Source: Escherichia phage AnYang. Taken from it: a DNA stretch of 64,000 nucleotides. Positions within the stretch are counted from its first letter, which is position 1. The number at the start of each line of letters is the position of its first letter. The DNA lies in sequence record MK234886, one strand, 5' to 3'. Positions 1 through 64,000 of this stretch are shown here, piece by piece. The notes under the pieces were generated by a model. The model saw only the letters and a list, made by a program, of their open reading frames with translations, did not search any database and had not been told where the DNA came from. Both the position numbers and the translations under genes were made by a program.

Positions 1-796
1 ACAACCGTTCGTTATTGTTAATGGAATCTTTGGTATGATGTAGTGCACTGTACCAGGCGGTTTTGAGTTTAAAGAACGTACCATCTTTCAGTACAAAGAT
101 GAAACCTTCAATACCCTCTTGTTTACGGATGTTTTCTACGAAATCACCCTCAGCGAGCTCATAGCTTTCAACCAAATGCTTACGCAGCGCGCCGTCCTTA
201 AACAATTCAGCATACGGAATATACTCACCTGTTTCATTATTACGAACGTTCAACAGGATGAGGTTTGTTTCTTGGTAAGCCAGCACGATACGGTTGGTAG
301 GTGCAACATATTCAAGGTTGCAGGTATACCCAGCTTTGGTGATTTCTTCTAGACGTGCGGCAAAAGCCTCATTCTCAGGGAGACGAAGGAAACGTAAAGA
401 ATCATATACCATCGATGAATGGATAGAGCCTTTAGATTTAACAGAAAGATACTGACGGTCCATGAATGTAGAAATCAGAGAACCATCTTCCTTAGCCATT
501 ACGAGGTCGATATTTTCTGGCGACAAATCCAGACCGATAGTCAGTGGGTTTTCGTCAAGGTTAAAGAACTTTTGCATAGGACGAGCAGCAATACGTACCG
601 GACCGTTCTCGTCCATTTCAAACATAATGCCTCGGCACTCTAGTGCTCCGTCCTCCAACCAATCAGAGTATGATGCATAGTTATAACTAAAGATGCGATA
701 GTTGACTCCTAGCGCACTCTGAAAGTCTTTAAAGAAGAACTTAGATTTAGTCGAGTTTTTAACCAGGGCCATCAAGTTATCATATAATTCAATCAT
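1..796 (-). CDS. rnlA: RNA ligase 1, partial (C-terminus lies beyond the window start)
   Basis: Manual minus-strand translation from ATG at 796: MIELYDNLMALVKNSTKSKFFFKDFQSALGVNYRIFSYNYASYSDWLEDGALECRGIMFEMDENG, recognisably the T4 gp63/Rnl1 N-terminus; frame stays open to the window edge, so it is absent from the ORF track. Confidence 0.8.
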   Translation of the reverse strand, partial: MIELYDNLMALVKNSTKSKFFFKDFQSALGVNYRIFSYNYASYSDWLEDGALECRGIMFEMDENGPVRIAARPMQKFFNLDENPLTIGLDLSPENIDLVMAKEDGSLISTFMDRQYLSVKSKGSIHSSMVYDSLRFLRLPENEAFAARLEEITKAGYTCNLEYVAPTNRIVLAYQETNLILLNVRNNETGEYIPYAELFKDGALRKHLVESYELAEGDFVENIRKQEGIEGFIFVLKDGTFFKLKTAWYSALHHTKDSINNNERL

Positions 797-800
797 TGCT

Positions 801-1214
801 TTATCCTTTTAATCGGTGTTGGGTATTCCAAGGTGGATTAAATTTCTTTATGAACATTGGCTCTTCAAGAGACATGGTCTCAACTGACATAGTTCCAAGT
901 TCGTTAGTCATCGACAGATTAAAGCACTGCCGTGCATAGAACTCTACCTTTTTACCTGCCATTAATGCTTCATGAATCAGAATGGACTTAGTCGAATCCG
1001 ACGTTTGGTCCTTACGATTAATAGCGGTTCGGTAGTAGTTGATGCGCTTACGAAGATTTTTAGTCTTCCCGATGTAGACTAGTATATCATCAACCGCTAT
1101 AGCATATATGACATTTTGTTTATTTGGTGCTGTGAGTGGAGCAATGCTGGCGTCATCTTGGAGTTCTAGGGTGACGTACTTGATAAAGCTAAATTCGTCT
1201 GCGATTTCTTTCAT
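801..1214 (-). CDS. denA: endonuclease II (GIY-YIG family)
   Basis: 137 aa; VIYAIAVDDILVYIGKT GIY-YIG-like motif; position downstream of nrdB as in T4. Confidence 0.8.
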   Translation of the reverse strand: MKEIADEFSFIKYVTLELQDDASIAPLTAPNKQNVIYAIAVDDILVYIGKTKNLRKRINYYRTAINRKDQTSDSTKSILIHEALMAGKKVEFYARQCFNLSMTNELGTMSVETMSLEEPMFIKKFNPPWNTQHRLKG

Positions 1215-1240
1215 AGCAATAAGGGGCCGAAGCCCCGTCC

Positions 1241-2449
1241 TTAAAAATATTTCTTGTATGATGTCATTACCTTTTCATCAACATCATTATCAATTTGTGC
1301 TACAAGGTAAGAACTGATTTCCACTTCCTGAGGAGCAGCCTGTACAGCATCAGAGTTCAGGTATTCGCGAATCCAAGGATATGGATGGCGGGTAGGAGCA
1401 TCAGTAATAGGACATGGTAAGCCACACTGCTTCATACGAGAAACTGTCAGGTAATCGACAAAAGCACCCATGTTCTGAGTATTTAATCCAGGGCAAGTGC
1501 CATCTTTGAACAGGTGAGCGGCCCATTCTTTTTCTTGGCGGTTAACTTCCATGAAAATATCAACTGCTTCTTGTTCACACTCTTGGGCAATTTTAACCCA
1601 TTCGTCGCCATCAGTACCAAGTTGAAGCTGACGAATAATGTACTGGGTACCTTTAAGGTGGAGCTGTTCATCACGTGCAATGAACTTCATAATCTTGGCA
1701 TTACCTTCCATGATTTCCATGTTTTTATGGAAGTTAAAGGTACATGCGAAAGATACATAAAAACGAATAGCTTCCAATGCGTTGATTACGTGCAGGCAGA
1801 GGTAAAGAGAACGCATCAGTTCACGTTTCCAATACATCTCATGCTCTATGGCATCTTCAATATCATCTTCGTCTGCGTTAATTTCTTTTTGGTACTCAAT
1901 ATCAGCTTTAGCATTCTGCCAATATCTAGTTTTCTTTAAAACATCGTCATAATAACGACCAATGGATTCGGCACGTTTCATGATGGCGTCATCTAACAGA
2001 ATTTCATCAAATACCTTAGATGGGTCTGTATAGAGGTTACGCATTATATGGGTATACGAACGTGAGTGAATAGTCTCACTAAAGGTCCATGTAGCAACCC
2101 ATGTATCAAGGCTAGGGTCAGAAATCAATGCTTGGAGAGCAGCAGAAGGAGCCCGTCCCTGGATACTATCCAGAAGTGATTGATACTTCAGGTTATTGGT
2201 AAAAATATTTTGCTGGAATTGTGGAAGCTTATTAAACTGGGCAGCATCCATCATCAAGTTAACTTCTTCTGGTCGCCAGAAAAAACTCAACTGCTTTTCA
2301 CAAAGCTCTTCGAATACTTTATGGCGTTGGATATCATAACGAGCAATACCCAATCCTGAACCAAAGAACATCGGTTCGACTAAAACATCAACTGGGGTGG
2401 TATTAAAAACTGTAGACATATTATTCTCATTTGTTAGTGACTCATCCAT
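1241..2449 (-). CDS. nrdB: ribonucleotide reductase small subunit
   Basis: 402 aa uninterrupted ORF; ferritin-like RNR beta features; adjacent to nrdA. Confidence 0.9.
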   Translation of the reverse strand: MDESLTNENNMSTVFNTTPVDVLVEPMFFGSGLGIARYDIQRHKVFEELCEKQLSFFWRPEEVNLMMDAAQFNKLPQFQQNIFTNNLKYQSLLDSIQGRAPSAALQALISDPSLDTWVATWTFSETIHSRSYTHIMRNLYTDPSKVFDEILLDDAIMKRAESIGRYYDDVLKKTRYWQNAKADIEYQKEINADEDDIEDAIEHEMYWKRELMRSLYLCLHVINALEAIRFYVSFACTFNFHKNMEIMEGNAKIMKFIARDEQLHLKGTQYIIRQLQLGTDGDEWVKIAQECEQEAVDIFMEVNRQEKEWAAHLFKDGTCPGLNTQNMGAFVDYLTVSRMKQCGLPCPITDAPTRHPYPWIREYLNSDAVQAAPQEVEISSYLVAQIDNDVDEKVMTSYKKYF

Positions 2450-2472
2450 GAGTCAATTATAATCAGATTTTA

Positions 2473-4728
2473 TTAAAGCTTACATGCTGCACAATCGTCG
2501 GCTTTAGGAGTTTCGATTTCGTAATCGTCAGTACCAGAACCATCACGGGTATTGTGATAATAGAGATTTTTTCCGCCATAATACCAGAAATATAGCAGGT
2601 CATCAAGCATTACAGACATCGGAACTTTTCCTTTTGGAAAAATCTGCGGGTCATAATAAGTGTTTGCTGATGCCGATTGACAAACCCATTTCAACATAAT
2701 CGCCACCTGCGTAAGATAAGGTTTATTACCTTTCTTAGCGAGGGTCCAAGCGTAATCGTAGAGCCCTTGATTATGTTCTACATTAGGAACTACCTGCCGG
2801 AAGTTACCTTCTTTAGATTCTTTAATACTTACTGGGCCACGCGGAGGTTCGATACCGTTTGTAGAGTTGGAAACCTGGCTGCTTGATTCACACGGCATAA
2901 GTGCTGATAATGTGCTATTACGGATGCCATGTTTAGCCAAGTCTTCCCGCAACGACGTCCAGTCGCAAACATAGTTAGGGGCTGCGATTTGGTCAATCTT
3001 TTTATTGTACCAGTCGATAGGTAATTCGCCTCGAGACCATTTAGTGTCTGAATAATACTCGCAAGGTCCTTTTTCTTCGGCCAGCTTGATGGATGCTCGG
3101 ATAAGTCCATATTGTAATCTCTCAAACAGTTCGTGAGTTAAATCGTTAGCGTCTTCATAAGAAGCAAAGTTGCTTGCCAACCAAGCAGCGTAGTTCGTAA
3201 CACCTACACCCAGGTTACGACGTTTCTTAGCCTTAAGAGCTTCAGGAACAGGATAATCTTGGTAGTCCAACAGGTTATCAAGTGCACGTACTTGTACTTC
3301 AGCCAGCTCATTGATTTTGTCTTGGTCTTGCCAATCGAAGTTATCCAGCACAAATGCAGACAACGTACACAATCCGATTTCAGCGTCCGGACTATTCACG
3401 TCAGTAGTCGGGATAGCAATTTCACAACACAAGTTGCTCTGGCGAATAGGAGCTTTCTCACGAATAAATGGTGTGAAGTTGTTAGTGTTATCAACGAACT
3501 GAGGATAAATTCGTGCAGTGCCTGAACGTTCAGTCATGAACAATTCAAAAAGGTCACGTGCTTTAATACGTTTCTTACGAATACTAGGGTCTTTTTCAGC
3601 AGCTTCATACAATTCACGGAAACGGTCTTGGTCTTCGAAATAAGAATGGTAAAGCTCACCACTCATTTCATGAGGACTAAACAGGGTAATGTAATCATTT
3701 TTGCCGAAACGTTCCATCATAAGGTCATTCAACTGGATTCCGTAGTCCATATGACGAATACGGTTCTCATCGACACCCTTGTTGTTTTTCAGAACGAGCA
3801 GATTCTCAACTTCCAAATGCCAAATAGGATAATAAGCAGTAGCAGCGCCGCCACGGATTCCACCTTGTGAACATGATTTAACAGCAGTCTGGAAATGTTT
3901 CCAGAATGGAATAACACCAGTATGTTTGACTTCGCCCATGCCAATACGAGAACCTTCAGCACGAATCATACCAACGTTGATACCAATACCTGCACGTTTA
4001 GAAATGTATTCAATTATTGAGTTAGCAGTTTTGTTAATAGATTTCAGTGAGTCGCCTGCTTCAATAACCACACAAGAACTAAATTGACGGGTTGGTGTAC
4101 GTGCTCCGGCCATAATAGGAGTAGGCAACGAAACCTGACGAGTACTTACAGCATCATAAAAACGGATAATATGCGCTAAACGATTACCCGGCTCTTCTTG
4201 GTGCAACGCCATACCAATGCACATAATAGCGAACTGAGGAGTTTCGTAGATTTTACCGGTTGTTTTATCTTTAACCAAATATTTCTCTTTCAGCTGCATT
4301 GCGCCTGCATAGGTCAATTCAAAGTCACGTTCATGCTTGATATGAGATTCTAAGAAAGTAATTTCTTCTGCAGAATATCGAGACAGCAATTCGGGGTCAT
4401 ATTTACCTTCGTTAACACAATAGGAAATATGGTCGATAAAACTACGTGGTTCAAACTGGCCGTAAACTTCTTTACGCAGTGCAAACATCAATTGCTTTGC
4501 AGCAACATATTGGTAATCAGGCTCTTCAACCGAAATAAGGTTGGCTGCTACCTTAACAGTCAGATTCTGGATATCTTTGGTAGTCATACCATCACGAAGA
4601 TGAGATTTGATTTCTTCGTATAATTCATAGGGGTCGATTTGGGTTCCTTCACAGCCCCAAGTCAGAACTTTAATAATTTTTTGTGCGTCAAAATCTTGGG
4701 ATACACCACTACTTTTTTGTACTTGCAT
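2473..4728 (-). CDS. nrdA: ribonucleotide reductase large subunit
   Basis: 751 aa; class I RNR alpha, size and synteny as T4 NrdA. Confidence 0.9.
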   Translation of the reverse strand: MQVQKSSGVSQDFDAQKIIKVLTWGCEGTQIDPYELYEEIKSHLRDGMTTKDIQNLTVKVAANLISVEEPDYQYVAAKQLMFALRKEVYGQFEPRSFIDHISYCVNEGKYDPELLSRYSAEEITFLESHIKHERDFELTYAGAMQLKEKYLVKDKTTGKIYETPQFAIMCIGMALHQEEPGNRLAHIIRFYDAVSTRQVSLPTPIMAGARTPTRQFSSCVVIEAGDSLKSINKTANSIIEYISKRAGIGINVGMIRAEGSRIGMGEVKHTGVIPFWKHFQTAVKSCSQGGIRGGAATAYYPIWHLEVENLLVLKNNKGVDENRIRHMDYGIQLNDLMMERFGKNDYITLFSPHEMSGELYHSYFEDQDRFRELYEAAEKDPSIRKKRIKARDLFELFMTERSGTARIYPQFVDNTNNFTPFIREKAPIRQSNLCCEIAIPTTDVNSPDAEIGLCTLSAFVLDNFDWQDQDKINELAEVQVRALDNLLDYQDYPVPEALKAKKRRNLGVGVTNYAAWLASNFASYEDANDLTHELFERLQYGLIRASIKLAEEKGPCEYYSDTKWSRGELPIDWYNKKIDQIAAPNYVCDWTSLREDLAKHGIRNSTLSALMPCESSSQVSNSTNGIEPPRGPVSIKESKEGNFRQVVPNVEHNQGLYDYAWTLAKKGNKPYLTQVAIMLKWVCQSASANTYYDPQIFPKGKVPMSVMLDDLLYFWYYGGKNLYYHNTRDGSGTDDYEIETPKADDCAACKL

Positions 4729-4856
4729 AATTTCCTCAATATGTTAGGTTCTATAATTATTCTATCATAGAACCTGTTAAGCATGGACTGATATTTATAG
4801 AATGAAATTCAGTCCGACCATAATAACCAAAAACAGAGTACAGATTATTTGAATTT

Positions 4857-6545
<1,689 letters not shown>

Positions 6546-6570
6546 TTTATTCTCCTTAGTTGATAAGGCT

Positions 6571-6600
6571 ATAGTATCACTACCATAGCCTGGTGTAAAC
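6571..6600 (-). promoter_or_regulatory. T4-type early promoter (-35 GTTTAC, TGn-extended -10 TACTAT)
   Basis: Minus strand reads GTTTAC-N18-TACTATAGCC; upstream of ORF 6306-6545. Confidence 0.55.
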
Positions 6601-6828
6601 TTATTTTTGAATTAAGCCCATATAAAATTTAGCGTCTTCCGGGTGCATACCGTCACAATACTCGTCAGCCATAAAGCGGGTAAGGTCTTCAAGAGGACCT
6701 TGGACTTCAATTTGCATACTGCAGAATTGCGTATCTTTAATATAGGTCATAACTAAAGAAGGATAACGATTACGGATAACTTCGTAAGTGTATTCAAAAT
6801 CAACGATATCAATATTAACCTTAGCCAT
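6601..6828 (-). CDS. hypothetical small protein (frd.2 position)
   Basis: 75-aa ORF preceded by an early-promoter motif. Confidence 0.5.
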
Positions 6829-6858
6829 TTTATTTTCCTCATGTAGTTGATAGGTTCT

Positions 6859-6887
6859 ATAGTATCATGTTTAAAGGCATTGTAAAC
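6859..6887 (-). promoter_or_regulatory. T4-type early promoter
   Basis: GTTTAC-N17-TACTATAGAACCTATCAAC on minus strand; upstream of ORF 6601-6828. Confidence 0.55.
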
Positions 6888-6939
6888 CATTAAATGCCAA
6901 AAAGGGAAGACCGAAGTCTTCCCATTATAAATCAATAAC

Positions 6940-7851
6940 TTATAGACCAGCTAACAGGTCGTCCAGACCATCGTCATCAGAAGGACTTACTGACGGCTCA
7001 GGAGTAGTGGAACGAGCAGGTGTAGACGGTTTGGAATCATATGCATCAAGGTCTGCACTGAATGCGTCCAGGTCATCACCAATCTTATCAGCGGCTGCAG
7101 ATGCGACAGCGGCAGCACCACCAAGAGCAGCTGTACCAACAACTTTCTTAAACTTAGCTTCGTTAGTTTCGAATGATTTGAACTCGAGCAGTTTAGAAAG
7201 GTCGTGCATTTCTTCCATCAATTTAGCTTGGTAAGCTTCATCATTGATGTTAGGAATTTCAGACTGACCCATGAATTTGGAATCGTCATAGTTCTTGAAG
7301 TCGCCAACTTTCTTAGATTTCAGTACGAAGTTCGCACCATCAAACGGACATGTTACGTCAACCGGCACTTCACCGATATCAGTATCAACTTCAACCATCT
7401 GGTTGATTTTATCCATAATTTTCTGACCGAAACGGAATTTAAACACTTTACCTTCGTTAGCAGGCACTGCACTATCCTTAATAACAAGGATGTTAGCCCA
7501 GAAGGAAGTTTTACGTTTCATCAGTTTGTATTCGGCATTATTAGTATTAAAGGTATCATTCTGGTTCATGTATTTACATACAGGACATGAATCGAAATCA
7601 CCATGAGTAGACGTACATGATTCGATATACCACTGACCATTTTTCTTAAAACCATGGTTAACAAGCTTAACGAATGGGGATGGATTAGCTTCGTTTTTCG
7701 AAGGAAGGAATCGAATAACTGCGGTTCCTACGCCATTGTCATCTTTCAATTTCCATTCGGATTTGTCATCAGACGAGAAAGAAGAGCCACCTTTCATTGC
7801 AGACAGTTGAGCAGCAAGTTCAGCAGGATTACGGCGTTTAAACATAGACAT
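6940..7851 (-). CDS. 32: single-stranded DNA-binding protein gp32
   Basis: 303 aa; Zn-binding region ([12 protein letters not shown]) and acidic C-terminal tail; T4 gp32-like. Confidence 0.9.
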
Positions 7852-7905
7852 ATTATTTACCTTATTTGATATATTTAATAAATTTATTAACAGTTGTTGT
7901 TATCA
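7852..7905 (-). promoter_or_regulatory. A/U-rich 5' leader of gene 32 (candidate autoregulatory operator)
   Basis: Minus-strand leader UUAAUAAAUUUAUUAAAUAUAUCAAAUAAGGUAAAUAAU-AUG is nearly free of G/C, as expected for a gp32 binding site. Confidence 0.35.
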
Positions 7906-7949
7906 CGTTTACCTTGATAACTAGGTTTTGAAGATGAAGTAATTATATA

Positions 7950-8594
7950 TCACTTCGAATAAAGCATTTTTAACTTAATGAATTCAGGGTCATCATTAGG
8001 AACCCAACCCTCATTAAATTGTTTAATCATACTCTTTGATGTAGTTTCACTAACATTTATACCAGAGTTAATGAGACGCCTCCATCCACAAGCTCTTCCA
8101 CTAGAATTAATTATACAATAATTAGTATAAGCAATATCACTAAGCATCCAATCTAAAGGGTTTGCTCTAGAAGTTTTCCAAGGACGGTAATCGGGTTGAT
8201 TCATATAGTTAGCAGCTTTCATATGGGCTCTAACTTCAGGACGTTTGGCTGGGTGAGTGCATCCAAAGACTCCAAATCCGCCACCGGCATAAACCAAATT
8301 AAAATAATCATCATTATCTCTAGCTTGAACTTCCAATTGTTCTGAACGTTCAATATTAATAACAATATCAAATGGCGTTATAGCCAAAATTTCAACAATA
8401 GGTTTTTCTTCTTCGAGGGCCTCTTTAAATCTTGATTGCTCGCAAGAGGTCCAATACTCTTTACCTTTACAGTCAATAATCACGCCATTTTCAAAAGTAC
8501 AATTAGTTTTAGAACCTATGTACGAAAACGGCTTAATATTATTAGCCTGACGATTAAGCCAAGTCATTTTATAAACTATATTCAAAATTGACAA
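7950..8594 (-). CDS. putative GIY-YIG endonuclease, SegG-like by position
   Basis: 214 aa; N-terminal NIVYKMT...FSYIGSK resembles a GIY-x(n)-YIG module; sits between 32 and 59 where T4 carries segG; overlaps gp59 start by 13 nt. Confidence 0.45.
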   Translation of the reverse strand: MSILNIVYKMTWLNRQANNIKPFSYIGSKTNCTFENGVIIDCKGKEYWTSCEQSRFKEALEEEKPIVEILAITPFDIVINIERSEQLEVQARDNDDYFNLVYAGGGFGVFGCTHPAKRPEVRAHMKAANYMNQPDYRPWKTSRANPLDWMLSDIAYTNYCIINSSGRACGWRRLINSGINVSETTSKSMIKQFNEGWVPNDDPEFIKLKMLYSK

Positions 8595-9235
8595 CTCTTA
8601 ATAGTCTCAATGAATAATTTTCTTGCCTCTACAGCATCTATTATAAGAATTTTTTTGTAAGCATTTAATTTAGTCGAATACTTAGACCACACTAAATCGT
8701 TAGTCTTTTCATCGTGCTTATCAATTATACCCATAAATGAATCAAGCAAAATAAACGTTTCGAATGAAATCACATTTGATTGAAGGAGCTTAAAAATATA
8801 GCTCGAGTTAACTTTTTTATTATAATCAAAAATTTCAGAAAGCGCTTGAACTTCCACTTTCTTACTAAAATAATAAATGTTTTTGATATCATCCTCAAAA
8901 ACTTGTTTTATTCTTTTAAGTCTACCGATATATTCTCGGTAAAAGACTAAGGCGTCAGCATCACTGATGTCGCCAATCCATGCGTCTTGGTTAGCCACCA
9001 AGTTACTCATGAAGATAAGAGCAAGCTCTTTCAAAGTGTATTTATCACTCAATTTCTCAAAGAAATATTTGTCACGACGTTTTTGATAAGCCGTATCAGA
9101 GATTCGCATGACCCAGTTATATTTTATAACGTCGTATTTGGCATTGAAGTGATGTTTAAGTTGCAAATATAAAGAATACACGCTCTTACCATTCACCATA
9201 CGATTGCTGTTTGGTGGCATACGAATCTTAATCAT
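8582..9235 (-). CDS. 59: helicase loader gp59
   Basis: 217 aa; near-collinear with T4 gp59 (KYDVIKYNWVMRISDTAYQKRRDKYFF, QDAWIGDISDADALVFYREYIGRL). Confidence 0.9.
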   Translation of the reverse strand: MIKIRMPPNSNRMVNGKSVYSLYLQLKHHFNAKYDVIKYNWVMRISDTAYQKRRDKYFFEKLSDKYTLKELALIFMSNLVANQDAWIGDISDADALVFYREYIGRLKRIKQVFEDDIKNIYYFSKKVEVQALSEIFDYNKKVNSSYIFKLLQSNVISFETFILLDSFMGIIDKHDEKTNDLVWSKYSTKLNAYKKILIIDAVEARKLFIETIKSCQF

Positions 9236-9914
9236 GATATTTCCATCCGGTCCACTTATCGCTTTTTAATCTGTAACTAACCAAACTATTAGATATTCCG
9301 AATTTGGAAGCCACTTCAGAACATGAATCATAACATATTCCATCGATAAGCAATTTCTTTTTGTATAAGTCTTTAAAAGATTGTGGCCTAGGTCCTGTAT
9401 TTGCCTTAAGAAGAGCAGCTCTTGTACTATCAGGCATTTTAGGTCCTTTCTTACCTGCTCTGGATTTACTTAGAGCTTTTCGATGTGCATCGGTAAGATT
9501 AATACCTTTATTTGGTGAAGGTATATTTCTAAGTCTTCTTGTTATAGAAACTTTTTTACAAACACTATCAGGTCGTGGAATACCTAATTTAGATTTACTT
9601 ATAGCAAGTTTATGTTCTTCAGATATTTTCTTACCAAGTCCACCTTTACCGCCAACAACCAAATTATAAGTATTCGGGTCTGAAACAAATTCTTCGTTAA
9701 CGAGTTCTCGCTCTTTATCAAAGGCCTCCTCTTGGGAATCCATAACAAAGAGAATTTCTTTTTCAAAATTCTCTATACCATGTTTTAATATAGCCTTCTT
9801 AATTAACTTACCTGAACCCATATAATGGTCATGGCGTTTGGTTTCTTTATGCACACCGATATAAATTTTACCATTCAATTTATTGGTTACTTTATATACG
9901 GTGTGTTTAATCAT
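9228..9914 (-). CDS. GIY-YIG homing endonuclease (Seg-like)
   Basis: 228 aa; TVYKVTNKLNGKIYIGVHKETKRHDHYMGSG; NUMOD-like repeats (HKLAISKSKLG, HRKALSKSRAG); inserted between 59 and 33. Confidence 0.8.
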   Translation of the reverse strand: MIKHTVYKVTNKLNGKIYIGVHKETKRHDHYMGSGKLIKKAILKHGIENFEKEILFVMDSQEEAFDKERELVNEEFVSDPNTYNLVVGGKGGLGKKISEEHKLAISKSKLGIPRPDSVCKKVSITRRLRNIPSPNKGINLTDAHRKALSKSRAGKKGPKMPDSTRAALLKANTGPRPQSFKDLYKKKLLIDGICYDSCSEVASKFGISNSLVSYRLKSDKWTGWKYHD

Positions 9915-10213
9915 AACAAGAAATCCAGAGTATTAGTCTTTTGCGTTCTGGCCATTGAAGGTCGAAGCAAGTTATCATCAATGGCTTCGTTCATAATTTT
10001 ATCAATAATTCCTGCAGGCAAATAACGAGCAAAGTTACCTTCAGGGATGCTGTTCTCTTCCAACCATGCGGTAGCCGCTTCGAGGTAACTACAACCTTCA
10101 GCCTCAACAAAGGCCTCAATATCAAGGCCATTCTGTTGTTTGTTTACCAATACATGGACGGGTTCGGAAGCGGTATTAACCGCTCCATCAAAATCATTCA
10201 AAGATTGTGTCAT
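9911..10213 (-). CDS. 33: late transcription co-activator gp33
   Basis: 100 aa; MTQSLNDF start and TNTLDFLL end match T4 gp33. Confidence 0.8.
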   Translation of the reverse strand: MTQSLNDFDGAVNTASEPVHVLVNKQQNGLDIEAFVEAEGCSYLEAATAWLEENSIPEGNFARYLPAGIIDKIMNEAIDDNLLRPSMARTQKTNTLDFLL

Positions 10214-10472
10214 ACAGTTCTACCACTTCAGTTTTTTCGTCTTCGAAACGTTCACGAGTGCCTTTATGGTACAAGGAGAACAGCTGGTTAAACATTTTAC
10301 CATCTACACCAAGTTCAGTCTTAGCACGGTCTTTGATATCTTTAATTTCGTCACCGTAAGCTTCCATTTTTAATTTAGTATCGGAAGCCGACTTAATCAG
10401 TTGTGCCAATGTGTTACCATGTTCTTCTTGATTGAATTCAACTTTCACTTTTTCTTTAGCCATTATATTCAC
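10194..10472 (-). CDS. dsbA: dsDNA-binding protein DsbA
   Basis: 92 aa; ELGVDGKMFNQLFSLYHKG matches T4 DsbA. Confidence 0.8.
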   Translation of the reverse strand: MNIMAKEKVKVEFNQEEHGNTLAQLIKSASDTKLKMEAYGDEIKDIKDRAKTELGVDGKMFNQLFSLYHKGTRERFEDEKTEVVELYDTIFE

Positions 10473-10473
10473 C

Positions 10474-11421
10474 TTAATAAAAATCAGCTACTGTAGCGGT
10501 TAGTTTAGACAAACCGGATTTAACGAAATAAGGATAAACTTTAGATTTCGAAGGTTTGTTATACGTATTATATCTTTCAGTAATTAAAGCAACAATATCA
10601 TCTGGAATAAAGTCCATATCAATTAAGATTTGGTTTTCACAGAAACGTTCATATTGTTCTTCAGTAAGAAGTGTTTTAATTATATCATGGTCATAATAAT
10701 TAAGAGCAATTGCTTCAAGTTCCTTGGCACGAGTGCTAGGAGTACGTTCGCCTTCAACCATTGTCAACCAGTAATCACCACGAACTTTAATACTCGCAAC
10801 GTTATCTTTACGGTCGCCTTTAACTACTTTAGTTACACAATCAAGCAAGGCATCGCCAGATTTCGTTTTGACGAATTTTTTCTGCATTGGAGACCATTGT
10901 TTTACCCCAGGGAATTTATGAAGTTGGGTAAAGTCACCATCCGAAGAACCGATCATAACAGGATGGCCTAAAGCCGTGAGGATGCGAGTCAATACAGCAA
11001 TATGGTCATCAGCTTCGATTGTATCGATATTCATAACAATATAAGGCATGTTTTGTTCCAGTTCATCAACAATAATATGCATTGCAGTGAATAAACCTTC
11101 CCAATCAAATGGTGATTCGTCACGTGCCTTAGCACGGTTTTTCTTATAATAAGAAGAATAACGACGACGCCAATAACCTGATTTAGAGTTATCGACACAA
11201 ATGATTAATTGGTTGTAACCTTGTTTTTTAAAGTCTTTAATGTTTTTCTTAATTGAATTCAACACGAGATGTCGAAGCATTGCTGTAGTTACTTTAGGAA
11301 ATCCAGCATTTTCACCAAATTCTTGGAAAGCCGCAGCCATAATGATTTGGCTGAAGTCTAACAACAAGAATCCATCTTTTTGTTGGTCTTCTTCAGGAAG
11401 TAAAAAATCTAAATCGTTCAT
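10474..11421 (-). CDS. rnh: RNase H (5'-3' exonuclease)
   Basis: Internal start MNDLDFLL chosen because the upstream ATG at 11454 lies inside the promoter -10; CIDNSKSGYWRR, SSDGDFTQLHK motifs as T4 RNase H. Confidence 0.85.
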   Translation of the reverse strand: MNDLDFLLPEEDQQKDGFLLLDFSQIIMAAAFQEFGENAGFPKVTTAMLRHLVLNSIKKNIKDFKKQGYNQLIICVDNSKSGYWRRRYSSYYKKNRAKARDESPFDWEGLFTAMHIIVDELEQNMPYIVMNIDTIEADDHIAVLTRILTALGHPVMIGSSDGDFTQLHKFPGVKQWSPMQKKFVKTKSGDALLDCVTKVVKGDRKDNVASIKVRGDYWLTMVEGERTPSTRAKELEAIALNYYDHDIIKTLLTEEQYERFCENQILIDMDFIPDDIVALITERYNTYNKPSKSKVYPYFVKSGLSKLTATVADFY

Positions 11422-11452
11422 ATGAACCTCTGTCCAATTAGTGTAGAGGTTC

Positions 11453-11481
11453 ATTATATCATGACCCTAGAAGAAGTAAAC
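11453..11481 (-). promoter_or_regulatory. T4-type early promoter for rnh
   Basis: GTTTAC-N17-TATAAT on minus strand; shares its -35 region with the plus-strand gene 34 late promoter. Confidence 0.6.
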
Positions 11482-11498
11482 ACTTTGCTATAAATAGT

Positions 11499-11506
11499 TC
11501 TATACC
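11499..11506 (+). promoter_or_regulatory. late promoter TATAAATA (gene 34)
   Basis: Exact TATAAATA about 22 nt upstream of the gene 34 ATG. Confidence 0.65.
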
Positions 11507-11528
11507 CTGAAAACGAAAAGGAAATAAA

Positions 11529-14500
11529 ATGGCTGATATTTTAAAACCTGCATTCCGTGCTACATCCGGACTCGATGCTGCGGGCGAGAAAGTTATCAAT
11601 GTTGCCAAAGCCGATTACAATGTATTAGATGATGGCGTCAACGTTGAATTCTTTATAGATGAGAACACCATCCAGGCGTACGACGAGACGCGCGGATATA
11701 AGAAAGGGTTTGCAGTAATCCATGACCAACGTATCTGGGTTTCTCAACGTGATATCGATGCTCCTGCAGGAACTTTTACTCCGGGCTATTGGACCGCTAC
11801 CCGTACCGACCCTAAATGGATTACCGTAGCATCTCCTACACGCCAGCTGGCTTCCGGTGAATATATTGCGGTGGATTCCGCTGCTAGCTTTACTACATTT
11901 ACCCTGCCTCCGAACCCTACTGATGGCGATACCGTTGTAATTAAAGATATTGGTGGACGTGTTGGTTATAACGAAATCAAGGTCCAATCTAGTTCTGCTC
12001 CTGGCGGCGGTAACCAGAAAATTGTTCGTTTTGGTAATCAGTTTACTGAGACCTTAATTACGAAGCCTTTTTCTTATAACATGATTATCTTTGCTAACCG
12101 TCTTTGGCATTTCTGGGAAGCCGGTAATGAAGAACGTGGTATTCGGGTAGAACCGAACATGGCCCAGTTCCAATCACAAGCAGGTGATAACGTTCTTCGT
12201 CGTTATACTTCAGGTGCAGTAATTAAGTTTACCCTTCCTAAGTATGCGAACCAAGGCGATATGATTAAAACCGTTGATATTGATGGTTTAGGAAGTAAAT
12301 TCCACTTAATCGTTGAAACGTTTGATGCTTCGTCTGCATTAGGTAAACCTGGTCAGCATAGCATGGAATTCCGTACCTCCGGTGATGGATTCTTTGTTTA
12401 TAACTCTACCGAAAAATTATGGTATGTTTGGGACGGCGACCGTCAAACTCGTTTACGTGTAATTCGTGACGATGTTGAGCTCTTGGCTAATGAAAGTGTT
12501 ATTGTTTTTGGCCCTAATAATACAACGCCGCAGACGATTAATATCACATTACCCACAAGCGTAGCGCAGGGCGATACAATTAAAATAGCGTTGAACTATC
12601 TTCGTAAAGCCCAGACAGTAAATATTAAGGCTGCTGTAGGAGACAAAATAGCTTCTTCGGTTCAATTGCTCCAGTTCCCTAAACGCTCTGAATATCCGCC
12701 GGATACTGAATGGGTTCTGAATGATGTGCTGACCTTCAATGGTAACTTGAGTTATACTCCTGTTATTGAGCTTAGCTATATTGAAGATTCTACTACAGAT
12801 GCCAAATATTGGGTTGTGGCTCAGAACGTTCCTACTGTAGAACGTGTGGATTCTAAGGATGATTTAACCCGTGCTCGTCTTGGTGTTATTGCTCTAGCGT
12901 CACAGACCCAAGCAAACGTAGACCATGAAAATAATCCTGAAAAAGAACTGGCTATCACTCCACAGACTTTAGCCAATCGTGTAGCGACTGAATCACGTCG
13001 TGGTATTGCTCGTATTGCTACAACTGCTCAGGTAAACCAGAATACTGGATTTGCATTCCAGGACGATTTGATTATTTCTCCTAAGAAATTAAACGAACGT
13101 ACTGCTACCGAAACTCGTCGTGGTGTAGCTGAAATTGCTACGCAACAGGAAACTGATGCAGGTGTTGATGATACAACCATTATCACTCCTAAGAAGCTAC
13201 AGACGCGCCAGGGAACTGAAACCCTGTCCGGTATAGTAAAATACGTATCCACCACAGGAACCACTCCTGCGACTTCTAGAGCAACTGTAGGTACTAACGT
13301 TTATAATAAGAACACAACTACTTTGGTTATTTCTCCTAAAGCTTTAGACCAATATAAAGCTAACTACGAGAACCAAGGCGCTGTATATCTTGCAACTGCC
13401 CCGGAAGTTAATGCTGGTACTACTAATCCTGGATTCCAGAATGCTGTAGTTACTCCTGAAATGTTACACCAACGTGTGGCCCTTGATAGTCGTACAGGTT
13501 TAATTGAAATTGCTACGCAAGCAGAAACTGATACTGGAACTGATTATACTCGTGCGGTAACGCCTAAGACGTTAAATGATAGAAAGGCTACAGAGACTTT
13601 AACGGGTATTGCTCGTATTGGTACTCAAGTAGAATTTGATGCAGGTGTATTAGATAATGTTATTTCAACTCCGTTGAAAGTTAAAACAAGATTTAATGAT
13701 ACTGCTAGAACTTCTGTCTCAGCAGCCAGTGGTTTGATTGAATCAGGAACCTTATGGAACCATTATACACTAGATATCCGTGAAGCAAGTAATACTCAAC
13801 GTGGTACGGCTCGTTTGGCTACCCAAACTGAAGTTAATACTGGTACTGATGACAAAACAATCATCACTCCACTTAAGCTTCAAGCTAAAAAGGCTACCGA
13901 AAACGCTGAAGGTATTATCCAACTCGCTACTCAGGCCGAAGTTATTGATGGTACGGTAAGTAATAAAGCGTTTAGTCCTAAGCATTACAAATATATCGTC
14001 CAACAGGAAAAATCCTGGGAAGCTACTTCTGCTCGTAGAGGATATGTTAAATTAACCACAGGTACAGCCACTTGGGAAGGTGACGATACTAATGGTTCTG
14101 TTGCTAACCTAGCTAAATTTGAAGATAACGGCTTTGCTATTTCCCCTCTTCAAATGAACACTGCTTTAACTCATTATCTTCCGATTAAAGGTAAGGCTTT
14201 TGACAGTGATAAATTAGATGGATTTGATTCTACGCAGTTTATTCGTCGTGATATAGCACAAGATATTAATGCTAATATGACATTTAAACAGCCTGTAAGA
14301 ATTGAAAACACTTTAGCGGTCACCGGTGCGGTTAATTTGAGTGGCTCTGTTATTTCAAATAATACTACATTAACCGGTTCTACTACAGTCAATAGCAATT
14401 CTACTATGGGTGCTTTGAATTACATTGAGTTCACTTCAGAATCTCAAGGTGCGGGTACTTGGAACTCTCAACACAATAGTAATGTTAAAGCTCCTGTATT

Positions 14501-15407
14501 TTTAAATATAACTACAGGTCCAGGCTCTTCTAAATACGTTCCTATCGTAAAGCAACGGTATAAAACTGGGACATTTAGTTTTGGTACTTTAATAAATGAG
14601 TCCGAAGCAAGTCCGGACGAAGGTTCATTTGTATTGCATTATATTGATGAAGCCCAGACACAAAGAAGATGGACCTTCCGTAGAGACGGTTCCCTACTTT
14701 TATCAGCAGGTGACTTAACTCTATACAATGGTAATGCTACTATTAATGGCGGGTTAAGTGTAACTAAAGCATCCGGTATTACTACTACGGGATTGGTTGC
14801 TTCCTCTTCATCAAGATTTGATGGCAGTGTTGCAATTAATAATACATTAACTGTTCGAGACCCTTTGACAGCTAATGGTGGTTTAACGGTTAATTCAAGA
14901 ATTCGTTCACAAGGTACTAAACCTGCCGACCTTTATTCCAGAAAACCTAATGCAGATAATACCGGTTTCTGGTCCGTTGACGTTAATGATTCAGCTACAT
15001 ATAATCAGTTCCCAGGTTATTTTAAAATGGTTGAAAAAACTAACGAAGTAACAGGACTGCCGTATTTGGTTCGTGGTGAAGAAGTTAAATCGCCTGGTAC
15101 GTTAACTCAGTTCGGTAACACTCTGAATTCGCTTTACCAAGATTGGATTACCTATCCAAATACTGCAGACGGAAGCACTACTCGTTGGACTCGTACTTGG
15201 CAGCAAAATAAAAATGCTTGGTCTGGATTTGTTCAGGTATTTGATGGCGGTAACCCACCACAACCGTCCGATATCGGTGCTTTGCCTTCTGACAACGCTT
15301 CAATGAGTAACTTGACCATTCGTGATTGGTTACGTATCGGTAACGTACGTATGGTTCCGGACCCGGTAACTCGTTCTGTTAAATTCGAATGGATTGATAC
15401 ACCATAA
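11529..15407 (+). CDS. 34: long tail fibre proximal subunit gp34
   Basis: 1292 aa; T4 gp34-like N-terminus and internal repeat array; TATAAATA late promoter upstream. Confidence 0.9.
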   Translation: MADILKPAFRATSGLDAAGEKVINVAKADYNVLDDGVNVEFFIDENTIQAYDETRGYKKGFAVIHDQRIWVSQRDIDAPAGTFTPGYWTATRTDPKWITVASPTRQLASGEYIAVDSAASFTTFTLPPNPTDGDTVVIKDIGGRVGYNEIKVQSSSAPGGGNQKIVRFGNQFTETLITKPFSYNMIIFANRLWHFWEAGNEERGIRVEPNMAQFQSQAGDNVLRRYTSGAVIKFTLPKYANQGDMIKTVDIDGLGSKFHLIVETFDASSALGKPGQHSMEFRTSGDGFFVYNSTEKLWYVWDGDRQTRLRVIRDDVELLANESVIVFGPNNTTPQTINITLPTSVAQGDTIKIALNYLRKAQTVNIKAAVGDKIASSVQLLQFPKRSEYPPDTEWVLNDVLTFNGNLSYTPVIELSYIEDSTTDAKYWVVAQNVPTVERVDSKDDLTRARLGVIALASQTQANVDHENNPEKELAITPQTLANRVATESRRGIARIATTAQVNQNTGFAFQDDLIISPKKLNERTATETRRGVAEIATQQETDAGVDDTTIITPKKLQTRQGTETLSGIVKYVSTTGTTPATSRATVGTNVYNKNTTTLVISPKALDQYKANYENQGAVYLATAPEVNAGTTNPGFQNAVVTPEMLHQRVALDSRTGLIEIATQAETDTGTDYTRAVTPKTLNDRKATETLTGIARIGTQVEFDAGVLDNVISTPLKVKTRFNDTARTSVSAASGLIESGTLWNHYTLDIREASNTQRGTARLATQTEVNTGTDDKTIITPLKLQAKKATENAEGIIQLATQAEVIDGTVSNKAFSPKHYKYIVQQEKSWEATSARRGYVKLTTGTATWEGDDTNGSVANLAKFEDNGFAISPLQMNTALTHYLPIKGKAFDSDKLDGFDSTQFIRRDIAQDINANMTFKQPVRIENTLAVTGAVNLSGSVISNNTTLTGSTTVNSNSTMGALNYIEFTSESQGAGTWNSQHNSNVKAPVFLNITTGPGSSKYVPIVKQRYKTGTFSFGTLINESEASPDEGSFVLHYIDEAQTQRRWTFRRDGSLLLSAGDLTLYNGNATINGGLSVTKASGITTTGLVASSSSRFDGSVAINNTLTVRDPLTANGGLTVNSRIRSQGTKPADLYSRKPNADNTGFWSVDVNDSATYNQFPGYFKMVEKTNEVTGLPYLVRGEEVKSPGTLTQFGNTLNSLYQDWITYPNTADGSTTRWTRTWQQNKNAWSGFVQVFDGGNPPQPSDIGALPSDNASMSNLTIRDWLRIGNVRMVPDPVTRSVKFEWIDTP
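12950..13995 (+). repeat. tandem ~35-residue repeat array inside gene 34
   Basis: Recurrent protein motif (T/S)E(T/S)RRG(I/V)A.IAT...(D/N)...I(S/T)P(K/L).L about 8 times in the translation. Confidence 0.6.
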
Positions 15408-15415
15408 GAGGTAAT

Positions 15416-16540
15416 ATGGAAAGATTTATGGCTGAATTTGGACAAGATTATGTTCAAATTCCTGTACTATCTGAAAATAATGCCGTTAGTTATAAACTTA
15501 GTATAGCAGGGAGCTGTACTAAGTCCACTAAAAAGGCTTATATCAAATTTCAAGATGAGGACTTCGGTCCTCAGAATTTCCAATCTGGCCTAAATTTGGT
15601 TGAAATAGACCCGACAAATAACACAATAGTAACTACAAAATCATACGCATTTACCAAAGACCATGATGTTATTTCCCAAGCGTTTATAACTTATATTTCG
15701 TCTATACCTGCCGGTAGAATTGTTTGCTTTATTTCTTCCGGTAAATTAAACGCCTCACAGATATTAATTGATTGGTTTAGAGCTTCCGGTTCTGCAGCGT
15801 TTCCAGATAAATGGCTTATTGATAAAGTGGATACTTCTTATTCAGCTTTTTATGTTTCAGGAAGAAATGCTATTGTAATGGAACATGTGCTTTATAACGA
15901 TGGCGTTTTGGTAGAAGACGTTTCCACCCCATTAGAAGTCGTTTATGACAACTTTAATGATGTAGGAGGAACTGGGTTCCCTGTTAGAGTCGTTGAAGAT
16001 GAAAACACTTACTATAGTGGAGCTACTCAAGAAATTAAAAGGTTTCCTACCGAATCCACTATAACTCCTTGTGCCGGTTATAATATGGTTCCTGGAGATT
16101 TCTTTTATCTTAAATTCCAAATGACCTATGACCAGGCTTTAAAAGATTTAGGGACGACCCAGATGTCCATACGTTTTTTTAATGGTCAGGAAATGCTTCA
16201 ATCCACTGATATCAATATTCCTGTAGGAGCGGGCTCTCCACCTGCAGGCGCATGGATGTCTTTTGAGCGCGTAATAGAAGTTCCGCCGAATGCTAATGGT
16301 TTTACATTATATTGTAGAAAAACTGTCTCAGGCGGAGTAGGAGGTGTTAGGAATGTTATGTTTGGTGAAATAGCTAGACCTGAAGATACACCTAAATCCG
16401 CTGAAATTGGTGTTAATGGTATTCGTATGAGCTATGGTACCGAAACCCGTTCAATGGGTAATGTTATTGCACAATTGAATGATAAATCATCTGGTAATGC
16501 AGGTAAAGTATTTGTTCAAGAATTTAAAGAAAAATATTAA
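15416..16540 (+). CDS. 35: long tail fibre hinge protein gp35
   Basis: 374 aa, size and position. Confidence 0.8.
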   Translation: MERFMAEFGQDYVQIPVLSENNAVSYKLSIAGSCTKSTKKAYIKFQDEDFGPQNFQSGLNLVEIDPTNNTIVTTKSYAFTKDHDVISQAFITYISSIPAGRIVCFISSGKLNASQILIDWFRASGSAAFPDKWLIDKVDTSYSAFYVSGRNAIVMEHVLYNDGVLVEDVSTPLEVVYDNFNDVGGTGFPVRVVEDENTYYSGATQEIKRFPTESTITPCAGYNMVPGDFFYLKFQMTYDQALKDLGTTQMSIRFFNGQEMLQSTDINIPVGAGSPPAGAWMSFERVIEVPPNANGFTLYCRKTVSGGVGGVRNVMFGEIARPEDTPKSAEIGVNGIRMSYGTETRSMGNVIAQLNDKSSGNAGKVFVQEFKEKY

Positions 16541-16561
16541 GGGACCTTACGGTCCCTTTTT
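16541..16561 (+). terminator. intrinsic terminator after gene 35
   Basis: GGGACC-TTAC-GGTCCC hairpin followed by TTTTT. Confidence 0.7.
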
Positions 16562-16563
16562 GC

Positions 16564-16571
16564 TATAAATA
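16564..16571 (+). promoter_or_regulatory. late promoter TATAAATA (gene 36)
   Basis: Exact TATAAATA after the gene 35 terminator, 25 nt before the gene 36 ATG. Confidence 0.65.
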
Positions 16572-16596
16572 CGTTATCTAATAAAGAGGAATAACT

Positions 16597-17244
16597 ATGG
16601 CTGATTTAAAATTAGGCTCAACTGCTGGAGGTTCCGTTATATGGCACCAAGGTAACTTTCCGTTGACGCCGGTATCAAATGATATTTTATATAAGACCTA
16701 CAAAATCTATACCGAATTTAATAAGCCTCAAGCCGCAGATAACGACTTTGTTTCTAAAGCAGCAGGTGGTTCTTACAAAGGGACTGTTAACTTTGAAAAG
16801 GGATTAATGTTTAATGATTCCACTGGTTATGGAATCAAACTTGGTGCAAGAAATGGCGGACAACCTTTTACTGCTTCATTTAAGATTAAAGGGCCTTTTG
16901 GCTTTGAAACTGAAACAGGAACCCCGTTTGTAATCTTTGACCCAACCACTACGGTAGGAGCTAACCGACTTACTGTAATGGGTGATATCCTAGGTCGTCA
17001 AATTAAAGACGAATCTGGAAGAGTATTTTCTCCAGGGAATACTCCTACTAAGGCCCAGGTGGGTTTAAGCGATGTAGATAACGCAAAACAGGTCCAAATA
17101 AATAATAGTAACATACAATCCATGGCTGGTGTTCTTTCAGCCCCGAATTTCATATCTAGGAACCCAGGAACATTGAACGAACACGTTCCTCGTATTGACC
17201 AGGTTGTTCTTAGAGGTACATCTGAAGATTTTGGATATTATTAA
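16597..17244 (+). CDS. 36: long tail fibre distal connector gp36
   Basis: 215 aa; late promoter upstream; position. Confidence 0.8.
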   Translation: MADLKLGSTAGGSVIWHQGNFPLTPVSNDILYKTYKIYTEFNKPQAADNDFVSKAAGGSYKGTVNFEKGLMFNDSTGYGIKLGARNGGQPFTASFKIKGPFGFETETGTPFVIFDPTTTVGANRLTVMGDILGRQIKDESGRVFSPGNTPTKAQVGLSDVDNAKQVQINNSNIQSMAGVLSAPNFISRNPGTLNEHVPRIDQVVLRGTSEDFGYY

Positions 17245-17252
17245 GAGGCATT

Positions 17253-20200
17253 ATGGCTACTTTAAAATCGATACAATTTAAAAGAAGTAAAATAGCAGGA
17301 GCCAAGCCTACTGCAGCTCAGTTAGATGAAGGCGAACTGGCTATTAACTTGCGTGACCGCACTATTTTTACCAAGTCAGACCAGGGACAGATTATTGATT
17401 TAGGTTTTGCGAAGGGTGGAACTATTGATGGGGATGTTCTTCAAAACGGGACATTTAACCTTAACGGTAACCAATTTGTTTATGCCGGTAAATATATTGA
17501 ATTTTTACCTAAGACTGCCGGTAACGGTGCCTGGGCTAACCAACATCTGAATAAAGCCCCTATCTTTACAGATTTGAGTTCAACTACTTCAACTTCTGAA
17601 TACCACCCTTTGATTAAGCAACGTTATAAAGACGGCACTTTTTCAGCAGGTACATTAGTAAGCGAAGGCAGTTTTAAATTCCATTATATCAATGAAACGG
17701 GTGATTCAAAATATTGGACGTTTAATCGTAATGGTAGTTTTATTGTAGATAATGGCAATATTGAGGTCCGCGCAGGTAATATTAACTCGGCCAATGGTGT
17801 TATCACTGGTCCTGAAATTGTTACTAAAAATATTAATTTCAGTACAAAACCCTTTGTAGCTAATGCCAACATCGGCTATGACTGGGTTTCTTTGCCCACC
17901 TGGGTTTATAACCCACCAGCTGATGGTTCTGATGATACTACTAACGGTTTAAACTATTTGCGTAAATTACGCGCATCAAGTGCATCAAGTATTTTCCATG
18001 AAATTGCTGATTGTCGCAAAGGTAAGCCACAAGAAATTTCTTGGTGGACTGGTGTCGGTCCTTCGTCTTTCCAATGGGCTTTTGATAACTCTGGACGTAT
18101 TACTGCAGGTAAATCTATTTCTGTCGGTCTTCCTGATAATGGTGCAAATGGACGTTATCCACTTGAGTCTGCAATTTCTATTGGTATTGCAATTGGTGAT
18201 AACGATACTGGTATTAAATGGGTCCGTGACGGTGTTTATGACCTGATGGCTAATGGTATTTCATCTGCTACCATTTTGAATAACGGTATTAATAGCACTA
18301 AGAAATTGATGGTTGGTTATAGCCGTGATTCGGGTACTACATGGGATTTCCCAAATACCAACCAGGCTATGTTCACTGCACGTACTGATGTTGATGGCAA
18401 TAATAACGGTGATGGTCAGACTCATATCGGTTATAGCAGCAATGCCAAGATGTATCACTATTTCCGTGGCACGGGTCGTATGTCTGTTAGCATGGGTGAT
18501 GGACTTCTTGTTGAGCCAGGTATTTTAGATATTAAAACCGGTACTAATACGTTATCTTTCCGCGCCGATGGTACCGTAGCTTCAACACAAAGAACAAAAT
18601 TTGATAATGGCCTAATGCTTAACTCTAATACCAGAAATGACGGTATTACATTTACTGCTGCTTCATCCATTGACGGCACTAAACAGATTTTATGGGAAGG
18701 CGGTACTCGAGCAGGTCAGAATAAGAGTTATGTAACTGTTAAAGCATGGGGTAATTCATTTAACGCCACTGGCGATAAATATCGTGAAACTGTATTTGAA
18801 GTTAGTGACGGGCAAGGATACCATTTTTATTCTCAACGGGGCGCGCCTACAAATGATGAAACTGTTGGCCCTGTATTAATGCAAATTGCAGGTTCTTTAA
18901 ATGCAAGAGGAACATTAAACACTGATAGCAATCTTTATGTGAAAGGATTAAGTACACATGAAGGTACCGTAACCATGAATAACGGCCTTCGCTTAACAGG
19001 CGGCGCTAATATAAGTGGCCAAGTTAAAATTGGCGGTGTTAATGATGCATTGAGAATTTGGAACGACCGATATGGTGCCGTTTTCCGTCGCTCAGAAACA
19101 TCATTACATATTATCCCAACCAATGAAAATGAAGGGGAAAACGGTCCGATAAGCAACCTTCGTCCGTTTAGTATTGAATTAGGTACCGGTGCCATTAATA
19201 TAGGCCATTCTTTAATGATAGGCAACTCGGCACGCGCCGATGGCCTGTTGAATATTGATACCAAAGCATTCTTGATTACAATTAACAGTCATTCGAAAAT
19301 TAACCCTAACTATCGTATGGACCTGGAAAACGGTGCTTATATAAATGCTTTGATGGATTCAAATGGTCGTTCAGCTGGTGCAGGTTCATTTGCTTCCCAG
19401 AATAACGAAAACGTCCGCGCGCCATTTTATATGAATATCGACCGTGATGATACCAGCACTTATGTTCCTATGATAAAACAACGTTATGTTCAGGGCAATG
19501 GTTGTTTTTCGATAGGTACTTTGCTTAATAACGGTAATTTCCGTGTTCATTACCATGCAGGCGGCGATGGTGGTTCTACCGGTGCTCAGATTGCTGATTA
19601 CGGTTGGGAATTCACTAAATCCGGTGATTTTGTATCCCCTAAACGCGTTTCTGCTGGTGGTACAGTTTATCTTGGCACCGATGGTAATATTACGGGTGGT
19701 TCATTACCTAACTTTGCTAACTTGAACTTGACATTAGACCGTAAAGTCAATACCCGAATGGTTTCTTATTCAGGTACTGGCGGTTGGTATAAATTAGCCA
19801 CTGTAACAATGCCACAATCCACTTCAACCGTCACATTCGAAATTGCTGGTGGAAATGGTTATAATATTAACACTCCACACCAATGCGTTACTTCGAAAAT
19901 TGTTTTAAGAACTTCGAATAACAATCCGAAAGGTGTTAACGCGGTTGTTTGGTCGATGGATGTTGCTCAAGGTATTAAAAATGTCGCAACTGTTAATACA
20001 TCAGGTGATGTTTATGACATTTATGTAAATGTAGGTACATATGCTCAGGCTCTAGCAGTTTCTTATTATGCTACTCCTAATGCAACCATCAACCAGATAT
20101 TTGCTTCAGATTCATCCGGCGCAACAGAAACTGCAGTTGAACTTCCAGCCGAGGCTATCCAAGGGGTGGTTGCTAGTGTTCTGAATAACTTGGCTCCTAC

Positions 20201-21224
20201 CCCGACCGGCGTGAAGCGTTATGAAGCTGATTCCGAAATAGCTATTAACAACCAAACCGGTATTCGTATCAGAAGTAACTACGATAAAGCGGGTTCTAAT
20301 GCTTTAATGATGCGAAATGATGGTGGAAGTTTTTATATTCTTATAACTGATAAAAACGCAACCGATGGCGCTGCAACAGTTAACGGTGATTGGAACTCAT
20401 TGCGTCCTTTTACAATAAGCATGACTACCGGTGAAGTATCAATGAATAATGGTACAATTCATCGTGGTTCCTCTTTGTTCTACAATGGCATAAACGTCAA
20501 AGATAACGGTTCGATTAACTTTGATAAATCAGGCGCAAACCCGAGAAACATGCGTATATTCCATGCTGGTGATGGCACACGCGGAAACCGTATTGAAATT
20601 GCTGATGACTCAAGCTATATTGTTTATTTCGAAAAAACTCCGGCCGGAGCAAACCGTTCTTCATATAATAGCTGCGAAGTTAACGGTATAACTACCCTTA
20701 GCGTCGGAACTAAGATTAACACCCCACAAATTGGAGCATTTGGTGTCAATACAACAAATGGATGGGGTGGTAACTCCATTGCAATTGGTGATAGCGATAC
20801 AGGTTTCAGACAAGTTGGTGATGGTCTTTTAGAAGCTTGGGCTAACAACGTTAAAGTTGTACGTTTTACTTCTAGTGAAGTATACTCCGAGAAAAACGTC
20901 AATGCTCCTAACGTTTATATTCGTTCTGATATCAGATTGAAATCAAACTTCAAGCCTATTGAAAATGCTCTTGAAAAGGTTGAACAGCTCGACGGTTTAA
21001 TCTATGATAAAGCAGAGTATATTGGCGGTGAAGCGGTTCAAACTGAAGCAGGTGTTATTGCTCAGAAACTTAAAGAAGTATTACCTGAAGCAGTGCATGA
21101 ATCTTTAGATTCGCAGGAAAATATGGTTCTGACAGTTTCGACTCAGGCACAAGTTGCTCTGTTAATTGAAGCAGTTAAAACCCTGTCGGCTAAAGTTAGA
21201 GAACTTGAAGCTAAATTAAATTAA
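17253..21224 (+). CDS. 37: long tail fibre distal subunit gp37 with C-terminal intramolecular chaperone domain
   Basis: 1323 aa; N-terminus MATLKSIQFKRSKIAG and central blocks (GQNKSYVTVKAWGNSFNATGD, SFASQNNENVRAPFYMNIDR) match T4 gp37; C-terminus DIRLKSNFKPIE... resembles the S74-type self-cleaving chaperone. Confidence 0.9.
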   Translation: MATLKSIQFKRSKIAGAKPTAAQLDEGELAINLRDRTIFTKSDQGQIIDLGFAKGGTIDGDVLQNGTFNLNGNQFVYAGKYIEFLPKTAGNGAWANQHLNKAPIFTDLSSTTSTSEYHPLIKQRYKDGTFSAGTLVSEGSFKFHYINETGDSKYWTFNRNGSFIVDNGNIEVRAGNINSANGVITGPEIVTKNINFSTKPFVANANIGYDWVSLPTWVYNPPADGSDDTTNGLNYLRKLRASSASSIFHEIADCRKGKPQEISWWTGVGPSSFQWAFDNSGRITAGKSISVGLPDNGANGRYPLESAISIGIAIGDNDTGIKWVRDGVYDLMANGISSATILNNGINSTKKLMVGYSRDSGTTWDFPNTNQAMFTARTDVDGNNNGDGQTHIGYSSNAKMYHYFRGTGRMSVSMGDGLLVEPGILDIKTGTNTLSFRADGTVASTQRTKFDNGLMLNSNTRNDGITFTAASSIDGTKQILWEGGTRAGQNKSYVTVKAWGNSFNATGDKYRETVFEVSDGQGYHFYSQRGAPTNDETVGPVLMQIAGSLNARGTLNTDSNLYVKGLSTHEGTVTMNNGLRLTGGANISGQVKIGGVNDALRIWNDRYGAVFRRSETSLHIIPTNENEGENGPISNLRPFSIELGTGAINIGHSLMIGNSARADGLLNIDTKAFLITINSHSKINPNYRMDLENGAYINALMDSNGRSAGAGSFASQNNENVRAPFYMNIDRDDTSTYVPMIKQRYVQGNGCFSIGTLLNNGNFRVHYHAGGDGGSTGAQIADYGWEFTKSGDFVSPKRVSAGGTVYLGTDGNITGGSLPNFANLNLTLDRKVNTRMVSYSGTGGWYKLATVTMPQSTSTVTFEIAGGNGYNINTPHQCVTSKIVLRTSNNNPKGVNAVVWSMDVAQGIKNVATVNTSGDVYDIYVNVGTYAQALAVSYYATPNATINQIFASDSSGATETAVELPAEAIQGVVASVLNNLAPTPTGVKRYEADSEIAINNQTGIRIRSNYDKAGSNALMMRNDGGSFYILITDKNATDGAATVNGDWNSLRPFTISMTTGEVSMNNGTIHRGSSLFYNGINVKDNGSINFDKSGANPRNMRIFHAGDGTRGNRIEIADDSSYIVYFEKTPAGANRSSYNSCEVNGITTLSVGTKINTPQIGAFGVNTTNGWGGNSIAIGDSDTGFRQVGDGLLEAWANNVKVVRFTSSEVYSEKNVNAPNVYIRSDIRLKSNFKPIENALEKVEQLDGLIYDKAEYIGGEAVQTEAGVIAQKLKEVLPEAVHESLDSQENMVLTVSTQAQVALLIEAVKTLSAKVRELEAKLN
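20910..21221 (+). other. C-terminal intramolecular chaperone (peptidase S74-like) domain of gp37
   Basis: SDIRLKSNFKPIENALEKVEQLDGLIYDK...coiled-coil tail; such domains autocleave after fibre trimerisation. Confidence 0.55.
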
Positions 21225-21257
21225 GAAAAGGGCCTTCGGCCCTCTAAGGATTTTTTA

Positions 21258-22046
21258 ATGGCAATTGTAGGAATACCTGGTTGGATTGGTGAATCTGCAG
21301 TGAATGAAACTGGACAACGCTGGATGGATGCTGCTATGCGTGATGTGCGAGTTGCAGTACCGGGTTGGATGGGTTCGATGGCTAACCAATCAAAAGAAAT
21401 TTACTTATCTATAGGGGCTAATAACTCTTATGACAGAAATACGCTAATTAATTGGATGAGAGCCCAAGGCGGTGCGCCTGTGGTTATTACTATAACCGGG
21501 AATATAGTATCAAATAGCCGTGGAAACCCGTGTCTGGAATTCCCTAGCAACTTACCTAATGCTTATATACAACTTAATATTAATAGTGGTGTAACCGTTT
21601 ATGGTCGAGGAGGTAATGGTTCTACTAATGGTACTGCAGGCCAAGCAGGCGGTACAGCAATCCATAACGCCGCTGGAACCAAATTGCGTATTCGAAACAA
21701 TGGTGCTATCGCTGGCGGTGGCGGCGGTGGCGGTGCTGTATCGTTACAGAACAGCTATCCGACTAACGGTACCTGTGGCGGCGGTGGTGGTAGACCATTC
21801 GGCGTCGGTGGGAAAATAGGGTCTGATGCCATATTGTCCGGTGCAAACGCATCTCTAACTGCCGCTGGCTCAGGTGGTACCACGGTCCAATACGGTGCAG
21901 GTAACGGCGGTAATGTTGGTGCTGGCGGTGGACGAGGATGGGGCAAAAACGTTTATACCTCTGCAGGCGGTTCAGCTGGTGCAGCCGTTACAGGCAATGC
22001 TCCTTCTTGGCAGAACGTAGGAACCATCTACGGAAGCCGTGTGTAA
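21258..22046 (+). CDS. 38: receptor-recognising adhesin gp38 (T2 type, glycine-rich motifs)
   Basis: 262 aa; N-terminus MAIVGIPGWIGESAVNETGQRWM; poly-Gly motifs GGGGGGGAV, GGGGGRPFGVGG, AGGGRGWG separated by variable segments. Confidence 0.85.
   Translation: MAIVGIPGWIGESAVNETGQRWMDAAMRDVRVAVPGWMGSMANQSKEIYLSIGANNSYDRNTLINWMRAQGGAPVVITITGNIVSNSRGNPCLEFPSNLPNAYIQLNINSGVTVYGRGGNGSTNGTAGQAGGTAIHNAAGTKLRIRNNGAIAGGGGGGGAVSLQNSYPTNGTCGGGGGRPFGVGGKIGSDAILSGANASLTAAGSGGTTVQYGAGNGGNVGAGGGRGWGKNVYTSAGGSAGAAVTGNAPSWQNVGTIYGSRV
21590..21960 (+). repeat. glycine-rich motif region of gp38 (low-complexity GGC/GGT runs)
   Basis: Runs such as ggcggtggcggcggtggcggtgct encode poly-Gly motifs separated by variable segments. 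Confidence 0.6.
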
Positions 22047-22057
22047 TACTTCTGTAT

Positions 22058-22065
22058 TATAAATA
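22058..22065 (+). promoter_or_regulatory. late promoter TATAAATA (holin t)
   Basis: Exact TATAAATA 18 nt upstream of the t ATG. Confidence 0.65.
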
Positions 22066-22083
22066 TCTTTAAAGGAGAAAAGT

Positions 22084-22737
22084 ATGGAACCAAAAGTAGG
22101 ATTTTCATTATCAGACCTACTTTTTGGACTTCTTGATAGAATTTTTAAAGATACTTCTTCCGGGAAAGTAGTTTTTTCCCGGGTCCTAGTCGTGGTATTA
22201 TTGTTCTTTATGGCACTGGTTTGGTATAAAGGCGAGTATATTCTAAACTTTTACAAAGAGACAACTTATGCCTCTTATACTGAAATGATTAGACAAGACC
22301 AGGACAATAGATTTAAAATTGCGGCTATCGAGCAGCTCCGAATAGTGCATTCTTCTTCAGGCGCAGACTTCACAGCAATATATTCTTTTAGACCAACCAA
22401 CATGAATTATTTTGTGGATATGGTGGCTTACGAGGGTAAATTACCGGAAACGGTAGACGCAAAAAACACGGGAGGGTTTCCAATTGACAAAACGTCAATA
22501 GAATATATGGCGGGAGTTAACGGGAACTATTTTGAATCAAGTACTGAAACTGTATTTCTTCCTACAAAGAAGAAAACACAATTCACGTATATGTTTTCGT
22601 GCCCGTTTTTTAATTTGGATAACGTCTACGCCGGCTCGATATCGTTGTACTGGTATGATATCAAACCGGATTTAGGATTTCCTAGACTTTCGTCTATGTG
22701 CGGTCAAGCCGGAAGGACATTAGGTCGAACACGTTAG
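22084..22737 (+). CDS. t: holin
   Basis: 217 aa; near-collinear with T4 holin T (single N-terminal TMD, LPTKKKTQFTYMFSCPFFNLDNVYAG). Confidence 0.9.
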   Translation: MEPKVGFSLSDLLFGLLDRIFKDTSSGKVVFSRVLVVVLLFFMALVWYKGEYILNFYKETTYASYTEMIRQDQDNRFKIAAIEQLRIVHSSSGADFTAIYSFRPTNMNYFVDMVAYEGKLPETVDAKNTGGFPIDKTSIEYMAGVNGNYFESSTETVFLPTKKKTQFTYMFSCPFFNLDNVYAGSISLYWYDIKPDLGFPRLSSMCGQAGRTLGRTR

Positions 22738-23009
22738 AAATTGGAGGTATACATCATTAAATAACGGTGTATATCTTCATACCCTTCATTAAATTGCTCA
22801 ATAAGAGTTTCACGCTCATCTTCAGTTAAAGACTTAAATAATTTGTTATAAGACAAACCATTAAGTTCCTTTCCATGTTCATTACGAATACCTAACTCAT
22901 TCAAAAAGGCAATAAACTCATCACGACGTTGCATGATGTCTTCACAATCCGTTTTAATCAAAATGGAAACAATAGTGGCAATTTCGGAAACGATTTCAAT
23001 TTTAGTCAT
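22734..23009 (-). CDS. asiA: anti-sigma70 factor AsiA
   Basis: 91 aa; IATIVSILIK...FIAFLNELG...YRYLMMYT matches T4 AsiA. Confidence 0.85.
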   Translation of the reverse strand: MTKIEIVSEIATIVSILIKTDCEDIMQRRDEFIAFLNELGIRNEHGKELNGLSYNKLFKSLTEDERETLIEQFNEGYEDIHRYLMMYTSNF

Positions 23010-23050
23010 AATATTCTCTTCAATTCAGTACGACATTATCTGATAGGGCT

Positions 23051-23079
23051 ATACTAACATATCCTTAGGGATTGTAAAC
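23051..23079 (-). promoter_or_regulatory. T4-type early promoter for asiA
   Basis: GTTTAC-N17-TAGTAT-AGCCCTATCAG on minus strand. Confidence 0.55.
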
Positions 23080-23223
23080 ATGTTCTTCGTTCTTTTTAAC
23101 ATATTCCTGATACATCTCTTCTATTGGTTCCTGGAACTTAAAATCAGCTCCCAGGAATTCCTCAAAGCACTCCTGCTCACGCGTACGCATGCCTGTTACG
23201 GTATTCTCTAAGTTATGGCTCAT
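23065..23223 (-). CDS. hypothetical small acidic protein
   Basis: Manually found 52-aa ORF MSHNLENTVTGMRTREQECFEEFLGADFKFQEPIEEMYQEYVKKNEEHVYNP. Confidence 0.3.
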   Translation of the reverse strand: MSHNLENTVTGMRTREQECFEEFLGADFKFQEPIEEMYQEYVKKNEEHVYNP

Positions 23224-23312
23224 AGCCTTTACCCTTATGTTTCTGTTTGCGATTGGACTCTTTAAAATTTTTCTTCTTGTCCTTATGGACAGAAGCCTTA
23301 TTGAAATCGTGC

Positions 23313-23594
23313 TTAGCTACCAGATTGTTCACGTAATTTCCTTAATTGATATTCAAGAGAGCTGATAATTTCTTTATTAGTTGCAATATACATATCACGT
23401 AGGAACGGCTTCAAACCTTCCATATTCCCATGGATTGTCTTAGAACTAATATTCTTTATATATTCGTGGTCTAAAGCATCCCAAGCCGGTTGGTTGACAT
23501 AAGTTCCCCAATTATCTTCCACCATAACAATCAGACGTTTAATATGGTTAATATGGGCTTCGATTGCATCAATCTGGAGTTGTTTAAGATTCAT
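23313..23594 (-). CDS. hypothetical protein (arn region)
   Basis: 93-aa ORF, start coupled to upstream stop. Confidence 0.45.
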   Translation of the reverse strand: MNLKQLQIDAIEAHINHIKRLIVMVEDNWGTYVNQPAWDALDHEYIKNISSKTIHGNMEGLKPFLRDMYIATNKEIISSLEYQLRKLREQSGS

Positions 23595-24082
23595 TAGTAA
23601 AGGTCCTCAGAGTAAAGTTCTTTTTCACTACCACCACGTTCAATACGTACTTGTCCAGCGTAAGTTGCAATAATCATTGCTTCTTCGCGAGTCCAATAGT
23701 TTGAATATTGGTCAATAAATCCTTGGTCGTCACCACAAACATGGTCCGACACAAGTTTATCACTTACCTGGTCAAGCACTTCTGCCATATCTTTAGAATA
23801 ATGACGAGCGCCAGGAATAACCAGAGTCCCACCATCTTTTAACTTAAAGCGGTTGGCTGCACACACAATCCGACGCTGATATTTTTCATTATTGTTCCAA
23901 TAGGCAATCTGCCAACAGATTTCAGGAACCTCTTCTAAAACATCCTCTTCTGTATATTCGGTGTAGTCGCCATAGGCCTGTAATTTAGCTGCTAAGCTTT
24001 CAGGCGTCTCACGAGAAAGAGCTTTATCTAACAAGGCCATACGGTCTTTAAAGGATAATTCTTTGCCTTTTAATGGATTCAT
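23594..24082 (-). CDS. hypothetical protein
   Basis: 162-aa ORF in the asiA-motA interval. Confidence 0.5.
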
Positions 24083-24426
24083 TTGAAAATCACCTTATGG
24101 CCGTTATCTTTAGCGAATTCTTGAATTTTAGTGGCGGTTTCAATTAAATCACCTTTATAATAGGATGATAATTTAATATCAACTGTTTGGCCTTCGCCAT
24201 ACGAAGTTATATTTACTTTTTCTATAAAAATAATCTCAAGAAATCGCAATAACTGCATACCAAATTCAAGATGAACATTATCAATCTGGAGATTAAGTTG
24301 GTAAATTTTCTTAATACCACTTACCAGAGCTACGCGCTCGTCCCAATCATTACGCTGCTCTTCAATCAATTTAAGGGAATGACCTTCACCGTCCCAGTCA
24401 AGTTCCATAGGAATCATTTGAACCAT
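24079..24426 (-). CDS. hypothetical protein
   Basis: 115-aa ORF, 4-nt overlap with neighbour. Confidence 0.5.
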
Positions 24427-24743
24427 CCTTTAACACGCTGCCATAAAGTTTTCTGTTGAGCTTTATTAACACCAATTGAACGAATAACCGGCTGTGATTC
24501 CTGGTATTCTTTATAGTCGGCTTTATAAACTTCATAAGCGGCCGGAACAAAGGTGCTGATTGCTGCCATAAAGTTCTTACGAATTCCCATAGAAGCTTCA
24601 GAACCACCACGGATGATTAAGTATTTACCTGCTTTAATCTTAACAATAGTGCCGAGATAAGCGCCATGGTACCAAATGTCCCAACCTTCTTGAGTAGGTT
24701 CTGCACAACGACGAAGTTCATTAACAATATTCAGCTTGTTCAT
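24414..24743 (-). CDS. hypothetical protein
   Basis: 109-aa ORF. Confidence 0.5.
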   Translation of the reverse strand: MNKLNIVNELRRCAEPTQEGWDIWYHGAYLGTIVKIKAGKYLIIRGGSEASMGIRKNFMAAISTFVPAAYEVYKADYKEYQESQPVIRSIGVNKAQQKTLWQRVKGWFK

Positions 24744-24761
24744 AATAATTTCCTCAGTCAG

Positions 24762-25394
24762 TTAAATTGCGTTGGTTACGGTTTTGATAACTTCAGATGA
24801 TACGTTTTGGAAGTCGATATAAGTATTCTTACCACCAGTCTTAATCTTAACATCAAGATTCAAGGAAGTAAACACTTGTTTTTCTTTATCAGTCATATTA
24901 TAACCGAAGATGCGCATCATTCCGTCACGACGGACTTCGATTTGACGAATACCATTGGTACGTTTGGCGAATCGAACTTCAAGGTTGCTACGGTTTTCAG
25001 CAATTTCACGAATCTCGATACGGTCTTCTAATAAAGCTTTAACTTCATCAGCCAGTGTTACCATTTCAGGAGTAACACCACGTGAACTACGCGTTTTACG
25101 TTTTTCCAACATCTCTGGGGCATTTTCAGAAGCGAACAGGTCAGCAGCTTTTTGAACTAGGTCCATTGCTTCACCCGTAGCCACTAAACCATCACCAGAT
25201 TTTTCGATGAATCCTTTCTTAATCAATACACCGATGTTAGAGTTAACTACCGCAGCACTAAATTGCTCACTCAGGGCTTCACGGACTTCGCCTGAAGTGA
25301 TGAAGTTATGCTTGATGATATGTACTAAGATCGAAGCAGTTTTTTCATTCAGGACGTCTTCAGAAGCTTTGATGATATAAGTAATTTTAGACAT
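24762..25394 (-). CDS. motA: middle transcription activator MotA
   Basis: 210 aa; MSKITYIIKAS...VVNSNIGVLIKKGFIEKSGDGL matches T4 MotA. Confidence 0.85.
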   Translation of the reverse strand: MSKITYIIKASEDVLNEKTASILVHIIKHNFITSGEVREALSEQFSAAVVNSNIGVLIKKGFIEKSGDGLVATGEAMDLVQKAADLFASENAPEMLEKRKTRSSRGVTPEMVTLADEVKALLEDRIEIREIAENRSNLEVRFAKRTNGIRQIEVRRDGMMRIFGYNMTDKEKQVFTSLNLDVKIKTGGKNTYIDFQNVSSEVIKTVTNAI

Positions 25395-25467
25395 TTTAAT
25401 CTCCGATAACCATTTATTTGATAGGTCTATAATAACATTATCATAGACCTTTGTATATAATTTTTAA

Positions 25468-25707
25468 TTAAATTGCGCTTTTAACATAATCAACATAAGC
25501 TTCAACAACTTTCTTAGAAGAAATTTTAGCTTGACCACGACCATTACCAGTTTTTAAATTTTTCTTAACAACCACTTTATCTGACTTAACACCCCATACA
25601 TGGATATAAGTATCTAAATCACAATCAAAGAACATTGCATGATCGGTATTAGCGTTGTAGAAAAAAGAATTAATATTTAAGGTTTTCATTTTGTATCTCC
25701 ATTTCAC
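25468..25707 (-). CDS. hypothetical protein
   Basis: 79-aa ORF directly downstream of an early-promoter motif. Confidence 0.5.
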   Translation of the reverse strand: MKWRYKMKTLNINSFFYNANTDHAMFFDCDLDTYIHVWGVKSDKVVVKKNLKTGNGRGQAKISSKKVVEAYVDYVKSAI

Positions 25708-25727
25708 TCTGTTGTTTTGATAGGTCT

Positions 25728-25756
25728 ATAGTATCATGTTTAAAGCAGAAGTAAAC
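25728..25756 (-). promoter_or_regulatory. T4-type early promoter
   Basis: GTTTAC-N17-TACTATAGACCTATCAA; directly after the gp52 terminator. Confidence 0.6.
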
Positions 25757-25775
25757 ACTTTTTTTCACTAAACCC

Positions 25776-25797
25776 AAAAAAGGAACCCGAAGGTTCC
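25776..25797 (-). terminator. intrinsic terminator after gene 52 region
   Basis: Minus strand GGAACC-UUCG-GGUUCC followed by UUUUUU. Confidence 0.65.
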
Positions 25798-25902
25798 TTA
25801 CTTTTTAAAGTGGGCCGCTATTAAACCTATAGCTAAGCCTGTCGCCAGGCCTAGAATAACAGCAAAGATACAGAGTAACAAGAACTCGACTCCAAGGCTC
25901 AT
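25798..25902 (-). CDS. hypothetical small membrane peptide
   Basis: Manual: MSLGVEFLLLCIFAVILGLATGLAIGLIAAHFKK; ATGA overlap with gp52 stop. Confidence 0.3.
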   Translation of the reverse strand: MSLGVEFLLLCIFAVILGLATGLAIGLIAAHFKK

Positions 25903-27227
25903 AGAGCCTCCAAATCTTTAACATACTCAGTTACCACATCAGTGGTTTTCCAGTATTGGTGCTCTTCTTTCTTAGCTTTAGCTTCGAGGGCCAGTTTCTT
26001 GGCTTCATCGGATGTGATATGGAAAATGTTCATTGCAACCAGTTTATCGGCATATTCGCCATAGACTTTATTACCAGCCAATTCTTCGGTTAAAACCTTA
26101 CGAGTCTTACCTTGGATAACCACTACGCCATCAATAACATCTTTGATGAATGTAGCTTTAGCCAATGCCAGTTTAAAAGCTTCTTCGGTTTCGATGATTT
26201 TACCATCAATACGTTTCTGTACAAAGGTCTTACGGACCTCAACGAAATCACGAATCAGTTCAACTGCATCTTCGTAAACCTTAAGTTTACCTTTTTCATT
26301 AATGACGGTCAGGTTTTGTGAACGACGTTCGATTAACCCGAAGTCCTTCATGATTTTTTCGTGCTTCTTATTTTCTTCGGTAGGCAATTCGTATTCTTTA
26401 CGAATCTTAACCTTGAAGCCAAAACCGTTCTCGTCACAGTCATCATCATATGTGATATACCCTTTGTCTTCCAGAGGGTCTAATATCTTGGCCACATATG
26501 TTTCACGGTCATACTTATACGGAATTTCCGTGATATGCATTTGGGTTCGAGATGTGAACTTATACGTTCCACGAATCTCATAACTACCAGGCTCAATCTC
26601 AACAACTTCACCACGGAATTCAGGATAAGCCACTTTGGGTTTGGTTACTCGTTTTTCCTGAAGAACTTGCAATACAGCTTTCTTAACAGAATCAAAACTA
26701 TGAGGAAGAATATTAGTTGCATAACCAGTTGCAATACCGGAAACGCCATTAAGAAGAACAGTAGGAATAATAGGCAGATAAAAAGCCGGTGGCTTATGTT
26801 CGACATCCGCATGAACCGGAGCATATTCTGTGTCCTTATAAACTTTTGCAAAGTTACTTCCTATACGAGCAAAAATATAACGAGAGGCCGCAGCTTTTTG
26901 AACCAATCGGGAACCAAAGTTACCTTGACCGTCTAACAATGGATAGTTGTTGTTCCATGTGTTGGCCATCAAAGCCCCTGCTTCCTGAGCAGAACCTTCG
27001 CCGTGGTGATATCCAAGGTCGGCTACGCCGCCAGCAATAGAAGCTAGTTTGTGGAATTTTTCTTTATTACCACGAGCCATATCAAGACAACGAGCCACTA
27101 CAAAACGTTGTACAGGTTTAAAGCCATCAATCATATTTGGAATGGCTCGGTTTTCGACAGTATACATTGCATAAGCCAATGCTTCATTGTCGATAATACT
27201 TTTTAAACCACGAGATGTTAATTCCAT
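25899..27227 (-). CDS. 52: DNA topoisomerase II medium subunit gp52
   Basis: 442 aa; type II topoisomerase A-subunit-like, size and synteny as T4 gp52. Confidence 0.9.
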   Translation of the reverse strand: MELTSRGLKSIIDNEALAYAMYTVENRAIPNMIDGFKPVQRFVVARCLDMARGNKEKFHKLASIAGGVADLGYHHGEGSAQEAGALMANTWNNNYPLLDGQGNFGSRLVQKAAASRYIFARIGSNFAKVYKDTEYAPVHADVEHKPPAFYLPIIPTVLLNGVSGIATGYATNILPHSFDSVKKAVLQVLQEKRVTKPKVAYPEFRGEVVEIEPGSYEIRGTYKFTSRTQMHITEIPYKYDRETYVAKILDPLEDKGYITYDDDCDENGFGFKVKIRKEYELPTEENKKHEKIMKDFGLIERRSQNLTVINEKGKLKVYEDAVELIRDFVEVRKTFVQKRIDGKIIETEEAFKLALAKATFIKDVIDGVVVIQGKTRKVLTEELAGNKVYGEYADKLVAMNIFHITSDEAKKLALEAKAKKEEHQYWKTTDVVTEYVKDLEAL

Positions 27228-27231
27228 AATT

Positions 27232-27372
27232 TTACCATACTAGTGAATGAATAGCCATAATAACATCGGAAATAAAAAGCACAACTTGGATAAGTCCGAA
27301 CATTACTCCATAATACAGTGCTACTAATAAAGCAGCAAGGGCTAACGAGTAGCCCAAGATTTTCTTAATCAT
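27232..27372 (-). CDS. hypothetical small membrane protein (52.1 position)
   Basis: Manual 46-aa ORF MIKKILGYSLALAALLVALYYGVMFGLIQVVLFISDVIMAIHSLVW. Confidence 0.35.
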   Translation of the reverse strand: MIKKILGYSLALAALLVALYYGVMFGLIQVVLFISDVIMAIHSLVW

Positions 27373-27526
27373 TTTTAATCATCTTAAGTAAACCGACAGA
27401 AGTAGAAAGAACCCAGCCAATAAACAGAAAACTTAAGAATATCGGACCAGGGGTCCACACACCTAAAAAGAAGCAAACTGAACAGACAATAGCCATAATA
27501 AGTTCAATAAAAACTAGGATAATCAT
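27365..27526 (-). CDS. small membrane protein, Ac-like by position and size
   Basis: Manual 53-aa hydrophobic ORF with GAGG RBS; T4 ac is a ~51-aa membrane protein at this locus. Confidence 0.4.
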   Translation of the reverse strand: MIILVFIELIMAIVCSVCFFLGVWTPGPIFLSFLFIGWVLSTSVGLLKMIKND

Positions 27527-27536
27527 ATTTTCCTCA

Positions 27537-27614
27537 TTAGCGTCCGAAGACGCCTTTAGTTTTAAGATTGTTACGATAGAACTGCATCACATGTTCGTTA
27601 TGGAAATTGCTCAT
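27537..27614 (-). CDS. stp: Stp peptide
   Basis: Manual 25-aa [28 protein letters not shown] matches my recollection of the 26-aa T4 Stp; TAATG overlap with ndd stop. Confidence 0.6.
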
Positions 27615-28063
27615 TAGTACGCCTGCAGAATGAATTTAAAGTTATCAGCCAACATACGGTTCATTTCTTCTAGTGTCTGGAGGTCGGAACTATGATTACG
27701 AGTGAAAGCCATTGCAATTTGACCCTTACCAAAACCTGTAGTCAGAGGTTTCATCTTAGAAGCTGGTACATAAAGAACTTCATACACAACACCGTTCACT
27801 GCCATAGTGCGGGCTGATTGAGAACGTTTCTTACGAATGTTAGCCACGATACCATCAAGACCTTGAGCCGAACGTTGATTACCGACATAAAAACGAGCCG
27901 CTACGACACGAGAATCAGCTCCACCTTTAACAAAGAAGTAGAAGCCTGGCTGGGCAGAGATTTCTTTAGAAGGTTTACCATTTTGGTATTCACCGTTCTT
28001 AACATAAGCAACAGTAGTAGCACCAGCAGACAGAACGTTACGGCGAGTCATATAAGTATTCAT
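27614..28063 (-). CDS. ndd: nucleoid disruption protein Ndd
   Basis: 149 aa; C-terminal [43 protein letters not shown] matches T4 Ndd. Confidence 0.8.
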
Positions 28064-28140
28064 ATCAATTTCCTCAGTAGATTAATGTTTTGTTATCCAG
28101 TCAACGAGAACCATTATAACATGATTCTCGAGGTTGTAAA

Positions 28141-28509
28141 CTATTTTTGTAGCTGTTCTAAAATAAATCCGCTCGTATAAAAGGTAGCATTATAAACCTT
28201 GTTCAGCGGGTTCAAAGCACGTCCATAGGTATCACATAATTCTTTGATAACATTTTCATAACTCACATAATAGCCGCTATGATAATACGGGTCCATACTC
28301 ATACGAAATTTAATGAACCGATAAAAGCCTGTTTCCGGGTCTTGAACGAAAACGAAATCAGCACTCATCATAATTTTTGAATCTACGCCAGGAATCATAC
28401 TTTGATTGAATGCCACCGATGCATCCTGAAGGCTGAGTTGTTTAAAGAACATTACCTTAGCATTACCAAAAAAGATTTTAGACATGATAATTTCCTTATT
28501 CAGCGTCAA
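28141..28509 (-). CDS. hypothetical protein
   Basis: 122-aa ORF (start may be the internal MSKIFFGN). Confidence 0.45.
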   Translation of the reverse strand: MTLNKEIIMSKIFFGNAKVMFFKQLSLQDASVAFNQSMIPGVDSKIMMSADFVFVQDPETGFYRFIKFRMSMDPYYHSGYYVSYENVIKELCDTYGRALNPLNKVYNATFYTSGFILEQLQK

Positions 28510-28750
28510 CAGAAATAGCCATCAGTTCATCAACAGTAAGACACTGTACACTAGGGCCTACGCAAAAACGCTTAGTTGAATCATAAAGGTCTGTAGCATT
28601 TACAGGCTGTAATTCACCACCAACTTGCAAAGGAGAAATGCGAATCAGTTGTTGACCATTATGTAATACAAAGCTCTCACCAACTGCAACATCTTTAAAA
28701 AGTTTCATAATATTTTCCTCAGAAGTTAAAGAATACACGTATATGGTCAA
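28496..28750 (-). CDS. hypothetical protein
   Basis: 84-aa ORF. Confidence 0.4.
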   Translation of the reverse strand: MTIYVYSLTSEENIMKLFKDVAVGESFVLHNGQQLIRISPLQVGGELQPVNATDLYDSTKRFCVGPSVQCLTVDELMAISVDAE

Positions 28751-28855
28751 TCATAAAAACGATTGGGAAAATGCTCAATACCATTAACAACACAAACATG
28801 TTCCAAATTGCTTTAAGTAAGTTTTTCATAATCATCTCCATTAGTTGATAGGTCT

Positions 28856-28884
28856 ATAGTATCATGATTAATGGAGATGTATAC
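28856..28884 (-). promoter_or_regulatory. T4-type early promoter (variant -35 GTATAC)
   Basis: GTATAC-N17-TACTATAGACCTATCAACTAA. Confidence 0.45.
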
Positions 28885-28974
28885 TGATTTATGCCAATTT
28901 CCACAACAATAAACTAAAACATACGCAAATCACTGGGATACAGGCCAACCAAATAAGGCACCACATTTTGCTAC

Positions 28975-29241
28975 TCAAAACACCACCTCTTTTATCTCAA
29001 TCAATCCCCTGTACAATGCAGTGCGGAGGTCATAAAGAATATCTATGCCATCAACATTATCCAGTTTTCCATCAATAAGCTTTTTTAAATCTTCCTTGGA
29101 TGCGATTAAGGGACGGAGAAATTTACAATCAGACAGAGATAACTCTGTAGTAACATCATCACCTTCGCCTGACGCGTCATACATAGCGGCAACAACCATA
29201 CCTGTAACTTTGTGTTTAGCGTAATATAATTTGATATCCAT
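28975..29241 (-). CDS. hypothetical protein
   Basis: Track ORF trimmed to internal start MDIKLYYAKHK; the 20-codon extension is read-through of the promoter/RBS motif. Confidence 0.5.
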   Translation of the reverse strand: MDIKLYYAKHKVTGMVVAAMYDASGEGDDVTTELSLSDCKFLRPLIASKEDLKKLIDGKLDNVDGIDILYDLRTALYRGLIEIKEVVF

Positions 29242-29269
29242 TTTGTTCTCCTCATTAGTTGATAGGAAG

Positions 29270-29299
29270 ATAGTAACACCATCCATGGCGTATGTAAAC
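29270..29299 (-). promoter_or_regulatory. T4-type early promoter
   Basis: GTTTAC-N18-TACTATCTTCCTATCAACTAATGAGGAG. Confidence 0.55.
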
Positions 29300-29311
29300 A
29301 CTTATTTTAAA

Positions 29312-29893
29312 TTATAAGGCGAGATACCAGCCGTTGTAATTGCTCTTACGGACTAGCTTTTTGATGGCTTCTCTGTCACCAGAGAACTTAGGAGTGAACA
29401 GGATGTCGCCTGCCTCATTTACTGAAGTGTCGAATATGATTATACAGTCTGCAACTTTATGATTCAAGAGCGGTCCCAGGTTAATCCCTGTTCCATAAGG
29501 GAAGTCACCAGAGTATCCTGTAGTGCAGGAAATCCACTTAGAATCTGATTGGTGAGTCTTGACCTCTACACGTAGTCCACAATACATAGGATGGGCTAAA
29601 ACATCCCATGCATAGGTATAAGGGTCGTCATGGTCTTCTAGACCACTGTTAACGTATCCTTTCAACCAATCGGCAACCATGTACTCGGCATACGTTGCAA
29701 TGACACACCGAGTCAATACTTCTTTCTTATCTTGGGACGGGTCTTGGCTTAAGGAATACAATACGGTATCCTTAATCTTAACCTTCATTTCGCCTGTTAA
29801 ATCAGATGTCTTCAGGGTAAATGTCGGCATCGCTGCCAATCGGAGTAGTCCCGGGTTCGTCTTCACCATAAATGCCTCGAATATGAAGTTCAC
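29312..29893 (-). CDS. hypothetical protein (denB position)
   Basis: 193-aa ORF between ndd and rIIB where T4 has denB; no motif recognised. Confidence 0.4.
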   Translation of the reverse strand: MNFIFEAFMVKTNPGLLRLAAMPTFTLKTSDLTGEMKVKIKDTVLYSLSQDPSQDKKEVLTRCVIATYAEYMVADWLKGYVNSGLEDHDDPYTYAWDVLAHPMYCGLRVEVKTHQSDSKWISCTTGYSGDFPYGTGINLGPLLNHKVADCIIIFDTSVNEAGDILFTPKFSGDREAIKKLVRKSNYNGWYLAL

Positions 29894-30110
29894 CGTAATA
29901 AATTCGGTCGTCGGGTTCTAAAGTATCAGAATCAATTAAAGGAAATTCACCTTCGACCACCTCATCGCATTCTAAAAAAGCGTAATGAACATCGCCAGGG
30001 TGTTTAACGAGCTTAGCACAATAAACAGTACCTGCTTTATGGAACCCACGCAAATTAGAAATCTTGATATCACGTTCGCCGACATTTAGGTAATTAATCA
30101 TTTTACTCAC
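29802..30110 (-). CDS. hypothetical acidic protein
   Basis: 102-aa ORF. Confidence 0.4.
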   Translation of the reverse strand: MSKMINYLNVGERDIKISNLRGFHKAGTVYCAKLVKHPGDVHYAFLECDEVVEGEFPLIDSDTLEPDDRIYYGELHIRGIYGEDEPGTTPIGSDADIYPEDI

Positions 30111-30300
30111 CGAAATAAGAAATACGAACTTCTAAACAATGAGCATAAGCACCCATCGCATCCAGTTGTGCAATCAGTAACCCTTGTTGACGAACATCTA
30201 GAGTTTCAAAAACACCACCTTTAATAAAGGTTTCTAGTGCATTAATTTTAAGAACCAATTGGTCGTATTCTTCAACTACACGTGCTTGGTAACCTAACAT
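30103..30300 (-). CDS. hypothetical protein
   Basis: 65-aa ORF immediately downstream of rIIB. Confidence 0.45.
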   Translation of the reverse strand: MLGYQARVVEEYDQLVLKINALETFIKGGVFETLDVRQQGLLIAQLDAMGAYAHCLEVRISYFGE

Positions 30301-30336
30301 AATTTCCTCTTAGGAGGCCGAAGCCTCCATTTAGTT

Positions 30337-31368
30337 TTAACGTAAATCTGATTTAAACTGATCGGTAACGTCTTCCAGAACTTCATAATAACATACGCGC
30401 ATTTTAGCATCACCATAATCAACAGGAATACTAACAACATCACGTGGGTTAACTTTACACGAAACTACACGGTTGTTTGAATTACCGAATGCGCCGATAT
30501 AGCTACGAGAGCAAACGTGCAGACCACTTGAACAAGTTACTTCATCATCGTCATTTACACGAGAACGTGGCATTTTAACCGGTTTGCCTGGTGAGTTATC
30601 AAATGTACCGGTACGGCAGTCGGTGTAATCAGAGTTAACTACCTTCCACGTAATAAAGTGACCATCTTCGGTGATTTTGATATCGTTTGCAACCAGGAAG
30701 TCGAACAAACGTTGTACAGCTTTTTCGCTTGGGTTTTCTAACAGGTTTTCAAGGAAAGGCAGGTAGAATTCGAAGTCTTCACCATTTTCCATTGAAGCAA
30801 TAATACGGTCGATTAACCCTGAACGAAGTTCGATACCTTGATACATCAAGCGTCCACCTTCAATACGAACGTTGCCTTTAACAAATGCCTTAACAGCTTC
30901 TTTAATGGAAATCAGTTTAATCGCATCATCAAAACGGGATTCTTTAAGAGCCTGTACGATGGCATCAAAATGTTTGTTCTTATTAGTGGTGTTCCATACT
31001 GTACGGCCTTCAGTGATGGACACGAATTTAGAACTAGCGTTCCAAATAATTTCTGGACGAGAACCGCCAATAGTAACTTCAACAGGAACTGCACGAGGCT
31101 CGTTAGGAACCGTTACTTTGATATTTCCGGTAATAACCACTTCTGTTGGGGCATTAAGAGGTACAGTAGGTGCTTTTTTAAGAGATTCGGCCAAAGAATT
31201 AGCCACTTGAGAACGTTTAGCTTCTTCAGCATTTTTCAGGACTTTACGAATGGTATCAACCGAAACACTATACCAGTCAGCTAGTTCTTGCTGAGTATAA
31301 TTACCGGATTTATAGAGGGAAACTACTTTCTCTTGTTCAGATTTAGCCAGACACTTAATATTGTACAT
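30337..31368 (-). CDS. rIIB: rIIB membrane-associated protein
   Basis: 343 aa; position next to rIIA. Confidence 0.85.
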   Translation of the reverse strand: MYNIKCLAKSEQEKVVSLYKSGNYTQQELADWYSVSVDTIRKVLKNAEEAKRSQVANSLAESLKKAPTVPLNAPTEVVITGNIKVTVPNEPRAVPVEVTIGGSRPEIIWNASSKFVSITEGRTVWNTTNKNKHFDAIVQALKESRFDDAIKLISIKEAVKAFVKGNVRIEGGRLMYQGIELRSGLIDRIIASMENGEDFEFYLPFLENLLENPSEKAVQRLFDFLVANDIKITEDGHFITWKVVNSDYTDCRTGTFDNSPGKPVKMPRSRVNDDDEVTCSSGLHVCSRSYIGAFGNSNNRVVSCKVNPRDVVSIPVDYGDAKMRVCYYEVLEDVTDQFKSDLR

Positions 31369-31382
31369 AATATTTCCTTAGA

Positions 31383-33593
31383 TTAAGCCGCTTCCACGGC
31401 TTTCATGAATTTAACGATTTGAGCTACAGAAGCCTCGGTAATGGATGTTCCACGACGATACATGTAGTCCGAAACTAAATGGTAATCAGATTCAAACTGT
31501 ACAGTCATTTTATCATTGTTACTTGAAGCATTATTGGTTAACGTATTAAACGTATTGTTACAAATTCTCTTGGTGATATTCAATTTATCATCAGTGATAT
31601 ATCCATGGAAATTCATATAACGGAATATATCATAGAAATTACTCAGACGAGTATATGCTTCAGTCACCGGCTTATCACTAAAATACTTGGTCATGAAACC
31701 GAGCTCAGGGAACTTGGCAATAATTTCAAGGTAATACCGAGCACGGGTATTACTACCAAGGTAATCATCAACATCTACCGCATCTAGAGCTTCGGTATAG
31801 GCTTCTAATGTAGCTTCCATCAAGCATTCACACTGGCCTAACTTTTTAATCTTTTTGGCAATCTGAGGGCGAATGATATGGAATTCTGTTACACCAATCA
31901 AATTAGCCATACGACACATAGTAGTGGTGTTGATGTCAAAGATACCATAAGCTTCGTCCATACCAAAGATATCAGAACGACTGCCAAACAGCACGTAACC
32001 TGTAATTTCTTCTGCTTCTGCGGCGGTCAAATACATGGTCTCTGTTTGCCAACGCCCATCTTTAATGAACCAACGATAAGCACTTGGTGTTTTAGGACGA
32101 GGTTCTGATGAGCGAACAGTAACCGGAATCCATGGCTTAACAATTTTATTCAGTTCAGAGACTTTATAAAAATGAATTGTGTCACCTTTAAAAAGTTCTT
32201 TAACCTTTTCAAGCTGCTGCATTTGCAGCAAAGAATTAGGGTCGACAAAAATAAGGTCTGTTCCGTATTTAGGAATATTGTGCTCTTTAACAATTTTCTT
32301 GGCTGAAGCACTGCTGTCCATTGCCAGGGCCCAAAGTCCTCGAACTAATGGCACACGGCCCTTTTCATCATCATAAACAACATGGATTTCTTTCTTATTA
32401 ATGCCTAATAAACTACTAAGTCCTGCTACTGAAGAAGTATTACCACTCGGCTTAATTCGTTTCAAACGTGGGTCCATACAAACTTCATAAACAACGCCTA
32501 AATTAAGAAGGTCGTTTTGGAGTGTATAACGCTGGTATAATTTCTCGTATGTTAATTTTTCAGTTGTGAACTGTTTAGTAATGCCTCTTTTAGAAAGATA
32601 ATCACGGGCACTATAACCGAGATTAGAAAGGTCACGATAAACATGACGTGGATTATCGGATTCAACCCATTCCTTCGTATCATTTTTAAAGACCACTGCA
32701 TCCAGTGCTTCGATACGGGTTGCAATATTTTCCATCGTGCGTTTATCAAGAGACAGCACTTCACGAGACGGAGCAATATCCAGTGAACCCATAGGGAACT
32801 TAATATAAACTACGTCATGTCGAGTACGCATCCATGTGCCTTTATTATAAGCTGAATCTAATGGGTAGACAATACCACCATAAACAGCATAAAGACCACT
32901 TCGTTCGAAATCACCATAACCTGTATCGGTTACTGGGTAGTAGTCTTCGAATTCAGGGAAATAATCAACTTCAACGCCATCAACATCACCAAGACCAACA
33001 AATGGGCGCATGATATAACGAATTTCGGTTTCAAACTTACGGAAATCCGATTCATCTACAGGAACTGTGATTTCAATGCCTGTTTTATCATCAGGGCCCA
33101 TAGGCTCTACAAATGTAGGTTTAATCTGTGGACCATCACCGTCCATATAAGCTACGTAACCACGAACTTCACCGTTATGCCATGACGTGATATTAAACGT
33201 TTCCGTATAACTGAACGGAGATTTTGAACCAAGGCCAAATCCACCGATGAAATCGTTAGAAGAGGTTTTAGAAGAAGCAAAATAAGAATTATACAGACCT
33301 GGTTCTTCATCATTACCACGAATCTGGAAATCACTCATGCCTGGACCGAAATCACGGCATACGAAACGTGGGTCCAGTTTACCAGGAACCTGTACTTTCC
33401 AGCGTTCTGTATTGCCATTCAGCATATGGGCATCAATCATGTTAGTAATTAGTTCACGTACTACAGCACGTACTTTATTACTATAAAGGTCTGATGACAG
33501 AATTTTAAAGACCTTAGGCGAGGCCTGGATAGTAAACCCTGTGGACTTAGCACCATTACCAATGATTTGTTCTTTTTCGGTTTCAATAATCAT
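31383..33593 (-). CDS. rIIA: rIIA protein (GHKL ATPase-like)
   Basis: 736 aa; N-terminal VRELITNMIDAH...GGFGLGSKSPF ATPase motifs; T4 rIIA-like. Confidence 0.9.
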   Translation of the reverse strand: MIIETEKEQIIGNGAKSTGFTIQASPKVFKILSSDLYSNKVRAVVRELITNMIDAHMLNGNTERWKVQVPGKLDPRFVCRDFGPGMSDFQIRGNDEEPGLYNSYFASSKTSSNDFIGGFGLGSKSPFSYTETFNITSWHNGEVRGYVAYMDGDGPQIKPTFVEPMGPDDKTGIEITVPVDESDFRKFETEIRYIMRPFVGLGDVDGVEVDYFPEFEDYYPVTDTGYGDFERSGLYAVYGGIVYPLDSAYNKGTWMRTRHDVVYIKFPMGSLDIAPSREVLSLDKRTMENIATRIEALDAVVFKNDTKEWVESDNPRHVYRDLSNLGYSARDYLSKRGITKQFTTEKLTYEKLYQRYTLQNDLLNLGVVYEVCMDPRLKRIKPSGNTSSVAGLSSLLGINKKEIHVVYDDEKGRVPLVRGLWALAMDSSASAKKIVKEHNIPKYGTDLIFVDPNSLLQMQQLEKVKELFKGDTIHFYKVSELNKIVKPWIPVTVRSSEPRPKTPSAYRWFIKDGRWQTETMYLTAAEAEEITGYVLFGSRSDIFGMDEAYGIFDINTTTMCRMANLIGVTEFHIIRPQIAKKIKKLGQCECLMEATLEAYTEALDAVDVDDYLGSNTRARYYLEIIAKFPELGFMTKYFSDKPVTEAYTRLSNFYDIFRYMNFHGYITDDKLNITKRICNNTFNTLTNNASSNNDKMTVQFESDYHLVSDYMYRRGTSITEASVAQIVKFMKAVEAA

Positions 33594-33600
33594 ATTTTTC

Positions 33601-33804
33601 TCAATTCAGGTTACGTTTAAAAAGGTCTGCCACTTCAAGGAGCTCGTCCTTAGTAGCGATGTCGTTGAGTATTTTATATCTGATTTCTTTAAAGCGTTCT
33701 TTAAAATCCTCAGCCGCATTGATATCAAAAAATCGCTGGATTAATCGGAATTCTTTATGGACTGCTTTATCGAACAAATCAATATTCACTTTAAAGTTTG
33801 TCAT
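33601..33804 (-). CDS. hypothetical protein (rIIA.1 position)
   Basis: 67-aa ORF. Confidence 0.5.
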   Translation of the reverse strand: MTNFKVNIDLFDKAVHKEFRLIQRFFDINAAEDFKERFKEIRYKILNDIATKDELLEVADLFKRNLN

Positions 33805-34141
33805 TTTTAACTACCTCATGTTGAACATATTCTCTGGTAGAACCAAGTTCAGCCAGAATTCTTCTCATAGAACCCATTGTACTTTTGTGCTCTCTGTGGC
33901 GATACATTATCTCTAAAACCTTTTCCTGGACCACAGGAGAGAGCGCCTGGTTATCTTTAATCTTTAAGGCAATAGATTTTACAGCCTTAAGGTATTCAAG
34001 TCCCTTACCGCTTGTAGTCACTACTCCTTCATCTTTACAGTTACGAATAGCCGTTTCCATAAAGGATAAAGCCAGGTTGTCAGTATTCACTATACTGTTA
34101 TCTTGCATAATCATATTCTCACCTCTAGATAATCCTATCAC
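33791..34141 (-). CDS. hypothetical protein
   Basis: 116-aa ORF. Confidence 0.45.
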   Translation of the reverse strand: MIGLSRGENMIMQDNSIVNTDNLALSFMETAIRNCKDEGVVTTSGKGLEYLKAVKSIALKIKDNQALSPVVQEKVLEIMYRHREHKSTMGSMRRILAELGSTREYVQHEVVKNDKL

Positions 34142-34165
34142 AGTTTTGTTATGTTGTAAACCCCG

Positions 34166-34183
34166 AAAAGGGCCCGAAGGCCC
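34166..34183 (-). terminator. intrinsic terminator
   Basis: Minus strand GGGCC-UUCG-GGCCC followed by UUUU. Confidence 0.5.
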
Positions 34184-34187
34184 TTAA

Positions 34188-34340
34188 TTATTCAATTTTG
34201 TAGACTTGTCCTCGAACTTGATAAAATTCGCCTTCCCAGGTTTCTACCATAATGGTCACGTACTCTGCGAACAAAGGTCTCTTCTCAGCCCAGAGATATC
34301 CAAATTCACCGGTGGCTAGCGTTATCCAGTACTTTCTCAT
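34188..34340 (-). CDS. hypothetical small protein
   Basis: Track ORF trimmed to MRKYWITLATGEF (AGGAG RBS 5 nt upstream); the longer form overlaps gp39. Confidence 0.35.
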   Translation of the reverse strand: MRKYWITLATGEFGYLWAEKRPLFAEYVTIMVETWEGEFYQVRGQVYKIE

Positions 34341-34383
34341 AAAGTCTCCTAATTGTATGGCACTCATGTACCATACATATTTA

Positions 34384-36201
34384 TTACGACATCCAGGCCT
34401 TACGGAGTTGAGGGTCATTTCCGAGGAGCATTTCGAACTGTTCTTTCCAATCTTCAGGCAATTGAACCACATCAAATTTAGGGTCTTGAATCATTCGACG
34501 GTATTCAGCCTTCTCAAGAGAACCTAGTCCTTTGATATAACGAATAGAATGTTTTGGTAGAGAGTCCTTAGCTTTGGTATAACTAGGAACATCATAGAAC
34601 CATTCCTGTTCTTTACCAACCTGGGCAATAATCACCGGAGTTTTACAGAATCGTACTCGACCCTGTTCGAACAATTCAGGCCATTGACTAAAGAAGGCTA
34701 GCAATGATGGATAAATCGAACCAGTACCATCCACATCAGCATCAGTCATGATAGCGATATTACGATAGTTAGTTTTCTCTGCGGGTTCGCCAATAACCAG
34801 TCCAGTGATTGCACAGATATCAAATAGTTCCTTGTTCTTCATGATATCTGTTGCTGTCATTCCCCAGGTATTCATAACCTTACCACGTAATGGATACCCG
34901 CCTTGAAGGTCTTTATTACGAACTTCAATGAAAGGACCCATAGCGGAATCACCTTCGGTTAGGAACAGGGTTGTATCAGCATCTTTGCCGTATAAGTTAG
35001 CTTTAATATGCTTATGGACCTTGGCTTTAGAAGCTTTCTTAGCGGCTTTAGTTTCGGCAGCCTTTTCAGCTGCTAATTTACGTGCTAAAGCAGCTTCAAC
35101 GATAGGCATAATCAACCCTTCGTCTTTAAGAATATACTGTGAGATTTTCTTTGCATCAATTTGAATATGGTTACGAATTTCACCGAATGGTGACGTCAAA
35201 CGTTCTTTAGTCTGGGAATCAAAACGCATATTACTCATATCGCGAATGAACATCAGCATAGTTAAGCATTCTTTAACTCGTGCCTTACTTACTTCGATGC
35301 CTTTATATTTCTTCTTGATGCCTGGCAAGAGATGTTCGCAGATATCATCAAACACACATTCAACATGATGACCACCGTTCTTAGTATGAATATTGTTCAC
35401 ATAAGTTAGGTGACGGAATCCATCTGGAGATGTAGTAAATGCCAATGAGACATTATCGGTTTCTTGAATTACTACATCTTTACCAAATTGATTGGCATAC
35501 TTTTTAAAGTTGCCATCTACTTTTTTACCATTAAAAGTAAATTGAATATCAGGATAAATTACAGCTAGAGTTTTAAGACGATCTAGAGTAATATCCAGAT
35601 AAATTTGTGATAGAGAGTTCTCTTCAAAATGATTAAAGTCTGGAGTGAATATAACCGAAGTACCCTTACCTTTAGATTTCTTAGTAGACCAACCTTTGTT
35701 TTCCATTCCATTGGAACAGTTAACTGTAATTTCATTCTCGCCATCAGAGGTGATGCCTGTGAACAAAACAGAGAAGATATTAGTTAAACTACTACCGACA
35801 CCATTCATGCCGCCTGTCTTACGCTCTGCATCATCTCCAAAGTTACCACCTGCCTTTGGGATAGTCCATGCAGCTACAGGACCTGGGATTTGTTCACCAT
35901 TTTGATCGATGACCATTGCTTGTGGAATACCACGACCATTATCAGAAACTGAAACCTGGTTATTCTTAATTTGAACATCAATTTTATTTGCGAACTTAAA
36001 ATTGGTGCGAATAGCTTCATCGACAGAGTTATCAATGATTTCGTCAATTAATTTAACCAGTCCAGGAACATAGTTCACCTGAGTAAAATTACCAAACAGG
36101 AATCGACCGTGAGCTTCATTAGCACTGGAGCCAATATACATCCCACTACGTTTTTTGATATGTTCAATGTCGGACAGTACTTTAATTTCATTCTTAATCA
36201 T
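34384..36201 (-). CDS. 39: DNA topoisomerase II large subunit, fused gp39+gp60
   Basis: 605-aa continuous ORF with GHKL ATPase N-terminus and TOPRIM region; no split or bypass element as in T4 gene 60. Confidence 0.9.
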   Translation of the reverse strand: MIKNEIKVLSDIEHIKKRSGMYIGSSANEAHGRFLFGNFTQVNYVPGLVKLIDEIIDNSVDEAIRTNFKFANKIDVQIKNNQVSVSDNGRGIPQAMVIDQNGEQIPGPVAAWTIPKAGGNFGDDAERKTGGMNGVGSSLTNIFSVLFTGITSDGENEITVNCSNGMENKGWSTKKSKGKGTSVIFTPDFNHFEENSLSQIYLDITLDRLKTLAVIYPDIQFTFNGKKVDGNFKKYANQFGKDVVIQETDNVSLAFTTSPDGFRHLTYVNNIHTKNGGHHVECVFDDICEHLLPGIKKKYKGIEVSKARVKECLTMLMFIRDMSNMRFDSQTKERLTSPFGEIRNHIQIDAKKISQYILKDEGLIMPIVEAALARKLAAEKAAETKAAKKASKAKVHKHIKANLYGKDADTTLFLTEGDSAMGPFIEVRNKDLQGGYPLRGKVMNTWGMTATDIMKNKELFDICAITGLVIGEPAEKTNYRNIAIMTDADVDGTGSIYPSLLAFFSQWPELFEQGRVRFCKTPVIIAQVGKEQEWFYDVPSYTKAKDSLPKHSIRYIKGLGSLEKAEYRRMIQDPKFDVVQLPEDWKEQFEMLLGNDPQLRKAWMS

Positions 36202-36251
36202 GTTATTTCCTCATGTAGTAGGAGAATATTATCCCATTTCACTTAAAGCAT

Positions 36252-36267
36252 AAAAGGGCCGAAGCCC
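36252..36267 (-). terminator. putative terminator between lipoprotein gene and gene 39
   Basis: Minus strand GGGC-UUCG-GCCC followed by UUUU; short stem. Confidence 0.35.
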
Positions 36268-36528
36268 TTAATCAAATCGAATGGTCGACTTTTTAAAGAA
36301 TAACCCGGAACAAACTGTCCCTTCAACCCTTTTACCTGTCGGCCCTACAGCAATAAAGCCTGTACGTTGGAAATCATCTTCAGAGCAGCCAAATAGGTTG
36401 TATCCTGTGATTTGGATTTGTTCGTAGCCATTTGCATCCAATACACGGGTAGCATTATCGGCATCAGTACAACCAACCAACGAAACTGCTAGTACAAGAG
36501 CTGCAATAGAACGATTAATATATTTCAT
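36268..36528 (-). CDS. putative lipoprotein
   Basis: 86 aa; signal peptide plus lipobox (ALVLAVSLVGC). Confidence 0.6.
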   Translation of the reverse strand: MKYINRSIAALVLAVSLVGCTDADNATRVLDANGYEQIQITGYNLFGCSEDDFQRTGFIAVGPTGKRVEGTVCSGLFFKKSTIRFD

Positions 36529-36534
36529 AATTTC

Positions 36535-36711
36535 TCACTTAGTCAGCAGGTCGTAAAACCCACCATTAACATGTTTAGGGGCCGAGACTAACCGAACAGC
36601 CAGCCGATGGCAATCAGGACAAACATCATTATCTCTTTCAGAGATTTTCTTGATTTTTTCGTATTCTTTTGCACAGTCTTCAGATTGGCATTTATAATCA
36701 TAAAGTGGCAT
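36535..36711 (-). CDS. small zinc-ribbon protein (FmdB-like)
   Basis: Manual 58-aa ORF MPLYDYKCQSEDCAKEYEKIKKISERDNDVCPDCHRLAVRLVSAPKHVNGGFYDLLTK; two CxxC pairs. Confidence 0.5.
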   Translation of the reverse strand: MPLYDYKCQSEDCAKEYEKIKKISERDNDVCPDCHRLAVRLVSAPKHVNGGFYDLLTK

Positions 36712-36712
36712 A

Positions 36713-37120
36713 TTATTCCTTAAAGTGAGCTTTCAACATCTGGTAAACGGTCCAGGCTTCAGAGTTATTAGAGATAGTGATTTTAGTCAAAGGGAAATCA
36801 CTCGGTTCGGACGGTTCATCACTATCATCGTAGTCATAATCACGGTCTTCATCCAATTCTTCGTCGCACTCAACTTCAACCATTTCGGTAAAAAATTTCC
36901 TCTCACTAGCGTATATAACCATATCTTTATTATCGCCGTAAACCAGGTCGAAGTTGGTTACACATCCATTTGAAATTTTAACCGGGGAAAAACCTTCACC
37001 TTCAATAATAACATCGGCTACAATATTATTGATACCTCTACGACGGAATTCAGCTTCTGCCGCATCATCTTTAAAATAGTACCATTTACCTTTTTCAAAT
37101 TCAGGTTCTTGATTAAGCAT
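36713..37120 (-). CDS. hypothetical acidic protein
   Basis: Track ORF trimmed to MLNQEPEF; acidic C-terminal tract. Confidence 0.5.
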   Translation of the reverse strand: MLNQEPEFEKGKWYYFKDDAAEAEFRRRGINNIVADVIIEGEGFSPVKISNGCVTNFDLVYGDNKDMVIYASERKFFTEMVEVECDEELDEDRDYDYDDSDEPSEPSDFPLTKITISNNSEAWTVYQMLKAHFKE

Positions 37121-37331
37121 TGTAAGTTTCCTTCCAGAAGTCGGTGCCTTCAGCAGTGATTTCACGGAACACTGCATAGATAGGGGTTTTATCGCCTTGA
37201 TTTTCGTATACATAAACCGACGATAAATGAGAAAACGTATCAGAATGTTCCTTTTGAACCACGATTAAATCCGGGTTGAACAGAACATCTTCAAATTCTT
37301 CACGAGTCGAGTTCACAGTAACTTTAGCCAT
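37113..37331 (-). CDS. hypothetical protein
   Basis: 72-aa ORF downstream of a promoter motif. Confidence 0.5.
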   Translation of the reverse strand: MAKVTVNSTREEFEDVLFNPDLIVVQKEHSDTFSHLSSVYVYENQGDKTPIYAVFREITAEGTDFWKETYNA

Positions 37332-37361
37332 TTTATTTTCCTCTCATTTGTTGATAGGGTA

Positions 37362-37391
37362 ATCTTATCACTACCCTACCATATTGTATAC
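37362..37391 (-). promoter_or_regulatory. early promoter-like motif (variant)
   Basis: GTATAC-N18-TAAGAT with CCTATCAAC leader; inverted repeat. Confidence 0.4.
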
Positions 37392-37405
37392 TGTTTTTTT
37401 AAACT

Positions 37406-37972
37406 TTATGCGCGATGAATATTGGCATATTCAACAATAAAGCTTTCAGGGACCACCTTAAAGGTTCCAAGGAATACGATGTTATAGAGTTTAACACCTT
37501 CTTCAACCCATTGGTCTGTGATATAACCGGACATGCTAGTGGTTTCATAAGTACCGAAAATTTCGTCATAGTATTCAAACGGCTTAGGGGAAACGAAAAA
37601 GACACCCGCGCCTAATTCCCATTTAAAATGGACACCCACATGAGACTGGTCAATAGTTTCAACGTCTTGAGCTACTACGCCACGGATATCATTGCTTTCA
37701 CATACATACCCATCATGGGATTCAACTTCTTCAACTACAGGAGCGATGTATCCAGTGAATTCAGTTGATTCCAAGAATTTAGCACGCACATAAGCGAATT
37801 GAGTTTCAGTCTGGCCATTTTTAGGAATGATACGCACTTTTACTTCAGAATTTTCTTCACTGATACCTTCTTTAAGTTGGATGCTAACAACTTCAACTAA
37901 ATGGCCTGCAGCTTTTGAACGAGACTTTTTGGATACACGAACAATACCGCCGATATCGGAAATAGTAATCAT
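37406..37972 (-). CDS. hypothetical protein, paralog A
   Basis: 188 aa; C-terminal block GYITDQWVEEGVKLYNIVFLGTFKVVPESFIV shared with the next gene. Confidence 0.55.
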   Translation of the reverse strand: MITISDIGGIVRVSKKSRSKAAGHLVEVVSIQLKEGISEENSEVKVRIIPKNGQTETQFAYVRAKFLESTEFTGYIAPVVEEVESHDGYVCESNDIRGVVAQDVETIDQSHVGVHFKWELGAGVFFVSPKPFEYYDEIFGTYETTSMSGYITDQWVEEGVKLYNIVFLGTFKVVPESFIVEYANIHRA

Positions 37973-38044
37973 AATTTTCTCTCTTGGTTAAAAGTTTATT
38001 CTCCGTAAGAGCCATTATAACATGGCTCTCGATAAAGTAAACTA

Positions 38045-38593
38045 CTAATTCAATACATTAACCACTGCATTACGAGGTACTACACTAAAATCACCTGCAT
38101 GGACAACGTTCAGCAGCTCAACACCGTCTTCAACCCACTGGTCTGTTACCCAACCACAGATAGGATTATCAAAAGGACGACGGATAGACACAGCAACACA
38201 CAGCAGGTCAGTAGGGTCTTGTTCTTCAACTTCTTGGAACAGGATGAACTCTGCTTCATAAACCAAGATTTTCTCTATTTTGTTATTATCTAATCGACGG
38301 CCGTGGATGACGTAAGATTTGGCAAACCAGTCACTTTTGGTAAATTCTTCAACAATAAATTCGCCTTCGCCAAAAACATCAGTCAGAGTTTTATGGCCGG
38401 AAATCAAGGCATTAGTTTTAATTTCAGGTTCAACCAGTTTATAGGTTTTGCCGATTTTGATAGTCTGAGTAGTCATAGTGGTTTCCTTAATTTCCAGTGG
38501 TTTAACAGGGCATACATAAGTGCTTAAAACATCAAAATCAATCAGTTTAGCTGCCGGATTTGGAGTGTATTTAGGGTTGTAATTAAATTTCAT
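38045..38593 (-). CDS. hypothetical protein, paralog B
   Basis: 182 aa; C-terminal block GWVTDQWVEDGVELLNVVHAGDFSVVPRNAVV. Confidence 0.55.
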   Translation of the reverse strand: MKFNYNPKYTPNPAAKLIDFDVLSTYVCPVKPLEIKETTMTTQTIKIGKTYKLVEPEIKTNALISGHKTLTDVFGEGEFIVEEFTKSDWFAKSYVIHGRRLDNNKIEKILVYEAEFILFQEVEEQDPTDLLCVAVSIRRPFDNPICGWVTDQWVEDGVELLNVVHAGDFSVVPRNAVVNVLN

Positions 38594-39099
38594 ATTGTTC
38601 TCAATTCAATAAAATCTACGAGTTCAGCATGGGATTTGCGGAACATTACTTGGCGGCCACCAATGACAACCTCATCTTCTGGTATTTCGTAAACAGCAAG
38701 ATAGAATCCTTTAGAAGATAATTCAGCACGCTCTTCACGAGTAAACCAGCGCATCATATCATACTCGCTGGCAAAGGCAAAATGGTAGAGGTTAACAAAC
38801 CAACCTGGAATGTAGTTATCTACACCTTTATAATCTTCATGTTCGAATTTGGTTTTAATTACCATATTAGAATTTTTAACCAACAATTCGTCTTGACTTG
38901 GTAGTGGAATATTTTTATTATTGGTATGATGGTGTCTAAAATTAGGTCTGTCGAAACCTACTTCCAATAACCAACCTTCACTCCATTCGTCAAATGAGCC
39001 TCTATACGGGGTTAATTGGCGGCATTGTTGACGAGTGATTGCGATAACATCGCTGTTGTCTAGGATACTGAACGATGACTCCACTCGATAAATTTTCAT
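38590..39099 (-). CDS. hypothetical protein
   Basis: 169-aa ORF downstream of a promoter motif. Confidence 0.55.
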   Translation of the reverse strand: MKIYRVESSFSILDNSDVIAITRQQCRQLTPYRGSFDEWSEGWLLEVGFDRPNFRHHHTNNKNIPLPSQDELLVKNSNMVIKTKFEHEDYKGVDNYIPGWFVNLYHFAFASEYDMMRWFTREERAELSSKGFYLAVYEIPEDEVVIGGRQVMFRKSHAELVDFIELRTI

Positions 39100-39126
39100 T
39101 TTGTTCTCCTCATGTTGATAGGGTAG

Positions 39127-39155
39127 ATAATATCATGTCATGAGGAGAAGTAAAC
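39127..39155 (-). promoter_or_regulatory. T4-type early promoter
   Basis: GTTTAC-N17-TATTATCTACCCTATCAACATGAGGAG. Confidence 0.55.
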
Positions 39156-39159
39156 ACTT

Positions 39160-39834
39160 TTATCGATTTTTTACACTTAACGGGTCAGGATTCTCAGGGA
39201 CATCTTCCAGGCCCAAGGCGTATCGTTGGGCATATTTAAGCATCAAGATATCCTTAGCACAGTCATGGATGGAGTCATGAGCAACAAAGCCGTTCAATGT
39301 TCCGTTAGGCAGAGGACACATGCTCAATCCACGAGTCAATGAATATGCTTCAATAGCCGTACGGATGTCACGTTGGTTCCAGAATTTAACCGGTTCTAAT
39401 TTGCTGGTATCGATTTCATTCTCAGGGACACCTTCAGAACGATAAGCATCGCGAATAAGGTCGACTAAGATAGGAAAGTCAAATGACATTCCACGACACC
39501 ACATCTGTGATTTCCATTGGTCCACTTCGTTTTTACGGCAGTATTCCAGGAAATTACCAAGGCCGATAGAAGTGCTCACATCAATTTCAGATGGCGCCAG
39601 GTTTTTACGTGCTTCAGGCCCTTGCTCTTTCCACCACTGTAACGTGCTTTTAGAAAACAGTCGTCTATCACGTTGAGAAGCGAGGTCAAATTTAATACGA
39701 AGGCCCCGTCGAGTAAGCTCTTCAAACGTTTCTACAACCTCTGGATTAGGGTCATAAGCAATTACCGCGAGGTCGATAACCGCCGCGTTTTGGGTAGTGG
39801 CAAAGGTTTCAAAGTCAATAATTATATCTTTCAT
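39160..39834 (-). CDS. dexA: exonuclease A (DEDD 3'-5' exonuclease)
   Basis: 224 aa; N-terminal IIDFETFAT DEDD-type motif; T4 DexA size and position. Confidence 0.8.
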   Translation of the reverse strand: MKDIIIDFETFATTQNAAVIDLAVIAYDPNPEVVETFEELTRRGLRIKFDLASQRDRRLFSKSTLQWWKEQGPEARKNLAPSEIDVSTSIGLGNFLEYCRKNEVDQWKSQMWCRGMSFDFPILVDLIRDAYRSEGVPENEIDTSKLEPVKFWNQRDIRTAIEAYSLTRGLSMCPLPNGTLNGFVAHDSIHDCAKDILMLKYAQRYALGLEDVPENPDPLSVKNR

Positions 39835-40070
39835 TTAACATACCTCATAAGGTCACGGATTTGACCGACGGTGTAGTCTTCAATATAAACCGAAGAGATA
39901 TTGTCGTCCATCAGTTTTTGTACAGCAATAAAATCGTATTCAATCTCTTTAAGAGAATGCAAGACCTTATGAGCCTTGCCACGGATATTGGTATCGTCTT
40001 GGTTGACCTTAATAATATATTCTGTTTCAAATTTCAACTTATAAAATTGGTCTTTAGTTACTTTAATCAT
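39831..40070 (-). CDS. hypothetical protein
   Basis: Track ORF trimmed to MIKVTKDQ, just downstream of dda stop. Confidence 0.4.
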   Translation of the reverse strand: MIKVTKDQFYKLKFETEYIIKVNQDDTNIRGKAHKVLHSLKEIEYDFIAVQKLMDDNISSVYIEDYTVGQIRDLMRYVK

Positions 40071-40077
40071 ATTTTCC

Positions 40078-41409
40078 TCAAACGTAATAAGCATCAGTAC
40101 GAGCACGAGTAATACTAACATAAGCTAGCTGTGAAGCTAAACTCACATCAGCCATATGCATACACGGCGTATAGATGAAACTGTTCTGGACCGTGAGGCC
40201 TTGGGATTTATGAACAGTGCTCACAGGAAGAGCTCGAACCTTAGTAAACATTCTCTTAGCTTTCCAAAAATCAGCCCACTTAGGTTTCTTACCACTACCA
40301 CGCATGGCTTTGTACTCAGTAGCAACCTTAGCCAAGAAATAATGGAACTTCTCAACCGAAGCCTCATCAATAACCTTTAAGTGCTCTACGTAATACTCAT
40401 CATCTTCATCGATAGATTCTACTTGGAGGTCCCAGTAATTAATCATTTGTCGAGTGCCTACATCCTTAGCAGACAAGAACAATGAGGTGTGGTTCACATC
40501 TAGAATACGAACCATTTGACCATTATTAAAAATGGTTTCAGAGAATTTCTTACCGTCGTATTCAAGTTCCTTCATAAAAGGCTCTTGCATTACCAGGATT
40601 TCACCTTTGATATAAGGTGCATCGGTTTCGTAAAGCTTTTTACGAATAATGCTATTCAGCTTTTCAACCGATTTATTTGTATAAGCAAACATCCTATTTT
40701 CAAATAAGGCATCCGCGTCTTTTACAATGGAAAAATAATTCATCATAAAATCTTTTAAAGCGGTTTGGGATTTAAAGCCATGAACACCATGTCCTTCGAA
40801 TACACAATCTCTAAACCATCCACCATTACGGATTTCAGTAGCAACCTCAATGATAGGAGCATTACTACGCATTACTTCGGTCAAATGCAATTGCTTGATT
40901 TTTGGATGAGTAAAGAACGGAGACAACTGTGGACTACCATCACTTCCAGGTTCCACTGGCTGTAGCTGAGCTCTGTCGCCAATCCCTAATACAGTACACC
41001 ATGGAGGCACGGAAGATTCAATAATCTTAAACAGCTTACCGTCAATCATCGAGCCTTCATCAACAACTAGCACATTACATTTACTCAAATCAGGAGCTTC
41101 GCGTTGTTCAAAGATGTCCTGGTCTTCGTATGTGGTAGGGTTAATCTTTAAGATTCTATGGATTGTTGATGCTTCTTGACCTGCGAGTTTCGACAACACC
41201 TTTTTGGCCGCATGAGTGGGTGCAGTCAAAATAACTCCGAGTTCACCATTCTTGACTAGATGGTCAAGAATAAATTTGGTAAGGGTTGTTTTACCCGTAC
41301 CGGCTGGACCGTTCAATGTAATCCATTCGCCCTTACGTCGTTTAATAGCTTCAATGATTTCTTTAAAAGCCGTCCTCTGGCCAATGTTCAAGTCTTCAAA
41401 TGTAATCAT
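40078..41409 (-). CDS. dda: Dda DNA helicase (SF1)
   Basis: 443 aa; Walker A GPAGTGKTT, near-collinear with T4 Dda. Confidence 0.9.
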   Translation of the reverse strand: MITFEDLNIGQRTAFKEIIEAIKRRKGEWITLNGPAGTGKTTLTKFILDHLVKNGELGVILTAPTHAAKKVLSKLAGQEASTIHRILKINPTTYEDQDIFEQREAPDLSKCNVLVVDEGSMIDGKLFKIIESSVPPWCTVLGIGDRAQLQPVEPGSDGSPQLSPFFTHPKIKQLHLTEVMRSNAPIIEVATEIRNGGWFRDCVFEGHGVHGFKSQTALKDFMMNYFSIVKDADALFENRMFAYTNKSVEKLNSIIRKKLYETDAPYIKGEILVMQEPFMKELEYDGKKFSETIFNNGQMVRILDVNHTSLFLSAKDVGTRQMINYWDLQVESIDEDDEYYVEHLKVIDEASVEKFHYFLAKVATEYKAMRGSGKKPKWADFWKAKRMFTKVRALPVSTVHKSQGLTVQNSFIYTPCMHMADVSLASQLAYVSITRARTDAYYV

Positions 41410-41705
41410 GCCAATTTTACTCGCTTAACATATAAAGTGTCTAAAACTAATTTAAGTTCTCGGGCTCGTTCTTCGGTAGGATACACGGTTTTGGTTTCCC
41501 ACTTGTTAAACCACCATTTTCTAGGTGTGCACACTGTTTCAATGCGTCCCCTACTTAAATATTGTTTTGTATTGTATGAATACCCAGCGCATTCGAAATC
41601 AGCAGCGGCTTTTGTGGAATATAAGGTCACCTTTCCGTCATATTCCAATGGAATTTCATACCCGTCTTTGTCCTTGTGAACCAATACATATGCGTAATAC
41701 ATCAC
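41406..41705 (-). CDS. hypothetical protein (dda.1 position)
   Basis: 99-aa ORF. Confidence 0.5.
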   Translation of the reverse strand: MMYYAYVLVHKDKDGYEIPLEYDGKVTLYSTKAAADFECAGYSYNTKQYLSRGRIETVCTPRKWWFNKWETKTVYPTEERARELKLVLDTLYVKRVKLA

Positions 41706-41706
41706 G

Positions 41707-42456
41707 TTAACCTCTAATCAGTGAAAAAATTGAAGCATTCAGCGGAAGACCTTTTTTCAACTTCAATTTGTCAATAAAAGAAAGGTGTTCTAAACGCTCC
41801 AGACCTTGAATAATTTTATCATACATATCGTAACGCGTTTCTGCTTCAGACAATTTAAACTTGACGCGCCAATCAGGCCCACCAATTAAAGATTTAAGGC
41901 CTTTTTCCATAGTACCGATTGAAGCATTAGAACCATGGATACGAGCTTTAACCGCGATGACAGAAGGGGTCTTATCAGTAGCTCCTGATTTAATAAGGTC
42001 CTTAAGACGTTTTTCACGCTTTTTAAGGCCTCTTTGGGTATCTTTAATATTTTTAACGATTTTACGAATTTTATAATAATTATCGGGGGTAACTTTAAAA
42101 CTATTAGGCATTTTAGAACTACCTGAAATACGGGACGCTAAACGAGTCTGTGCACGTTTCAATTCATCTAAAGACAAATCAGCGCGCAACCAGTTGTACT
42201 TAACTTTAACCGGGATTACATTACCTTCGATATAACCTATATCGTTGTTAAAGCGTTCAAAAGAAATCTTATCACTATCTGAATTCTCATCAAAGCGCTC
42301 GCCTGAATATGCACACACTTTTTGTTCAAGAAGTCTACGAACGTACTTACTAGACAGGTTAAAGTCCTTACCACGTTTTTTGGCAGAGGCTTTAGTGTGT
42401 TCGCGACGTTTGTAAACCTTTAACTCAAATTCATCAGTAGTTTTAATAGTAGGCAT
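41707..42456 (-). CDS. hypothetical protein with degenerate HNH-like segment (srd position)
   Basis: 249 aa; CAYSGERF...SFERFNNDIGYIEGNVIPV resembles an HNH motif lacking the catalytic His; size and position as T4 srd. Confidence 0.4.
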   Translation of the reverse strand: MPTIKTTDEFELKVYKRREHTKASAKKRGKDFNLSSKYVRRLLEQKVCAYSGERFDENSDSDKISFERFNNDIGYIEGNVIPVKVKYNWLRADLSLDELKRAQTRLASRISGSSKMPNSFKVTPDNYYKIRKIVKNIKDTQRGLKKREKRLKDLIKSGATDKTPSVIAVKARIHGSNASIGTMEKGLKSLIGGPDWRVKFKLSEAETRYDMYDKIIQGLERLEHLSFIDKLKLKKGLPLNASIFSLIRG

Positions 42457-42496
42457 AATATTTTTCTCATCTTACGGACGATTAGTTGATAGGTCT

Positions 42497-42525
42497 ATAG
42501 TATCACGTTGCTTGATAAAGTAAAC
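42497..42525 (-). promoter_or_regulatory. T4-type early promoter
   Basis: GTTTAC-N17-TACTATAGACCTATCAACTAAT. Confidence 0.6.
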
Positions 42526-42594
42526 ACTTTTTTGCTTTAAATTTTCGACGGTATAATGAATCAAGGACTTTGCCTTTCAATTAAACCGGGTGGT

Positions 42595-43209
42595 TCAGTA
42601 AGAAAGAACGGAAAGATTCCAAATGGTGTAATTATTCCATTTAGGATTTCTCTCAATAGAGTCTACGCGCAGCGTAGTTCCCGCAGGGAACATCATCTCA
42701 TCTTCATCATTTATTAATTGTAAGTTTGCTACACGGGTAGATTCAGGAAATGCGCCTGGGAACTCTTCAGGGGGTGCGGCACATAACATTTTAAAGATTT
42801 CTTCCTGATAATTGTACACAAATGGTGCATCATTAATACAAAAGATATTAAATGTGCCGTAGAAGTTATAAGATGCGAAGTTACGAGCTACATTGAAATC
42901 TTTTGAGAAGCTCATTACTCGGTCGAATTCAATTACGGCACCTACACACATTGTGGACTCTAGATACTTCATAGTCTTTTTAGATATACCGCGATAGAGC
43001 TTATCAGGCACTACAGAAGTCAGGTTCTTACGAATAATTTTGTTCAGAGTTTCCTGGATATTATCTGGTTTATTTTCCATGCACTGCCAGAGCGTGCTCT
43101 GTTCTAAATCAGAATAAACCTCATCAATTTCTATCTGAGTATTCTCACGGAAATCATCGCATTTGGCGTTGTTGATAAATTCTGCTAATTTATGGCTCGG
43201 ATATAACAT
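42595..43209 (-). CDS. modB: ADP-ribosyltransferase, ModB-like
   Basis: 204 aa; R-S-E triad elements LYRG, MSFSKD, DEDEM. Confidence 0.65.
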   Translation of the reverse strand: MLYPSHKLAEFINNAKCDDFRENTQIEIDEVYSDLEQSTLWQCMENKPDNIQETLNKIIRKNLTSVVPDKLYRGISKKTMKYLESTMCVGAVIEFDRVMSFSKDFNVARNFASYNFYGTFNIFCINDAPFVYNYQEEIFKMLCAAPPEEFPGAFPESTRVANLQLINDEDEMMFPAGTTLRVDSIERNPKWNNYTIWNLSVLSY

Positions 43210-43234
43210 ATTATTCTCCTCAGTTGGTAGAAAG

Positions 43235-43264
43235 ATAGTACCACAAGCTTCCTTGCCTGTAAAC
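43235..43264 (-). promoter_or_regulatory. T4-type early promoter for modB-like gene
   Basis: GTTTAC-N18-TACTATCTTTCTACCAACTGAGGAG. Confidence 0.5.
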
Positions 43265-43833
43265 TAAAAATCCAACATTTTTAAATGAATTGTTTTGTAC
43301 TCGATTTCGCACGGGTCTCTTTTGACGGTTTCGATTTCAACAATCTCGAATCGTGATAGGCCGGAGACCATGAACTCACATTCAGTTTCAACCATATCAT
43401 AGAGGTCAATACGAGTTTCATCAATTTCAAGGTCGTCTACATTCCCTGCAAGAACAAGGTCGATAGCATGGTTGTAGTAGTCGAAAATGAACGGTGCATT
43501 CCTGAGACTTAAAATGGTTTTGGTTCCGTATTCCCATGCCCCTGCGAACTGACGAGCCTGAGAGTATTGTGTACTAAAAGAAGTAACGCGACCAGGAGAC
43601 CATTGACAACCTACTGAAAGGAGCTCTAATTGCTCAAGTTCTCTGGTGGTAATCCCACGATACAACTCTACCGGAACCGCTGAAGTAACATGCTTACGGA
43701 CTAGTTTGTCGAGGTCGTAATGGAAGTTAGGGTCCTTTTTAGCATCCAGACATTTCTCTAACAACGCTTGTTCAGATTTTGAAAATTTGGAATTGATTCG
43801 GTCTTGATAAAGACATTTTTGTTCGATGTTCAT
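43264..43833 (-). CDS. modA: ADP-ribosyltransferase, ModA-like
   Basis: 189 aa; LYRG, TSFSTQ, ETECEF motifs; tandem with paralog. Confidence 0.65.
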   Translation of the reverse strand: MNIEQKCLYQDRINSKFSKSEQALLEKCLDAKKDPNFHYDLDKLVRKHVTSAVPVELYRGITTRELEQLELLSVGCQWSPGRVTSFSTQYSQARQFAGAWEYGTKTILSLRNAPFIFDYYNHAIDLVLAGNVDDLEIDETRIDLYDMVETECEFMVSGLSRFEIVEIETVKRDPCEIEYKTIHLKMLDF

Positions 43834-43885
43834 ATGACCTCCAGTGATTTAGAGGTCATTATAACATGAAGGGAGGAGGTGTAAA

Positions 43886-44140
43886 CTACTTAAACACACC
43901 AAGTGGGACGCCAAACACTGCAATGTCAGCAGCCATGCCTAATGAGGATTGGGTATATGAAGTATAGGAGCTTTTTGATTCATAAGAGCTTTTTGTTTCT
44001 GGCGCCTTGGCCGTAATCTTAGGAGCTTTTGCCTGAATATTTTTTTGCTCGATTTCCTTACGAGCTTGTTTACGGTCGATATCCAACGTCGATGTAGGTA
44101 TATTAGTTAGCCAATTCATCATTTTACCCAAGGAGCCCAT
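43886..44140 (-). CDS. hypothetical protein
   Basis: 84-aa ORF. Confidence 0.4.
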   Translation of the reverse strand: MGSLGKMMNWLTNIPTSTLDIDRKQARKEIEQKNIQAKAPKITAKAPETKSSYESKSSYTSYTQSSLGMAADIAVFGVPLGVFK

Positions 44141-44307
44141 GGAGGAGGGTCTAAGTAATAAGAAGCTAGGTCGCTAAGAGCATCTTTAGGCAACTTAAAA
44201 CCATGCTTCTGTATAATCATATCAAGCTCATTGACGAGGTCAACAGGCGGCTCCTGAGTTGTTTCAGGCTCAGGGTCCGGAATGACAAACATATCAAATA
44301 GGTCCAT
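44119..44307 (-). CDS. hypothetical protein
   Basis: 62-aa ORF. Confidence 0.35.
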   Translation of the reverse strand: MDLFDMFVIPDPEPETTQEPPVDLVNELDMIIQKHGFKLPKDALSDLASYYLDPPPWAPWVK

Positions 44308-44798
44308 TAGTAACCACCGATAGGACCGTACTCGTACATACGAGCTCGCACCTTAGCATCAAAAATAGCGTCTTCAGTCATGGTAAAGCGCAATCCAATA
44401 TCAAAGTGTTTCCAAATCTGACGTTCGACTTCAGTAAGGTCTTCGGTAGCGGAAATCAGATAAGTACGACCTTTAAGACGTTCGTTGGACATTCTATCGG
44501 TATCTTTATAGAAAATATCCATTGTTCCTTCGGTATATGGGTCTGCCGGATAACGATAACCCTTGATATGTAATGCTTCAGCCAGGCTAAAAGGACAACC
44601 TTCAGCAACATCAACATTTTTGTTATGGTAAGCCTTCATCATAATATTTTCTGGCAGCTTAATATCTTTTAATCGTGTTTCTAACTGGGTTATAGAATTC
44701 GTACCATTATCGACAAGGATAAGACACGCCGTAGCATCATAAGGACGCGTTTGTCCTGCAGAATCACGAACAAAGAATTCTAGTTCATAAACTTTCAT
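44307..44798 (-). CDS. hypothetical protein (mrh/srh region)
   Basis: 163-aa ORF. Confidence 0.5.
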
Positions 44799-44952
44799 TA
44801 TGTTTTCCTCTTCTTAGTTTACCTACTAAAGGACCATCCGGAATTTTATTTTCTTGGATGTATTTCTCGTTTTCTTCCATCATTTTACTACCAATTTTAA
44901 GAAGCAAATCTAATGCCTCTTTAGCACGTTCTTCAGCCTCTTTAATAGTCAT
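44785..44952 (-). CDS. hypothetical small protein
   Basis: Manual 55-aa [34 protein letters not shown]...; ATGA overlap with upstream stop. Confidence 0.3.
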
Positions 44953-45149
44953 GATTTATCCCCATAGATATCACGCATAATCCTAAGGGCTTCGCGTTCT
45001 AATTTCTTTTCGCGTTCTTCACGGATACCTTTAAGAATCCATTCTTCGGAGTCACGTTTCATTTCTGCATTGGCTTGGTCTAACCATCCGTCATCAAGAT
45101 AATCACCAGGACGATCTAGCCAATCTTTAAGCCATGATAAAGGTTTCAT
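44949..45149 (-). CDS. hypothetical protein
   Basis: 66-aa ORF. Confidence 0.4.
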
Positions 45150-45466
45150 TAATCACACGAGCTGGACGATGAGCCACAGCTTCCCGAGTCAGAATAAGAC
45201 GAATCGCCGGTCCATGAACTAACAGCTGCCGCAACCATAATAGGAGTAGTATCAATATGGCTTGTGCGACGAGCTTCTAGATGTTCTTTAAACTTTTTAG
45301 AATTCAAAGGAAGAGCGCCTGGCCCCACATTACCAGCTTTTTCAGGTTGACGGGTAACTTCTTCCATCATACCATCGCCCACATAAACATATTCCTTCGG
45401 ACCTGAGATAGGAACCATCCCTTCACCGGGTTTGGTCTTGAAAAAATTCTTAAGCCAACGAATCAT
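45149..45466 (-). CDS. hypothetical protein with Ser-rich C-terminus
   Basis: 105-aa ORF. Confidence 0.45.
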   Translation of the reverse strand: MIRWLKNFFKTKPGEGMVPISGPKEYVYVGDGMMEEVTRQPEKAGNVGPGALPLNSKKFKEHLEARRTSHIDTTPIMVAAAVSSWTGDSSYSDSGSCGSSSSSCD

Positions 45467-45672
45467 AGGAAACCTCGTTTAAATTCAACTTTATCGATAT
45501 CATCAGTCTCGTGACGGATTTCGGCATTAAATTCGATAGAACCGTCTTCATGCATCATAAATGAATGGACAATAACTTCGGTATACCAAGGCGTATAGAA
45601 GTACTTTTTCAATACGTGGTTAGCTATAATTTCATCCAGACCTTTATTAGGTTTAATCCAACGATTTAACAT
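45463..45672 (-). CDS. hypothetical protein
   Basis: Track ORF trimmed to MLNRWIKP; longer form overlaps soc and contains promoter-derived codons. Confidence 0.45.
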   Translation of the reverse strand: MLNRWIKPNKGLDEIIANHVLKKYFYTPWYTEVIVHSFMMHEDGSIEFNAEIRHETDDIDKVEFKRGFL

Positions 45673-45698
45673 AGTGTTCTCCTCTATAAGATAAGACC

Positions 45699-45728
45699 AT
45701 CTTAACACAACCTTCCTGGAAAGTAAAC
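45699..45728 (-). promoter_or_regulatory. early promoter-like motif (variant -10)
   Basis: GTTTAC followed ~18 nt later by TAAGAT; directly after the soc terminator. Confidence 0.4.
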
Positions 45729-45738
45729 CCTTAAAACC

Positions 45739-45760
45739 AAAAAAGGAACCCGAAGGTTCC
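45739..45760 (-). terminator. intrinsic terminator after soc
   Basis: GGAACC-UUCG-GGUUCC followed by UUUUUU, immediately after the soc stop. Confidence 0.65.
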
Positions 45761-45766
45761 TTATAA

Positions 45767-46000
45767 TTAAACAATATCAGTTGGCGTAAACATCGCCGCG
45801 TTTTTGGTCTTCCAGTCAGCAGCATCAGTCACTACGGTTGAGTAGGCTGCAACGGCTGAAGGGAAAGTCTGATAATGAGCATTAGCGATACGATGTTCGT
45901 TAGAATAGATTTCAAACGGGACAGAAACCTCGGTACCTTTAACTTCTTTACCTTCACCAGCCGGATGCGTAAAGGTTTTGATATTAACGAAACCACCCAT
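45767..46000 (-). CDS. soc: small outer capsid protein Soc
   Basis: 77 aa; YSNEHRIANAHYQTFPSAVAAYSTV matches T4 Soc; TATAAATA late promoter upstream. Confidence 0.85.
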   Translation of the reverse strand: MGGFVNIKTFTHPAGEGKEVKGTEVSVPFEIYSNEHRIANAHYQTFPSAVAAYSTVVTDAADWKTKNAAMFTPTDIV

Positions 46001-46031
46001 AATAAACTCCTTTGTTGTTTAATTACAGGTG

Positions 46032-46039
46032 TATTTATA
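46032..46039 (-). promoter_or_regulatory. late promoter TATAAATA (soc)
   Basis: Minus-strand TATAAATA about 30 nt upstream of the soc ATG. Confidence 0.6.
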
Positions 46040-46730
46040 TATCTCTAAAAGAGTATATTAAATTTTTGAGAGCACTTGCGGTAACGTCATATTTACCTTT
46101 AAGTTCTTTGACTACAGGACCTGTAGTTGGTTTACCTAATGAAAGCCAAATATTATAGATTTCGCTTTTCAATGGTTCATGCCAATGAGGAGCAGTTCGT
46201 TGAGCTTTAGAAGTGGCTTCAGATATTAATTTATTCCCACCATTCTCATAAAACTCTTTCATTATTTCTGATTGACGAGCTTTACGTTCAGGCCTATTCT
46301 GAGCTATAGCTTGAGCCTTCCTCATTTTAATCTTAGTTTCAGGTTTATTTAATCTAAGCTTGTGCTCTATACACTGTTCTTCAGTCCATTTATGTCCTTC
46401 GCTGCCAGCGCCACCTGGTAATATATTCAAGCATTCGTTAGGATGCTTTTCTCTTATTTTGGCTATTAAAAGTCTTTCATGATTAAAAGATTCTTCTAAA
46501 TTTTGGTGGCCTACAAACCAACGTATTTTATATTTTAGACCATACTTTTTATACATATTCCATAAGATTTTGCCAGAACCTGGATATCTATCTTTATTTG
46601 GATTTAGTATAAAGGTTTCATGTTTACCACCATACCAAAAGACGCCTTTCGGCGTCCTAATTTTTATCAAATAAGTTCTATAAAACTTAGCCTTAATAGC
46701 CACGGTCCTGCCTTGCAAAGTTTTCAGCAT
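46035..46730 (-). CDS. putative GIY-YIG homing endonuclease, SegF-like by position
   Basis: 231 aa; N-terminal YLIKIRTPKGVFWYGGKHETF module; between 56 and soc where T4 has segF. Confidence 0.5.
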   Translation of the reverse strand: MLKTLQGRTVAIKAKFYRTYLIKIRTPKGVFWYGGKHETFILNPNKDRYPGSGKILWNMYKKYGLKYKIRWFVGHQNLEESFNHERLLIAKIREKHPNECLNILPGGAGSEGHKWTEEQCIEHKLRLNKPETKIKMRKAQAIAQNRPERKARQSEIMKEFYENGGNKLISEATSKAQRTAPHWHEPLKSEIYNIWLSLGKPTTGPVVKELKGKYDVTASALKNLIYSFRDI

Positions 46731-47211
46731 TCTTCAGATAATAAAGTTTAAACATTTCTTCAGCCGACATATTCAGGCCAATAGCCATATTGAATACGAA
46801 GTGCATAATATCAATGAGTTCAAATTTAATTTCAAGCTGGTCTTCAGGAGACATTTCTGAAATAGGTTTGGCTTGTGCTTCCGGGTAACGGGCTTTCCAT
46901 TTTTTCCATACAGCAGATGCATCTTTCTCACCTTTAGACATTTCACCGAGGGAAGTCAGAAGTTCACGGAATTCATCGTCAATACAATCTTTCTGTTCAC
47001 GCATCCAAGCAACAACATCACCGGCTGTCGCTAATTTGTCCGGATGGTAACAATATTCACGGTCATTAGCCAAACGGACCTGTAATGATTTCTGCATATC
47101 AAGCATAACCTGCAGAGGGTCTTTATCTTCGTGAATCAGAGCATTAAAATAAGCTTCCTCAGCTTTATCAACACCGTCAATCAGGTTTGCGCATTCGTTA
47201 AAGTATGCCAT
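46693..47211 (-). CDS. 56: dCTP pyrophosphatase gp56 (MazG-like)
   Basis: 172 aa; size and synteny as T4 gp56. Confidence 0.85.
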   Translation of the reverse strand: MAYFNECANLIDGVDKAEEAYFNALIHEDKDPLQVMLDMQKSLQVRLANDREYCYHPDKLATAGDVVAWMREQKDCIDDEFRELLTSLGEMSKGEKDASAVWKKWKARYPEAQAKPISEMSPEDQLEIKFELIDIMHFVFNMAIGLNMSAEEMFKLYYLKNAENFARQDRGY

Positions 47212-47304
47212 TATATTTTTTCCTTTTTCAATTCATTAGTAAGTTAGATAATTATAAACTGTTTAGATTAAAGCGAATAAATATTAATTTAACAGGAGGA
47301 TAAC

Positions 47305-47505
47305 ATGGGTAGTATTTTTTACCAAATCTGGAAATTGGCCGAAAAGAAAGACAAGAAAATGATGTTAGGTTTTCTTGCGCTAGACGTATTCCTTTGGAAT
47401 CTTCTGGTAGTTCCTGTAGCCGCTAGCCAAGGTATAATTTTACCAGCGGTTACAATGGAACACGTGTTAAGCATAATTGGATTCTTTACCGGAATCCACG
47501 CTTAA
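47305..47505 (+). CDS. hypothetical small membrane protein (opposite strand to neighbours)
   Basis: 66 aa; strong RBS AGGAGG 5 nt before ATG; two hydrophobic segments; stop overlaps gp61 stop. Confidence 0.5.
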   Translation: MGSIFYQIWKLAEKKDKKMMLGFLALDVFLWNLLVVPVAASQGIILPAVTMEHVLSIIGFFTGIHA

Positions 47506-48530
47506 ATTTTGGAATATTTTGAAAGTCTCATTTTTGCCATTAGACCTTGGGCGATATTTGCTTTCATATATGCCAGTACATCATTTATATCGGCTTTATC
47601 TTTCATAACCATATCATTTATATCTTTAGAAGGCCATGGAGCCTTGTCCCAGAATAGAACCCTTTCGCCAGCATCAACTAATCGTTGCATACGCTTAATT
47701 GTGTCAGGATGGCGGGGTTCATTGTCCATTACCCAGGCACGAGTTTCTTTACACGGAACCATAGCCAAGTCCAACGACCCACCAGTAATTGCTATTGCAT
47801 TAGGTACGAATAATGAATCAATAGGACCTTCCATTACCCACACCAACTGACGTTCGTCAACTGTATCCATTCCATATATTTTTGTAGCTTGGTCATGAGC
47901 TTTTATTGTAATATATTTTTGTGGAGCATCTTTACGTAAGGCTCGACCCTGAAAACTTTCAATTTGTTTATTCTTATTGAAAATTGGAATAACCAAACGA
48001 GGTTCAGGCATTTCTTTAGAATAGGTCCCTGGATTCACAGAGTTAACTAATGCAGGCCATTCTTTAGTAAACCATAGCCGATTCCATTTGTTTTCAGGAA
48101 TGCAACGTAGTGTTACGTATTTGATGATAGGATGGTCCTTTGGCATCCTATCTAATCGTTCACAGAAATTAAGCTTTTCGATGACAGGCATCTTAGCTTT
48201 AATTTTTTCAGATATCTCCACCTTAGGTGCAGCTTGTCTCCCGAACGATTGCTCTTTATGTTTCTCAAGAATATATTCACGATATAAATCAGGCTCGTAT
48301 TCGTATAGATACTTCTTAATTCCTGCTGAATAGTCACAGTTAAAACAGTGCAGCATTACGGAGCCGTCATTAGCAGGATAGGCCCAAAAACGAGCTTTGT
48401 TCTCATCTTTTAGGGAGTCACCGCATACACGACAACGACAGTTTAATTTAAAATCACTACCAGTTACTTGTCTGAATTTAGGTTGGTAATTCAAGGCACG
48501 TACAGCAAATTCTCTATCGACATATGACAT
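47502..48530 (-). CDS. 61: DNA primase gp61
   Basis: 342 aa; N-terminal zinc ribbon (CRCRVCGD...CFNCDYS) and TOPRIM; T4 gp61-like. Confidence 0.9.
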   Translation of the reverse strand: MSYVDREFAVRALNYQPKFRQVTGSDFKLNCRCRVCGDSLKDENKARFWAYPANDGSVMLHCFNCDYSAGIKKYLYEYEPDLYREYILEKHKEQSFGRQAAPKVEISEKIKAKMPVIEKLNFCERLDRMPKDHPIIKYVTLRCIPENKWNRLWFTKEWPALVNSVNPGTYSKEMPEPRLVIPIFNKNKQIESFQGRALRKDAPQKYITIKAHDQATKIYGMDTVDERQLVWVMEGPIDSLFVPNAIAITGGSLDLAMVPCKETRAWVMDNEPRHPDTIKRMQRLVDAGERVLFWDKAPWPSKDINDMVMKDKADINDVLAYMKANIAQGLMAKMRLSKYSKI

Positions 48531-48568
48531 TATTTTTCCTTGGGCTCTAAATTAATAGAGCCATTATA

Positions 48569-48730
48569 TCATTCGTTTTCGGATTTTTCTTTACGCTTTT
48601 TAGATGGGATTTGTTCAGGCCCTTTGTTGACGACCGCGCCTGAGGTAGTTCCGGAGGCAATAGCAGTAGGATTACCACCTGCATCACCTGCGACCATATC
48701 TTCGTTCATAACTTCTTTAAAAGATTTCAT
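48569..48730 (-). CDS. hypothetical small protein
   Basis: Manual 53-aa ORF MKSFKEVMNEDMVAGDAGGNPTAIASGTTSGAVVNKGPEQIPSKKRKEKSENE. Confidence 0.3.
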   Translation of the reverse strand: MKSFKEVMNEDMVAGDAGGNPTAIASGTTSGAVVNKGPEQIPSKKRKEKSENE

Positions 48731-48746
48731 AGGCTCCTGGCCTTAT

Positions 48747-48938
48747 TTATATTACGAAAATAGCTTTATCACCATTTGCATCAGTGACTTCATAGGTATC
48801 TTCGTTGTAAAGTGGAATAATCCAAGTCACACCATCACCAGCAATAATATGGATAGCTTCTTGGTCTTTTGATACGATTTCATATTCTTCGAATAATTCG
48901 AATACAGAAATCTTAGAGCCCGTACACATTGCACTCAT
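48747..48938 (-). CDS. hypothetical protein
   Basis: 63-aa ORF. Confidence 0.4.
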   Translation of the reverse strand: MSAMCTGSKISVFELFEEYEIVSKDQEAIHIIAGDGVTWIIPLYNEDTYEVTDANGDKAIFVI

Positions 48939-49134
48939 ATTGTTCCCTTCTTTTAATCAGTTGACGATGAGCCTTTTTAAGTTTGCGAAGCTGACGTTTA
49001 GTTGGCCGCGCAACATAAGCTTGAGTAGTTACTCGTCCAAAAACACCGTACTTAGGTGAAGGAGAATCGATAAAGACTTCCCACTGACAAGAGTAACTAT
49101 ACACTGCTTTAGAGAATTGAGTTAAGACAAACAT
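48913..49134 (-). CDS. hypothetical basic-tailed protein (paralog of 49922-50161)
   Basis: 73 aa; shares WEV and ARPTKRQLRKLKK block with the other copy. Confidence 0.4.
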   Translation of the reverse strand: MFVLTQFSKAVYSYSCQWEVFIDSPSPKYGVFGRVTTQAYVARPTKRQLRKLKKAHRQLIKRREQYECNVYGL

Positions 49135-49135
49135 A

Positions 49136-49576
49136 TTAACCTCGATTCATAAAGGCATTAAAAATCTGGTCATCGATTGAATAAACCGGGGCCTCCAGAA
49201 TTTTCAACAGACTATTTTTGATGTACTTGCTAGGGATATCCATATTAACGCCGTCATTCAATTCGTTGTCCGGGAGGATGTCTTTAAATTCAAATCCATC
49301 AAACTCAACCTTGTCGGGAATACCTTCAGCGAAAAAATAAACCAATTGGTGCATTGCATTGCACGAAAATAATTTAGACCTCACCGCAATAAGTTCTTGC
49401 CAATGGTTTAATTCTCTGTTAAGAAGTTTATGAGCCATTGTAATTCTATCATCACTATCAACAAGAAAATAACCTAGGTATTGGTGGTCGTCGCTCCAAT
49501 ACATCCGGTATGCTTGTGCATTTGGATTTTTACAACGAAGTTTTTTGATAACTAAATTTCTGTTAATCTTATTCAC
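49136..49576 (-). CDS. hypothetical protein
   Basis: 146-aa ORF. Confidence 0.5.
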   Translation of the reverse strand: MNKINRNLVIKKLRCKNPNAQAYRMYWSDDHQYLGYFLVDSDDRITMAHKLLNRELNHWQELIAVRSKLFSCNAMHQLVYFFAEGIPDKVEFDGFEFKDILPDNELNDGVNMDIPSKYIKNSLLKILEAPVYSIDDQIFNAFMNRG

Positions 49577-49862
49577 CTGTCACCTCTTTAACGATATTTT
49601 TGTTATCGAAATTGGCATCGCAATACAAAACATAGTTATATTGCATAACACCACCTGAAGCTAATTGGTCTGACACTTCTTTAGCCATATTAGGGCGGTC
49701 GCGTTTAGTGATGTTCATGATATCGGCATAAATCTGGTGTTCAACCGATTCTTGGTCTGCAGTCATAGACCATTCACAAAGGTCTTTATCCAATCCAGCC
49801 GTAACTGGAGCCGTACCACATGATGCTACTGTAAGGATTGCTGCGATTAATAACTTTTTCAT
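49569..49862 (-). CDS. putative lipoprotein
   Basis: Track ORF trimmed to MKKLLIAAILTVASCG (signal peptide plus lipobox); promoter motif upstream. Confidence 0.55.
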   Translation of the reverse strand: MKKLLIAAILTVASCGTAPVTAGLDKDLCEWSMTADQESVEHQIYADIMNITKRDRPNMAKEVSDQLASGGVMQYNYVLYCDANFDNKNIVKEVTGE

Positions 49863-49890
49863 TTTTAACTCCTCGTTAGTTGATAGGTCT

Positions 49891-49920
49891 ATAGTATCAC
49901 TACCATAGACCGTTGTAAAC
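49891..49920 (-). promoter_or_regulatory. T4-type early promoter
   Basis: GTTTAC-N18-TACTATAGACCTATCAACTAACGAGGAG; perfect inverted repeat. Confidence 0.6.
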
Positions 49921-49921
49921 A

Positions 49922-50161
49922 CTATTTCAGCGAATCTTCCAAATAAATTTTACGGAATTTACGTTTTGTCTGACGAATCTGACGCTTAGTAGGCTTCACA
50001 GGAAAATCGAAGAACTCTACGTATTCTTGTTCATAATCGTTGTGACCGACTGAAAGAACCAGTTCCCAGTTGCTTACAGTACGTTGGATAAACATATTAT
50101 GCTTACCAAAGGATTTATTCCAAAAAGAACTAGGAGTTGGTTTCATTAATACAATATTCAT
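49922..50161 (-). CDS. hypothetical basic-tailed protein (paralog of 48913-49134)
   Basis: 79 aa; VKPTKRQIRQTKRKFRK block. Confidence 0.45.
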   Translation of the reverse strand: MNIVLMKPTPSSFWNKSFGKHNMFIQRTVSNWELVLSVGHNDYEQEYVEFFDFPVKPTKRQIRQTKRKFRKIYLEDSLK

Positions 50162-50302
50162 TTATTCCTCGCCTTCATGTTTATGGGCAATTTCTTCGAA
50201 TTCGCTGTCACAGTCTAAACAGGTTGCGTTATCCCAAGCATCAAATACCGCTTGGTCTTCGCAGACCGAACAACCACATACTACACATTCAAATTCTTCC
50301 AT
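50162..50302 (-). CDS. small Cys-rich zinc-ribbon-like protein
   Basis: Manual 46-aa ORF MEEFECVVCGCSVCEDQAVFDAWDNATCLDCDSEFEEIAHKHEGEE. Confidence 0.4.
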   Translation of the reverse strand: MEEFECVVCGCSVCEDQAVFDAWDNATCLDCDSEFEEIAHKHEGEE

Positions 50303-50506
50303 TTAGATTTCCTCAATGCGGGCATCATATTCAAAAACTTTATTGTCATCAACAAAGGCTTTCACCAGCGCATTATTCACTTCTGCATACTGCACTGTAA
50401 CCCATTCAATCATATTTTGGTCACTAACATCCAGAACGGTTTCTTTGGTAAACATATTACCATTTTCAAACCAACCAATAAACACTACTTTCTCTAATTT
50501 AGGCAT
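50303..50506 (-). CDS. hypothetical protein
   Basis: 67-aa ORF. Confidence 0.45.
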   Translation of the reverse strand: MPKLEKVVFIGWFENGNMFTKETVLDVSDQNMIEWVTVQYAEVNNALVKAFVDDNKVFEYDARIEEI

Positions 50507-50836
50507 TTAGATTTCCTCACAGAAAGCCCATTCGGCATGATAAACCGTAGCGCCTTTAGTATCATTTAAACAAACCACATCTACCGGAGCAATTACACGA
50601 TAAAGACGGGGTTCTCCTCCCACTGAACGAGCTGCACGTCCAGCATAAATCTTAGCCAAACCGATATCTTCAGTAAAGAACACACGATTTAGGTTTTTCT
50701 TACGACCGGTTTCAGACAAAACTCCTGTTTCCTCAGGAGGACAAAGCATATTACCGATATTAGCAACACTACAACTTCCATGATAATACACTTTATATTC
50801 TGCTTTACAGTCGATGGTTTTCATTTTGTTCTCCAA
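50507..50836 (-). CDS. hypothetical protein with possible H-Y-E ADP-ribosyltransferase-like motifs
   Basis: 109 aa; VYYHGS, FFTEDIGLAKIYAG and YHAEW resemble the HGS / aromatic / E elements of PARP-type folds; speculative; first gene after the gp41 terminator and a promoter motif. Confidence 0.5.
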   Translation of the reverse strand: MENKMKTIDCKAEYKVYYHGSCSVANIGNMLCPPEETGVLSETGRKKNLNRVFFTEDIGLAKIYAGRAARSVGGEPRLYRVIAPVDVVCLNDTKGATVYHAEWAFCEEI

Positions 50837-50848
50837 GTTGATAGGTCT

Positions 50849-50877
50849 ATAGTATCACGCCTACAGGAGATGTAAAC
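50849..50877 (-). promoter_or_regulatory. T4-type early promoter
   Basis: GTTTAC-N17-TACTATAGACCTATCAACTTGGAGAAC; directly after the gp41 terminator. Confidence 0.6.
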
Positions 50878-50887
50878 CCTTAAAAAC

Positions 50888-50907
50888 AAAAAAGGAGCCG
50901 AAGCTCC
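50888..50907 (-). terminator. intrinsic terminator after gene 41
   Basis: GGAGC-UUCG-GCUCC followed by UUUUUU, immediately after the gp41 stop. Confidence 0.65.
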
Positions 50908-52347
50908 TTAAAATTTGATAGATGCGGCTAAATCGTCCAAATCACTTCTATTAACACGCGTCTGTCGATTGACCTCGGCTTGACGATTCATCTCACCTGT
51001 AGCCTCACGAACAGTGTTCACTGGACCTGGATTGGAATCATCTTCAACTTCGTACCAACGTTGATTTCCTTTCTTAACACCAATCTTAAATTTGTTGTAG
51101 TAGCTCTTATCACCATAACGAGATTTAAGCTGCTTAACCATCTGCATACCCATTTGGGCAAACTCTTCTGTCTCGACCACACCTAACATGAAGTCTGCAG
51201 TATGTGCAATACCAAAGGATTCGGCAATATCAGCCATATCGATTTCGGCTGCAACGTTCGCACCACGAGTAGTCTGGGCTGCAGTCCACAACAATAATTT
51301 CTTTTCTACTGCAAGTCCACGTAGTTCTTCGGCTACCATCTTAATCAATCCGTAACTGTTTTCAGAGAAAACTTTCGTACGAGACGATGCACAGATGGCC
51401 AAGTAGTCGACGATAACGACCTGTGGGACAAAGTTTTGTTTGAGCTTATATTCGTTTAATAATGCACGGAATGTATCGGCATTAGCACCACCAGTAGGGT
51501 ACTGTTTAATCTTTAAACGTCCTAAGGTAGCAGTCGAACGCCATTTATCCATCTTAGCTTTATATTCAGGCCATGATACGTGACCATCATCGATATCATC
51601 CAGTGACACATCCAGAAGGTTGGCATCGATACGCTTAGCACATACTTCCTCTGCCATCTCCATGGAGATATAAAGAACATCGTAACCAGATTGAAGGTAA
51701 TCAGCAGCCAATGAACACAGACCAAGAGACTTACCTACGTTTGTTCCTGCCAACAATACGTTTTCAGTACCAAACTCGGCACCACCTTTAGTAATCTTAT
51801 TCAGAATATTAAGACGGAACGGAACCTTACGTGCTTTATCGGAATAACTTTTGAATCGTTCTTCATAGTCATCCATCCAGTCATGACCTAATTCAGAATC
51901 GAAACAAATCGATAATGCATCACGCATGATATCTGGAATAGCGCCAATACCTGGAAGTTTTCTATTTTGTTGCTCAACCGGAAGGTCTGCATTAGTTTGG
52001 ATTTCAATGATTTTTGAAGTTGCATTATACATCGCTGCTTTCTGAACGTATTTCTCCGTCTCTTTAACCAACCATTCTTGGTCTTCAGGTCCAGCATTCA
52101 GTGAGCTTAAAAGCTCTTTAGCTCCTTGATGTTCGACTTCTGAAAGCGTGCTGTTATCTAATGCAATGCTCAATGCGTTCTTAGAAGGCACTGCATTATA
52201 TTCATTGACGTGTTTTTTAATTTCTTTGAAAAGGGTCTTTGCAGGACCCTGGTCAAAATAAGAATCATTCATATAAGGCCAGACCTTAGTGAAATAATCA
52301 CTATTGCCTAGCAGTTGAGCCAAAATAGTTTCTACCACTTCCACCAC
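50908..52347 (-). CDS. 41: replicative DNA helicase gp41 (DnaB family)
   Basis: 479 aa; size and synteny as T4 gp41. Confidence 0.9.
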   Translation of the reverse strand: MVEVVETILAQLLGNSDYFTKVWPYMNDSYFDQGPAKTLFKEIKKHVNEYNAVPSKNALSIALDNSTLSEVEHQGAKELLSSLNAGPEDQEWLVKETEKYVQKAAMYNATSKIIEIQTNADLPVEQQNRKLPGIGAIPDIMRDALSICFDSELGHDWMDDYEERFKSYSDKARKVPFRLNILNKITKGGAEFGTENVLLAGTNVGKSLGLCSLAADYLQSGYDVLYISMEMAEEVCAKRIDANLLDVSLDDIDDGHVSWPEYKAKMDKWRSTATLGRLKIKQYPTGGANADTFRALLNEYKLKQNFVPQVVIVDYLAICASSRTKVFSENSYGLIKMVAEELRGLAVEKKLLLWTAAQTTRGANVAAEIDMADIAESFGIAHTADFMLGVVETEEFAQMGMQMVKQLKSRYGDKSYYNKFKIGVKKGNQRWYEVEDDSNPGPVNTVREATGEMNRQAEVNRQTRVNRSDLDDLAASIKF

Positions 52348-52661
52348 CTCTTAGATTTAATTTTATCCAGTTCTTCTTGTATTTGCATTGTAACACATTT
52401 TTCTACATGAAGCGCTAGCTCTTCTTTTCGGTCTTCGGAAGGTGTTCCGAAATCAACCGACACTTTTCCATCTTTCTCAATAACAATATTCATCACATAA
52501 ACGATGTGAGCAGTGCCATCCGGTAAAGTAAGCATAATTTCCTGCTTAACAGAACCCATTGACTTACGGATTATATCTAATGATTTCTCATAATAACGAG
52601 GGTCACTAGGACCCTCTTCGGCATCTTTAACAAAATTATCTAAATCAGATAAATCAGTCAT
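52332..52661 (-). CDS. hypothetical protein (gene 40 position)
   Basis: 109-aa ORF between uvsX and 41. Confidence 0.5.
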   Translation of the reverse strand: MTDLSDLDNFVKDAEEGPSDPRYYEKSLDIIRKSMGSVKQEIMLTLPDGTAHIVYVMNIVIEKDGKVSVDFGTPSEDRKEELALHVEKCVTMQIQEELDKIKSKRWWKW

Positions 52662-53835
52662 GGTCGCTCACAAAATTCATGTTTTCTAAATCGCTTTCGA
52701 TGTCAGCGGCGCTTTGGGTATTTCCACCTAATTTAACAGCAACGTTTTTAGAGACACGAGAGTTAATAAGGTCGTTCACTGCATCGTCAACTTCTTTAAT
52801 AGAATTAATTGCACCAAGCTTATACTTATTCTCGATTGCTTCACGGAACGGAGCGTGTTTAAACAGAGGTCCCCAGAACTCAACACAATCGGTAGCTTTA
52901 GCACGCCATGCTTTTTCTTCTTGAACCATTTCACCTGTGGTTTCGTCAAGGAATGCACGATTATACCAACCAGCTTTAGGTTTCACGACAAAGCCGATAT
53001 CGGTAGCCATTTCAAGCAGACCAGAGAACGGGTCGATACCACCTTCGAAGTTAACGGTGATAGGGAACGTTGATTTCTCTTTAACCGTACGAGATTTCTC
53101 TGCTTTCAGTGTGAAGTCATAACCAGTGAGCTCAGTACCATCTTTAACTTGGCGTTTAGAGATAAAGAACACGGTAGAAGCAGAGTACAGAATACCAGTA
53201 CCACCACCCATAATCTCTTTAGGATACATTCCACCAATTTCCATAGCCGTGTGGTTAATTGCTACGCAAGGGATATCCTTGATGGTCAGATAAGGTGTTA
53301 CGATACGGAACAGAGATTTCAGTGACTTAGCACGAGTCATATCACCTACAACTTTCTCGTTCAAAGCATCTTCGGTTTCTTTCTTAGAAGCAGTGTTACC
53401 AATGGAGTCGATAAAGATAATAACCTTTTCGCCACGAGTAATTTCTTCTAACTGGTTGGTCATATCAACTTTAAGCTGTTCGACTGACTGGATTGGTGTA
53501 TGAACCACACGTTCCAAATCAACACCCATCGAACGGAAATAAGATTCTGAAGCACCAAACTCAGAGTCATAGAACAAACAAATTGCGTCTGGATATTTCT
53601 TCATATATGCCGCAACCATGGTAAGTCCAAACAACGTTTTAAAGTGTTTAGATGGGGCAGCAAAGATTGTCAAACCTGATTGTAAGCCTGCATTCAATGC
53701 ACCGCCTAATGCAATATTCAGCATAGGGATACGAGTAGGAACTTCGTCACGACCATTAAACAATTTAGATTTGGTCAGGTCGGCAGTCATTTTAGAAGTA
53801 GAAGCTTTAATCAAACGGGATTTTAAATCGGACAT
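52654..53835 (-). CDS. uvsX: UvsX recombinase (RecA-like)
   Basis: 393 aa; near-collinear with T4 UvsX (MSDLKSRLIKASTSK..., FYDSEFG, GGGTG). Confidence 0.9.
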   Translation of the reverse strand: MSDLKSRLIKASTSKMTADLTKSKLFNGRDEVPTRIPMLNIALGGALNAGLQSGLTIFAAPSKHFKTLFGLTMVAAYMKKYPDAICLFYDSEFGASESYFRSMGVDLERVVHTPIQSVEQLKVDMTNQLEEITRGEKVIIFIDSIGNTASKKETEDALNEKVVGDMTRAKSLKSLFRIVTPYLTIKDIPCVAINHTAMEIGGMYPKEIMGGGTGILYSASTVFFISKRQVKDGTELTGYDFTLKAEKSRTVKEKSTFPITVNFEGGIDPFSGLLEMATDIGFVVKPKAGWYNRAFLDETTGEMVQEEKAWRAKATDCVEFWGPLFKHAPFREAIENKYKLGAINSIKEVDDAVNDLINSRVSKNVAVKLGGNTQSAADIESDLENMNFVSDHD

Positions 53836-53912
53836 TATATTTTTCCATAGGCACCATTATATTTTACTCACGTTTTAAGATAGGGTAATTATATCACTTC
53901 ACATTTACAGCG

Positions 53913-54806
53913 TTAAAGGACCACGTCCTCATAACTTGGCATTTCGTGCTCAGAATGGATGTGGGCACCGAAATAAATGAATTCAGCCAGTCCAGGATGG
54001 AATACTAAACCAGGATTCTCATGATAAATGATATGAGGTCTTGATTTCAGAATCTGGTAATATTCAACCTTACTCGGTTTGAATTTAATAATCTCTACAT
54101 CAGGACGATAGTCTTCACGTTTAAATGAATCATTCGGATCGGTGATATAAAGACGAGCACCTTCAGCCGCAGCTTGGTCTACAACTCTTTCGAATTGATA
54201 ACACTTATCAGAGATACGGAACGGATGGAAAATACCATCAATTTTAATAGGCGCTAGACCTTCAGAGTAACGCTCAATTACTGCGGGATTAATTACCTTT
54301 TGGTCTACAAAAATCTTATCAGAGGACGCACCTCGTGACACCAGGACGTCTTTCTGACATTGATTCAGGACTGTAGTATAAATCGAACGTTCAACTGAAG
54401 ACACGTCGATATCAATGAACTCATCAATATAATAACGAGGAACTTCAGGGTCCATTGTAATGTTAAAGTTGAATTGTACAGTCTGAGTGCCATCATAACC
54501 TGTGATATCGGTTACTAATCCTGAGCAGTCATAGTATTCGATTAATGAATCAACGACGAACTCGTTTTCAGACCAAAAATGTTTACGGGTTTCATAAGCA
54601 TTTTCTTTATACCAAAGCGGCACAAAATTCAGTTCAGGAAACAATTCAATACATTCTTTGATATCGCTCGAATTTCTAGGATAAGCCAGATAATCACCTG
54701 GGCGAGCACGGTTTAAATGGAGTTGAAAATTGCCGTCCTTAAGGACGGCATATTCACCTGTTTCGTAACTACGCATACTGAAAATAGGAACGATAAATAG
54801 ACTCAT
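53913..54806 (-). CDS. hypothetical protein in the beta-gt slot (candidate DNA sugar transferase)
   Basis: 297-aa ORF, 4-nt overlap with the hydroxymethylase gene; no motif recognised; functional guess from position only. Confidence 0.6.
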   Translation of the reverse strand: MSLFIVPIFSMRSYETGEYAVLKDGNFQLHLNRARPGDYLAYPRNSSDIKECIELFPELNFVPLWYKENAYETRKHFWSENEFVVDSLIEYYDCSGLVTDITGYDGTQTVQFNFNITMDPEVPRYYIDEFIDIDVSSVERSIYTTVLNQCQKDVLVSRGASSDKIFVDQKVINPAVIERYSEGLAPIKIDGIFHPFRISDKCYQFERVVDQAAAEGARLYITDPNDSFKREDYRPDVEIIKFKPSKVEYYQILKSRPHIIYHENPGLVFHPGLAEFIYFGAHIHSEHEMPSYEDVVL

Positions 54807-55501
54807 TTCAGGAATCCTCGAACGTAGTCAAAATCACGTTCAAATACGTGTGCACTAACCATAGTATGGGAATATGTGCCCAGACCAACACCACATTGTT
54901 CAGCAATAAAGGCCATCAATTTACCCTGCAGATAGAAATCCAGCTGCATAACGATAGCACAGTTCTGTGAACGCATATGAGTGTGTGCATACAGACGTCC
55001 ATCACGAATATAATATGTTACCGAATCGGTACATGGATATTCTAAGGATTCGTCAGAATCAAGGAGGGCTTGGTCTTGTTCTTGGAGAATTTGGAACACA
55101 ACTCTTCGCGAGTTAGGCTTTTCTTTAAGCTCTTTAAGTAAGGCTGGGAGTTGGGCCACAATTCGAGGTCCATAGAAAGTGTTGAAGTTTGCAGGCAATA
55201 CGTCACTTTTCGGCTTATCAATGAACTTAGCAACATTAGGGTATTCCTTAAATGCTTCGGCGGCATCAGTACCACCAGAAATCATAAATTTCCAGAAAGA
55301 TTCGGCGTATTCATAACTAATACGATTGATACGCGGGTCGGTGAATTTATAGGTGCTTGCATCCAGTACTTCTACCGAAGCAGAACCAATTTCATAACAA
55401 CGGCCGATACGAGAATCAACTGCAAACTGTGGAGCTTCCAGGATTTCTTCGTTCATTTGTTTAAACGCGTTTTCAAAACTAACAGCGGTAATGTGTTTCA
55501 T
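54803..55501 (-). CDS. 42: divergent dCMP hydroxymethylase-like enzyme (thymidylate-synthase fold)
   Basis: 232 aa; KPNSRRVVF and EYPCTDSVTYYIRDGRLYAHTHMRSQN parallel T4 gp42 NPDSRRGIM and FMCTNTVQYLIRDKK...MRSND, but the rest differs. Confidence 0.65.
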   Translation of the reverse strand: MKHITAVSFENAFKQMNEEILEAPQFAVDSRIGRCYEIGSASVEVLDASTYKFTDPRINRISYEYAESFWKFMISGGTDAAEAFKEYPNVAKFIDKPKSDVLPANFNTFYGPRIVAQLPALLKELKEKPNSRRVVFQILQEQDQALLDSDESLEYPCTDSVTYYIRDGRLYAHTHMRSQNCAIVMQLDFYLQGKLMAFIAEQCGVGLGTYSHTMVSAHVFERDFDYVRGFLK

Positions 55502-56034
55502 TTATTCACCTTATTTTCAATATATTCATTCAGACGTTTTAATTCTACCATATCTACGTTAAGCAAGTTATTATGGCCGTCGTGATTTAAGATTTTAAAC
55601 ACGTTTTCAAAACATGTTTCATACTGCCGGATAGTTAGGTTGAACTCATCTTTGGTTAATTTAATAAGGTCATCTTCGAAGTCTTCATCTAATGGGTTAC
55701 GGGTTAAAATAACCTCAATAATATTGAATTCAGATTTAAACCCTTTCCAATCTTCCAGTTCTACATAAGGGTCCATTTCACCACGAAGGAATCCCGAGTA
55801 AACAATATTACTAGGATATCCACGGTCTAAGATGTAGACAAAATTAGGGTCTAAAAACTTATATAAGGTTTCGACTAAAGCCTTATCATTATCAGTCCCT
55901 ATTGAAATGCACTTACCATTAATCTTTTTAGGAAAATCAATAAGACGATATTTCTTATCAGATAAAAGCGATTCAATTAAAGTAGACTTCCCGGAATTAT
56001 CCGGGCCGTCGATAACAATGATTTTTGGTTTCAC
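55498..56034 (-). CDS. P-loop nucleotide kinase-like protein
   Basis: 178 aa; Walker A IVIDGPDNSGKSTL; dNMP/thymidylate-kinase-like. Confidence 0.6.
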   Translation of the reverse strand: MKPKIIVIDGPDNSGKSTLIESLLSDKKYRLIDFPKKINGKCISIGTDNDKALVETLYKFLDPNFVYILDRGYPSNIVYSGFLRGEMDPYVELEDWKGFKSEFNIIEVILTRNPLDEDFEDDLIKLTKDEFNLTIRQYETCFENVFKILNHDGHNNLLNVDMVELKRLNEYIENKVNK

Positions 56035-56429
56035 GGATGATATGCCTTATAGGTTTCAAGAGTTCCTTCACGAACCATTTCTTTAAAGTGGTCAGGACGG
56101 ATTGCTCGGTCATCGATGATAAAAGTATAACTCGGCTTATGTGTAAGCAGATTATGATATTTCAATCCAATCTTTTCAAGGTTCTTAACCAATGCAGGAA
56201 CTACTTCAACCAAGATTCGACCGGGGCCACATGAAGTCATACCACGAGCGGTGAACAATGTAATCTCGTACCCTTCATCATAAAGCTTATTAATCATGGA
56301 CACCATTTCGGTGTCCGGTTTAAAGTTTTCGTAATCACGGTCATGGTTCCAAACCGTGATTGTATTATCGATGTCAAAACATAAATGGGGCTTATTTTCT
56401 ACTCGATGTGACATTAAATTTTCTTCCAT
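56031..56429 (-). CDS. HAD-superfamily phosphatase
   Basis: 132 aa; motif I CFDIDNTIT (DxDxT), later K and IIDD elements. Confidence 0.6.
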   Translation of the reverse strand: MEENLMSHRVENKPHLCFDIDNTITVWNHDRDYENFKPDTEMVSMINKLYDEGYEITLFTARGMTSCGPGRILVEVVPALVKNLEKIGLKYHNLLTHKPSYTFIIDDRAIRPDHFKEMVREGTLETYKAYHP

Positions 56430-58087
56430 TGTTTGTGGAGTTCAGTAGAACCTGTAGGTTTATATTTTACACCAGTTTCTTGGTCAAGCAAAACCCACTT
56501 ATCAGGACAACGAGTGATAATTTGGGCCGTGATAGGGTCACGAACTTCATCGACAAATTCACCTGTGATAAGCTTACGCTTACGAGGATGCCGCTTCAGC
56601 AGCACACTCAGTTGGTACAAACCGTTGTAATAAGCACCTAGAGCTTTCAGAGGGTTATTTTTAAAGTAACCTGCCAGTGCCATCCAGATAACAGCAATCC
56701 AGAGCTTGTGCTTAAATGTACACATCGGAATATCGTCTAAAGGCATAACCTTTTCAATATCAACGAATACACGAGTTCCGTTACGAGTTAAGCCGCCCCA
56801 TAGAGGGTCAGAGTTAAATTTGTCATAACCATCGATAGAATAAAGCACCTTAGCTTCATCATAAATTGCAGGGCCTTTAGAACTATTACCAAAATAACCA
56901 CGTGGGTCGATGATTTTAATATCACCTTCATCCGACAACATAATATTACTGTAGTGCGGGTCACCATGAATAAGTTGGTACGGTTCTTTATGTTCAGACA
57001 GAATTTCTAAGGCGTGACGAAGAAGTTTTTCTGGGTCGCCTACCTTGAAGTCGTTAACATGGGTAATGCCCTGTGGAGCAAAGCCTTCAATCAATCCAGC
57101 AATAGAAGCATTACGAATCAGGACCTTGTCCAATACTTCTTTCTTAACATCGGAATACCATTGCTCATCGGATGGATTATCGATAGTCCCACCGAATGAA
57201 CGCAATGCACTAATGACCTTATAAACCATGAGGACTTTAGTTTCTTTAGACATAAACCGATAGGCATCTGCCATAGTACGACCAAAGATACGTTCCATTT
57301 TAATGAATTCACCTGGAGCAAAGTCTACAATGCTCGGAACGAATTCAGAATCAATAGAATTGTACCAATTGATTTCTTTAGATTGGATTTCTTTACCTAA
57401 TTCGTTAGTAGGTACTTTAATAGCCAGATTCTCAGTGAACTCTAATTTATTAAATTCACGGTTAATTTCAGAATCTTCATGGGCCTTAGCCAGTTTCAGT
57501 TTGTCACCGACATCAACTACAAAGTCCAGCTTACGTTCGGTCAAATGGACCATTGAATCTAGATTGTCAGCAAGGTCTTCGCCGTAATTAGAACCGTTAA
57601 AACCTGTCCAATTGGCTACTTGATACAAACCAACTACACCGCCACCGGTACCAATTTCACGCAGGTACGGTTCTTCAAATGTAAAACGACAGTCGGTCCC
57701 GTAGGTATAACAGTAGTCGTTATCCCACTCAACTTTATGACCCTCAGGAATGATGTCACACCAGTTAAACAGGACATTGTGCCCGATGATATCTTCGGCA
57801 ATGCAATCAATAGCATGAGCTGAACCATTAGCCACATCTACGTTACGAATAGTGAATTTAGGCTTATCACTATTAATCATGTTAATGGATTTAATATAGC
57901 CTTTAACGAGGTCGTTAAATTTGCTGTGAATAACCAGAATAATTTCATCTGATTGGTTACTATACAAATCATACAAATGTTTTAGTACTGTATGTTGTTT
58001 GTAGTTAACCAATACCTTCGGGATTTCGTTAGTAATTGGATACAACCGTGAGCCAAGACCTGCGCCTAAAATAACAACCTTTTTCAT
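56414..58087 (-). CDS. bifunctional sugar-1-phosphate nucleotidyltransferase / APH-like kinase
   Basis: Start at MKKVVILGAGLGSRL (GAGGAA RBS; track start 58117 has none); N-terminal NTP-transferase glycine loop; C-terminal kinase motifs LIHGDPHYSNIML and DIKIIDPRG. Confidence 0.7.
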   Translation of the reverse strand: MKKVVILGAGLGSRLYPITNEIPKVLVNYKQHTVLKHLYDLYSNQSDEIILVIHSKFNDLVKGYIKSINMINSDKPKFTIRNVDVANGSAHAIDCIAEDIIGHNVLFNWCDIIPEGHKVEWDNDYCYTYGTDCRFTFEEPYLREIGTGGGVVGLYQVANWTGFNGSNYGEDLADNLDSMVHLTERKLDFVVDVGDKLKLAKAHEDSEINREFNKLEFTENLAIKVPTNELGKEIQSKEINWYNSIDSEFVPSIVDFAPGEFIKMERIFGRTMADAYRFMSKETKVLMVYKVISALRSFGGTIDNPSDEQWYSDVKKEVLDKVLIRNASIAGLIEGFAPQGITHVNDFKVGDPEKLLRHALEILSEHKEPYQLIHGDPHYSNIMLSDEGDIKIIDPRGYFGNSSKGPAIYDEAKVLYSIDGYDKFNSDPLWGGLTRNGTRVFVDIEKVMPLDDIPMCTFKHKLWIAVIWMALAGYFKNNPLKALGAYYNGLYQLSVLLKRHPRKRKLITGEFVDEVRDPITAQIITRCPDKWVLLDQETGVKYKPTGSTELHKQWKKI

Positions 58088-58147
58088 TATCTGTTCCTCA
58101 AGTGAATGTAGGTACATTATACACTATTTTTAATAAATTGATACTGC

Positions 58148-58648
58148 TTAAATCTTATCTTTACCGATTTCGATGCACTGTTCTATTGCTGCCGGCACTT
58201 TGGTCTTGAGCTTATTGATTTGTTTCTTATAATCACGGGCCTTATCAAAGCTCTCGGTTTCGAGCATTTCGTAATAACGAGCCTCGTGGATGGAAATCTG
58301 TAGATTGATATGATTTACGCACATCGCATACAGTTTCTGTTTTTTGTACAAATCGTCTTGACGCTTCATTTCTGCCTGGTGTTTGGCTAGTACCGCTTCA
58401 CGCTTAGACTCTTGTTCACGTTGGAATTCGATTTCATGTTGAGCATATTTTGCACAGTTATTACCACATTGATTATTAGCTCGGGTATACACAAGTCCAG
58501 AACCTGCACGGAATTTCATTTCGCCATCGAATTGTTTCTGTTCAGCTGCGATACGAGCTTTACCAACTTCATCAGCCGAAACTGCATCACCATATTGGAC
58601 CGCGCAACCTGATAGGAGCATACTCATTGCGATAATTAACTTTTTCAT
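58148..58648 (-). CDS. putative lipoprotein
   Basis: 166 aa; signal peptide plus lipobox (AMSMLLSGCAV); coiled-coil-like, Cys-containing mature part. Confidence 0.6.
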   Translation of the reverse strand: MKKLIIAMSMLLSGCAVQYGDAVSADEVGKARIAAEQKQFDGEMKFRAGSGLVYTRANNQCGNNCAKYAQHEIEFQREQESKREAVLAKHQAEMKRQDDLYKKQKLYAMCVNHINLQISIHEARYYEMLETESFDKARDYKKQINKLKTKVPAAIEQCIEIGKDKI

Positions 58649-58655
58649 AATATCC

Positions 58656-58793
58656 TCAATTAAAACAGTTATACTTAATTTGTGCTATAAGAATAATCCA
58701 TCCGATGATTAGTGTCGGAATCATTGGTGGAATTGCCACTGCCCAATAAACGGTAAAGGCGACCATTATAAGAAATAAAATAATTATTTTCAT
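58656..58793 (-). CDS. hypothetical small membrane protein (imm.1 position)
   Basis: Manual 45-aa ORF MKIIILFLIMVAFTVYWAVAIPPMIPTLIIGWIILIAQIKYNCFN; ATGA overlap with upstream stop. Confidence 0.35.
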   Translation of the reverse strand: MKIIILFLIMVAFTVYWAVAIPPMIPTLIIGWIILIAQIKYNCFN

Positions 58794-59026
58794 TGCTTAA
58801 CGATAATGATTTGCGCGTTTGATTTACGTTCGGCGACGATAGCCCAGATTAAAGCCACTACCCAACCAATCATCGTCCAACCCAACAGGAGATTAAGGAA
58901 GAAAATTCCTACATTACTACGAGTGCCTCGCAGAAGAGCCAGAATCCATGGTAAGAAATAACCGATGAACATAATAACCAGAGAACCGAATCCTAAAACA
59001 CCTGCACTGACGATTAAAGCTTCCAT
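58790..59026 (-). CDS. imm: superinfection immunity protein Imm-like
   Basis: Track ORF trimmed to MEALIVSAGV (GAGGAA RBS); two TMDs; LPWILALLRGTRSN...LLLGWTMIGWVVALIWA resembles the Imm family; position after 43 as in T4. Confidence 0.65.
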   Translation of the reverse strand: MEALIVSAGVLGFGSLVIMFIGYFLPWILALLRGTRSNVGIFFLNLLLGWTMIGWVVALIWAIVAERKSNAQIIIVKQ

Positions 59027-59057
59027 TGTAATTTCCTCTAAGTAGTTGATAGGAGGG

Positions 59058-59087
59058 ATACTACCACGTTCCGTGTGGTATGTAAAC
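59058..59087 (-). promoter_or_regulatory. T4-type early promoter for imm-like gene
   Basis: GTTTAC-N18-TAGTATCCCTCCTATCAACTACT. Confidence 0.5.
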
Positions 59088-59089
59088 AC

Positions 59090-61801
59090 TTAAAAGTCAA
59101 ACATGTCAAATAATGTTGCTTTTTTCTCGTAGTCGATTTTAGCAGACTCGGTAAAACCGGTCAGAGGCTTGATAAAGGTCTTTTGGAACAGTACGTTGTA
59201 GTCCATCCAACGGAGGACTTGGTCACGAATCTGAATCGGAAGTTCAATACCTGAAGGCCATGCCATACAAGCTTCACCAAACGGGTTGCCTTCTTTAAGT
59301 GGCAGTACGTATACCTTTTCACCATCAACGATACGAGGCATAGTCAAATCACCAGCAGAAGCACGCATGTAAGCTAAGCAACCTTTGATGTGGTACGGAC
59401 ACTTAGAACCAGGGAATCCGCCTTCATTATATTTCTCGATGTTGTTAGCACTGGATACTGCTGCAATGCTTACATAGTCCAGTTCGTTAAATTCCTTATT
59501 AAACTGTTTGAAATATTCTTGCAAAGATGCCTCGCCTTCCTGAAGCATACGACGGATACATTCTTTCAGAGCTTTCTGAACCGCTTTAGGTGTACTTGAT
59601 TTCTGGGTTTCGAGCCCCATGATTTTCAAGTGTGGTTCGGCATAACGAGTGCCTTCCATGTCCCAAACGTTAAGTGCATAACGTTTCTTGCCTGTCCAGA
59701 ATCCACCAAGACCTTTAGAACCAAGTGGAGGACCTGCGATAGCTTCTCGGTCCATGAACATCAAGTGTTGTTTGTTGTTCATGTACTCGCACATCTCACG
59801 GAAGCCTGCATCAATAGCTGGTTCCATACGTTCACGTGCAAATTTATCTAAGAAGTCAACCCAGTGGTTAGTGTCACGGAATTTATCTTCGCCTACTTTA
59901 TTGATGATTGCATCTGCCTTAACATAAATGGAGTCGGTATCACCGTAGAGCACGAACTTCTGATTTTCAGTCTTACACACGCTATTCAGATATTCGTTAA
60001 CCTTACGTTCAATCCATTGGAGGGCCATTTGACCAAACAGTGTGATTGCAGTTGCGTTCCTAAGGTCATAGTAACGGAACCATACGTTACCAAGTGCACC
60101 ATAAAGGGAGTTGATAAGCAACTTACGGTTAATCTGAGCAGTGTTACCTGCAACTTCAGTGAGCTCGGCTTTCTTCAACATTTCTCTTAAAGAAGGCGCT
60201 GACAGTGCTTTAATCTGGGCTTTGATTTCGTCAGAGAAGTCAAAACGATAATCGATATCCAGTGGACTATCAACTGAGAGATTAGGATTTTCCAATGCTT
60301 CTTTAATTAACTCGCCATTACGTTGAGCTGCAAGCATGTAACCTTTATGTTCTTTACGCTGCAAGAATACCTTGGTGATTTCTGTCGGAATCACACCTTC
60401 ACGGTCTTTATAATACATCATGCCGTTAGGAGAGCAACTGTAGGTGTCGCTAGGACGCTGAGCAGTTCCGGCAATATATTCATGTATCGGTGCGTTAGCG
60501 AATGTGCCTGCGATGGTCTCTGGGCTTATATTCACTTGTCGAATGATACTCGGATACAGAGATGTAAGGTCGAAACTCATTACATATTTGTAAGCGTTAG
60601 GAATAGGTTCCTTAACGAAAGCACCAGGATAAGGTTGGACCACGTGTGAACGAGCTTGTGGAATTACCTTGCCTTGTTCTTTAAGACTATTAAAGATAAT
60701 AGCATCCCAAGTCTTAATTGGACTGAACACCGACTGAATCTGCATCTTAGCATAATACCCCATGTCCAAACTCAGAAGAATGAACTGGCGTTTCATATCA
60801 ATCTGCACTACACGATATACGTCGATAATGTTATAGGAAATATATCGTTGGTGGTTAGTCTCACGTAACTTGGAGATTGGACCATCATATTTCAACTTAC
60901 CTACTTTCAATTCATATTCAGAAACATAATCCAGAGAATAAGAAGGCTGGTTGGTAAAGCTGAATTTTTTATATAGGTCGATATAATCCAGAACAGAGAT
61001 ACCGAACAAAGTAATGATTTCACGAGCACCGTACATGTTCTCGATAACTTTAACACGAGTTTTACGATGTGGGCTTAATCGCTTAGCAGTGTTCTCACCG
61101 AACAGATTTTTCAGACGGTTATAAACGTATGGTACGTCAAACGACTCAACGTTCCATCCAGTCAAAATCACAGGAGTTTTCTGTTGCCAGAAGTTCAGAT
61201 ACTCAAGCATCATTTCTTCTTCAGAATTAAACGGAAGATAAACGATTTTGTCAATGATTTCTTGTGGAACTTCGTCACCACCTTCGTCTTGGAGTTTCTC
61301 AGCGATTTTAATCGACCACTCTTCAACAGTACCATAAGGTGAAACTAAAAGGTCGAATACATAGAATTTATCGTCAATCGAGTCGTAGTGGGTAATGGCA
61401 TCGATAGGATGTTTAGCCTGAGCTGGTTCAGGGAATCCATCAGGAGATGTTACCTCGATGTCGAAGTTAGCAATACGAATCTTAGAAGAATCATACTTGA
61501 TTTCTTTACGATAGGTATCGGACAAATAGGCTAATTTGTAGTCGTCCATACCCAGGGCTTCGAGACCCATATCGTCCATGCGTTTCATCCATTGGGATGC
61601 ATCACGCATAGAGTCAAATTCTTTCTTAACACAACCCTTACCATAGATATCAATGTATTTTACGGCTTGCTCTGGATTGGCATGCATAAACATTGTAGGC
61701 TTGTAAGGAACTTCACGACTACGTTCGTTACCATTTTTATCGATGTAACGTTCGAGAATATTATCACCGATTTGTTCGACTGTCAAATAGAATTCTTGCA
61801 T
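59090..61801 (-). CDS. 43: DNA polymerase gp43 (family B)
   Basis: Start at MQEFYLTVEQIGDN (track ORF has a 20-codon extension); 903 aa; exo motifs FDIEV, polymerase motifs DLTSLYPSI, YGDTDS; reads closer to RB69 gp43 than T4, from memory. Confidence 0.9.
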   Translation of the reverse strand: MQEFYLTVEQIGDNILERYIDKNGNERSREVPYKPTMFMHANPEQAVKYIDIYGKGCVKKEFDSMRDASQWMKRMDDMGLEALGMDDYKLAYLSDTYRKEIKYDSSKIRIANFDIEVTSPDGFPEPAQAKHPIDAITHYDSIDDKFYVFDLLVSPYGTVEEWSIKIAEKLQDEGGDEVPQEIIDKIVYLPFNSEEEMMLEYLNFWQQKTPVILTGWNVESFDVPYVYNRLKNLFGENTAKRLSPHRKTRVKVIENMYGAREIITLFGISVLDYIDLYKKFSFTNQPSYSLDYVSEYELKVGKLKYDGPISKLRETNHQRYISYNIIDVYRVVQIDMKRQFILLSLDMGYYAKMQIQSVFSPIKTWDAIIFNSLKEQGKVIPQARSHVVQPYPGAFVKEPIPNAYKYVMSFDLTSLYPSIIRQVNISPETIAGTFANAPIHEYIAGTAQRPSDTYSCSPNGMMYYKDREGVIPTEITKVFLQRKEHKGYMLAAQRNGELIKEALENPNLSVDSPLDIDYRFDFSDEIKAQIKALSAPSLREMLKKAELTEVAGNTAQINRKLLINSLYGALGNVWFRYYDLRNATAITLFGQMALQWIERKVNEYLNSVCKTENQKFVLYGDTDSIYVKADAIINKVGEDKFRDTNHWVDFLDKFARERMEPAIDAGFREMCEYMNNKQHLMFMDREAIAGPPLGSKGLGGFWTGKKRYALNVWDMEGTRYAEPHLKIMGLETQKSSTPKAVQKALKECIRRMLQEGEASLQEYFKQFNKEFNELDYVSIAAVSSANNIEKYNEGGFPGSKCPYHIKGCLAYMRASAGDLTMPRIVDGEKVYVLPLKEGNPFGEACMAWPSGIELPIQIRDQVLRWMDYNVLFQKTFIKPLTGFTESAKIDYEKKATLFDMFDF

Positions 61802-61859
61802 TTCATTTCCTTTATAGACGAGTGATTGTCTTTTGTTTGTTGATGAATCATTATACTCC

Positions 61860-61880
61860 AAAAGGGACCGAAGTCCCTTT
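61860..61880. terminator. hairpin flanked by A and T runs (possible bidirectional terminator upstream of gene 43)
   Basis: AAAA-GGGACC-GAAG-TCCC-TTT. Confidence 0.4.
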
Positions 61881-61882
61881 GC

Positions 61883-62098
61883 TTAAATTTCTATTGTAAA
61901 ACGTTTAATGGTTGGATTGCCATATTCGTCTTTAGTTCTAATCATAGCCTGGAAGACTTGTTGACCTGGATGTAATAACTTATGGAGGTCCTTTTGAAAT
62001 TCTATTTGGAGCTCTTCGGAAAGGTCAAAAACAGTTTGAGTTGGGGAAAGTCCGTATACCTCTTTAAGACGTTCACACATTTCAATTTCAAGAATCAT
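61883..62098 (-). CDS. hypothetical small protein
   Basis: Track ORF trimmed to MILEIEMCERL; the longer form overlaps regA. Confidence 0.3.
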   Translation of the reverse strand: MILEIEMCERLKEVYGLSPTQTVFDLSEELQIEFQKDLHKLLHPGQQVFQAMIRTKDEYGNPTIKRFTIEI

Positions 62099-62099
62099 A

Positions 62100-62462
62100 T
62101 TAATTACCAATGGTGTACTTAGACAGTAGTTCCCAGTCATTTTTCTGCTTAAAGGAAATGACACGGAAGTTATTGGTGATTTCGAACAGTTCAGATTCAT
62201 CTACAATATCAATCAGTCCCCACTCCTTAAGAAGCTGGGCAATCGAATCACGACGTTGGTAGTCTTCACCGTCGATATCGACTTGTCGACCGTCCATACG
62301 CAACATCTCTTTAAAGTGGACAATATAATATCGACCTTGCTTTTGCAAAATGTGACAGGATTGATATAGTTTCTTTTCTTTATTATTAGCGATACCCATA
62401 CGAGTTAGGGTCTCTTTCACTTTCAAGAAGTCTTCAGGTTGTTTCAGAGTAATTTCAATCAT
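62100..62462 (-). CDS. regA: translational repressor RegA
   Basis: 120 aa; near-identical to T4 RegA (MIEITLK.PEDFLKVKETLTRMGIANNK). Confidence 0.9.
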   Translation of the reverse strand: MIEITLKQPEDFLKVKETLTRMGIANNKEKKLYQSCHILQKQGRYYIVHFKEMLRMDGRQVDIDGEDYQRRDSIAQLLKEWGLIDIVDESELFEITNNFRVISFKQKNDWELLSKYTIGN

Positions 62463-62468
62463 TTTAAT

Positions 62469-63041
62469 TTACCATTCCAATGCTTTCTTTTTCAAGTCTT
62501 TTTGTTCTTTAACATTTTTGGTTACAGATTTCAGGAATTCGTCCGTAACCAACCCTTTCATCTTCTTAAGCACTGCTGGAAGATGGCCTTTAATTTTATA
62601 AGTCTCGAGATAACGATAAGCGTCATCATTATTAATTGAATGGTATTTCATCAATAAACGAGTAATAAAAACTACACTAACTTCATCATCATGGGCCTTA
62701 GCCCATTTACCAAATCTCTTACCCTTAGGAACCGCATGTAAAAGATAGTTGAAATGACTTTGGTCATCAAGTTTCAGACAGTTAACCATTGCAGCCTGCA
62801 TAATGCAATCCACATGTTGGCTCAAACTATTATCGAGCCAAAATTGATTGTAGTTTTCCGACTGAGCCAAGTTACGTTGGTTCTTACCATATGTGATATC
62901 GTTCATAATGGCAAACAATTCGTTTTCAGCCTTTTCTTTAAATGAATCGGCCAAGGCTTGAATAGCGGCATCGTTACGTTGTTTCCAAGCAACTTCATGT
63001 TCGTTCAGTTCAACGTCATCATCAAAAAGACTTATAGCCAT
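62469..63041 (-). CDS. 62: clamp loader small subunit gp62
   Basis: 190 aa; size and synteny. Confidence 0.9.
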   Translation of the reverse strand: MAISLFDDDVELNEHEVAWKQRNDAAIQALADSFKEKAENELFAIMNDITYGKNQRNLAQSENYNQFWLDNSLSQHVDCIMQAAMVNCLKLDDQSHFNYLLHAVPKGKRFGKWAKAHDDEVSVVFITRLLMKYHSINNDDAYRYLETYKIKGHLPAVLKKMKGLVTDEFLKSVTKNVKEQKDLKKKALEW

Positions 63042-63991
63042 TGGAGCTCCAGAGCAAGTTGGATGAACAGATAAGTCATGTGAATTTCTGGGTTAGCTGC
63101 AATACCATGGTATTGGTTATTTTCACCGACAATTTCATACATTCTAACAATGCTTGGTCCAGGCAATTTACCATAGAGTTCGTTAGCCAGTGTCATAATA
63201 AAGTTGGAATAGTCATTGACATGGCGCGGAGCTAATGCACGGAGTTCTTTAAAGTTTTTATCTTTCAGTGCAGCCACTACTTCATCGATAGGCGAATTGG
63301 TATTCATTACAATACTCAAAATGCCTGTATCGATTTTACCACCGGATGAGTAACGGTCCAGTTGGTTAACTGTTTTACGGAAGTCAGGAAAGTTTTGCTT
63401 AACTAAGGCAGCAATAACTTTAAGGTCTTCGACTTCGATATTTTCGTTTTTACAGATTGCTACAGCACGATGAATCATTTCTTTCATCATGGATGTTTGG
63501 TCGGCCGGAGTGGCTTCACCAAATTTAATAACACGACAACGGGATTGAAGTGGACCAATAATACCATCAATATTGTTTGCTGTAATAATTACAGAACAGT
63601 TTGAGGAATAGGCTTCTAAGAACGAACGAAGGTGACGTTGAGCTTCAGCAACACCAGCACGGTCGAATTCGTCGATAACAATTACCTTACGCTTACCTTC
63701 GATAGATTTTGAAGATGCAAAACGAGTAAGTTCATTACGAACGAAATCAATACGGCAGTCGGAACCGTTAACAAACAGCATGTCTGAATTTGTATCAGCA
63801 CACAATGCTTTAGCTACGGTAGTTTTGCCCGTGCCTGGTGAAGCAGAGACTAGGATAATGTTAGGGATTAGGCCCTTATTAACAATGGCTTGGAGAGTTT
63901 CTTTATCATGTGCAGGCAGAATACATTCAGATAAAGTACCCGGACGATATTTCTGTTCCCACATGAATTCATTATTATTTACTGTAAGCAT
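63032..63991 (-). CDS. 44: clamp loader large subunit gp44 (AAA+)
   Basis: 319 aa; Walker A SPGTGKTT, near-collinear with T4 gp44. Confidence 0.9.
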   Translation of the reverse strand: MLTVNNNEFMWEQKYRPGTLSECILPAHDKETLQAIVNKGLIPNIILVSASPGTGKTTVAKALCADTNSDMLFVNGSDCRIDFVRNELTRFASSKSIEGKRKVIVIDEFDRAGVAEAQRHLRSFLEAYSSNCSVIITANNIDGIIGPLQSRCRVIKFGEATPADQTSMMKEMIHRAVAICKNENIEVEDLKVIAALVKQNFPDFRKTVNQLDRYSSGGKIDTGILSIVMNTNSPIDEVVAALKDKNFKELRALAPRHVNDYSNFIMTLANELYGKLPGPSIVRMYEIVGENNQYHGIAANPEIHMTYLFIQLALELQWL

Positions 63992-64000
63992 ATTAATTTC

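Follow-up and report, generated by a model that had tools for sequence, protein, structure and literature searches.

Predicted T4-type early promoters and their stem-loops in Escherichia phage AnYang

The early promoters (Pe) of phage T4 have an UP/-35/TGn/-10 layout, and "additional regions of consensus" have been noted in them (Hinton 2010). C is preferred at positions -3 to -1 of the promoters of RB69, RB49, and 44RR (Nolan 2006). According to reviews, RegB cuts early mRNAs at GGAG, and the shut-off of early promoters is independent of AsiA and ModA. Promoter-early stem-loop (PeSL) cassettes were described in RB49 and phi1 by authors who regard the T-even elements as analogues of PeSLs, not homologues (Arbiol et al. 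2010, PMC2839356).

Two further T4 systems are close to the elements discussed here. GenBank record X04567 covers inverted repeats around T4 early promoters in the 58.3-65.5 kb region (IpII, denV, and ORF 61.9 = regB). In the T4 genes e, soc, 49, and I-TevI, a long read-through RNA sequesters the Shine-Dalgarno (SD) sequence and the proximal promoter lies inside the structure, so that RNA from the proximal promoter, being without the 5' arm, is translatable.

A minus-strand family of predicted early promoters

The window analyzed here is a 64,000-nucleotide stretch of Escherichia phage AnYang (MK234886), ~95% identical to Dhakavirus-type phages, in which rIIA and rIIB are annotated. An initial annotation had listed 15 copies of a promoter-plus-leader motif, and all 15 were found where it placed them, every one on the minus strand and with the layout GT(T/A)TAC, a 17-18 nt spacer, TGn, TAnnAT, and then a (AGA)CCTATCAAC-like sequence. 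The list was real but incomplete, with at least six further promoters of the same type (43886, 38042, 34161, 28141, 25458, and 24873); the one at 25458 (motA) has a AGACCTATCAA block and the other five differ downstream of the -10. The extended pattern TGNTANNATNNNNYTATCAA with at most one mismatch matched 12 times, always on the minus strand, where shuffled sequence would give 0.5 matches and none of 100 shuffles gave more than three, while AGACCTATCAAC with at most two mismatches gave 11 matches against 5.25 expected. A blind scan that used no sequence beyond -7 (GTTTAC with no more than one mismatch, a spacer of 16-19, TG, and TAnnnT) returned 24 sites on the minus strand versus 2 on the plus strand.

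All 21 promoters have a 17-18 bp spacer, a TGn-extended -10, and a TAnnAT hexamer, with a -35 element that is exactly GTTTAC in 18, GTATAC in two (cef and ndd.4), and ATATAC in one (motA). An A-rich, UP-like region at about -40 to -45 is visible as As 5' of the -35 in the consensus of both the window and T4. At 17 of the 21 promoters, the nearest gene downstream is orthologous to a T4 early gene and matches the promoter in orientation; these genes include imm, sp, mrh.2, modB, modA, srd, motB.2, motB, cef, ndd.4, ndd, motA, asiA, rnh, frd.3, and frd.1. The likeness to T4 Pe extends from GTTTAC, spacer, TGn, TAnnAT, and the CTATCAAC(TA) block to strand and gene position (motA, motB, modA/B, srd, asiA, ndd, sp, imm, and others), and supports the original reading, in which a T4-like phage uses the elements as early promoters. 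By sequence they belong to the T4 early type, a well-known promoter class, and are predicted to be active right after infection. The repeat is genuine but largely ordinary, in that conservation past the -10 belongs to a promoter consensus that T4 shares. The two phages do differ in the discriminator (ACAACT in T4, AGACCT here) and in their spacers, which are unrelated, although both prefer TACTAT as the -10; moreover, imm, ndd, cef, modA, and frd.1 have no promoter directly upstream in T4, whereas here each has its own.

The promoter and leader of imm lie at 59024..59087 (minus strand, as are all sites below), with the G of the -35 at 59087, the ATG at 59026, and a read-through fold of z = -0.7. 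The promoter of srd (42454..42525) matches AGACCTATCAAC exactly and has no stem; others precede asiA (23007..23079) and two ORFs without a T4 homologue, one of 88 aa (29239..29299) and one of 107 aa (34112..34161), the last being 3' of a terminator-like hairpin, GGGCCTTCGGGCCC. An early-promoter-like site within the 3' end of the motA ORF (24741..24873) has a 94-nt leader to an arn.4-like ORF.

Five promoters have a terminator hairpin immediately 5' of them, and all five hairpins have T-runs. Terminators stand before the promoters of a 105-aa ORF without a T4 homologue (50822..50909; terminator 50909-50892, -35 at 50877), of mrh.2 (45670..45762; terminator 45762-45743, -35 at 45728), and of frd.3 (6826..6923; terminator 6923-6904, -35 at 6887), and before a promoter at 25687..25799 (terminator 25799-25780, -35 at 25756). 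The 20-mer at 25799-25780 is identical to that at 45762-45743, and the terminator-promoter arrangement at 45728 is kept in T4, RB69, and VR20.

The suspicion that the motif creates spurious N-terminal extensions was borne out, as mechanical ORF calling lengthens 9 of the 21 downstream ORFs. At 59087, 49920, and 29299, a start at the GTG of GTGTTTAC makes the ORF 20-21 codons too long, and a false MEMIMKN extension arises at 28884.

The block downstream of the -10 element

The start of the T4 promoter Pe133295, which is named by its start coordinate, is the seventh nucleotide after the -10 hexamer. By alignment with this promoter, AGACCT is very probably the untranscribed discriminator (-6 to -1). 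Going by the same promoter name and alignment, +1 would be the A of ATCAAC, and ATCAAC(TAA) the initial transcribed sequence. The description of the whole block as a conserved transcribed segment does not hold with this start, since AGACCT would lie upstream of it and only ATCAAC(TAA) would be RNA. GAGGAG, which had been counted as part of the conserved element, is indeed present but is merely the SD sequence.

A comparison with the T4 early consensus, as the initial annotation had proposed, revealed the same block after the -10 in T4. There the blind scan returned 38 sites versus 2, and the consensus reads TAcTAT AcaaCTATCAAcTA. Over -6 to +14, the information sums to 6.1 bits for the window and 5.7 bits for T4. 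The CTATCAAC(TA) block is also found in RB69, VR20, and a Kosakonia phage, with (T)A(T/C)CAAC in RB69, VR20, and Kosakonia phage 305. Because it is common to promoters of T4, RB69, VR20, and Kosakonia phage 305, the block represents a family-wide extended promoter consensus. It is not required for activity, because several clear early promoters are without it (43886, 38042, 28141, 11481, and 34161). No mutational data on the block from -6 to +9 were found in the searchable literature. Slow-escaping initial sequences have spaced T's and TG at +5/+6 (Heyduk 2018); ATCAAC has neither.

At orthologous promoters of Dhakavirus, 12.5% of columns are variable in the discriminator, 14% in +1 to +9, 11% in TGn/-10, 6% in the -35, and 4%, the lowest value, in the SD region, compared with 32% in the spacer and ~30% in flanks and coding sequence. 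The block is accordingly as invariant as the -10, whereas the spacer changes freely. Low variation in +1 to +9 and in the SD region is what would favor the proposal that early mRNAs share a leader function, be it in processing, in translational control, or in recognition by an RNA-binding regulator. The same proposal gains from GGAG, present in the SD of 11 of the 21 leaders, and from the RegB homologues (~58-59% identity) encoded by the close relatives CLB_P2 and NC-G. Half of the block (AGACCT), however, lies 5' of the inferred start, and the conserved RNA is only 6-9 nt long, without structure of its own and at a variable distance from the SD, in leaders of 11-43 nt and, in one case, 94 nt. 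No Rfam family gave a match, the block is common to other phages, and promoters without it drive equally early genes (modB, motB, and ndd). We therefore consider a shared leader function quite unlikely. RegB cleavage at GGAG is plausible from the sequence of those 11 leaders, but it concerns the SD and not the block beside the -10. By synteny with T4, regB would be located outside the window.

The preferred discriminator is specific to the genome, AGACCT occurring seven times in the window and ACAACT nine times in T4, the latter including the orthologous motA, frd.3, and ndd.4 promoters. This indicates homogenization between copies within a genome, although co-evolution with a phage factor could equally be its source. 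Also consistent with exchange, the promoter at 50877 and that of T4 denV differ very little, while the genes downstream of them are unrelated. Taken further, these observations would fit a block without any function, its identity being the trace of recent duplication or gene conversion by the active homologous recombination of the phage, as would the identical 20-nt terminators before two promoters, a T4 subfamily of near-identical ~70 nt cassettes, and the proposed role of PeSL cassettes as recombination linkers. We find this extension doubtful, given that CTATCAAC is common to Tequatrovirus, Dhakavirus, Mosigvirus, and the single Gaprivervirus promoter examined, with a variant in Kanagawavirus, and that variation in the discriminator and initial sequence is two to three times lower than in the spacer, a contrast not expected from conversion alone.

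Were the discriminator instead to co-evolve with a lineage-specific protein, the block from -6 to +9 might be an operator, bound by a phage factor that shuts off early promoters minutes after infection. Its overlap with +1 is a typical repressor position, and such a factor would suit a shut-off independent of AsiA and ModA. The block lacks palindromic symmetry, though, several early promoters do without it, and ATCAAC is unchanged in phages with a different discriminator, and we rate an operator as very improbable.

Promoter-specific stem-loops

About half of the promoters carry promoter-specific stems that pair the spacer with the discriminator or with the SD. Read-through RNA folds with z <= -2.5 at 9 of 20 promoters. 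Stems that include or cross the -10 are present before sp (spackle; 49860..49920; 11 bp, GGUCUAUGGUA-GUGA-UACUAUAGACC; z = -2.98), motB (37970..38042; AGAGCCA/TGGCTCT, covarying across genera; z = -3.43), cef (37329..37391; 12 bp; z = -5.18), and ndd (28061..28141; 10 bp; z = -2.81). The promoters of motA (25392..25458, absent from the original list) and frd.1 (6543..6600) have a 12-bp stem, AGGUCUAUGAUA-AUGU-UAUUAUAGACCU (z = -3.06), and an 11-bp stem, AGGCUAUGGUA-GUGA-UACUAUAGCCU (z = -2.74), respectively. In other cases the SD itself is paired, with spacer TTCTCCTCATG against CATGAGGAGAA at motB.2 (39097..39155; z = -5.07) and spacer CATCTCCATTA against TAATGGAGATG at ndd.4 (28827..28884; z = -3.27). 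Leader hairpins cover the SD at modB (43831..43886; GACCUC...GAGGUC; z = -2.53) and rnh (11419..11481; GAACCUCU...AGAGGUUC), and modA (43207..43264) has a hairpin in its spacer, ACAGGC..GCTTGT.

Cognate spacer-leader duplexes are more stable than permuted pairs in the window (-9.9 vs -7.8, p = 3.5e-4) and in T4 (-12.6 vs -8.1, z = -9.4), and the same holds in RB69 (p = 0.011) and Kosakonia phage 305 (p = 0.0096). The motB stem (38042) is paired in 70 of 70 cells, with both sides changed in four of seven pairs, and the modA spacer hairpin (43264) has a compensatory variant in L009. In silico, the probability that the SD is unpaired falls from ~0.6 (0.56-0.67) to 0.00 in read-through RNA for 39155, 28884, and 11481; at modB (43886) the SD is masked already in the promoter's own transcript (0.19, falling to 0.00). 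About 10 T4 promoters are likewise predicted to mask the SD in read-through RNA. Overall SD accessibility was not reduced with cognate relative to foreign upstream halves (p = 0.85 in the window, p = 0.27 in T4), because the promoter set is bimodal. SD-masking stems have loops of ~25 nt. We infer an RNA-level function of the stems.

Stems are found where the upstream gene stops a few nucleotides from the -35 without an intervening terminator; the -35 of modB is overlapped by the upstream stop codon (TAGTTTAC). The complementarity of terminators and stems is a trend only (1/11 vs 16/41, p = 0.059).

It is also conceivable that the stems act not on translation but as terminators or attenuators of the upstream gene, in line with the 1986 annotation and the PeSL work, or as DNA cruciforms. 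In X04567, T4 repeats B, C, and D bear the label "pot. transcription terminator"; a stem-loop of RB49/phi1 cut downstream lacZ expression as strongly as rrnB T1 (PMC2839356); and extrusion is geometrically feasible for those stems that pair 11-12 bp around a 4-nt loop. Nevertheless, T-runs are present at the five genuine upstream terminators but do not follow the stems that cross the -10 or reach the SD, and the ~25 nt loops of the SD-masking type are unsuited to a cruciform or an intrinsic terminator. In the motB stem, each of the five changes confined to one side leaves a G.U pair on the sense strand; on the other strand this would be A.C, which argues against a cruciform. On balance we hold terminators or cruciforms to be an unlikely account of the stems.

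Like PeSLs, the elements combine a strong early promoter with an adjacent or overlapping stem-loop, which may lie 5' of the -35, between the two boxes, over the -10, or a short way downstream (read-through folds of z <= -2.5 at nine promoters, and five upstream terminator hairpins). In both, the stop codon of the upstream gene lies in an AT-rich region, an SD and start codon end the cassette, and cassette exchange is hinted at. PeSLs, in contrast, cluster upstream of ORFans in hyperplastic regions, with a -35 that fits the sigma-70 consensus and stems built of G-runs and C-runs. Neither sigma-70 consensus boxes nor such stems were found in the window, where the elements have GTTTAC as the -35 and heterogeneous, AT-rich stems (e.g. 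GGTCTATGGTA or TTCTCCTCATG) and mostly precede conserved early genes. Shuffling is hinted at by a duplicated terminator and by a promoter that is nearly the same in T4 and the window but stands before unrelated genes.

In the repeats of X04567 the -10 is in the loop and the ribosome-binding sites of denV and regB are inside the 3' arm, the architecture of 39155 and 28884. That record covers few T4 sites, read as terminators of upstream genes, without statistics, covariation, or cross-genus comparison. The likeness to e, soc, 49, and I-TevI is that the SD is paired in the longer transcript and the 5' arm lies 5' of the proximal start (39155, 28884, and 11481, in silico). The difference is that internal promoters there are late (TATAAATA) and delay expression, while those found here are early.

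We put at roughly 80% the probability that the elements are T4-type Pe that each run into a very short leader with its ribosome-binding site, before immediate-early genes of a Dhakavirus-like T-even phage, with the block acting at the promoter level. Host sigma-70 RNA polymerase would recognize the A-rich UP region, GTTTAC, the 17-18 bp spacer, TGn, and TAnnAT. The block past the -10 would be a part of the promoter rather than a functional RNA leader and may tune how open complexes form, where transcription starts (a pyrimidine at -1 and A at +1), and how fast the polymerase escapes from a promoter that it binds very tightly. Recombination between promoter cassettes (concerted evolution) may have reinforced its near-identity within the genome, and GAGGAG(AAyAAA)ATG would serve as the early-gene ribosome-binding site common to the cassettes. 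At about half of the promoters, the 5' arm of the stem would be in the untranscribed spacer and the 3' arm in the discriminator, -10, or SD region, so that the stems would form only in RNA reading through from upstream. These promoter-specific stems go beyond the repeat originally noticed, and similar stems of T4 had been annotated already in 1986.

Early promoters of the window

At each of the 15 positions for which the initial annotation claimed an early promoter with its leader, the minus strand shows a common layout, and the copies are real. An alignment anchored on the -10 gives GT(T/A)TAC, a 17–18 nt spacer, TGn, TAnnAT, a AGACCTATCAAC-like block, a Shine–Dalgarno sequence (SD) and ATG. 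With at most one mismatch allowed, TGNTANNATNNNNYTATCAA has 12 matches in the window, every one of them on the minus strand; dinucleotide shuffling gives an expectation of 0.5. To guard against circularity, a blind scan (GTTTAC with at most one mismatch, 16–19 nt spacer, TG, TAnnnT) disregarded all sequence downstream of -7; it returned 24 minus-strand and 2 plus-strand sites. The original list stands for the copies it contains but is incomplete, as further promoters lie at 25458, 43886, 38042, 34161, 28141 and 24873 (numbers give the -35 position on the minus strand). The unlisted motA promoter at 25458 has the block, and the other five share the upstream anatomy and differ in downstream sequence. 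Our working set comprised 21 promoters. The spurious N-terminal extensions also claimed occur at 9 of these under mechanical ORF calling, a GTG within GTGTTTAC lengthening the ORFs by 20–21 codons at 59087, 49920 and 29299.

The window is ~95% identical to Dhakavirus-type T-even E. coli phages (Escherichia phage 04086, IME341, vB_EcoM_005, and Bp7), with rIIA, rIIB, denB, and ndd annotated beneath the match. Based on tblastn of the 21 promoters' first genes against T4, they are orthologues of imm, sp, mrh.2, modB, modA, srd, motB.2, motB, cef, ndd.4, ndd, motA, asiA, rnh, frd.3, and frd.1, together with an arn.4-like gene; no T4 homologue of the first gene was found at four promoters. Since these are classic T4 immediate-early genes, the elements are T4-type early promoters, as first assigned. 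This class consists of UP/-35/TGn/-10 promoters, alignments of which “reveal additional regions of consensus” (Hinton 2010).

Gene junctions are extremely compact, with an upstream stop codon no more than 15 nt upstream of the -35 in 11 of the 21 promoters. At 43262–43264, 43884–43886, and 28139–28141 (minus strand) the stop codon overlaps the -35 (TAGTTTAC), the G of TAG being the G of GTTTAC. Early promoters are absent between 11481 and 23079. GC skew is positive at ~12000–22000 and negative across most of the remaining window, and this interval is probably a plus-strand late-gene block dividing two early regions.

A site at 48571 (TGATATAATGGCTCTATTAA) fits the loose pattern but lacks a GTTTAC -35 and was excluded from the early promoters. 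At 48520–48600 (minus strand), TGATATAAT without a GTTTAC -35 is followed directly by a hairpin, GGCTCTA-TTAATT-TAGAGCC, and then by AAGGAAAAATAATG. This could be a promoter of the middle type, or one independent of a -35, with a 5' stem-loop at the beginning of its transcript; no clear MotA box was seen there. Weaker promoter-like sites from the blind scan lie on the minus strand at 44216–44244 and 40113–40142, reading GTTGAC..TG.TATGAT and GTTTAG..TG.TAGTAT with a 19-nt spacer, and other weaker candidates at 50483 and 44315. An early-promoter-like site at 24741–24873 (minus strand; GTTTAC, 18 nt, TGT TAAGAT) lies within the 3' end of the motA ORF, and its leader to the next ORF (arn.4-like) is, at 94 nt, unusually long.

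Identity and constraint of the block beyond the -10

An extended consensus for T4 early promoters was reportedly given by Liebig and Rueger in 1989 and by Wilkens and Rueger in 1994. When 149 kb of T4 was scanned with the blind definition used for the window, the early strand had 38 sites and the opposite strand 2. The T4 consensus past the -10, AcaaCTATCAAcTA, contains the same CTATCAAC(TA) as the window, and information summed from -6 to +14 amounts to 6.1 bits for the window promoters and 5.7 bits for those of T4. (T)ATCAAC is also present in RB69 (Mosigvirus) and VR20 (Gaprivervirus), with the variant ACCAAC in Kosakonia phage 305 (Kanagawavirus), and a C at -3 to -1 was noted earlier in RB69, RB49, and 44RR (Nolan et al. 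2006).

T4 early promoters (Pe) are named by start coordinate, and Pe133295, which appears in the RefSeq record, puts +1 at the A of CTACCAA, the seventh nucleotide past the -10 hexamer. By alignment, AGACCT would be an untranscribed discriminator (-6 to -1) and the A of ATCAAC would be +1, leaving ATCAAC(TAA) as the only part of the block in the RNA. The original reading of the whole segment as a conserved leader with a shared function is largely wrong on what is transcribed, as AGACCT falls upstream of the start aligned from Pe133295, and a leader function is not needed to explain conservation of the block. Leaders are 11–43 nt long, with one of 94 nt, and the gap between block and SD is variable. 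A search of the whole window against Rfam at gathering thresholds returned no family, and hence no known leader RNA. Genome-wide maps of transcription starts in T4-type phages were not found in the literature searched.

Eight window promoters were aligned with their orthologues in six Dhakavirus contigs (L004–L009). Variable columns made up 29% of the upstream flank, 21% of the UP region, 6% of the -35 hexamer, 32% of the spacer, 11% of TGn plus -10, 12.5% of the discriminator, 14% of +1 to +9, 4% of the SD region, and 30% of the coding sequence. Constraint on the block is therefore close to that on the -10, whereas the spacer separating the hexamers is free to drift. Discriminator preference is nevertheless genome-specific, AGACCT occurring seven times in the window and ACAACT nine times in T4, and it differs between the two even at the orthologous motA, frd.3, and ndd.4 promoters. 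T4 also has a subfamily of near-identical cassettes of ~70 nt. The block is thus both constrained and recently copied, a pattern that is the signature of homogenisation between copies over a shared functional core. This fits the recombination-linker idea proposed for the promoter-early stem-loop (PeSL) cassettes of phages RB49 and phi1.

Individual junctions also resemble one another. The stretch 50822–50877 is nearly identical to the T4 denV promoter (NC_000866, ~65378–65413) from -35 to +12, and the genes behind the two are unrelated; 50877 precedes an ORF of 105 aa for which T4 has no homologue. In the T4 copy, spacer and SD pair perfectly over 10 bp (TCTCCTGTAG/CTACAGGAGA), a pairing that a small deletion shortens at 50877. 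Identical 20-nt terminator hairpins (AAGGAACCTTCGGGTTCCTT then a T-run) at 25780–25799 and 45743–45762 (minus strand) directly precede the promoters at 25756 and 45728, and this duplicated terminator–promoter junction suggests cassette copying. The order of terminator then promoter at the mrh.2 junction (45728) is kept in four genera, including T4, RB69, and VR20, with compensatory stem changes. In one Dhakavirus contig from IMG/VR (L005) the cef promoter spacer is replaced by CAGGGTAGTAGTGTGATACTATTACCCTATCAA, which a T4 early promoter also contains; promoter segments have apparently been exchanged across genera.

We infer that the block acts at the level of polymerase and DNA. It would supply a purine start after a pyrimidine and a G two positions past the -10, which we take to be the position contacted by sigma region 1.2. 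Lambda PL (ATCAGC) and T7 A1 (ATCGAG) have similar starts. The initial transcribed sequence has neither spaced T's nor TG at +5/+6, features that mark slow-escaping sequences in a library study (Heyduk and Heyduk), and fast escape should matter where polymerase is bound through four elements. Because several good early promoters do not have the block, it is not a requirement and would be an optimisation.

Predicted promoter-specific stems in read-through RNA

The spacer is often complementary to its own promoter's downstream sequence. We compared duplex energies between the upstream (-36 to -13) and downstream (-8 to ATG) parts of promoters in cognate and permuted pairs, and cognate pairs were more stable in all four genomes tested: the window (-9.9 vs. 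-7.8 kcal/mol, p = 3.5e-4), T4 (-12.6 vs. -8.1 kcal/mol, z = -9.4), RB69 (p = 0.011), and Kosakonia phage 305 (p = 0.0096). Folding of 20 read-through RNAs from the window placed nine at z of -2.5 to -5.2, two at intermediate values, and nine near 0. The spacer takes part in eight of the nine structured folds; in the ninth, modB (43886), the hairpin is within the leader.

Two geometries were found. In the first, a stem of 8–12 bp spans the -10, with TGn in the loop and the -10 hexamer often in the stem, as at sp (49920; GGUCUAUGGUA-GUGA-UACUAUAGACC) and likewise at frd.1, motA, cef, motB, and ndd. In the second, the region just past the -35 forms an 11-bp pairing with the SD, as at motB.2 (TTCTCCTCATG/CATGAGGAGAA) and ndd.4 (CATCTCCATTA/TAATGGAGATG), and the computed probability of an unpaired SD, ~0.6 for the transcript started at the promoter itself, drops to 0.00 for read-through RNA. 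An equivalent drop was computed for about ten T4 promoters. The idea that all repeats mask the SD was dropped, as accessibility was not lower overall with cognate than with foreign upstream halves (window p = 0.85, T4 p = 0.27) and the promoter set is bimodal, one class burying the SD and the other leaving it open beside a local stem that spans the -10.

Two leaders form hairpins wholly within their own transcripts, pairing the 5' end with the SD/AUG region: modB at 43831–43863 (minus strand; GACCUC...GAGGUC) and rnh at 11419–11457 (minus strand; GAACCUCU...AGAGGUUC). On visual inspection, the T4, RB69, and VR20 modB leaders can form an equivalent hairpin from different sequences with G.U pairs. 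The modB hairpin may damp translation of a toxic ADP-ribosyltransferase.

Related loci from IMG/VR numbered only 11 and 17, giving few independent lineages for covariation. The motB stem occurs as AGAGCCA/TGGCTCT (Dhakavirus), GGGACCA/TGGTCCC (T4), and GGGGTCA/TGACCCC (VR20), with a G.U intermediate, GGGGCCA/TGGTCCC, in two loci (L024/L025). In an alignment of ten sequences (A1), from which these two were left out, 70 of 70 cells are paired, compared with 30–47% when partner columns are slid; four of seven pairs changed on both sides, and none of 500 shuffles reached the observed covariation score. On the sense strand, each of the five one-sided changes yields a G.U pair, which favours sense RNA over a DNA cruciform, with few independent events behind it; pairings of the SD type, with loops of ~25 nt, also disfavour a cruciform. 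Stems across the -10 have no T-run, which disfavours intrinsic terminators. Such a stem is kept at cef in four genera with differing sequences, and at sp in three of four genera examined, again with differing sequences, T4 having none.

Stems are found at promoters that abut the upstream gene. An upstream stop codon lies 2–12 nt from the -35 at eight of nine structured and three of nine unstructured promoters (p = 0.025), and all five promoters behind a terminator are unstructured. As strict alternatives, terminators and stems show a trend only (1/11 vs. 16/41, Fisher p = 0.059).

We would give roughly a one-in-three chance to the reading that Tevenvirinae early promoters abutting an upstream gene each carry an RNA stem of their own that is under selection, and that two mRNA populations result, the read-through one being silenced or coupled. 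The 5' arm of the proposed stem would be the untranscribed -35/-10 spacer and the 3' arm the discriminator/-10 or the SD. A transcript from the gene's own promoter would lack the 5' arm and be freely translated. A read-through transcript would fold, and the gene would be silenced or would need ribosomes terminating at the upstream stop codon 2–12 nt before the -35 (translational coupling). The stems could serve in translational masking or coupling, in attenuation, or in RNA stability.

Precedents and implications

The observation of stems is not new in kind. The T4 record X04567 (1986) annotates inverted repeats whose loops hold the -10 boxes of IpII, denV, and regB and whose 3' arms, for denV and regB, include the ribosome-binding site; they are labelled as potential terminators of the upstream gene. 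The PeSL cassettes defined in RB49 and phi1 show the same range of stem positions as here, and the same study mentions JS98 sequences resembling PeSLs, as well as analogous AT-richer elements at the IP loci of T-even phages (Arbiol et al. 2010). In a review of post-transcriptional control in T4, the genes given as having a masked SD are confined to e, soc, 49, I-TevI, segB, and mobE, and the best documented of these use late promoters. The present analysis adds their statistical generality among early promoters of four genera, their covariation, and their division into two geometries. If the proposal is true, the late-promoter device of T4 e, soc, 49, and I-TevI would have a general counterpart in the early phase, and the stem would be an alternative to a terminator at the gene junction.

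For annotation, recognition of the cassettes corrects the start codons assigned to many small early genes, nearly half of the set being over-extended by mechanical ORF calling, and shows where immediate-early transcription units lie in this group of phages. Biologically, most of the finding repeats what T4 already showed. The promoter class is known, and the phage is closely related to sequenced ones. The discriminator and initial sequence are under -10-like constraint yet genome-specific, which bears on how very strong promoters achieve escape and on how early promoters are shut off. The pervasive stems, covarying across genera, suggest that the translation of promoter-proximal genes is systematically separated or coupled between read-through and own-promoter transcripts.

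Follow-up and report, generated by a model that had tools for sequence, protein, structure and literature searches.

Between the genes for the DNA primase (gene 61) and the dCTPase/dUTPase (gene 56) of Escherichia phage AnYang, a short open reading frame (ORF) runs against the direction of its neighbors, and its position raises the questions of whether it is a genuine gene, when it would be expressed and what its product might do. We examined it within a window of 64,000 nucleotides of sequence record MK234886. The window belongs to a Dhakavirus, that is, a JS98-like T4-type phage, and the region around the ORF is 97% identical to that of Salmonella phage ABTNLsp5 and 90–92% identical to those of JS98, JS10, QL01 and IME341. 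A preliminary description had proposed a 66-codon plus-strand ORF that diverges from gene 56, converges on gene 61 with overlapping stop codons and lies inside an otherwise minus-strand region. The ORF listing and gene coordinates bear this out: the frame opens with an ATG, and the genes flanking it are all on the minus strand. The features to which we refer throughout are as follows.

46693..47211, minus strand: gene 56 (dCTPase/dUTPase), the divergent neighbor.
47251..47277, minus strand: middle-promoter-like element for gene 56, with a MotA-box-like TTCGCTTTA, 12 nt and TATAAT (regular-expression scan and cross-lineage comparison).
47276..47283, plus strand: late-promoter-like box AATAAATA (T4 consensus TATAAATA; A at −13), found by motif conservation.
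47294..47299, plus strand: Shine-Dalgarno sequence AGGAGG, with a 5-nt spacer to the ATG (read from the sequence).
47305..47505, plus strand: dam.1-family coding sequence, the "type A" paralog, 66 aa (ATG start; ORF listing and PHROG 2024).
47359..47427, plus strand: predicted transmembrane helix, codons 19–41, with invariant Trp31-Asn32 and Pro37 (hydropathy, AlphaFold, and TMHMM on the RB69 homolog).
47437..47496, plus strand: second hydrophobic or amphipathic segment, codons 45–64, with invariant Pro47 and near-invariant Glu52.
47502..47505: TTAA, in which the stop codons of the ORF (plus) and gene 61 (minus) overlap.
47502..48530, minus strand: gene 61 (DNA primase), the convergent neighbor.

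A 93-bp spacer separates gene 56 from the divergent ORF. The near-perfect ribosome-binding site noted earlier is indeed present, and the arrangement AGGAGG-N5-ATG occurs only once in the 64-kb window, at this start codon. GGAGG is kept upstream of the ORF in almost all lineages that we compared, and the 16-nt leader is predicted to be unstructured. From this strong and unstructured initiation region we infer efficient translation. At the other end of the frame, a TTAA-type overlap with the gene 61 stop codon is also found in T4, T6, RB69, Moon and a further T4-like locus. The interval between soc and gene 56 holds a segF ortholog (46035..46730, minus strand; 70% identical to T4 SegF), partly overlapping the 3' end of the dCTPase gene. 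This mobile homing-endonuclease gene occupies the site that it also has in T4; ABTNLsp5 shares it and JS98 lacks it.

The pattern of substitution shows that the ORF is a real gene, encoding a small hydrophobic protein under purifying selection. Within Dhakavirus, dN/dS in the sense frame is 0.06–0.2; between genera dS is saturated, with dN only 0.13–0.24. Differences fall on codon positions 1, 2 and 3 in the ratio 58:33:151, and the frame stays open throughout the lineages examined. The encoded protein matches PHROG 2024 with E = 3e-28 over residues 1–64 of the 65-position profile, and the T4 copy does so with E = 4.6e-31. The earlier proposal of a small gene on the strand opposite the early genes, with a hydrophobic product, stands in this respect. 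It could still be argued that the ORF opened by chance in the 61–56 spacer and that its conservation merely reflects promoters or a gene on the minus strand: the spacer does contain promoter-like elements, the antisense frame −1 is likewise long and open in several phages, and the JS98 and T4 RefSeq records leave the ORF without annotation. Yet dN/dS is about 0.1, the protein motif is retained between genera at saturated dS, and homologs of the family occur in unrelated genomic contexts. Coding selection, invariant columns and a broken antisense frame effectively refute a chance origin, to which we attach a negligible probability. The candidate minus-strand gene in frame −1 is interrupted in Q7622, CGG4-1 and Moon, and in T4 it has neither a start codon nor a Shine-Dalgarno sequence. 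A search of Rfam on both strands returned only noise outside the ORF and no family over the region, and no excess of RNA structure is predicted there.

The ORF is the Dhakavirus "type A" member of the dam.1 (PHROG 2024) family, and thus a gene already known. It matches the family profile over its full length, carries the family core, occupies the family locus and is preceded by a late-type box. The core, W-N-x4-P-x5-G-x3-P-x-V-x2-[ED], is common to type A, type B and the Moon protein. Trp31, Asn32, Pro37 and Pro47 are invariant in two alignments of 13 and 17 sequences and Val49 is nearly so; Gly43 is invariant among the 13 sequences and replaced by Ala in 2 of the 17 in the second alignment. 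The acidic residue near position 52 is near-invariant across the family, being Glu52 in the window and Asp in type B. Annotated Dhakavirus orthologs are 94–98% identical to the window protein; those of ABTNLsp5 (QPI13468.1) and of phages C6, IME341 and QL01 are plus-strand hypothetical proteins at the same locus and differ from it in nothing of substance.

The preliminary description had suggested a synteny check in related phages, and this shows that the position and orientation of the ORF are conserved across T-even-type phages. Synteny and orientation are identical in JS98, ABTNLsp5, Q7622, CGG4-1, Moon, T4, RB69, T6, VR25 and metagenomic T4-like contigs; Marfa and S16-type phages likewise carry the family at this place and in this orientation. 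In every T4-like genome that we inspected, a dam.1 gene on the late strand directly adjoins the 3' end of gene 61. The arrangement is the standard, widely annotated T-even-type layout and no peculiarity of AnYang. By tblastn, the window protein is 90–98% identical to its Dhakavirus counterparts, 70–79% to those of Marfa-like Klebsiella phages and Gaprivervirus, about 60% to those of Kanagawavirus and Gelderlandvirus, and 34–40% to those of Moon, Merlin and PEi20. This type A query recovered 131 phage records and a type B query 726 (T6, RB3, wV7, PP01 and RB69 among them), and the family as a whole comprises more than 800; for scale, about 1010 phage records carry a gp61 at least 60% identical to that of the window. 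The family is restricted to Tevenvirinae of enterobacteria and a few uncultured phages. An exhaustive profile search of 1.84 billion representatives returned 17 clusters only, all of 33–82 aa, and no longer protein carrying the dam.1 motif. Within the window, comparing the family profile with the six-frame translation revealed no paralog elsewhere.

One element of the earlier account does not survive comparison with T4. It had placed dmd and the 61.x genes of T4 at this position on the early strand and drawn a contrast with the phage studied here. The T4 order is 41-dmd-61.4-sp-61.2-61.1-61-[dam.1, plus strand]-dam-56-segF-soc, so that in T4, as in the window, gene 61 has dmd and the 61.x genes on its upstream side, and a dam.1 homolog occupies the same T4 position on the plus strand. 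JS98 and the window have the T4 gene order minus dam. The gene is named dam.1 in T4T (HM137666, 17724..17924), "Dam.1" in T6 and RB69ORF029w in RB69. In the T4 RefSeq record NC_000866, the 309 bp that separate dam from gene 61 contain a 66-codon copy (17738..17938, plus strand) that is intact but carries no annotation; AF158101, another T4 record, likewise leaves an intact 66-codon dam.1 unannotated. The T4 and window copies share membership of PHROG 2024, a length of 65–66 aa, locus and orientation, stop codons overlapping those of gene 61, an upstream NATAAATA box, GGAGG and the Trp-Asn/Pro/Gly/Pro/acidic core. They differ in sequence, the window "type A" and T4 "type B" proteins being about 20% identical overall and 40% identical over the 25-residue core, and in that a dam methylase gene stands between dam.1 and gene 56 in T4 but not in the window.

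When would such a gene be expressed? Its orientation had been taken to imply separate, possibly late, expression, and the upstream sequence favors that view. In 9 of 11 T4-like lineages a NATAAATA motif precedes the ATG by 24–30 nt; the window box is at −29, ends 21 nt short of the ATG and predicts a transcription start near 47289. The box takes the following forms.

Marfa-like phages and Q7622: TATAAATA (perfect).
Window, RB69 and T6: AATAAATA.
T4: GATAAATA.
RZ and one metagenomic contig: CATAAATA.
Moon and CGG4-1: ATTAAATA.

GGAGG and the NATAAATA box are the only upstream elements common to lineages whose flanks have diverged, and in 45 shuffled upstream bases ATAAATA arises with a chance of 0.5–8% per lineage. 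The broader motif WATAAATA is scarce in the window (9 observed against 15.7 expected), and three other occurrences precede the late genes 36, t and soc by 18–31 nt. Two genes of the AnYang genome serve as positive controls for the late-promoter motif, since a perfect TATAAATA stands 18–25 nt before the ATG of t (region 22058-22737, plus strand) and of a 215-aa ORF (region 16564-17244, plus strand) that we take to be gene 36-like; the latter ORF gave no Pfam match. Two further WATAAATA boxes lie on the early (minus) strand and are candidate late promoters: one at 48744-48751, 13 nt before a 61.1-like ORF (48730), and one at 34378-34385, 10–37 nt before an ORF of 50–59 aa (34367/34340).

Position −13 of the window box, an A, is also an A in 9 of 50 listed T4 late promoters (Geiduschek and Kassavetis, PMC2988020) and is either A or T in related phages (Nolan et al., PMC1524935). 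Early and middle transcripts of T4 share one polarity, while late transcripts may have either (PMC2988020). Because the polarity of early and middle transcription is opposite to that of the ORF and a late motif is conserved upstream, late expression is the best reading, and gp55-dependent transcription from the predicted box is plausible. The annotation of phage Lutter marks the equivalent GATAAATA as a promoter. Against a late promoter stand the imperfect boxes of T4 (GATAAATA) and of Moon and CGG4-1 (ATTAAATA), as well as a hidden Markov model list of 31 RB69 late promoters, none of which precedes RB69ORF029w (Nolan et al. 2006). A σ70-type promoter on the plus strand was also considered and rejected, the best candidates matching at 9 of 12 positions, no better than shuffled sequence. 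A literature search returned no mention of dam.1, RB69ORF029w or T4 Ribo-seq and no expression data for the gene. On the favored reading, RNA polymerase with gp55 would start late in infection at AATAAATA (47276-47283), and the 16-nt unstructured leader with its perfect AGGAGG would then allow efficient translation.

The same spacer appears to serve gene 56 on the other strand. The minus-strand arrangement of TTCGCTTTA, 12 nt and TATAAT resembles a MotA-dependent middle promoter, and it is kept in JS98, ABTNLsp5, RZ (where it is a perfect ATGCTTCA), CGG4-1 and RB69. This element and the plus-strand late box stand back-to-back and overlap (47251-47283), which explains the conserved "GCGAATAAATA".

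At the downstream end, the stop codons of the convergent genes overlap, and no terminator could fit between the two. A hairpin inside the ORF (47498 to 47478) was considered as a terminator for gene 61 and set aside, as it is specific to the window and not conserved; early transcription of gene 61 thus probably reads through, antisense to the ORF. Conversely, we found no convincing plus-strand terminator within gene 61, and a late transcript of the ORF must then enter the primase gene in antisense. Each gene would in this way be traversed by the other's transcript, the ORF mRNA continuing into gene 61 and early gene 61 read-through running across the ORF.

Such overlap invites the suggestion that RNA is the main product of the locus, a late plus-strand transcript silencing gene 61 (or read-through from gene 56) in antisense, with the peptide secondary. 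In nearly all lineages the overlapping stop codons and the lack of an intervening terminator would indeed carry the transcript into gene 61, but selection acts at the protein level, with invariant residues and a conserved start codon and Shine-Dalgarno sequence, and the region shows no Rfam family and no excess of structure. Silencing would be at most an added function, and we consider RNA as the main product very unlikely. Small membrane toxins of type I toxin-antitoxin systems are paired with a dedicated antisense sRNA gene; at this locus the only antisense RNA predicted across the ORF is read-through from gene 61, and Rfam gave no hit.

A conserved GC-rich hairpin at 48542-48562, between 61.1 and 61, shows compensatory stem changes across the equivalent sites in relatives and is absent in T4 and T6. 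It is preceded on the minus strand by TGATATAAT, an extended −10 element, and is probably a minus-strand TGnTATAAT promoter with a 5' stem-loop of gene 61. It could also form the end of the plus-strand ORF transcript; in the annotation of Moon its equivalent is a plus-strand terminator.

We next turn to the protein itself, for which two transmembrane domains had been proposed. The first of these holds up, whereas the second is marginal. An AlphaFold model (pLDDT 73, from a 17-sequence alignment) has a helix at residues 15–41 (pLDDT 83–86), a loop at 42–50 and a short helix at 51–62, and TMHMM on RB69ORF029w predicts one transmembrane helix, at 21–41. Segment 45–64 of the window protein contains two Pro, a Glu and a His, and may be either a marginal second transmembrane domain or a helix on the periplasmic surface. 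The N-terminus is basic, with a net charge of +3 to +5 in most lineages and +2 in Moon, and no Lys, Arg, Asp or Glu follows residue 52 in the C-terminal part, which ends ...IIGFFTGIHA. In the topology suggested by these predictions, the basic N-terminus would stay in the cytoplasm and helix 19–41 would cross the inner membrane, while the C-terminal segment would either return as a hairpin or rest on the periplasmic face. Were it a hairpin, Asn32 and Glu52 would lie at similar depth and might pair.

As a whole, the explanation that we favor, and hold with considerable confidence, is that the ORF is a dam.1-family gene, probably transcribed late by gp55-programmed RNA polymerase from its own box, and encodes a small inner-membrane protein. 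The role of that protein is a matter for tentative suggestion. Our guess, less likely than not when taken by itself, is a modulator of a late envelope event such as the timing of lysis; its buried polar residues would mediate self-association or contact with a larger membrane protein, and it would be accessory rather than essential. Searches of Pfam, NCBIfam, PADLOC, PDB sequences and the BFVD fold database returned nothing beyond the dam.1 family itself. To our knowledge, decades of hunts for T4 rapid-lysis mutants mapped nothing at the dam.1 locus. Modulators of the type of AcrZ, MgrB and lambda CIII are similar in size, consist of a single helix or hairpin and have conserved polar residues of a kind that could support contacts between helices; they are not homologous to the ORF product, and the likeness is one of analogy only.

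More specific functions can be weighed against this general role. A lysis protein of the holin or pinholin type, which by itself makes the inner membrane permeable as infection ends, would fit a product that is small, hydrophobic, probably late and equipped with at least one predicted transmembrane helix (about 19–41). Class II holins and pinholins, and the T4 proteins T, RI and RIII, resemble it in being small, membrane-bound and probably late and in having polar residues within hydrophobic segments, but none of these holins and lysis regulators shows a sequence or profile match to it. A homolog from phage OE5505 is labeled "Holin" in UniProt, two distant relatives weakly match the holin PHROG 3427 (E = 5e-4 and 2e-3), and in one group of distant relatives a T4-type lysozyme gene follows about 900 bp downstream. 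The UniProt label is, however, an unverified automatic annotation, the other distant relatives adjoin tail genes or an integrase rather than a lysozyme, and neither the window nor the T4 protein matches a holin in Pfam or PHROG. Moreover, the charged C-terminal tail of holins is missing, the charge cluster being N-terminal instead; the neighbors encode a dCTPase and a primase and form no lysis cassette; and a canonical T holin is already present at 22084..22737 (PF11031, E = 1e-65). We regard a holin as unlikely.

Evolutionary behavior would fit another candidate role, that of a membrane factor for host interaction that acts in superinfection exclusion or counters a membrane-based defense or abortive-infection effector. 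Such a role would drive rapid diversification, and the family does comprise two paralog types of about 20% identity that occur singly or in tandem, with pseudogenization and replacement at a fixed locus between conserved flanks. Its confinement to Tevenvirinae of enterobacteria and a few uncultured phages is in keeping with this, as is a homolog near the integrase of one uncultured temperate phage. On the other hand, purifying selection within lineages is strong, PADLOC gave no matches, and the protein resembles neither Imm nor Sp nor any other ORF of the window, though imm may lie outside it. The known exclusion genes of T4 are early rather than late, which also counts against a host-interaction role, and we regard it as possible though doubtful. 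A more speculative combination, which we rate as improbable, would make the dam.1 proteins an overlooked class of late effector in which an Asn-Glu/Asp hairpin binds holin T or a host membrane or defense protein, while the mRNA helps to shut off the primase. If so, hairpin binding would set the timing of lysis or block a late abortive response, and antisense dam.1 mRNA through gene 61 would help to end primase expression late in infection.

The turnover at the locus is seen most clearly where more than one copy is present. In VR25 an intact type B gene is followed, after 8 nt, by an intact type A gene (locus nt 1795-2201), and in NC-G a frameshifted type A gene is followed by an intact type B gene (locus nt 1444-1893), so the tandem may occur in either order. 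In RZ (locus nt 2001-2875) and Yersinia phage P8 (2525-3363), an HNH-type homing endonuclease gene now separates the dam.1 locus from gene 61; its insertion destroyed the type A gene, of which only the C-terminal 31–33 codons are left, but spared an intact type B gene upstream. This pattern of tandem copies, frameshift and HNH insertion suggests an accessory, possibly conflict-related, role.

That the ORF is already known, annotated as hypothetical in hundreds of T4-like genomes, named dam.1 and assigned to a PHROG, does not mean that the records treat it consistently. A gene under clear purifying selection is missing from the reference records of T4 and JS98; the RefSeq entries of both JS98 and JS10 lack it, and a 291-bp gap is left empty in JS98. 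As a result of these omissions, dam.1 is absent from the reference proteomes, from Pfam and from the T4 omics analyses that depend on them; its absence from the T4 reference proteome in particular would explain why there is no Pfam family. Among the uncharacterized genes of T-even phages, dam.1 is one of the few to combine a strong ribosome-binding site, a late-type promoter and predicted membrane localization, and this combination makes it a cheap knockout target for work on lysis timing or late phage-host conflict.

False names for the ORF also stand in several GenBank records: it is called "DNA packaging ATPase" in SAKp28, P8, UPEC01 and MY02, "dCTP pyrophosphatase" in CGG4-1 and dhabil, and "thymidylate synthase" in SHP1 and 04086. 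The label "Holin" on the T4-like homolog from phage OE5505 in UniProt is a further case of automatic naming.

The distant members of the family come from uncultured, siphophage-like contigs of roughly 30–40 kb, where they follow genes for a J-like tail-tip protein and endonuclease VII and are followed by genes for soluble proteins of 180 and 106 aa without assignment; elsewhere they adjoin an integrase, a RelA/SpoT gene or genes resembling those for tail chaperones. A lysis cassette was sought around them, and a T4-type lysozyme gene was found near one group only and not near the others. When used as tblastn queries against cultured phages, these distant relatives recovered the dam.1 genes of T4-like phages only. 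On a 2-kb metagenomic contig (nt 129-1383), a distant member of 59 aa precedes, by 17 bp, a gene for a 352-aa RelA/SpoT-domain protein, and may act as the small membrane component of an alarmone-synthetase module.

Follow-up and report, generated by a model that had tools for sequence, protein, structure and literature searches.

What separates the primase gene 61 from the helicase gene 41 in Escherichia phage AnYang: an accessory island inserted into this lineage, or a local version of something that T4-type phages carry at large? The window analyzed here (64,000 nucleotides of sequence record MK234886) can be placed in a JS98-like T4-type coliphage (Dhakavirus), with 97 % identity to phage C6 here. 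A preliminary description of the window had counted about nine small minus-strand genes at this locus, and nine contiguous minus-strand ORFs indeed fill positions 48569–50836, between gene 61 (47502–48530) and gene 41 (50908–52347), with a coding density of ~92 %. Listed from the gene 41 side, these are:

50507..50824, minus strand: gene A, 105-aa minimal Arr/KptA-like ADP-ribosyltransferase-fold protein (JS98 orf34, RB69 ORF040c, phrog_2110)
50303..50506, minus strand: dmd orthologue, 67 aa (PF17587, E=5e-22, 78.4 bits vs. a 27-bit cut-off; 60 % identical to T4 Dmd)
50162..50302, minus strand: gene C, 46-aa acidic Cys-rich protein (CxxCxC...CxxC; phrog_13952)
49922..50161, minus strand: gene D, syntenic 61.4/tifA orthologue, 79 aa (PF23945 (DUF7279), E=2e-19; 52 % identical to T4 TifA)
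49569..49862, minus strand: sp (Spackle, 61.3) orthologue, 97 aa (PF25676, E=1e-42, 145 bits; 70 % identical to T4 Sp)
49136..49576, minus strand: gene F, 146 aa, in the slot of adfA/61.2 (phrog_8539; last 14 residues, SIDDQIFNAFMNRG, identical to the T4 AdfA tail)
48913..49134, minus strand: gene G, second TifA-family paralogue, 73 aa (PF23945, E=4e-19)
48747..48938, minus strand: gene H, 63-aa protein of the RB69 ORF033c family (phrog_3249; 26-nt overlap with G)
48569..48730, minus strand: 61.1 orthologue, 53 aa (79 % identical to T4; kept across T4-type phages)

All nine ORFs are under purifying selection when compared with their homologues (dN/dS 0.00–0.37) and each matches a PHROG family, which together mark them as real genes. 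Several had initially been regarded as orphans, a label that does not hold, as homologues of each ORF exist in other T4-type phages. It is highly implausible that the smallest of them (C, H, and 61.1) are merely fortuitous frames within leaders or spacers, even though they encode 46–63 aa without a Pfam match and gene C is unannotated in JS98 and JS10: such a reading is contradicted by their substitution pattern (dN/dS 0.02–0.16 at dS of up to 0.8–2.1), and the PHROG matches (E=1e-31 to 1e-33), the retention across genera, and the tight coupling of start and stop codons to those of the neighbors argue in the same direction. Gene C, already noticed in the preliminary description as a Cys-rich 46-aa gene, was found in 68 phage records and evolves at a dN/dS of 0.02–0.03. 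Four homologues from two genera all retain C6-x2-C9 and C28-x2-C31, the two CxxC knuckles of a putative zinc ribbon; C11 is also invariant in the homologues compared, and C14 is not. Genes C and A are direct neighbors in Pectobacterium phage PM2 and Enterobacter phage IME523. Gene 61.1 occurs in all T4-type genomes compared in an earlier study and belongs to the conserved ORFs without known function (PMC1524935).

The idea of an insertion started from the assumption that genes 41 and 61 are adjacent in T4. According to the T4 annotation, five genes (61.1, 61.2/adfA, sp, 61.4/tifA, and dmd) lie between them, and a lineage-specific accessory island inserted at this point is thus already refuted; we regard it as scarcely credible, although A, C, F, G, and H, five genes out of nine, lack a full-length T4 counterpart. 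The remaining four (61.1, Spackle, TifA, and Dmd) are orthologous to and collinear with T4 genes, the order A-dmd-C-tifA-sp-...-61.1 agreeing with dmd-61.4-sp-61.2-61.1 of T4. The interval is furthermore occupied in other T4-type phages (11 genes in RB69, 11 in VR7, and at least 13 in Acinetobacter phage 133) and shows no compositional anomaly, with a GC content of 0.35–0.41 as compared to 0.36–0.45 in the flanks and no signature of foreign DNA.

Very probably, the interval is instead the Dhakavirus allele of the conserved T4-type early cluster 61.1-dmd, whose T4 version was named 'anti-TA island' by Srikant, Guegler & Laub in 2022 (PMC9391042). In T4, this stretch encodes dmd against RnlA/LsoA, tifA (=61.4) against ToxN, and adfA (=61.2) against DarT, in addition to sp (PMC9391042). 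Of the proposal of a hyperplastic region with host-takeover or anti-defense genes, the functional part is therefore in line with what has been published for the T4 interval, while the notion of an insertion relative to T4 has to be dropped for an ancestral, syntenic interval. The locus is real but largely ordinary, of a known kind and of modest interest, with gene A as its one unstudied enzyme-like gene; it leaves current concepts unchanged and yields candidates rather than a discovery.

The likeness to the T4 cluster comprises the place between 61 and 41, the strand, the gene order, the orthologues of 61.1, sp, tifA, and dmd, the dmd-tifA unit being preceded by an early promoter (here a consensus match), and microhomology-driven rearrangements. 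In contrast to T4, there are nine genes instead of five, a second TifA paralogue, and three genes without T4 counterpart, namely, those for the Arr-like ART protein, the Cys-rich peptide, and the ORF033c-like protein. RB69 (Mosigvirus) shares A (89 % identity), H (68 %), dmd, tifA, sp, and 61.1, and additionally holds imm, imm.1, ORF032c, ORF041c, and a full-length adfA in the interval. VR7 (Gaprivervirus) has the island gene families in common except for C, which has no homologue there (G and H are 96 % and 90 % identical, respectively), and carries a 119-aa tail-sharing '61.2', ORF042c, and ORF045c as extras.

The comparison of presence and absence across T4-type genomes that had been suggested at the outset accordingly revealed that gene content varies among genera and even among near-identical Dhakaviruses, so that this is not one gene set conserved at the same locus throughout. 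Close relatives display clean cassette indels: G, which is missing from JS10, is bounded by AATATG, and dmd_2 by a 16-nt junction repeat that is present twice in the window:

50300..50315, minus strand: first copy of the junction repeat, TGAGGAAATCTAAATG with Shine-Dalgarno, stop, and start, between dmd and C; site of the dmd_2 cassette indel in relatives
50504..50519, minus strand: second copy at the A/dmd boundary, likewise a site of this indel

Turnover would hence proceed by gain and loss of gene-sized cassettes with breakpoints at microhomologies of stop/start junctions. Repeated promoter cassettes may offer a further substrate for recombination; no indels at such cassettes were found in the relatives compared. 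What emerges is a fixed early slot beside essential replication genes, whose anti-toxin and superinfection content is exchanged cassette by cassette, and knowledge of this slot is useful in predicting the host range of therapeutic phages.

The punctuation by terminators and promoters that had been noted before is present in the form of sequence matches, the two promoters being called by their match to the early-promoter consensus:

50892..50909, minus strand: intrinsic terminator after the helicase gene 41 (AAGGAGC-UUCG-GCUCCUU and a subsequent U run; −10.5 kcal/mol, z = −3.3)
50849..50877, minus strand: PE1, candidate T4-type early promoter (GTTTACA N13 TGATACTAT), upstream of A, dmd, C, and tifA
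49891..49920, minus strand: PE2, candidate T4-type early promoter (GTTTACA N14 TGATACTAT), upstream of sp

On its minus strand, the window contains 13 matches to the underlying pattern where 0.02 would be expected, and no MotA-box middle promoter was found within the island. PE1 and PE2 have a 23-nt exact −10/leader repeat in common. A special role of this repeat in flanking A-dmd-C-tifA was considered and rejected, as it represents the general early promoter/leader cassette of the phage with seven copies in the window. Such near-identical repetition is shared with the PeSL cassettes of T4-type hyperplastic regions (Arbiol 2010; Comeau 2014, PMC4122927), which are defined as a stem-loop terminator followed by an early promoter (PMC4122927). 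At the boundary of gene 41 and A, the gene 41 terminator and PE1 form a PeSL-type composite (50909–50849) at a variable locus, with the stem-loop followed by TTTACW-N17-TAYWAT; in phage ABTNLsp5, gene 41 and gene A are separated by an additional gene, at the very boundary that bears this composite in the window. Unlike PeSL cassettes, PE2 has no stem-loop, and the indels seen here are located at microhomologies of stop/start junctions and not at promoter cassettes.

This arrangement would result in two immediate-early units, one running from PE1 through A, dmd, C, and tifA/61.4 (D) and the other from PE2 through sp, F, G, H, and 61.1 and probably on into the primase gene 61. The latter could also be expected if the cluster, instead of anti-defense genes, contained auxiliary factors for the primase-helicase machinery or nucleic-acid metabolism whose site between 41 and 61 serves co-expression, and the conservation of 61.1 and A between genera, which exceeds that of gp41 and gp61, as well as the presence of 61.1 in all T4-type genomes of the above survey would fit such a role. 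We nonetheless deem it improbable: the characterized genes dmd, tifA, adfA, and sp have no role in replication, A moves to unrelated loci in other genera, and the gene content is too variable for the component of a machine. As an allele of the anti-TA island, the interval would rather deliver products that act independently of one another just after DNA entry. Their functions have been shown in the literature for the T4 and RB69 orthologues and would, judged by orthology, apply to this phage as well.

The dmd orthologue has 23 alignment columns that are invariant in five homologues, one of them a dmd_2 paralogue. T4 Dmd is an antitoxin against RnlA/LsoA (PMC9391042), and the protein encoded here would likewise bind and neutralize RnlA/LsoA-type RNase toxins. 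The two paralogous proteins with a basic motif that had been pointed out earlier correspond to D and G, which both belong to Pfam DUF7279 (69.6 and 68.6 bits, respectively, on PF23945 with a 24.5-bit cut-off). Both contain PTKRQ[IL]R, that is, the PT motif followed by a basic helix by which TifA has been defined (PMC10853763), and proteins of the TifA family would here bind RNA and trap ToxN-type RNases. Gene G is identical in 72 of 73 residues to tifA_vB_EcoM_005, which was expressed, yet neutralized none of six ToxN homologues, nor TenpN (PMC10853763). A different target of G is therefore implied, which lends this paralogue practical value. In weighing the anti-TA island reading as a whole, synteny and orthology with JS98, T4, and RB69, the Pfam matches for Dmd, Spackle, and twice for DUF7279 (all above the curated cut-offs), the published functions of dmd, tifA, adfA, and sp, the terminator and the two early-promoter matches together with the lack of a MotA box, the low dN/dS of all nine genes, the ART fold of A and the Arr-ms scores and domain fusions of its relatives, the AdfA tail of F, and the clean cassette indels were counted in favor. 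The inactivity of the near-identical homologue of G on ToxN homologues and TenpN was counted against it, as was the fact that the promoters are no more than consensus matches. PADLOC gave no meaningful match.

Gene F occupies the position of the T4 gene adfA, of which the full-length version is replaced here by a 146-aa protein with the AdfA tail and a weak N-terminal motif only. The tail is kept in 14 of 14 residues despite synonymous changes. Against the AdfA Pfam model, F reaches 16.3 bits (cut-off 27 bits) in a match limited to model positions 198–211, and in hhalign comparisons the probability of 97 % obtained with the tail gave way to E=0.03 without it; F was hence not filed as AdfA. A fold search of the F model against viral models retrieved its own family and one tail-sharing 118-aa protein, and AdfA was not found; the C-terminal 48 residues of the model are of low confidence. 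As the genomic slot, the N-terminal motif, and the exact C-terminal tail of AdfA are kept, F may be a toxin-binding inhibitor related to AdfA. AdfA-tail proteins may recognize other DarT-like toxins and are of practical value in this respect. The score of F under the AdfA Pfam cut-off, its weak profile similarity once the tail is removed, and the failure of the fold search to retrieve AdfA were likewise counted against the anti-TA island reading.

The gene following PE2, first described as encoding a lipoprotein, turned out to be a Spackle orthologue by its PF25676 match, and T4 Sp is a soluble periplasmic protein with a 22-residue signal peptide, the cleavage of which was established by N-terminal sequencing (PMC7650644). 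In the Spackle alignment, A22/G23, C29, and C81 are invariant (22-residue signal peptide and Cys29-Cys81 pair); the protein encoded here also contains a lipobox-like [LAV][AV]SC motif with invariant S14-C15. Spackle is a periplasmic inhibitor of the gp5 tail lysozyme (PMC7650644, PMC7677548), and after export the present orthologue would block this enzyme. One study found the phage titer unaffected and proposed the control of free gp5 as the main role (PMC7650644), an observation that was counted against the reading of the whole interval.

Gene A is missing from T4. A fold comparison assigned it to the ART fold with Arr and KptA as best structural matches, which agrees with the ART-like protein of the preliminary description. 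Its own score on Arr-ms (PF12120) is 15.1 bits and thus under the 25-bit Pfam cut-off, while its profile-retrieved relatives (E=1e-23 to 1e-31) exceed this cut-off with 26–35 bits; the link to Arr is drawn from the fold comparison and these relatives only. Searches of PDB sequences with the A profile and a distant member gave nothing relevant. The Arr-ms matches of A and its relatives are confined to model positions 1–66/70 of 99, and since only positions 1–66 of 99 are covered, A lacks the C-terminal third of the domain. ADP-ribosyltransferases of the H-Y-[EDQ] clade have a catalytic His in strand 1, a Tyr in strand 2, and an acidic residue in strand 5. In the family of A, H15-G16-[TS]17 in strand 1 is shared by 142 of 142 sequences; F49 in strand 2 is Phe in 139 and Tyr in 9 sequences of the family alignment, at a position where Arr presumably carries Tyr. 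E38 and R41 are conserved to 97–98 %, and the strand 5 region has no invariant acidic residue (D82, ~58 % D/E). Compared with Arr (~140 aa), A is shorter (105 aa), and, being of this size, it has no KptA/Tpt1 N-terminal lobe; it shares the ART fold with Arr, KptA/Tpt1, and AcrF11 and has HG[ST] in strand 1.

The domain is widespread (608 phage records), occurs at other loci in Klebsiella and Aeromonas phages, and is found in relatives fused to ART-PolyVal, NUDIX, 2H phosphoesterase, portal, and tail domains. This resembles the polyvalent proteins of phages and conjugative elements (Iyer et al. 2017, PMC5512222), as the A domain is embedded in proteins of 250–3900 aa with ART-PolyVal, NUDIX, GNAT, Toprim, CHAP, portal, and minor-tail neighbors, an architecture of injection-delivered effectors. 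In T4-type phages, A is in contrast a solo gene under a candidate immediate-early promoter and not packaged in a giant protein. It may act as an ADP-ribosyltransferase that uses NAD+ to modify a conserved target, of the host or of a defense, at the very start of infection. A role in host takeover, with A targeting conserved host machinery or RNA ends (like Alt/ModA/ModB or KptA-type RNA repair) as a mere passenger of the island and not as a counter-defense factor, appears unlikely, though far from negligible; A lacks the N-terminal RNA-binding lobe of KptA, AcrF11 provides a precedent for an anti-defense role of a small ART, and A heads the dmd-tifA operon in this phage. A literature search found no functional study of RB69 ORF040c or of Arr-like phage proteins.

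A broader proposal can be put forward only tentatively. According to it, A would represent a minimal (~100 aa) ART family of the Arr/KptA clade that serves across Straboviridae as a solo gene of immediate-early expression or else as an injected polyvalent module and modifies a conserved host small molecule, a nucleic-acid end, or a defense protein (for counter-defense or takeover); AdfA, F, and phrog_4122 would in addition form a cassette family with one invariant C-terminal peptide and interchangeable toxin-recognition bodies. The wide distribution of the Arr-like ART domain, also in injected polyvalent proteins, makes this member of practical value, too. The occurrence of A elsewhere in Klebsiella and Aeromonas phages was counted against the anti-TA island reading, as was the fact that A and 61.1 outdo the flanking replication genes in conservation, which is unusual for arms-race genes.

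Beyond the protein-coding genes, an Rfam search gave no match below E=0.1, and one further structured element is located at its primase end:

48540..48560, minus strand: 7-bp hairpin GGCUCUA/UAGAGCC between 61.1 and gene 61, without a U tract (−12.1 kcal/mol, z = −3.15)

The interval between the primase gene 61 and the helicase gene 41 of Escherichia phage AnYang is filled by nine contiguous minus-strand ORFs, lettered A to I from the gene 41 side:

50908-52347 (-), helicase gene 41, flank of the interval; gene 40 and uvsX come next
50507-50824 (-), A, 105 aa, ART-like protein
50303-50506 (-), B = Dmd, 67 aa, PF17587, 78 bits
50162-50302 (-), C, 46 aa
49922-50161 (-), D, 79 aa, DUF7279, ~69 bits
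49569-49862 (-), E = Spackle, 97 aa, PF25676, 145 bits
49136-49576 (-), F, 146 aa, adfA slot
48913-49134 (-), G, 73 aa, DUF7279, ~69 bits
48747-48938 (-), H, 63 aa
48569-48730 (-), I = 61.1, 53 aa
47502-48530, primase gene 61, flank of the interval

Each ORF matches a PHROG family (E=1e-25 to 1e-94) and shows a dN/dS of 0.00-0.37 against homologues, the three smallest included. Judged from these sequence measures, all nine are real genes, which bears out the island of about nine small genes proposed in the preliminary description and leaves none of the several orphans that it had listed. The GC content of the island is not unusual. Stretch 48400-51000 matches 190 phage records, with at least 80% query coverage in 55 of them. 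Its identity is 97.4% with Escherichia phage C6, and JS98, IME08, and further members of Dhakavirus lie at 93-95%; the exact nine-gene set was found in dozens of sequenced Dhakaviruses. With a GTG start, gene 41 is 479 aa long in this phage and in C6; the start annotated in JS98 and JS10 lies 24 codons downstream (454 aa), which is probably an annotation difference only.

Genes 41 and 61 had been described as adjacent in T4, and the nine genes as an insertion relative to it; T4 in fact carries a homologous five-gene interval at this place (61.1, 61.2, sp, 61.4, and dmd), and four of these names (61.1, sp, 61.4, dmd) were already assigned in the JS98 annotation. Identity to the T4 counterparts amounts to 60% for Dmd, 70% for Spackle, and 79% for 61.1, and a global alignment of D with T4 TifA gives 52%. 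In T4, the dmd product neutralises RnlA/LsoA, 61.4 is tifA, an inhibitor of ToxN, and 61.2 is adfA, active against DarT, and the name "anti-TA island" was proposed for the region.(PMC9391042) The anticipated anti-defence, hyperplastic character is thus correct in substance, though not new, having been published for the homologous T4 interval; what novelty remains lies with the genes still uncharacterised, chiefly A with its Arr-like mini-ART.

Both DUF7279 proteins combine a PT motif with a following basic helix (VKPTKRQIRQTKRKFRK in D, ARPTKRQLRKLKKAHRQ in G). G is identical at 72/73 residues to tifA_vB_EcoM_005, which was expressed, yet neutralised none of the tested ToxN homologues or TenpN, suggesting that G probably targets something other than these toxins.

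Presence and absence across T4-like genomes confirmed that gene content varies between genera as well as within Dhakavirus, with gene counts of the 61-41 interval differing widely among genera:

Gene count of the 61-41 interval
TG1, 4
T4, 5
PM2, 6
IME523, 6
AnYang (window), 9
RB69, 11
VR7, 11
Acinetobacter phage 133, at least 13

Among Dhakaviruses, JS10 lacks G, and fDHCT2 (L008, 2411-2605) and ABTNLsp5 (L009, 2408-2602) possess a second dmd paralogue of 55-57% identity (dmd_2; PF17587, E=3e-15) between A and dmd. ABTNLsp5 has an additional 125-aa gene adjoining gene 41, and UGJNEcP3 an additional phrog_4122 gene together with a divergent D. The G indel is edged by AATATG and that of dmd_2 by a 16-nt junction repeat, TGAGGAAATCTAAATG, seen in fDHCT2 and present in the window at 50300-50315 and 50504-50519; both agree with the microhomology-driven amplification of dmd-tifA in T4 experiments.(PMC9391042) A, F, G, and H differ from their VR7 counterparts (Dhakavirus vs Gaprivervirus) by a dS of 0.7-0.9, as compared to 1.6-2.3 or saturation for sp, dmd, 61.1, D, gp41, and gp61, which hints that some cassettes were exchanged more recently, the estimates being noisy for such short genes.

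Gene A is absent from the T4 interval and lies between 41 and 61.1 in Acinetobacter phage 133, TG1, PM2, VR7, and RB69, and near srd instead in KP27 and Aes508. It occurs in 608 phage records (Escherichia, Klebsiella, Acinetobacter, Aeromonas, and Vibrio phages), mostly at 60-100% identity, and surpasses the neighbouring replication proteins in conservation, with 89% identity to RB69 vs 63-68% for gp61 and gp41. The protein scores 15.1 bits against Pfam Arr-ms, below the 25-bit cut-off; its AF2 model is confident (pLDDT 86), and Foldseek placed Arr (9iaf) among the best matches (probability 1.0). Among 1.84 billion representative proteins, a profile search identified 244 relatives, many of which exceed the Arr-ms cut-off, each time only over model positions 1-66/70 of 99. 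Positions kept in at least ~90% of the family, most of them near-invariant, are HG[TS], P29, E38, R41, V48, F49, T51, A57, Y60, A61, G69, G70, G91, and A100; no acidic residue of strand 5 is invariant across the family. More than 200 aa were found in 53 of the 149 relatives examined, and neighbouring domains comprise ART-PolyVal, NUDIX, GNAT, Toprim, CHAP, lambda-type portal plus 2H phosphoesterase, and a minor-tail domain. These fusions are built like the "polyvalent proteins" that phages and conjugative elements inject.(PMC5512222) In the individual examples P0223, P0182, and P0206, the domain is joined with lambda-type portal plus 2H phosphoesterase, with ART-PolyVal plus NUDIX, and with a minor-tail (tape-measure-like) protein of 3924 aa, which implies that A-type domains are delivered with the virion in other phages. 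Fold and NAD/ADPr-related domain company argue for A being a putative NAD+-using enzyme; a literature search found no published functional study of it.

Gene C, present in 68 phage records and directly following A in PM2 and IME523, conserves C6, C9, C11, C28, and C31 across genera and is a plausible zinc ribbon candidate.

F occupies the adfA slot and ends in 14 residues (SIDDQIFNAFMNRG) that reproduce the tail of T4 AdfA exactly and that of RB69 at 13/14. The tail-coding DNA differs by synonymous changes, which indicates selection on the peptide itself. The tail is common to three PHROG families, namely AdfA (phrog_3781), F (phrog_8539), and a 116-119-aa protein (phrog_4122), all located in this slot downstream of sp. 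Equating F with AdfA was nevertheless rejected: the AdfA Pfam model fits only over its last 14 positions, a profile comparison with 97% probability falls to E=0.03 once the tail is removed, leaving an N-terminal K-x-PNAQxY motif, and a fold search did not retrieve AdfA. In the AF2 model of F, residues 1-98 form a beta-rich N-domain of good confidence, and the helical tail is of low confidence. F is thus described as an AdfA-tail protein, possibly a divergent AdfA relative.

The supposed lipoprotein is E, i. e., Spackle, whose T4 counterpart loses 22 residues, as determined by N-terminal sequencing, to become a soluble periplasmic inhibitor of gp5 lysozyme.(PMC7650644) The A22/G23 junction, the T4 cleavage site, is kept in the window protein along with Cys29 and Cys81. 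A lipobox-like [LAV][AV]SC with invariant Ser14-Cys15 occurs in the signal peptides of all four aligned orthologues (window, L003, L004, and VR7, L012), an oddity given the experimental cleavage after residue 22.

Minus-strand matches to the T4-type early promoter pattern GTTTACW-N12-15-TGnTAYWAT number 13 in the window (0.02 expected). Two of them are inside the island, PE1 upstream of A and PE2 upstream of sp, and have an exact 23-nt stretch (-10 element plus leader) in common, which represents the general early cassette of the phage. Gene 41 is followed by a terminator with a UUCG loop that, together with PE1, makes up a composite of the PeSL promoter/stem-loop type known from hyperplastic regions.(PMC4122927) Neither a MotA-box promoter nor an Rfam family match was found in the island. 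The early promoter cassette TGATACTATAGACCTATCAACT (22 nt, -10/leader) has seven copies in the window, four of them exact (6558, 25416, 25715, 28843, 42484, 49878, and 50836, all on the minus strand), and is conserved ~15 nt into the transcribed leader, beyond promoter requirement. A stable 7-bp hairpin lacking a U tract (GGCUCUA/UAGAGCC; -12.1 kcal/mol, z = -3.15) lies at 48540-48560 (-), immediately before the ribosome-binding site of gene 61, and may act in RNA processing, stability, or translation.

Two further genes lie nearby, outside the island. A homing-endonuclease ORF at 46035-46730 (-) (231 aa, phrog_314, E=9e-20) overlaps the 3' end of gene 56 in the slot of T4 segF and is missing from C6 and JS98, where gene 56 directly follows soc. 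The sole plus-strand gene in the vicinity, 47305-47505 (+), encodes a hydrophobic 66-aa protein (phrog_2024) between 56 and 61, the position of dam in T4, with RB69 ORF029w and VR7 ORF033w placed equivalently.

Follow-up and report, generated by a model that had tools for sequence, protein, structure and literature searches.

The T4-type phage AnYang encodes a small, free-standing protein that has the fold of an ADP-ribosyltransferase (ART) and is homologous to the rifampin ADP-ribosyl transferase Arr. We conclude that this minimal ART protein is probably an early host-modifying effector. Our preferred specific reading, which we hold with somewhat better than even confidence, is that it is an early-expressed mono-ART that uses NAD+. 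The stretch of DNA that we analysed (hereafter the window) comprises 64,000 nucleotides of sequence record MK234886 and belongs to a Dhakavirus (JS98-like) T4-type phage.

Host takeover by ADP-ribosylation is textbook knowledge from T4 Alt, ModA and ModB. RB69, JS98 and many other T4 relatives carry an additional, unrelated mini-ART that is apparently missing in T4. Because T4 appears to be without it, the mini-ART has escaped experimental study, and our literature search for experimental work on the protein found none. The same domain is also a cargo module of giant proteins delivered by the virion. The identity of its target would show what an ART of about 95 residues can do without the canonical catalytic acid, and would test a published toxin-antitoxin idea that involves Dmd.

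The ART prediction had been made before, in print and in some annotations, and as a sequence observation it is old. Iyer, Burroughs, Anantharaman and Aravind described a p0068-family ART toxin with a Dmd antitoxin in 2022 (Viruses 14:1977; PMC9503650), and the ART family analysed here is most likely that p0068 family, an identity that rests on context. Some GenBank entries name the protein 'putative ADP-ribosyl transferase'. A literature search for 'p0068' returned unrelated papers only. The HIDEN-SEQ and DarTG1 counter-defence papers concern other genes.

The ART gene is under strong purifying selection

An open reading frame for a 109-residue product had been called at positions 50507-50836 by the sequence-only reading. 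The frame is real at these coordinates, on the minus strand, but its product is shorter than proposed. The ATG at 50824 (MKTIDCK...) is the start in all 54 aligned homologues (54/54) and yields a product of 105 aa, and the JS98 annotation of the gene is 318 nt long. We rejected a TTG start at 50836, which would give the 109-aa product, since this codon falls within the Shine-Dalgarno sequence and is separated from the predicted transcription start by about 6 nt. The gene and its start signals are located as follows.

50507..50824, minus strand: coding sequence of the minimal Arr-like ART-fold protein, 105 aa (homologue of RB69 ORF040c and JS98 orf34; PHROG 2110)
50507-50509, minus strand: stop codon of the ART gene
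50831..50834, minus strand: Shine-Dalgarno sequence GGAG, 6 nt 5' of the ATG, from direct reading of the sequence

The sequence GGAGA at the Shine-Dalgarno site is kept in relatives. PHROG 2110, a family of unknown function, was matched end to end (E 1.5e-60). By tblastn, the gene is present in at least 608 phage records, from phages of Escherichia, Klebsiella, Acinetobacter, Aeromonas, Enterobacter, Vibrio and others. Pairwise dN/dS against relatives ranges from 0.02 to 0.2. This is a real gene under strong purifying selection. Since two terminator-like hairpins (50739-50722 and 50623-50606) fall inside this selected coding region, we treated them as chance occurrences.

Over the 608 bp around the gene, phages 04086, C6 and JS98 share 96-98% identity with the window, and the protein is also well conserved at greater distance. 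When compared with the Acinetobacter phage AM101, the ART protein shows 73% identity versus 51-52% for gp41 and gp61, and its excess identity over gp41 and gp61 recurs in other phage pairs. A small accessory protein thus outconserves the helicase and the primase, which indicates either very tight constraint or transfer among these phages. The gene occupies different sites in different phages. In the 41-61 region it either separates 41 from dmd or is present without dmd; elsewhere it lies between hoc and 24 or close to hoc and rnlB. This variable location implies several moves at minimum.

The ART gene lies between a predicted early promoter and dmd

On the minus strand of the window, the gene order is uvsX, 40, 41, the ART gene, dmd, a 46-aa ORF, 61.4, sp, a 146-aa ORF, two small ORFs, 61.1 and 61. 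The features that flank the ART gene are listed here.

50908..52347, minus strand: gene 41, which encodes the replicative helicase and is the upstream neighbour (66% identity to T4 gp41; JS98 annotation)
50882..50909, minus strand: intrinsic terminator of gene 41, AAGGAGC-TTCG-GCTCCTT followed by a T run, found by scan (hairpin 50909-50892)
50849..50876, minus strand: predicted T4-early-type sigma-70 promoter, found by consensus scan
50303..50506, minus strand: dmd, antitoxin against RnlA/LsoA (Pfam Dmd, 78.4 bits; 60% identity to T4 Dmd)

The predicted promoter consists of a GTTTACA -35 element, a 16-nt spacer and a TG-extended TACTAT -10 element. Both the terminator hairpin and the promoter upstream of the ART gene are kept in phages whose versions of the protein are about 80-90% identical. 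Downstream, the ATG of dmd adjoins the ART stop codon with no base in between.

We confirmed the earlier observation that this is the first gene after the gp41 terminator and that it follows an early promoter. We also confirmed that T4 has no gene in this position; there, 41 is followed by dmd after a gene-free gap of 58 bp. A promoter of this type (GTTTACA...TATAGT) is also present in the T4 gap, and the promoter in front of the ART gene had therefore been wrongly described as dedicated to it. It is the ancestral early promoter of dmd. As judged from the sequence, the ART gene is placed between this promoter and dmd and is predicted to head the dmd early transcription unit.

The ART protein has an ART fold and is homologous to Arr

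An AlphaFold2 model built from the 54-sequence alignment (pLDDT 89.5, pTM 0.80) shows the ART fold, with a split beta-sheet and a predicted NAD+ cleft. Its best Foldseek match in the PDB was Arr (9iaf; TM 0.61 over 103 columns, probability 1.00). In BFVD, the best non-orthologous match (E 3e-8) was to a phage protein of 94 aa that carries the annotation 'Rifampin ADP-ribosyl transferase'. Profile-profile comparison agreed with the structural searches: in hhalign, the wider family matched a set of 113 Arr sequences with 96.8% probability (E 2.2e-10, 75 columns). The Arr-3 sequence used in the comparison is 100% identical to plasmid arr-3 genes. The search for an ART fold that had been suggested as a check on the original idea thus came out in its favour, both by Foldseek and by profile-profile alignment.

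We considered whether the resemblance could have arisen by chance, with the protein being no ART at all. The window protein alone matched the Pfam Arr-ms family (PF12120) with E 0.026 and 15.1 bits, below the cut-off of 25. When the window protein, its family profile or a distant member was used to query PDB sequences, nothing meaningful was returned, and a match to gamma-glutamyl hydrolase (E 0.12) is attributable to chance. Against this reading, 28 of the 54 multidomain relatives match Arr-ms at E <= 1e-4 (best 1.8e-9), and those checked individually score 27.5-31.5 bits versus the cut-off of 25. The fold, the profile-profile match and this transitive Pfam evidence are independent and concordant. 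The ART resemblance goes beyond chance at the profile and fold level, and we regard a coincidence as very improbable.

Arr is the closest family both by sequence and by Foldseek, which raises the question of whether the protein is a true Arr that confers rifamycin resistance on the infected host. This reading is effectively refuted. The window protein scores 12.9 bits versus a cut-off of 130 against the NCBIfam rifampin_ARR equivalog (NF033144). The Arr profile is matched only from position 1 to positions 59-67 of 99, its first two thirds, and in hhalign the ART protein ends at about residue 118 of the 150 in Arr-3. The ART protein also stops short of the final 30-45 residues of Arr, the part that completes the rifampin cleft, and Arr Asp84 is not conserved.

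Conserved motifs predict an NAD+ pocket with no conserved acid

To describe conservation we used a close alignment of 54 homologues and a wider one. We searched 1.84 billion representative proteins with a profile and obtained 248 relatives, and 105 full-length domain matches plus the window protein made up the wider alignment of 106 sequences. Residues H15, G16, P30, E38, R41, K43, N44, L45 and F49 are invariant in the 54 close homologues, as are T51, A57, Y60, R63, G69, G70, V77 and G91. The main motifs map to the following codons.

50774..50788, minus strand: Y13-Y14-H15-G16-S17, predicted strand-1 HG[ST] NAD+-binding motif
50690..50716, minus strand: S37-E38-T39-G40-R41-K42-K43-N44-L45, family-specific acidic/basic loop, equivalent to the D-loop of Arr/PARP
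50639..50680, minus strand: F49-F50-T51...A57...Y60-A61-G62, strand 2 and helix, predicted nicotinamide pocket
50528..50542, minus strand: Y95-H96-A97-E98-W99, the catalytic E motif of the sequence-only reading, partly kept in T4-like phages only

Residue frequencies in the 106 sequences are as follows.

H15 and G16: 1.00
T/S17: 1.00
P29: 0.94; P30: 0.92
T33: 0.90
E38: 0.98
R41: 0.97
K43: 0.85
N44: 0.80
F49: 0.98 (Y at the same position: 0.02)
T51: 0.97
A57 and Y60: 0.99 each
A61: 0.98
R/K63: 0.98
G69: 0.98; G70: 0.95
G91: 0.92
A100: 0.90

Because they are conserved in the 106-sequence set, VYYHGS and FFT...A..YAG can be taken as genuine family signatures, and the His and aromatic motifs form the predicted NAD+ pocket. 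Both had been singled out before. The first held up in full, with H15 and G16 invariant and S/T17 conserved among the 54 close and the 106 distant homologues. So did the aromatic motif FFTEDIGLAKIYAG, in which conservation runs from 0.97 at T51, through 0.98 at F49 and A61, to 0.99 at A57 and Y60.

The third proposed element, YHAEW as the catalytic motif, fared differently. Position 98 is E, S, D, A, N, K or Q among T4-like phages, and Glu has a frequency of 0.07 there in the wider family. Other C-terminal candidates in the 106 sequences are H96 (0.18), E103 (0.13) and D88 (0.29), while at position 84 E has a frequency of 0.52 and the window protein has V. E98, H96 and E103 were rejected as family-wide catalytic residues for being too variable in the wider family. 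On strand 5, none of Glu, Asp or Gln is conserved among the 106 sequences, and the region aligned with FEDD of Arr is variable.

The hhalign alignment relates these motifs to Arr. H15 falls on the Arr His, and Y13-S17 aligns with FYHGT of Arr. F49 falls on the Tyr of IYFS, which is MsArr Tyr49, and A57 on the Ala that is MsArr A57. The SE-x-GRKKN loop lies on Arr-3 residues 40-48, i.e. on the Val32-His46 D-loop of MsArr. In PARP1, S904 is spaced from Y907 and Y896 as A57 is from Y60 (+3) and from F49 (-8). By the alignment to Arr and this spacing, H15 corresponds to PARP1 H862, F49 to Y896, A57 to S904 and Y60 to Y907.

In MsArr, Ala57 replaces the Ser of PARPs at the floor of the nicotinamide pocket, and the Val32-His46 loop contacts the adenosine-site ligand in an Arr co-crystal (bioRxiv 10.1101/2025.02.20.639278). 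Since the loop of the phage family aligns with this D-loop, E38, R41 and K43 may help to bind the ADP part of NAD+. Variation of the motif as H-Y-E/I/L/Y is described in the same work (bioRxiv 10.1101/2025.02.20.639278), and activity of Arr-ms is reported to require His19, Tyr49 and Asp84 (PMC13246000). Only the His of this Arr triad is kept in the phage family; the Tyr is replaced by Phe in 98% of sequences and the acid at Asp84 is not conserved. At the first aromatic position, F49, the aromatic ring is retained and the hydroxyl is gone, and the second aromatic residue, Y60, follows about 11 residues on.

The earlier ART assignment is supported at the level of the fold, and the H-Y-E triad is not supported. 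The His and the second Tyr are conserved, whereas the first Tyr is Phe in nearly all sequences, a conserved acid is missing and the nearest relative belongs to the H-Y-D type. By these alignments, the ART protein is not a strict H-Y-E enzyme, and its nearest relative is Arr and not PARP or diphtheria toxin.

A pocket of this kind might also belong to a non-catalytic protein that binds NAD+ or ADP-ribose ligands, with the pocket kept and the chemistry lost. Such a protein could sequester NAD+-derived immune signals as a sponge or decoy, or could competitively block a host ART or NADase. Small phage sponges are known, and the ART protein is similarly very small. The invariance of the predicted NAD+-pocket residues supports binding, and neither the catalytic Tyr hydroxyl nor Asp84 of Arr is conserved in the family. 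However, H-Y-I/L/Y PARPs and Tpt1 are active enzymes that work without an acidic residue, so the missing conserved acid is by itself no argument against activity. Furthermore, the domain adjoins other enzymes in polyvalent proteins, and its acceptor-side hairpin is strongly conserved in T4-like phages, which fits substrate recognition. We consider a pure binder unlikely and continue to favour an NAD+-using mono-ART.

Dmd is not a conserved partner of the ART protein

In the published proposal, the ART protein is the toxin of a phage type II toxin-antitoxin pair and the adjacent Dmd is its antitoxin (PMC9503650). dmd does abut the ART stop codon, and the two genes are predicted to be co-transcribed. 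To see how general this arrangement is, we identified the ORF that comes next after the ART gene, on its downstream side, at 66 loci. It was dmd in only 11 of them, and the other downstream ORFs fell into at least 26 unrelated clusters. These included a small membrane protein (RB43/RB16-like phages), gp30.6 (Aeromonas phages), a 46-aa Cys-rich ORF (four phages) and many singletons. Phages of Acinetobacter, Aeromonas and Citrobacter carry the ART gene without an adjacent dmd, and T4 has dmd and no ART.

Dmd also has an established target already, RnlA/LsoA. Abutting or overlapping genes are usual in these genomes, which gives the tight ART-dmd spacing little weight, and insertion into the variable accessory region between 41 and 61 is a simpler reading. 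From the survey, the solitary dmd of T4 and the known target of Dmd, we conclude that the ART-Dmd pairing is a lineage-specific juxtaposition and not a conserved module. The toxin-antitoxin reading is not economical, and we judge it distinctly improbable.

The wider family is found in polyvalent proteins

About half of the relatives from the profile search are domains of larger proteins, the longest of which has 3,924 aa. ART-PolyVal is a partner domain in 8 of 54 such proteins, and NUDIX and DUF7178 in 3 of 54 each. One case each was found with a lambda-type portal, minor-tail/tape-measure, CHAP, GNAT, Toprim, ddrB-ParB, LPD23 or 2H phosphoesterase domain. These multidomain relatives are polyvalent proteins, which in phages and conjugative elements are thought to enter with the DNA (PMC5512222).

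When we scanned one genome for each of 185,579 prokaryotic species with the domain alignment, only 3 loci were found (single pattern), and one of the three is a T4-like phage contig within a bacterial assembly. These data suggest that the family is essentially viral, with its absence from cellular genomes read within the sensitivity of the scan. The window protein matched none of the PADLOC defence-system models.

The domain fusions bear on a further possibility, namely that the protein transfers ADP-ribose to an RNA phosphate (a 2'-PO4 or a 5'-/3'-end) in the manner of Tpt1/KptA, as a form of RNA repair or marking. This idea overlaps with our main model, as one form that its chemistry could take. 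One relative is fused to a 2H domain (2'-5' RNA ligase superfamily) and three are fused to NUDIX, and the neighbour dmd counters an RNase toxin. A conserved catalytic acid is absent, as it is in Tpt1, and the loop GR-KKN is invariant and basic. Iyer et al. also speculate on RNA substrates (PMC9503650). Yet the protein has no N-terminal RNA lobe with the Arg-His of the catalytic tetrad, as only 12 residues precede strand 1. Sequence profiles favour Arr and not Tpt1, the 2H fusion is a single case, and the counterpart of the basic loop in the Arr alignment is the D-loop, which belongs to the NAD+ site and not to an acceptor site. Transfer by a Tpt1-like enzyme therefore seems quite improbable to us, and an Arr-related mono-ART remains our preferred reading.

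A model for the ART protein in early infection

We infer NAD+ binding, catalysis and a target as follows. The protein is a free-standing minimal ART domain whose core, about 95 residues long, is homologous to Arr and lacks its C-terminal extension. Transcription would start right after infection, at the promoter that in T4 serves for early expression of dmd. NAD+ would be bound in a pocket made up of H15-G16-S17, F49/F50, A57 and Y60, with the invariant loop of E38, R41, K43 and N44 lying over the ADP moiety. The C-terminal beta-hairpin (residues 82-103) would hold the acceptor, which would then receive the ADP-ribose. We propose this hairpin as the acceptor-recognition face because it is conserved within T4-like phages and differs in other branches of the family.

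The acceptor would most likely be a conserved host macromolecule or a nucleic-acid end. This suggestion is based on the fact that the ART protein is better conserved than replication proteins across Escherichia, Acinetobacter and Aeromonas phages, and on its relatives in virion-delivered polyvalent proteins. That the protein is so strongly conserved in phages of different hosts favours a conserved acceptor over a fast-evolving defence protein. The modification may be part of early host takeover or of counter-defence, as with Alt, ModA and ModB of T4.

A more detailed version of this model can be put forward tentatively. It describes a Glu-less mini-ART, derived from Arr and among the best-conserved accessory proteins of T4-like phages, that modifies a universal bacterial target, or a phosphate or hydroxyl of a nucleic acid, by substrate-assisted or Tpt1-like catalysis, possibly countering RNA-targeting or NAD+-dependent defence. 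We consider this version rather unlikely. If it were true, the protein would provide a fourth early ART activity of T-even-type phages.

Comparison with known systems

Arr (PF12120; 2HW2/9IAF) has the same minimal ART core and is the nearest family by profile and by Foldseek. The two have in common an FYHG[ST] strand, an equally long loop of about 30 residues that joins strand 1 to strand 2, an [IV]-[YF]-F-[ST] strand 2 and a 'GG/GRG...Y.V.P.G' strand 3. The ART protein is about 45 residues shorter, with no counterpart to the C-terminal 30-45 residues of Arr. It has Phe for Tyr49, no conserved Asp84 and an invariant SE-GRKKN loop of its own. In addition, it is phage-encoded and predicted to be expressed early, or is embedded in polyvalent proteins.

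Compared with the NAD+ lobe of Tpt1/KptA, the ART protein is without the N-terminal RNA lobe and the R-H-R-R tetrad, and its strands 1 and 2 are joined by a loop of twice the length. AcrIF11 (6KYF), a phage anti-CRISPR ART, belongs to another phage group and has no detectable sequence relationship to the ART protein. The target logic of AcrIF11 is strain-specific, whereas the ART protein is unusually conserved across hosts. ART-PolyVal (PF18760) co-occurs with ART-domain relatives in giant proteins and is often adjacent to them. It is nevertheless distinct from the present family, with one marginal match (E 0.19), and the ART gene of the window stands alone.

T4 Alt, ModA and ModB are likewise phage ARTs and act at the onset of infection on host proteins or RNA. 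They differ from the ART protein in belonging to the R-S-E clade, in being far larger and in being unrelated in sequence, and Alt is packaged in the virion. The p0068-like ART, of the H-Y-[EDQ] clade, shares its genomic position with the protein described here: it too is a predicted ART encoded immediately 5' of dmd in T4-like phages of Escherichia, Shigella and Salmonella.

Conservation of the ART protein

We compared the predicted Arr-like ART protein encoded between gene 41 and dmd with its counterparts in Acinetobacter phages (loci L002, L035, L036, L038 and L046). The ART proteins are 68-75% identical, whereas the replicative helicase gp41 and the primase gp61 are only 46-58% identical between the same phages. 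The accessory ART gene is better conserved than these genes of the replication core, a pattern suggesting that it is tightly constrained or has been exchanged horizontally.

Gene content around the ART gene

The following features of the window accompany the ART gene.

53913-54806, minus strand: 297-aa ORF, similar to RB69 orf047c, downstream of uvsX
50162-50302, minus strand: 46-aa acidic, Cys-rich ORF between dmd and 61.4
49922-50161, minus strand: gp61.4, DUF7279 protein
49136-49576, minus strand: 146-aa ORF in the position of T4 gene 61.2 (AdfA, anti-DarT factor)
48913-49134, minus strand: 73-aa ORF, DUF7279 protein

The slot of the 46-aa ORF is empty in T4, since dmd directly adjoins 61.4 there. 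At four other phage loci, the same ORF immediately follows the ART gene, taking the place of dmd. The ORF had no Pfam match; its cysteine pattern (CxxC...C..C...CxxC) suggests that it could be a zinc ribbon.

The 146-aa ORF shares only its final 14 residues with T4 gp61.2, where it is 100% identical to the T4 C-terminus, and its Pfam AdfA match is limited to positions 198-211. AdfA appears to have given way to an unrelated gene by recombination at the gene end. gp61.4 and the 73-aa ORF, each scoring 68-70 bits, form a paralogous DUF7279 pair within the 41-61 region. T4 carries segA and beta-glucosyltransferase at the position of the 297-aa ORF, which had no Pfam match and may have a role in DNA modification.

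ART domains in other contexts

One further ART gene copy came from a bacterial genome assembly.

L070 4965-5282: T4-like ART gene copy, Flagellimonas marina assembly NZ_JBHSCL010000010.1

This copy adjoins an Rnl2-type RNA ligase gene on a 178-kb contig of that assembly. What is present there resembles the genome of a T4-like phage (RB43/Xman type) more than a bacterial gene.

The search of representative proteins also returned P0186, a 954-aa polypeptide that joins a lambda-type portal domain, an Arr-like mini-ART and a 2H phosphoesterase of the 2'-5' RNA ligase superfamily. This combination, seen in a single case, recalls the chemistry of Tpt1 together with a cyclic phosphodiesterase.
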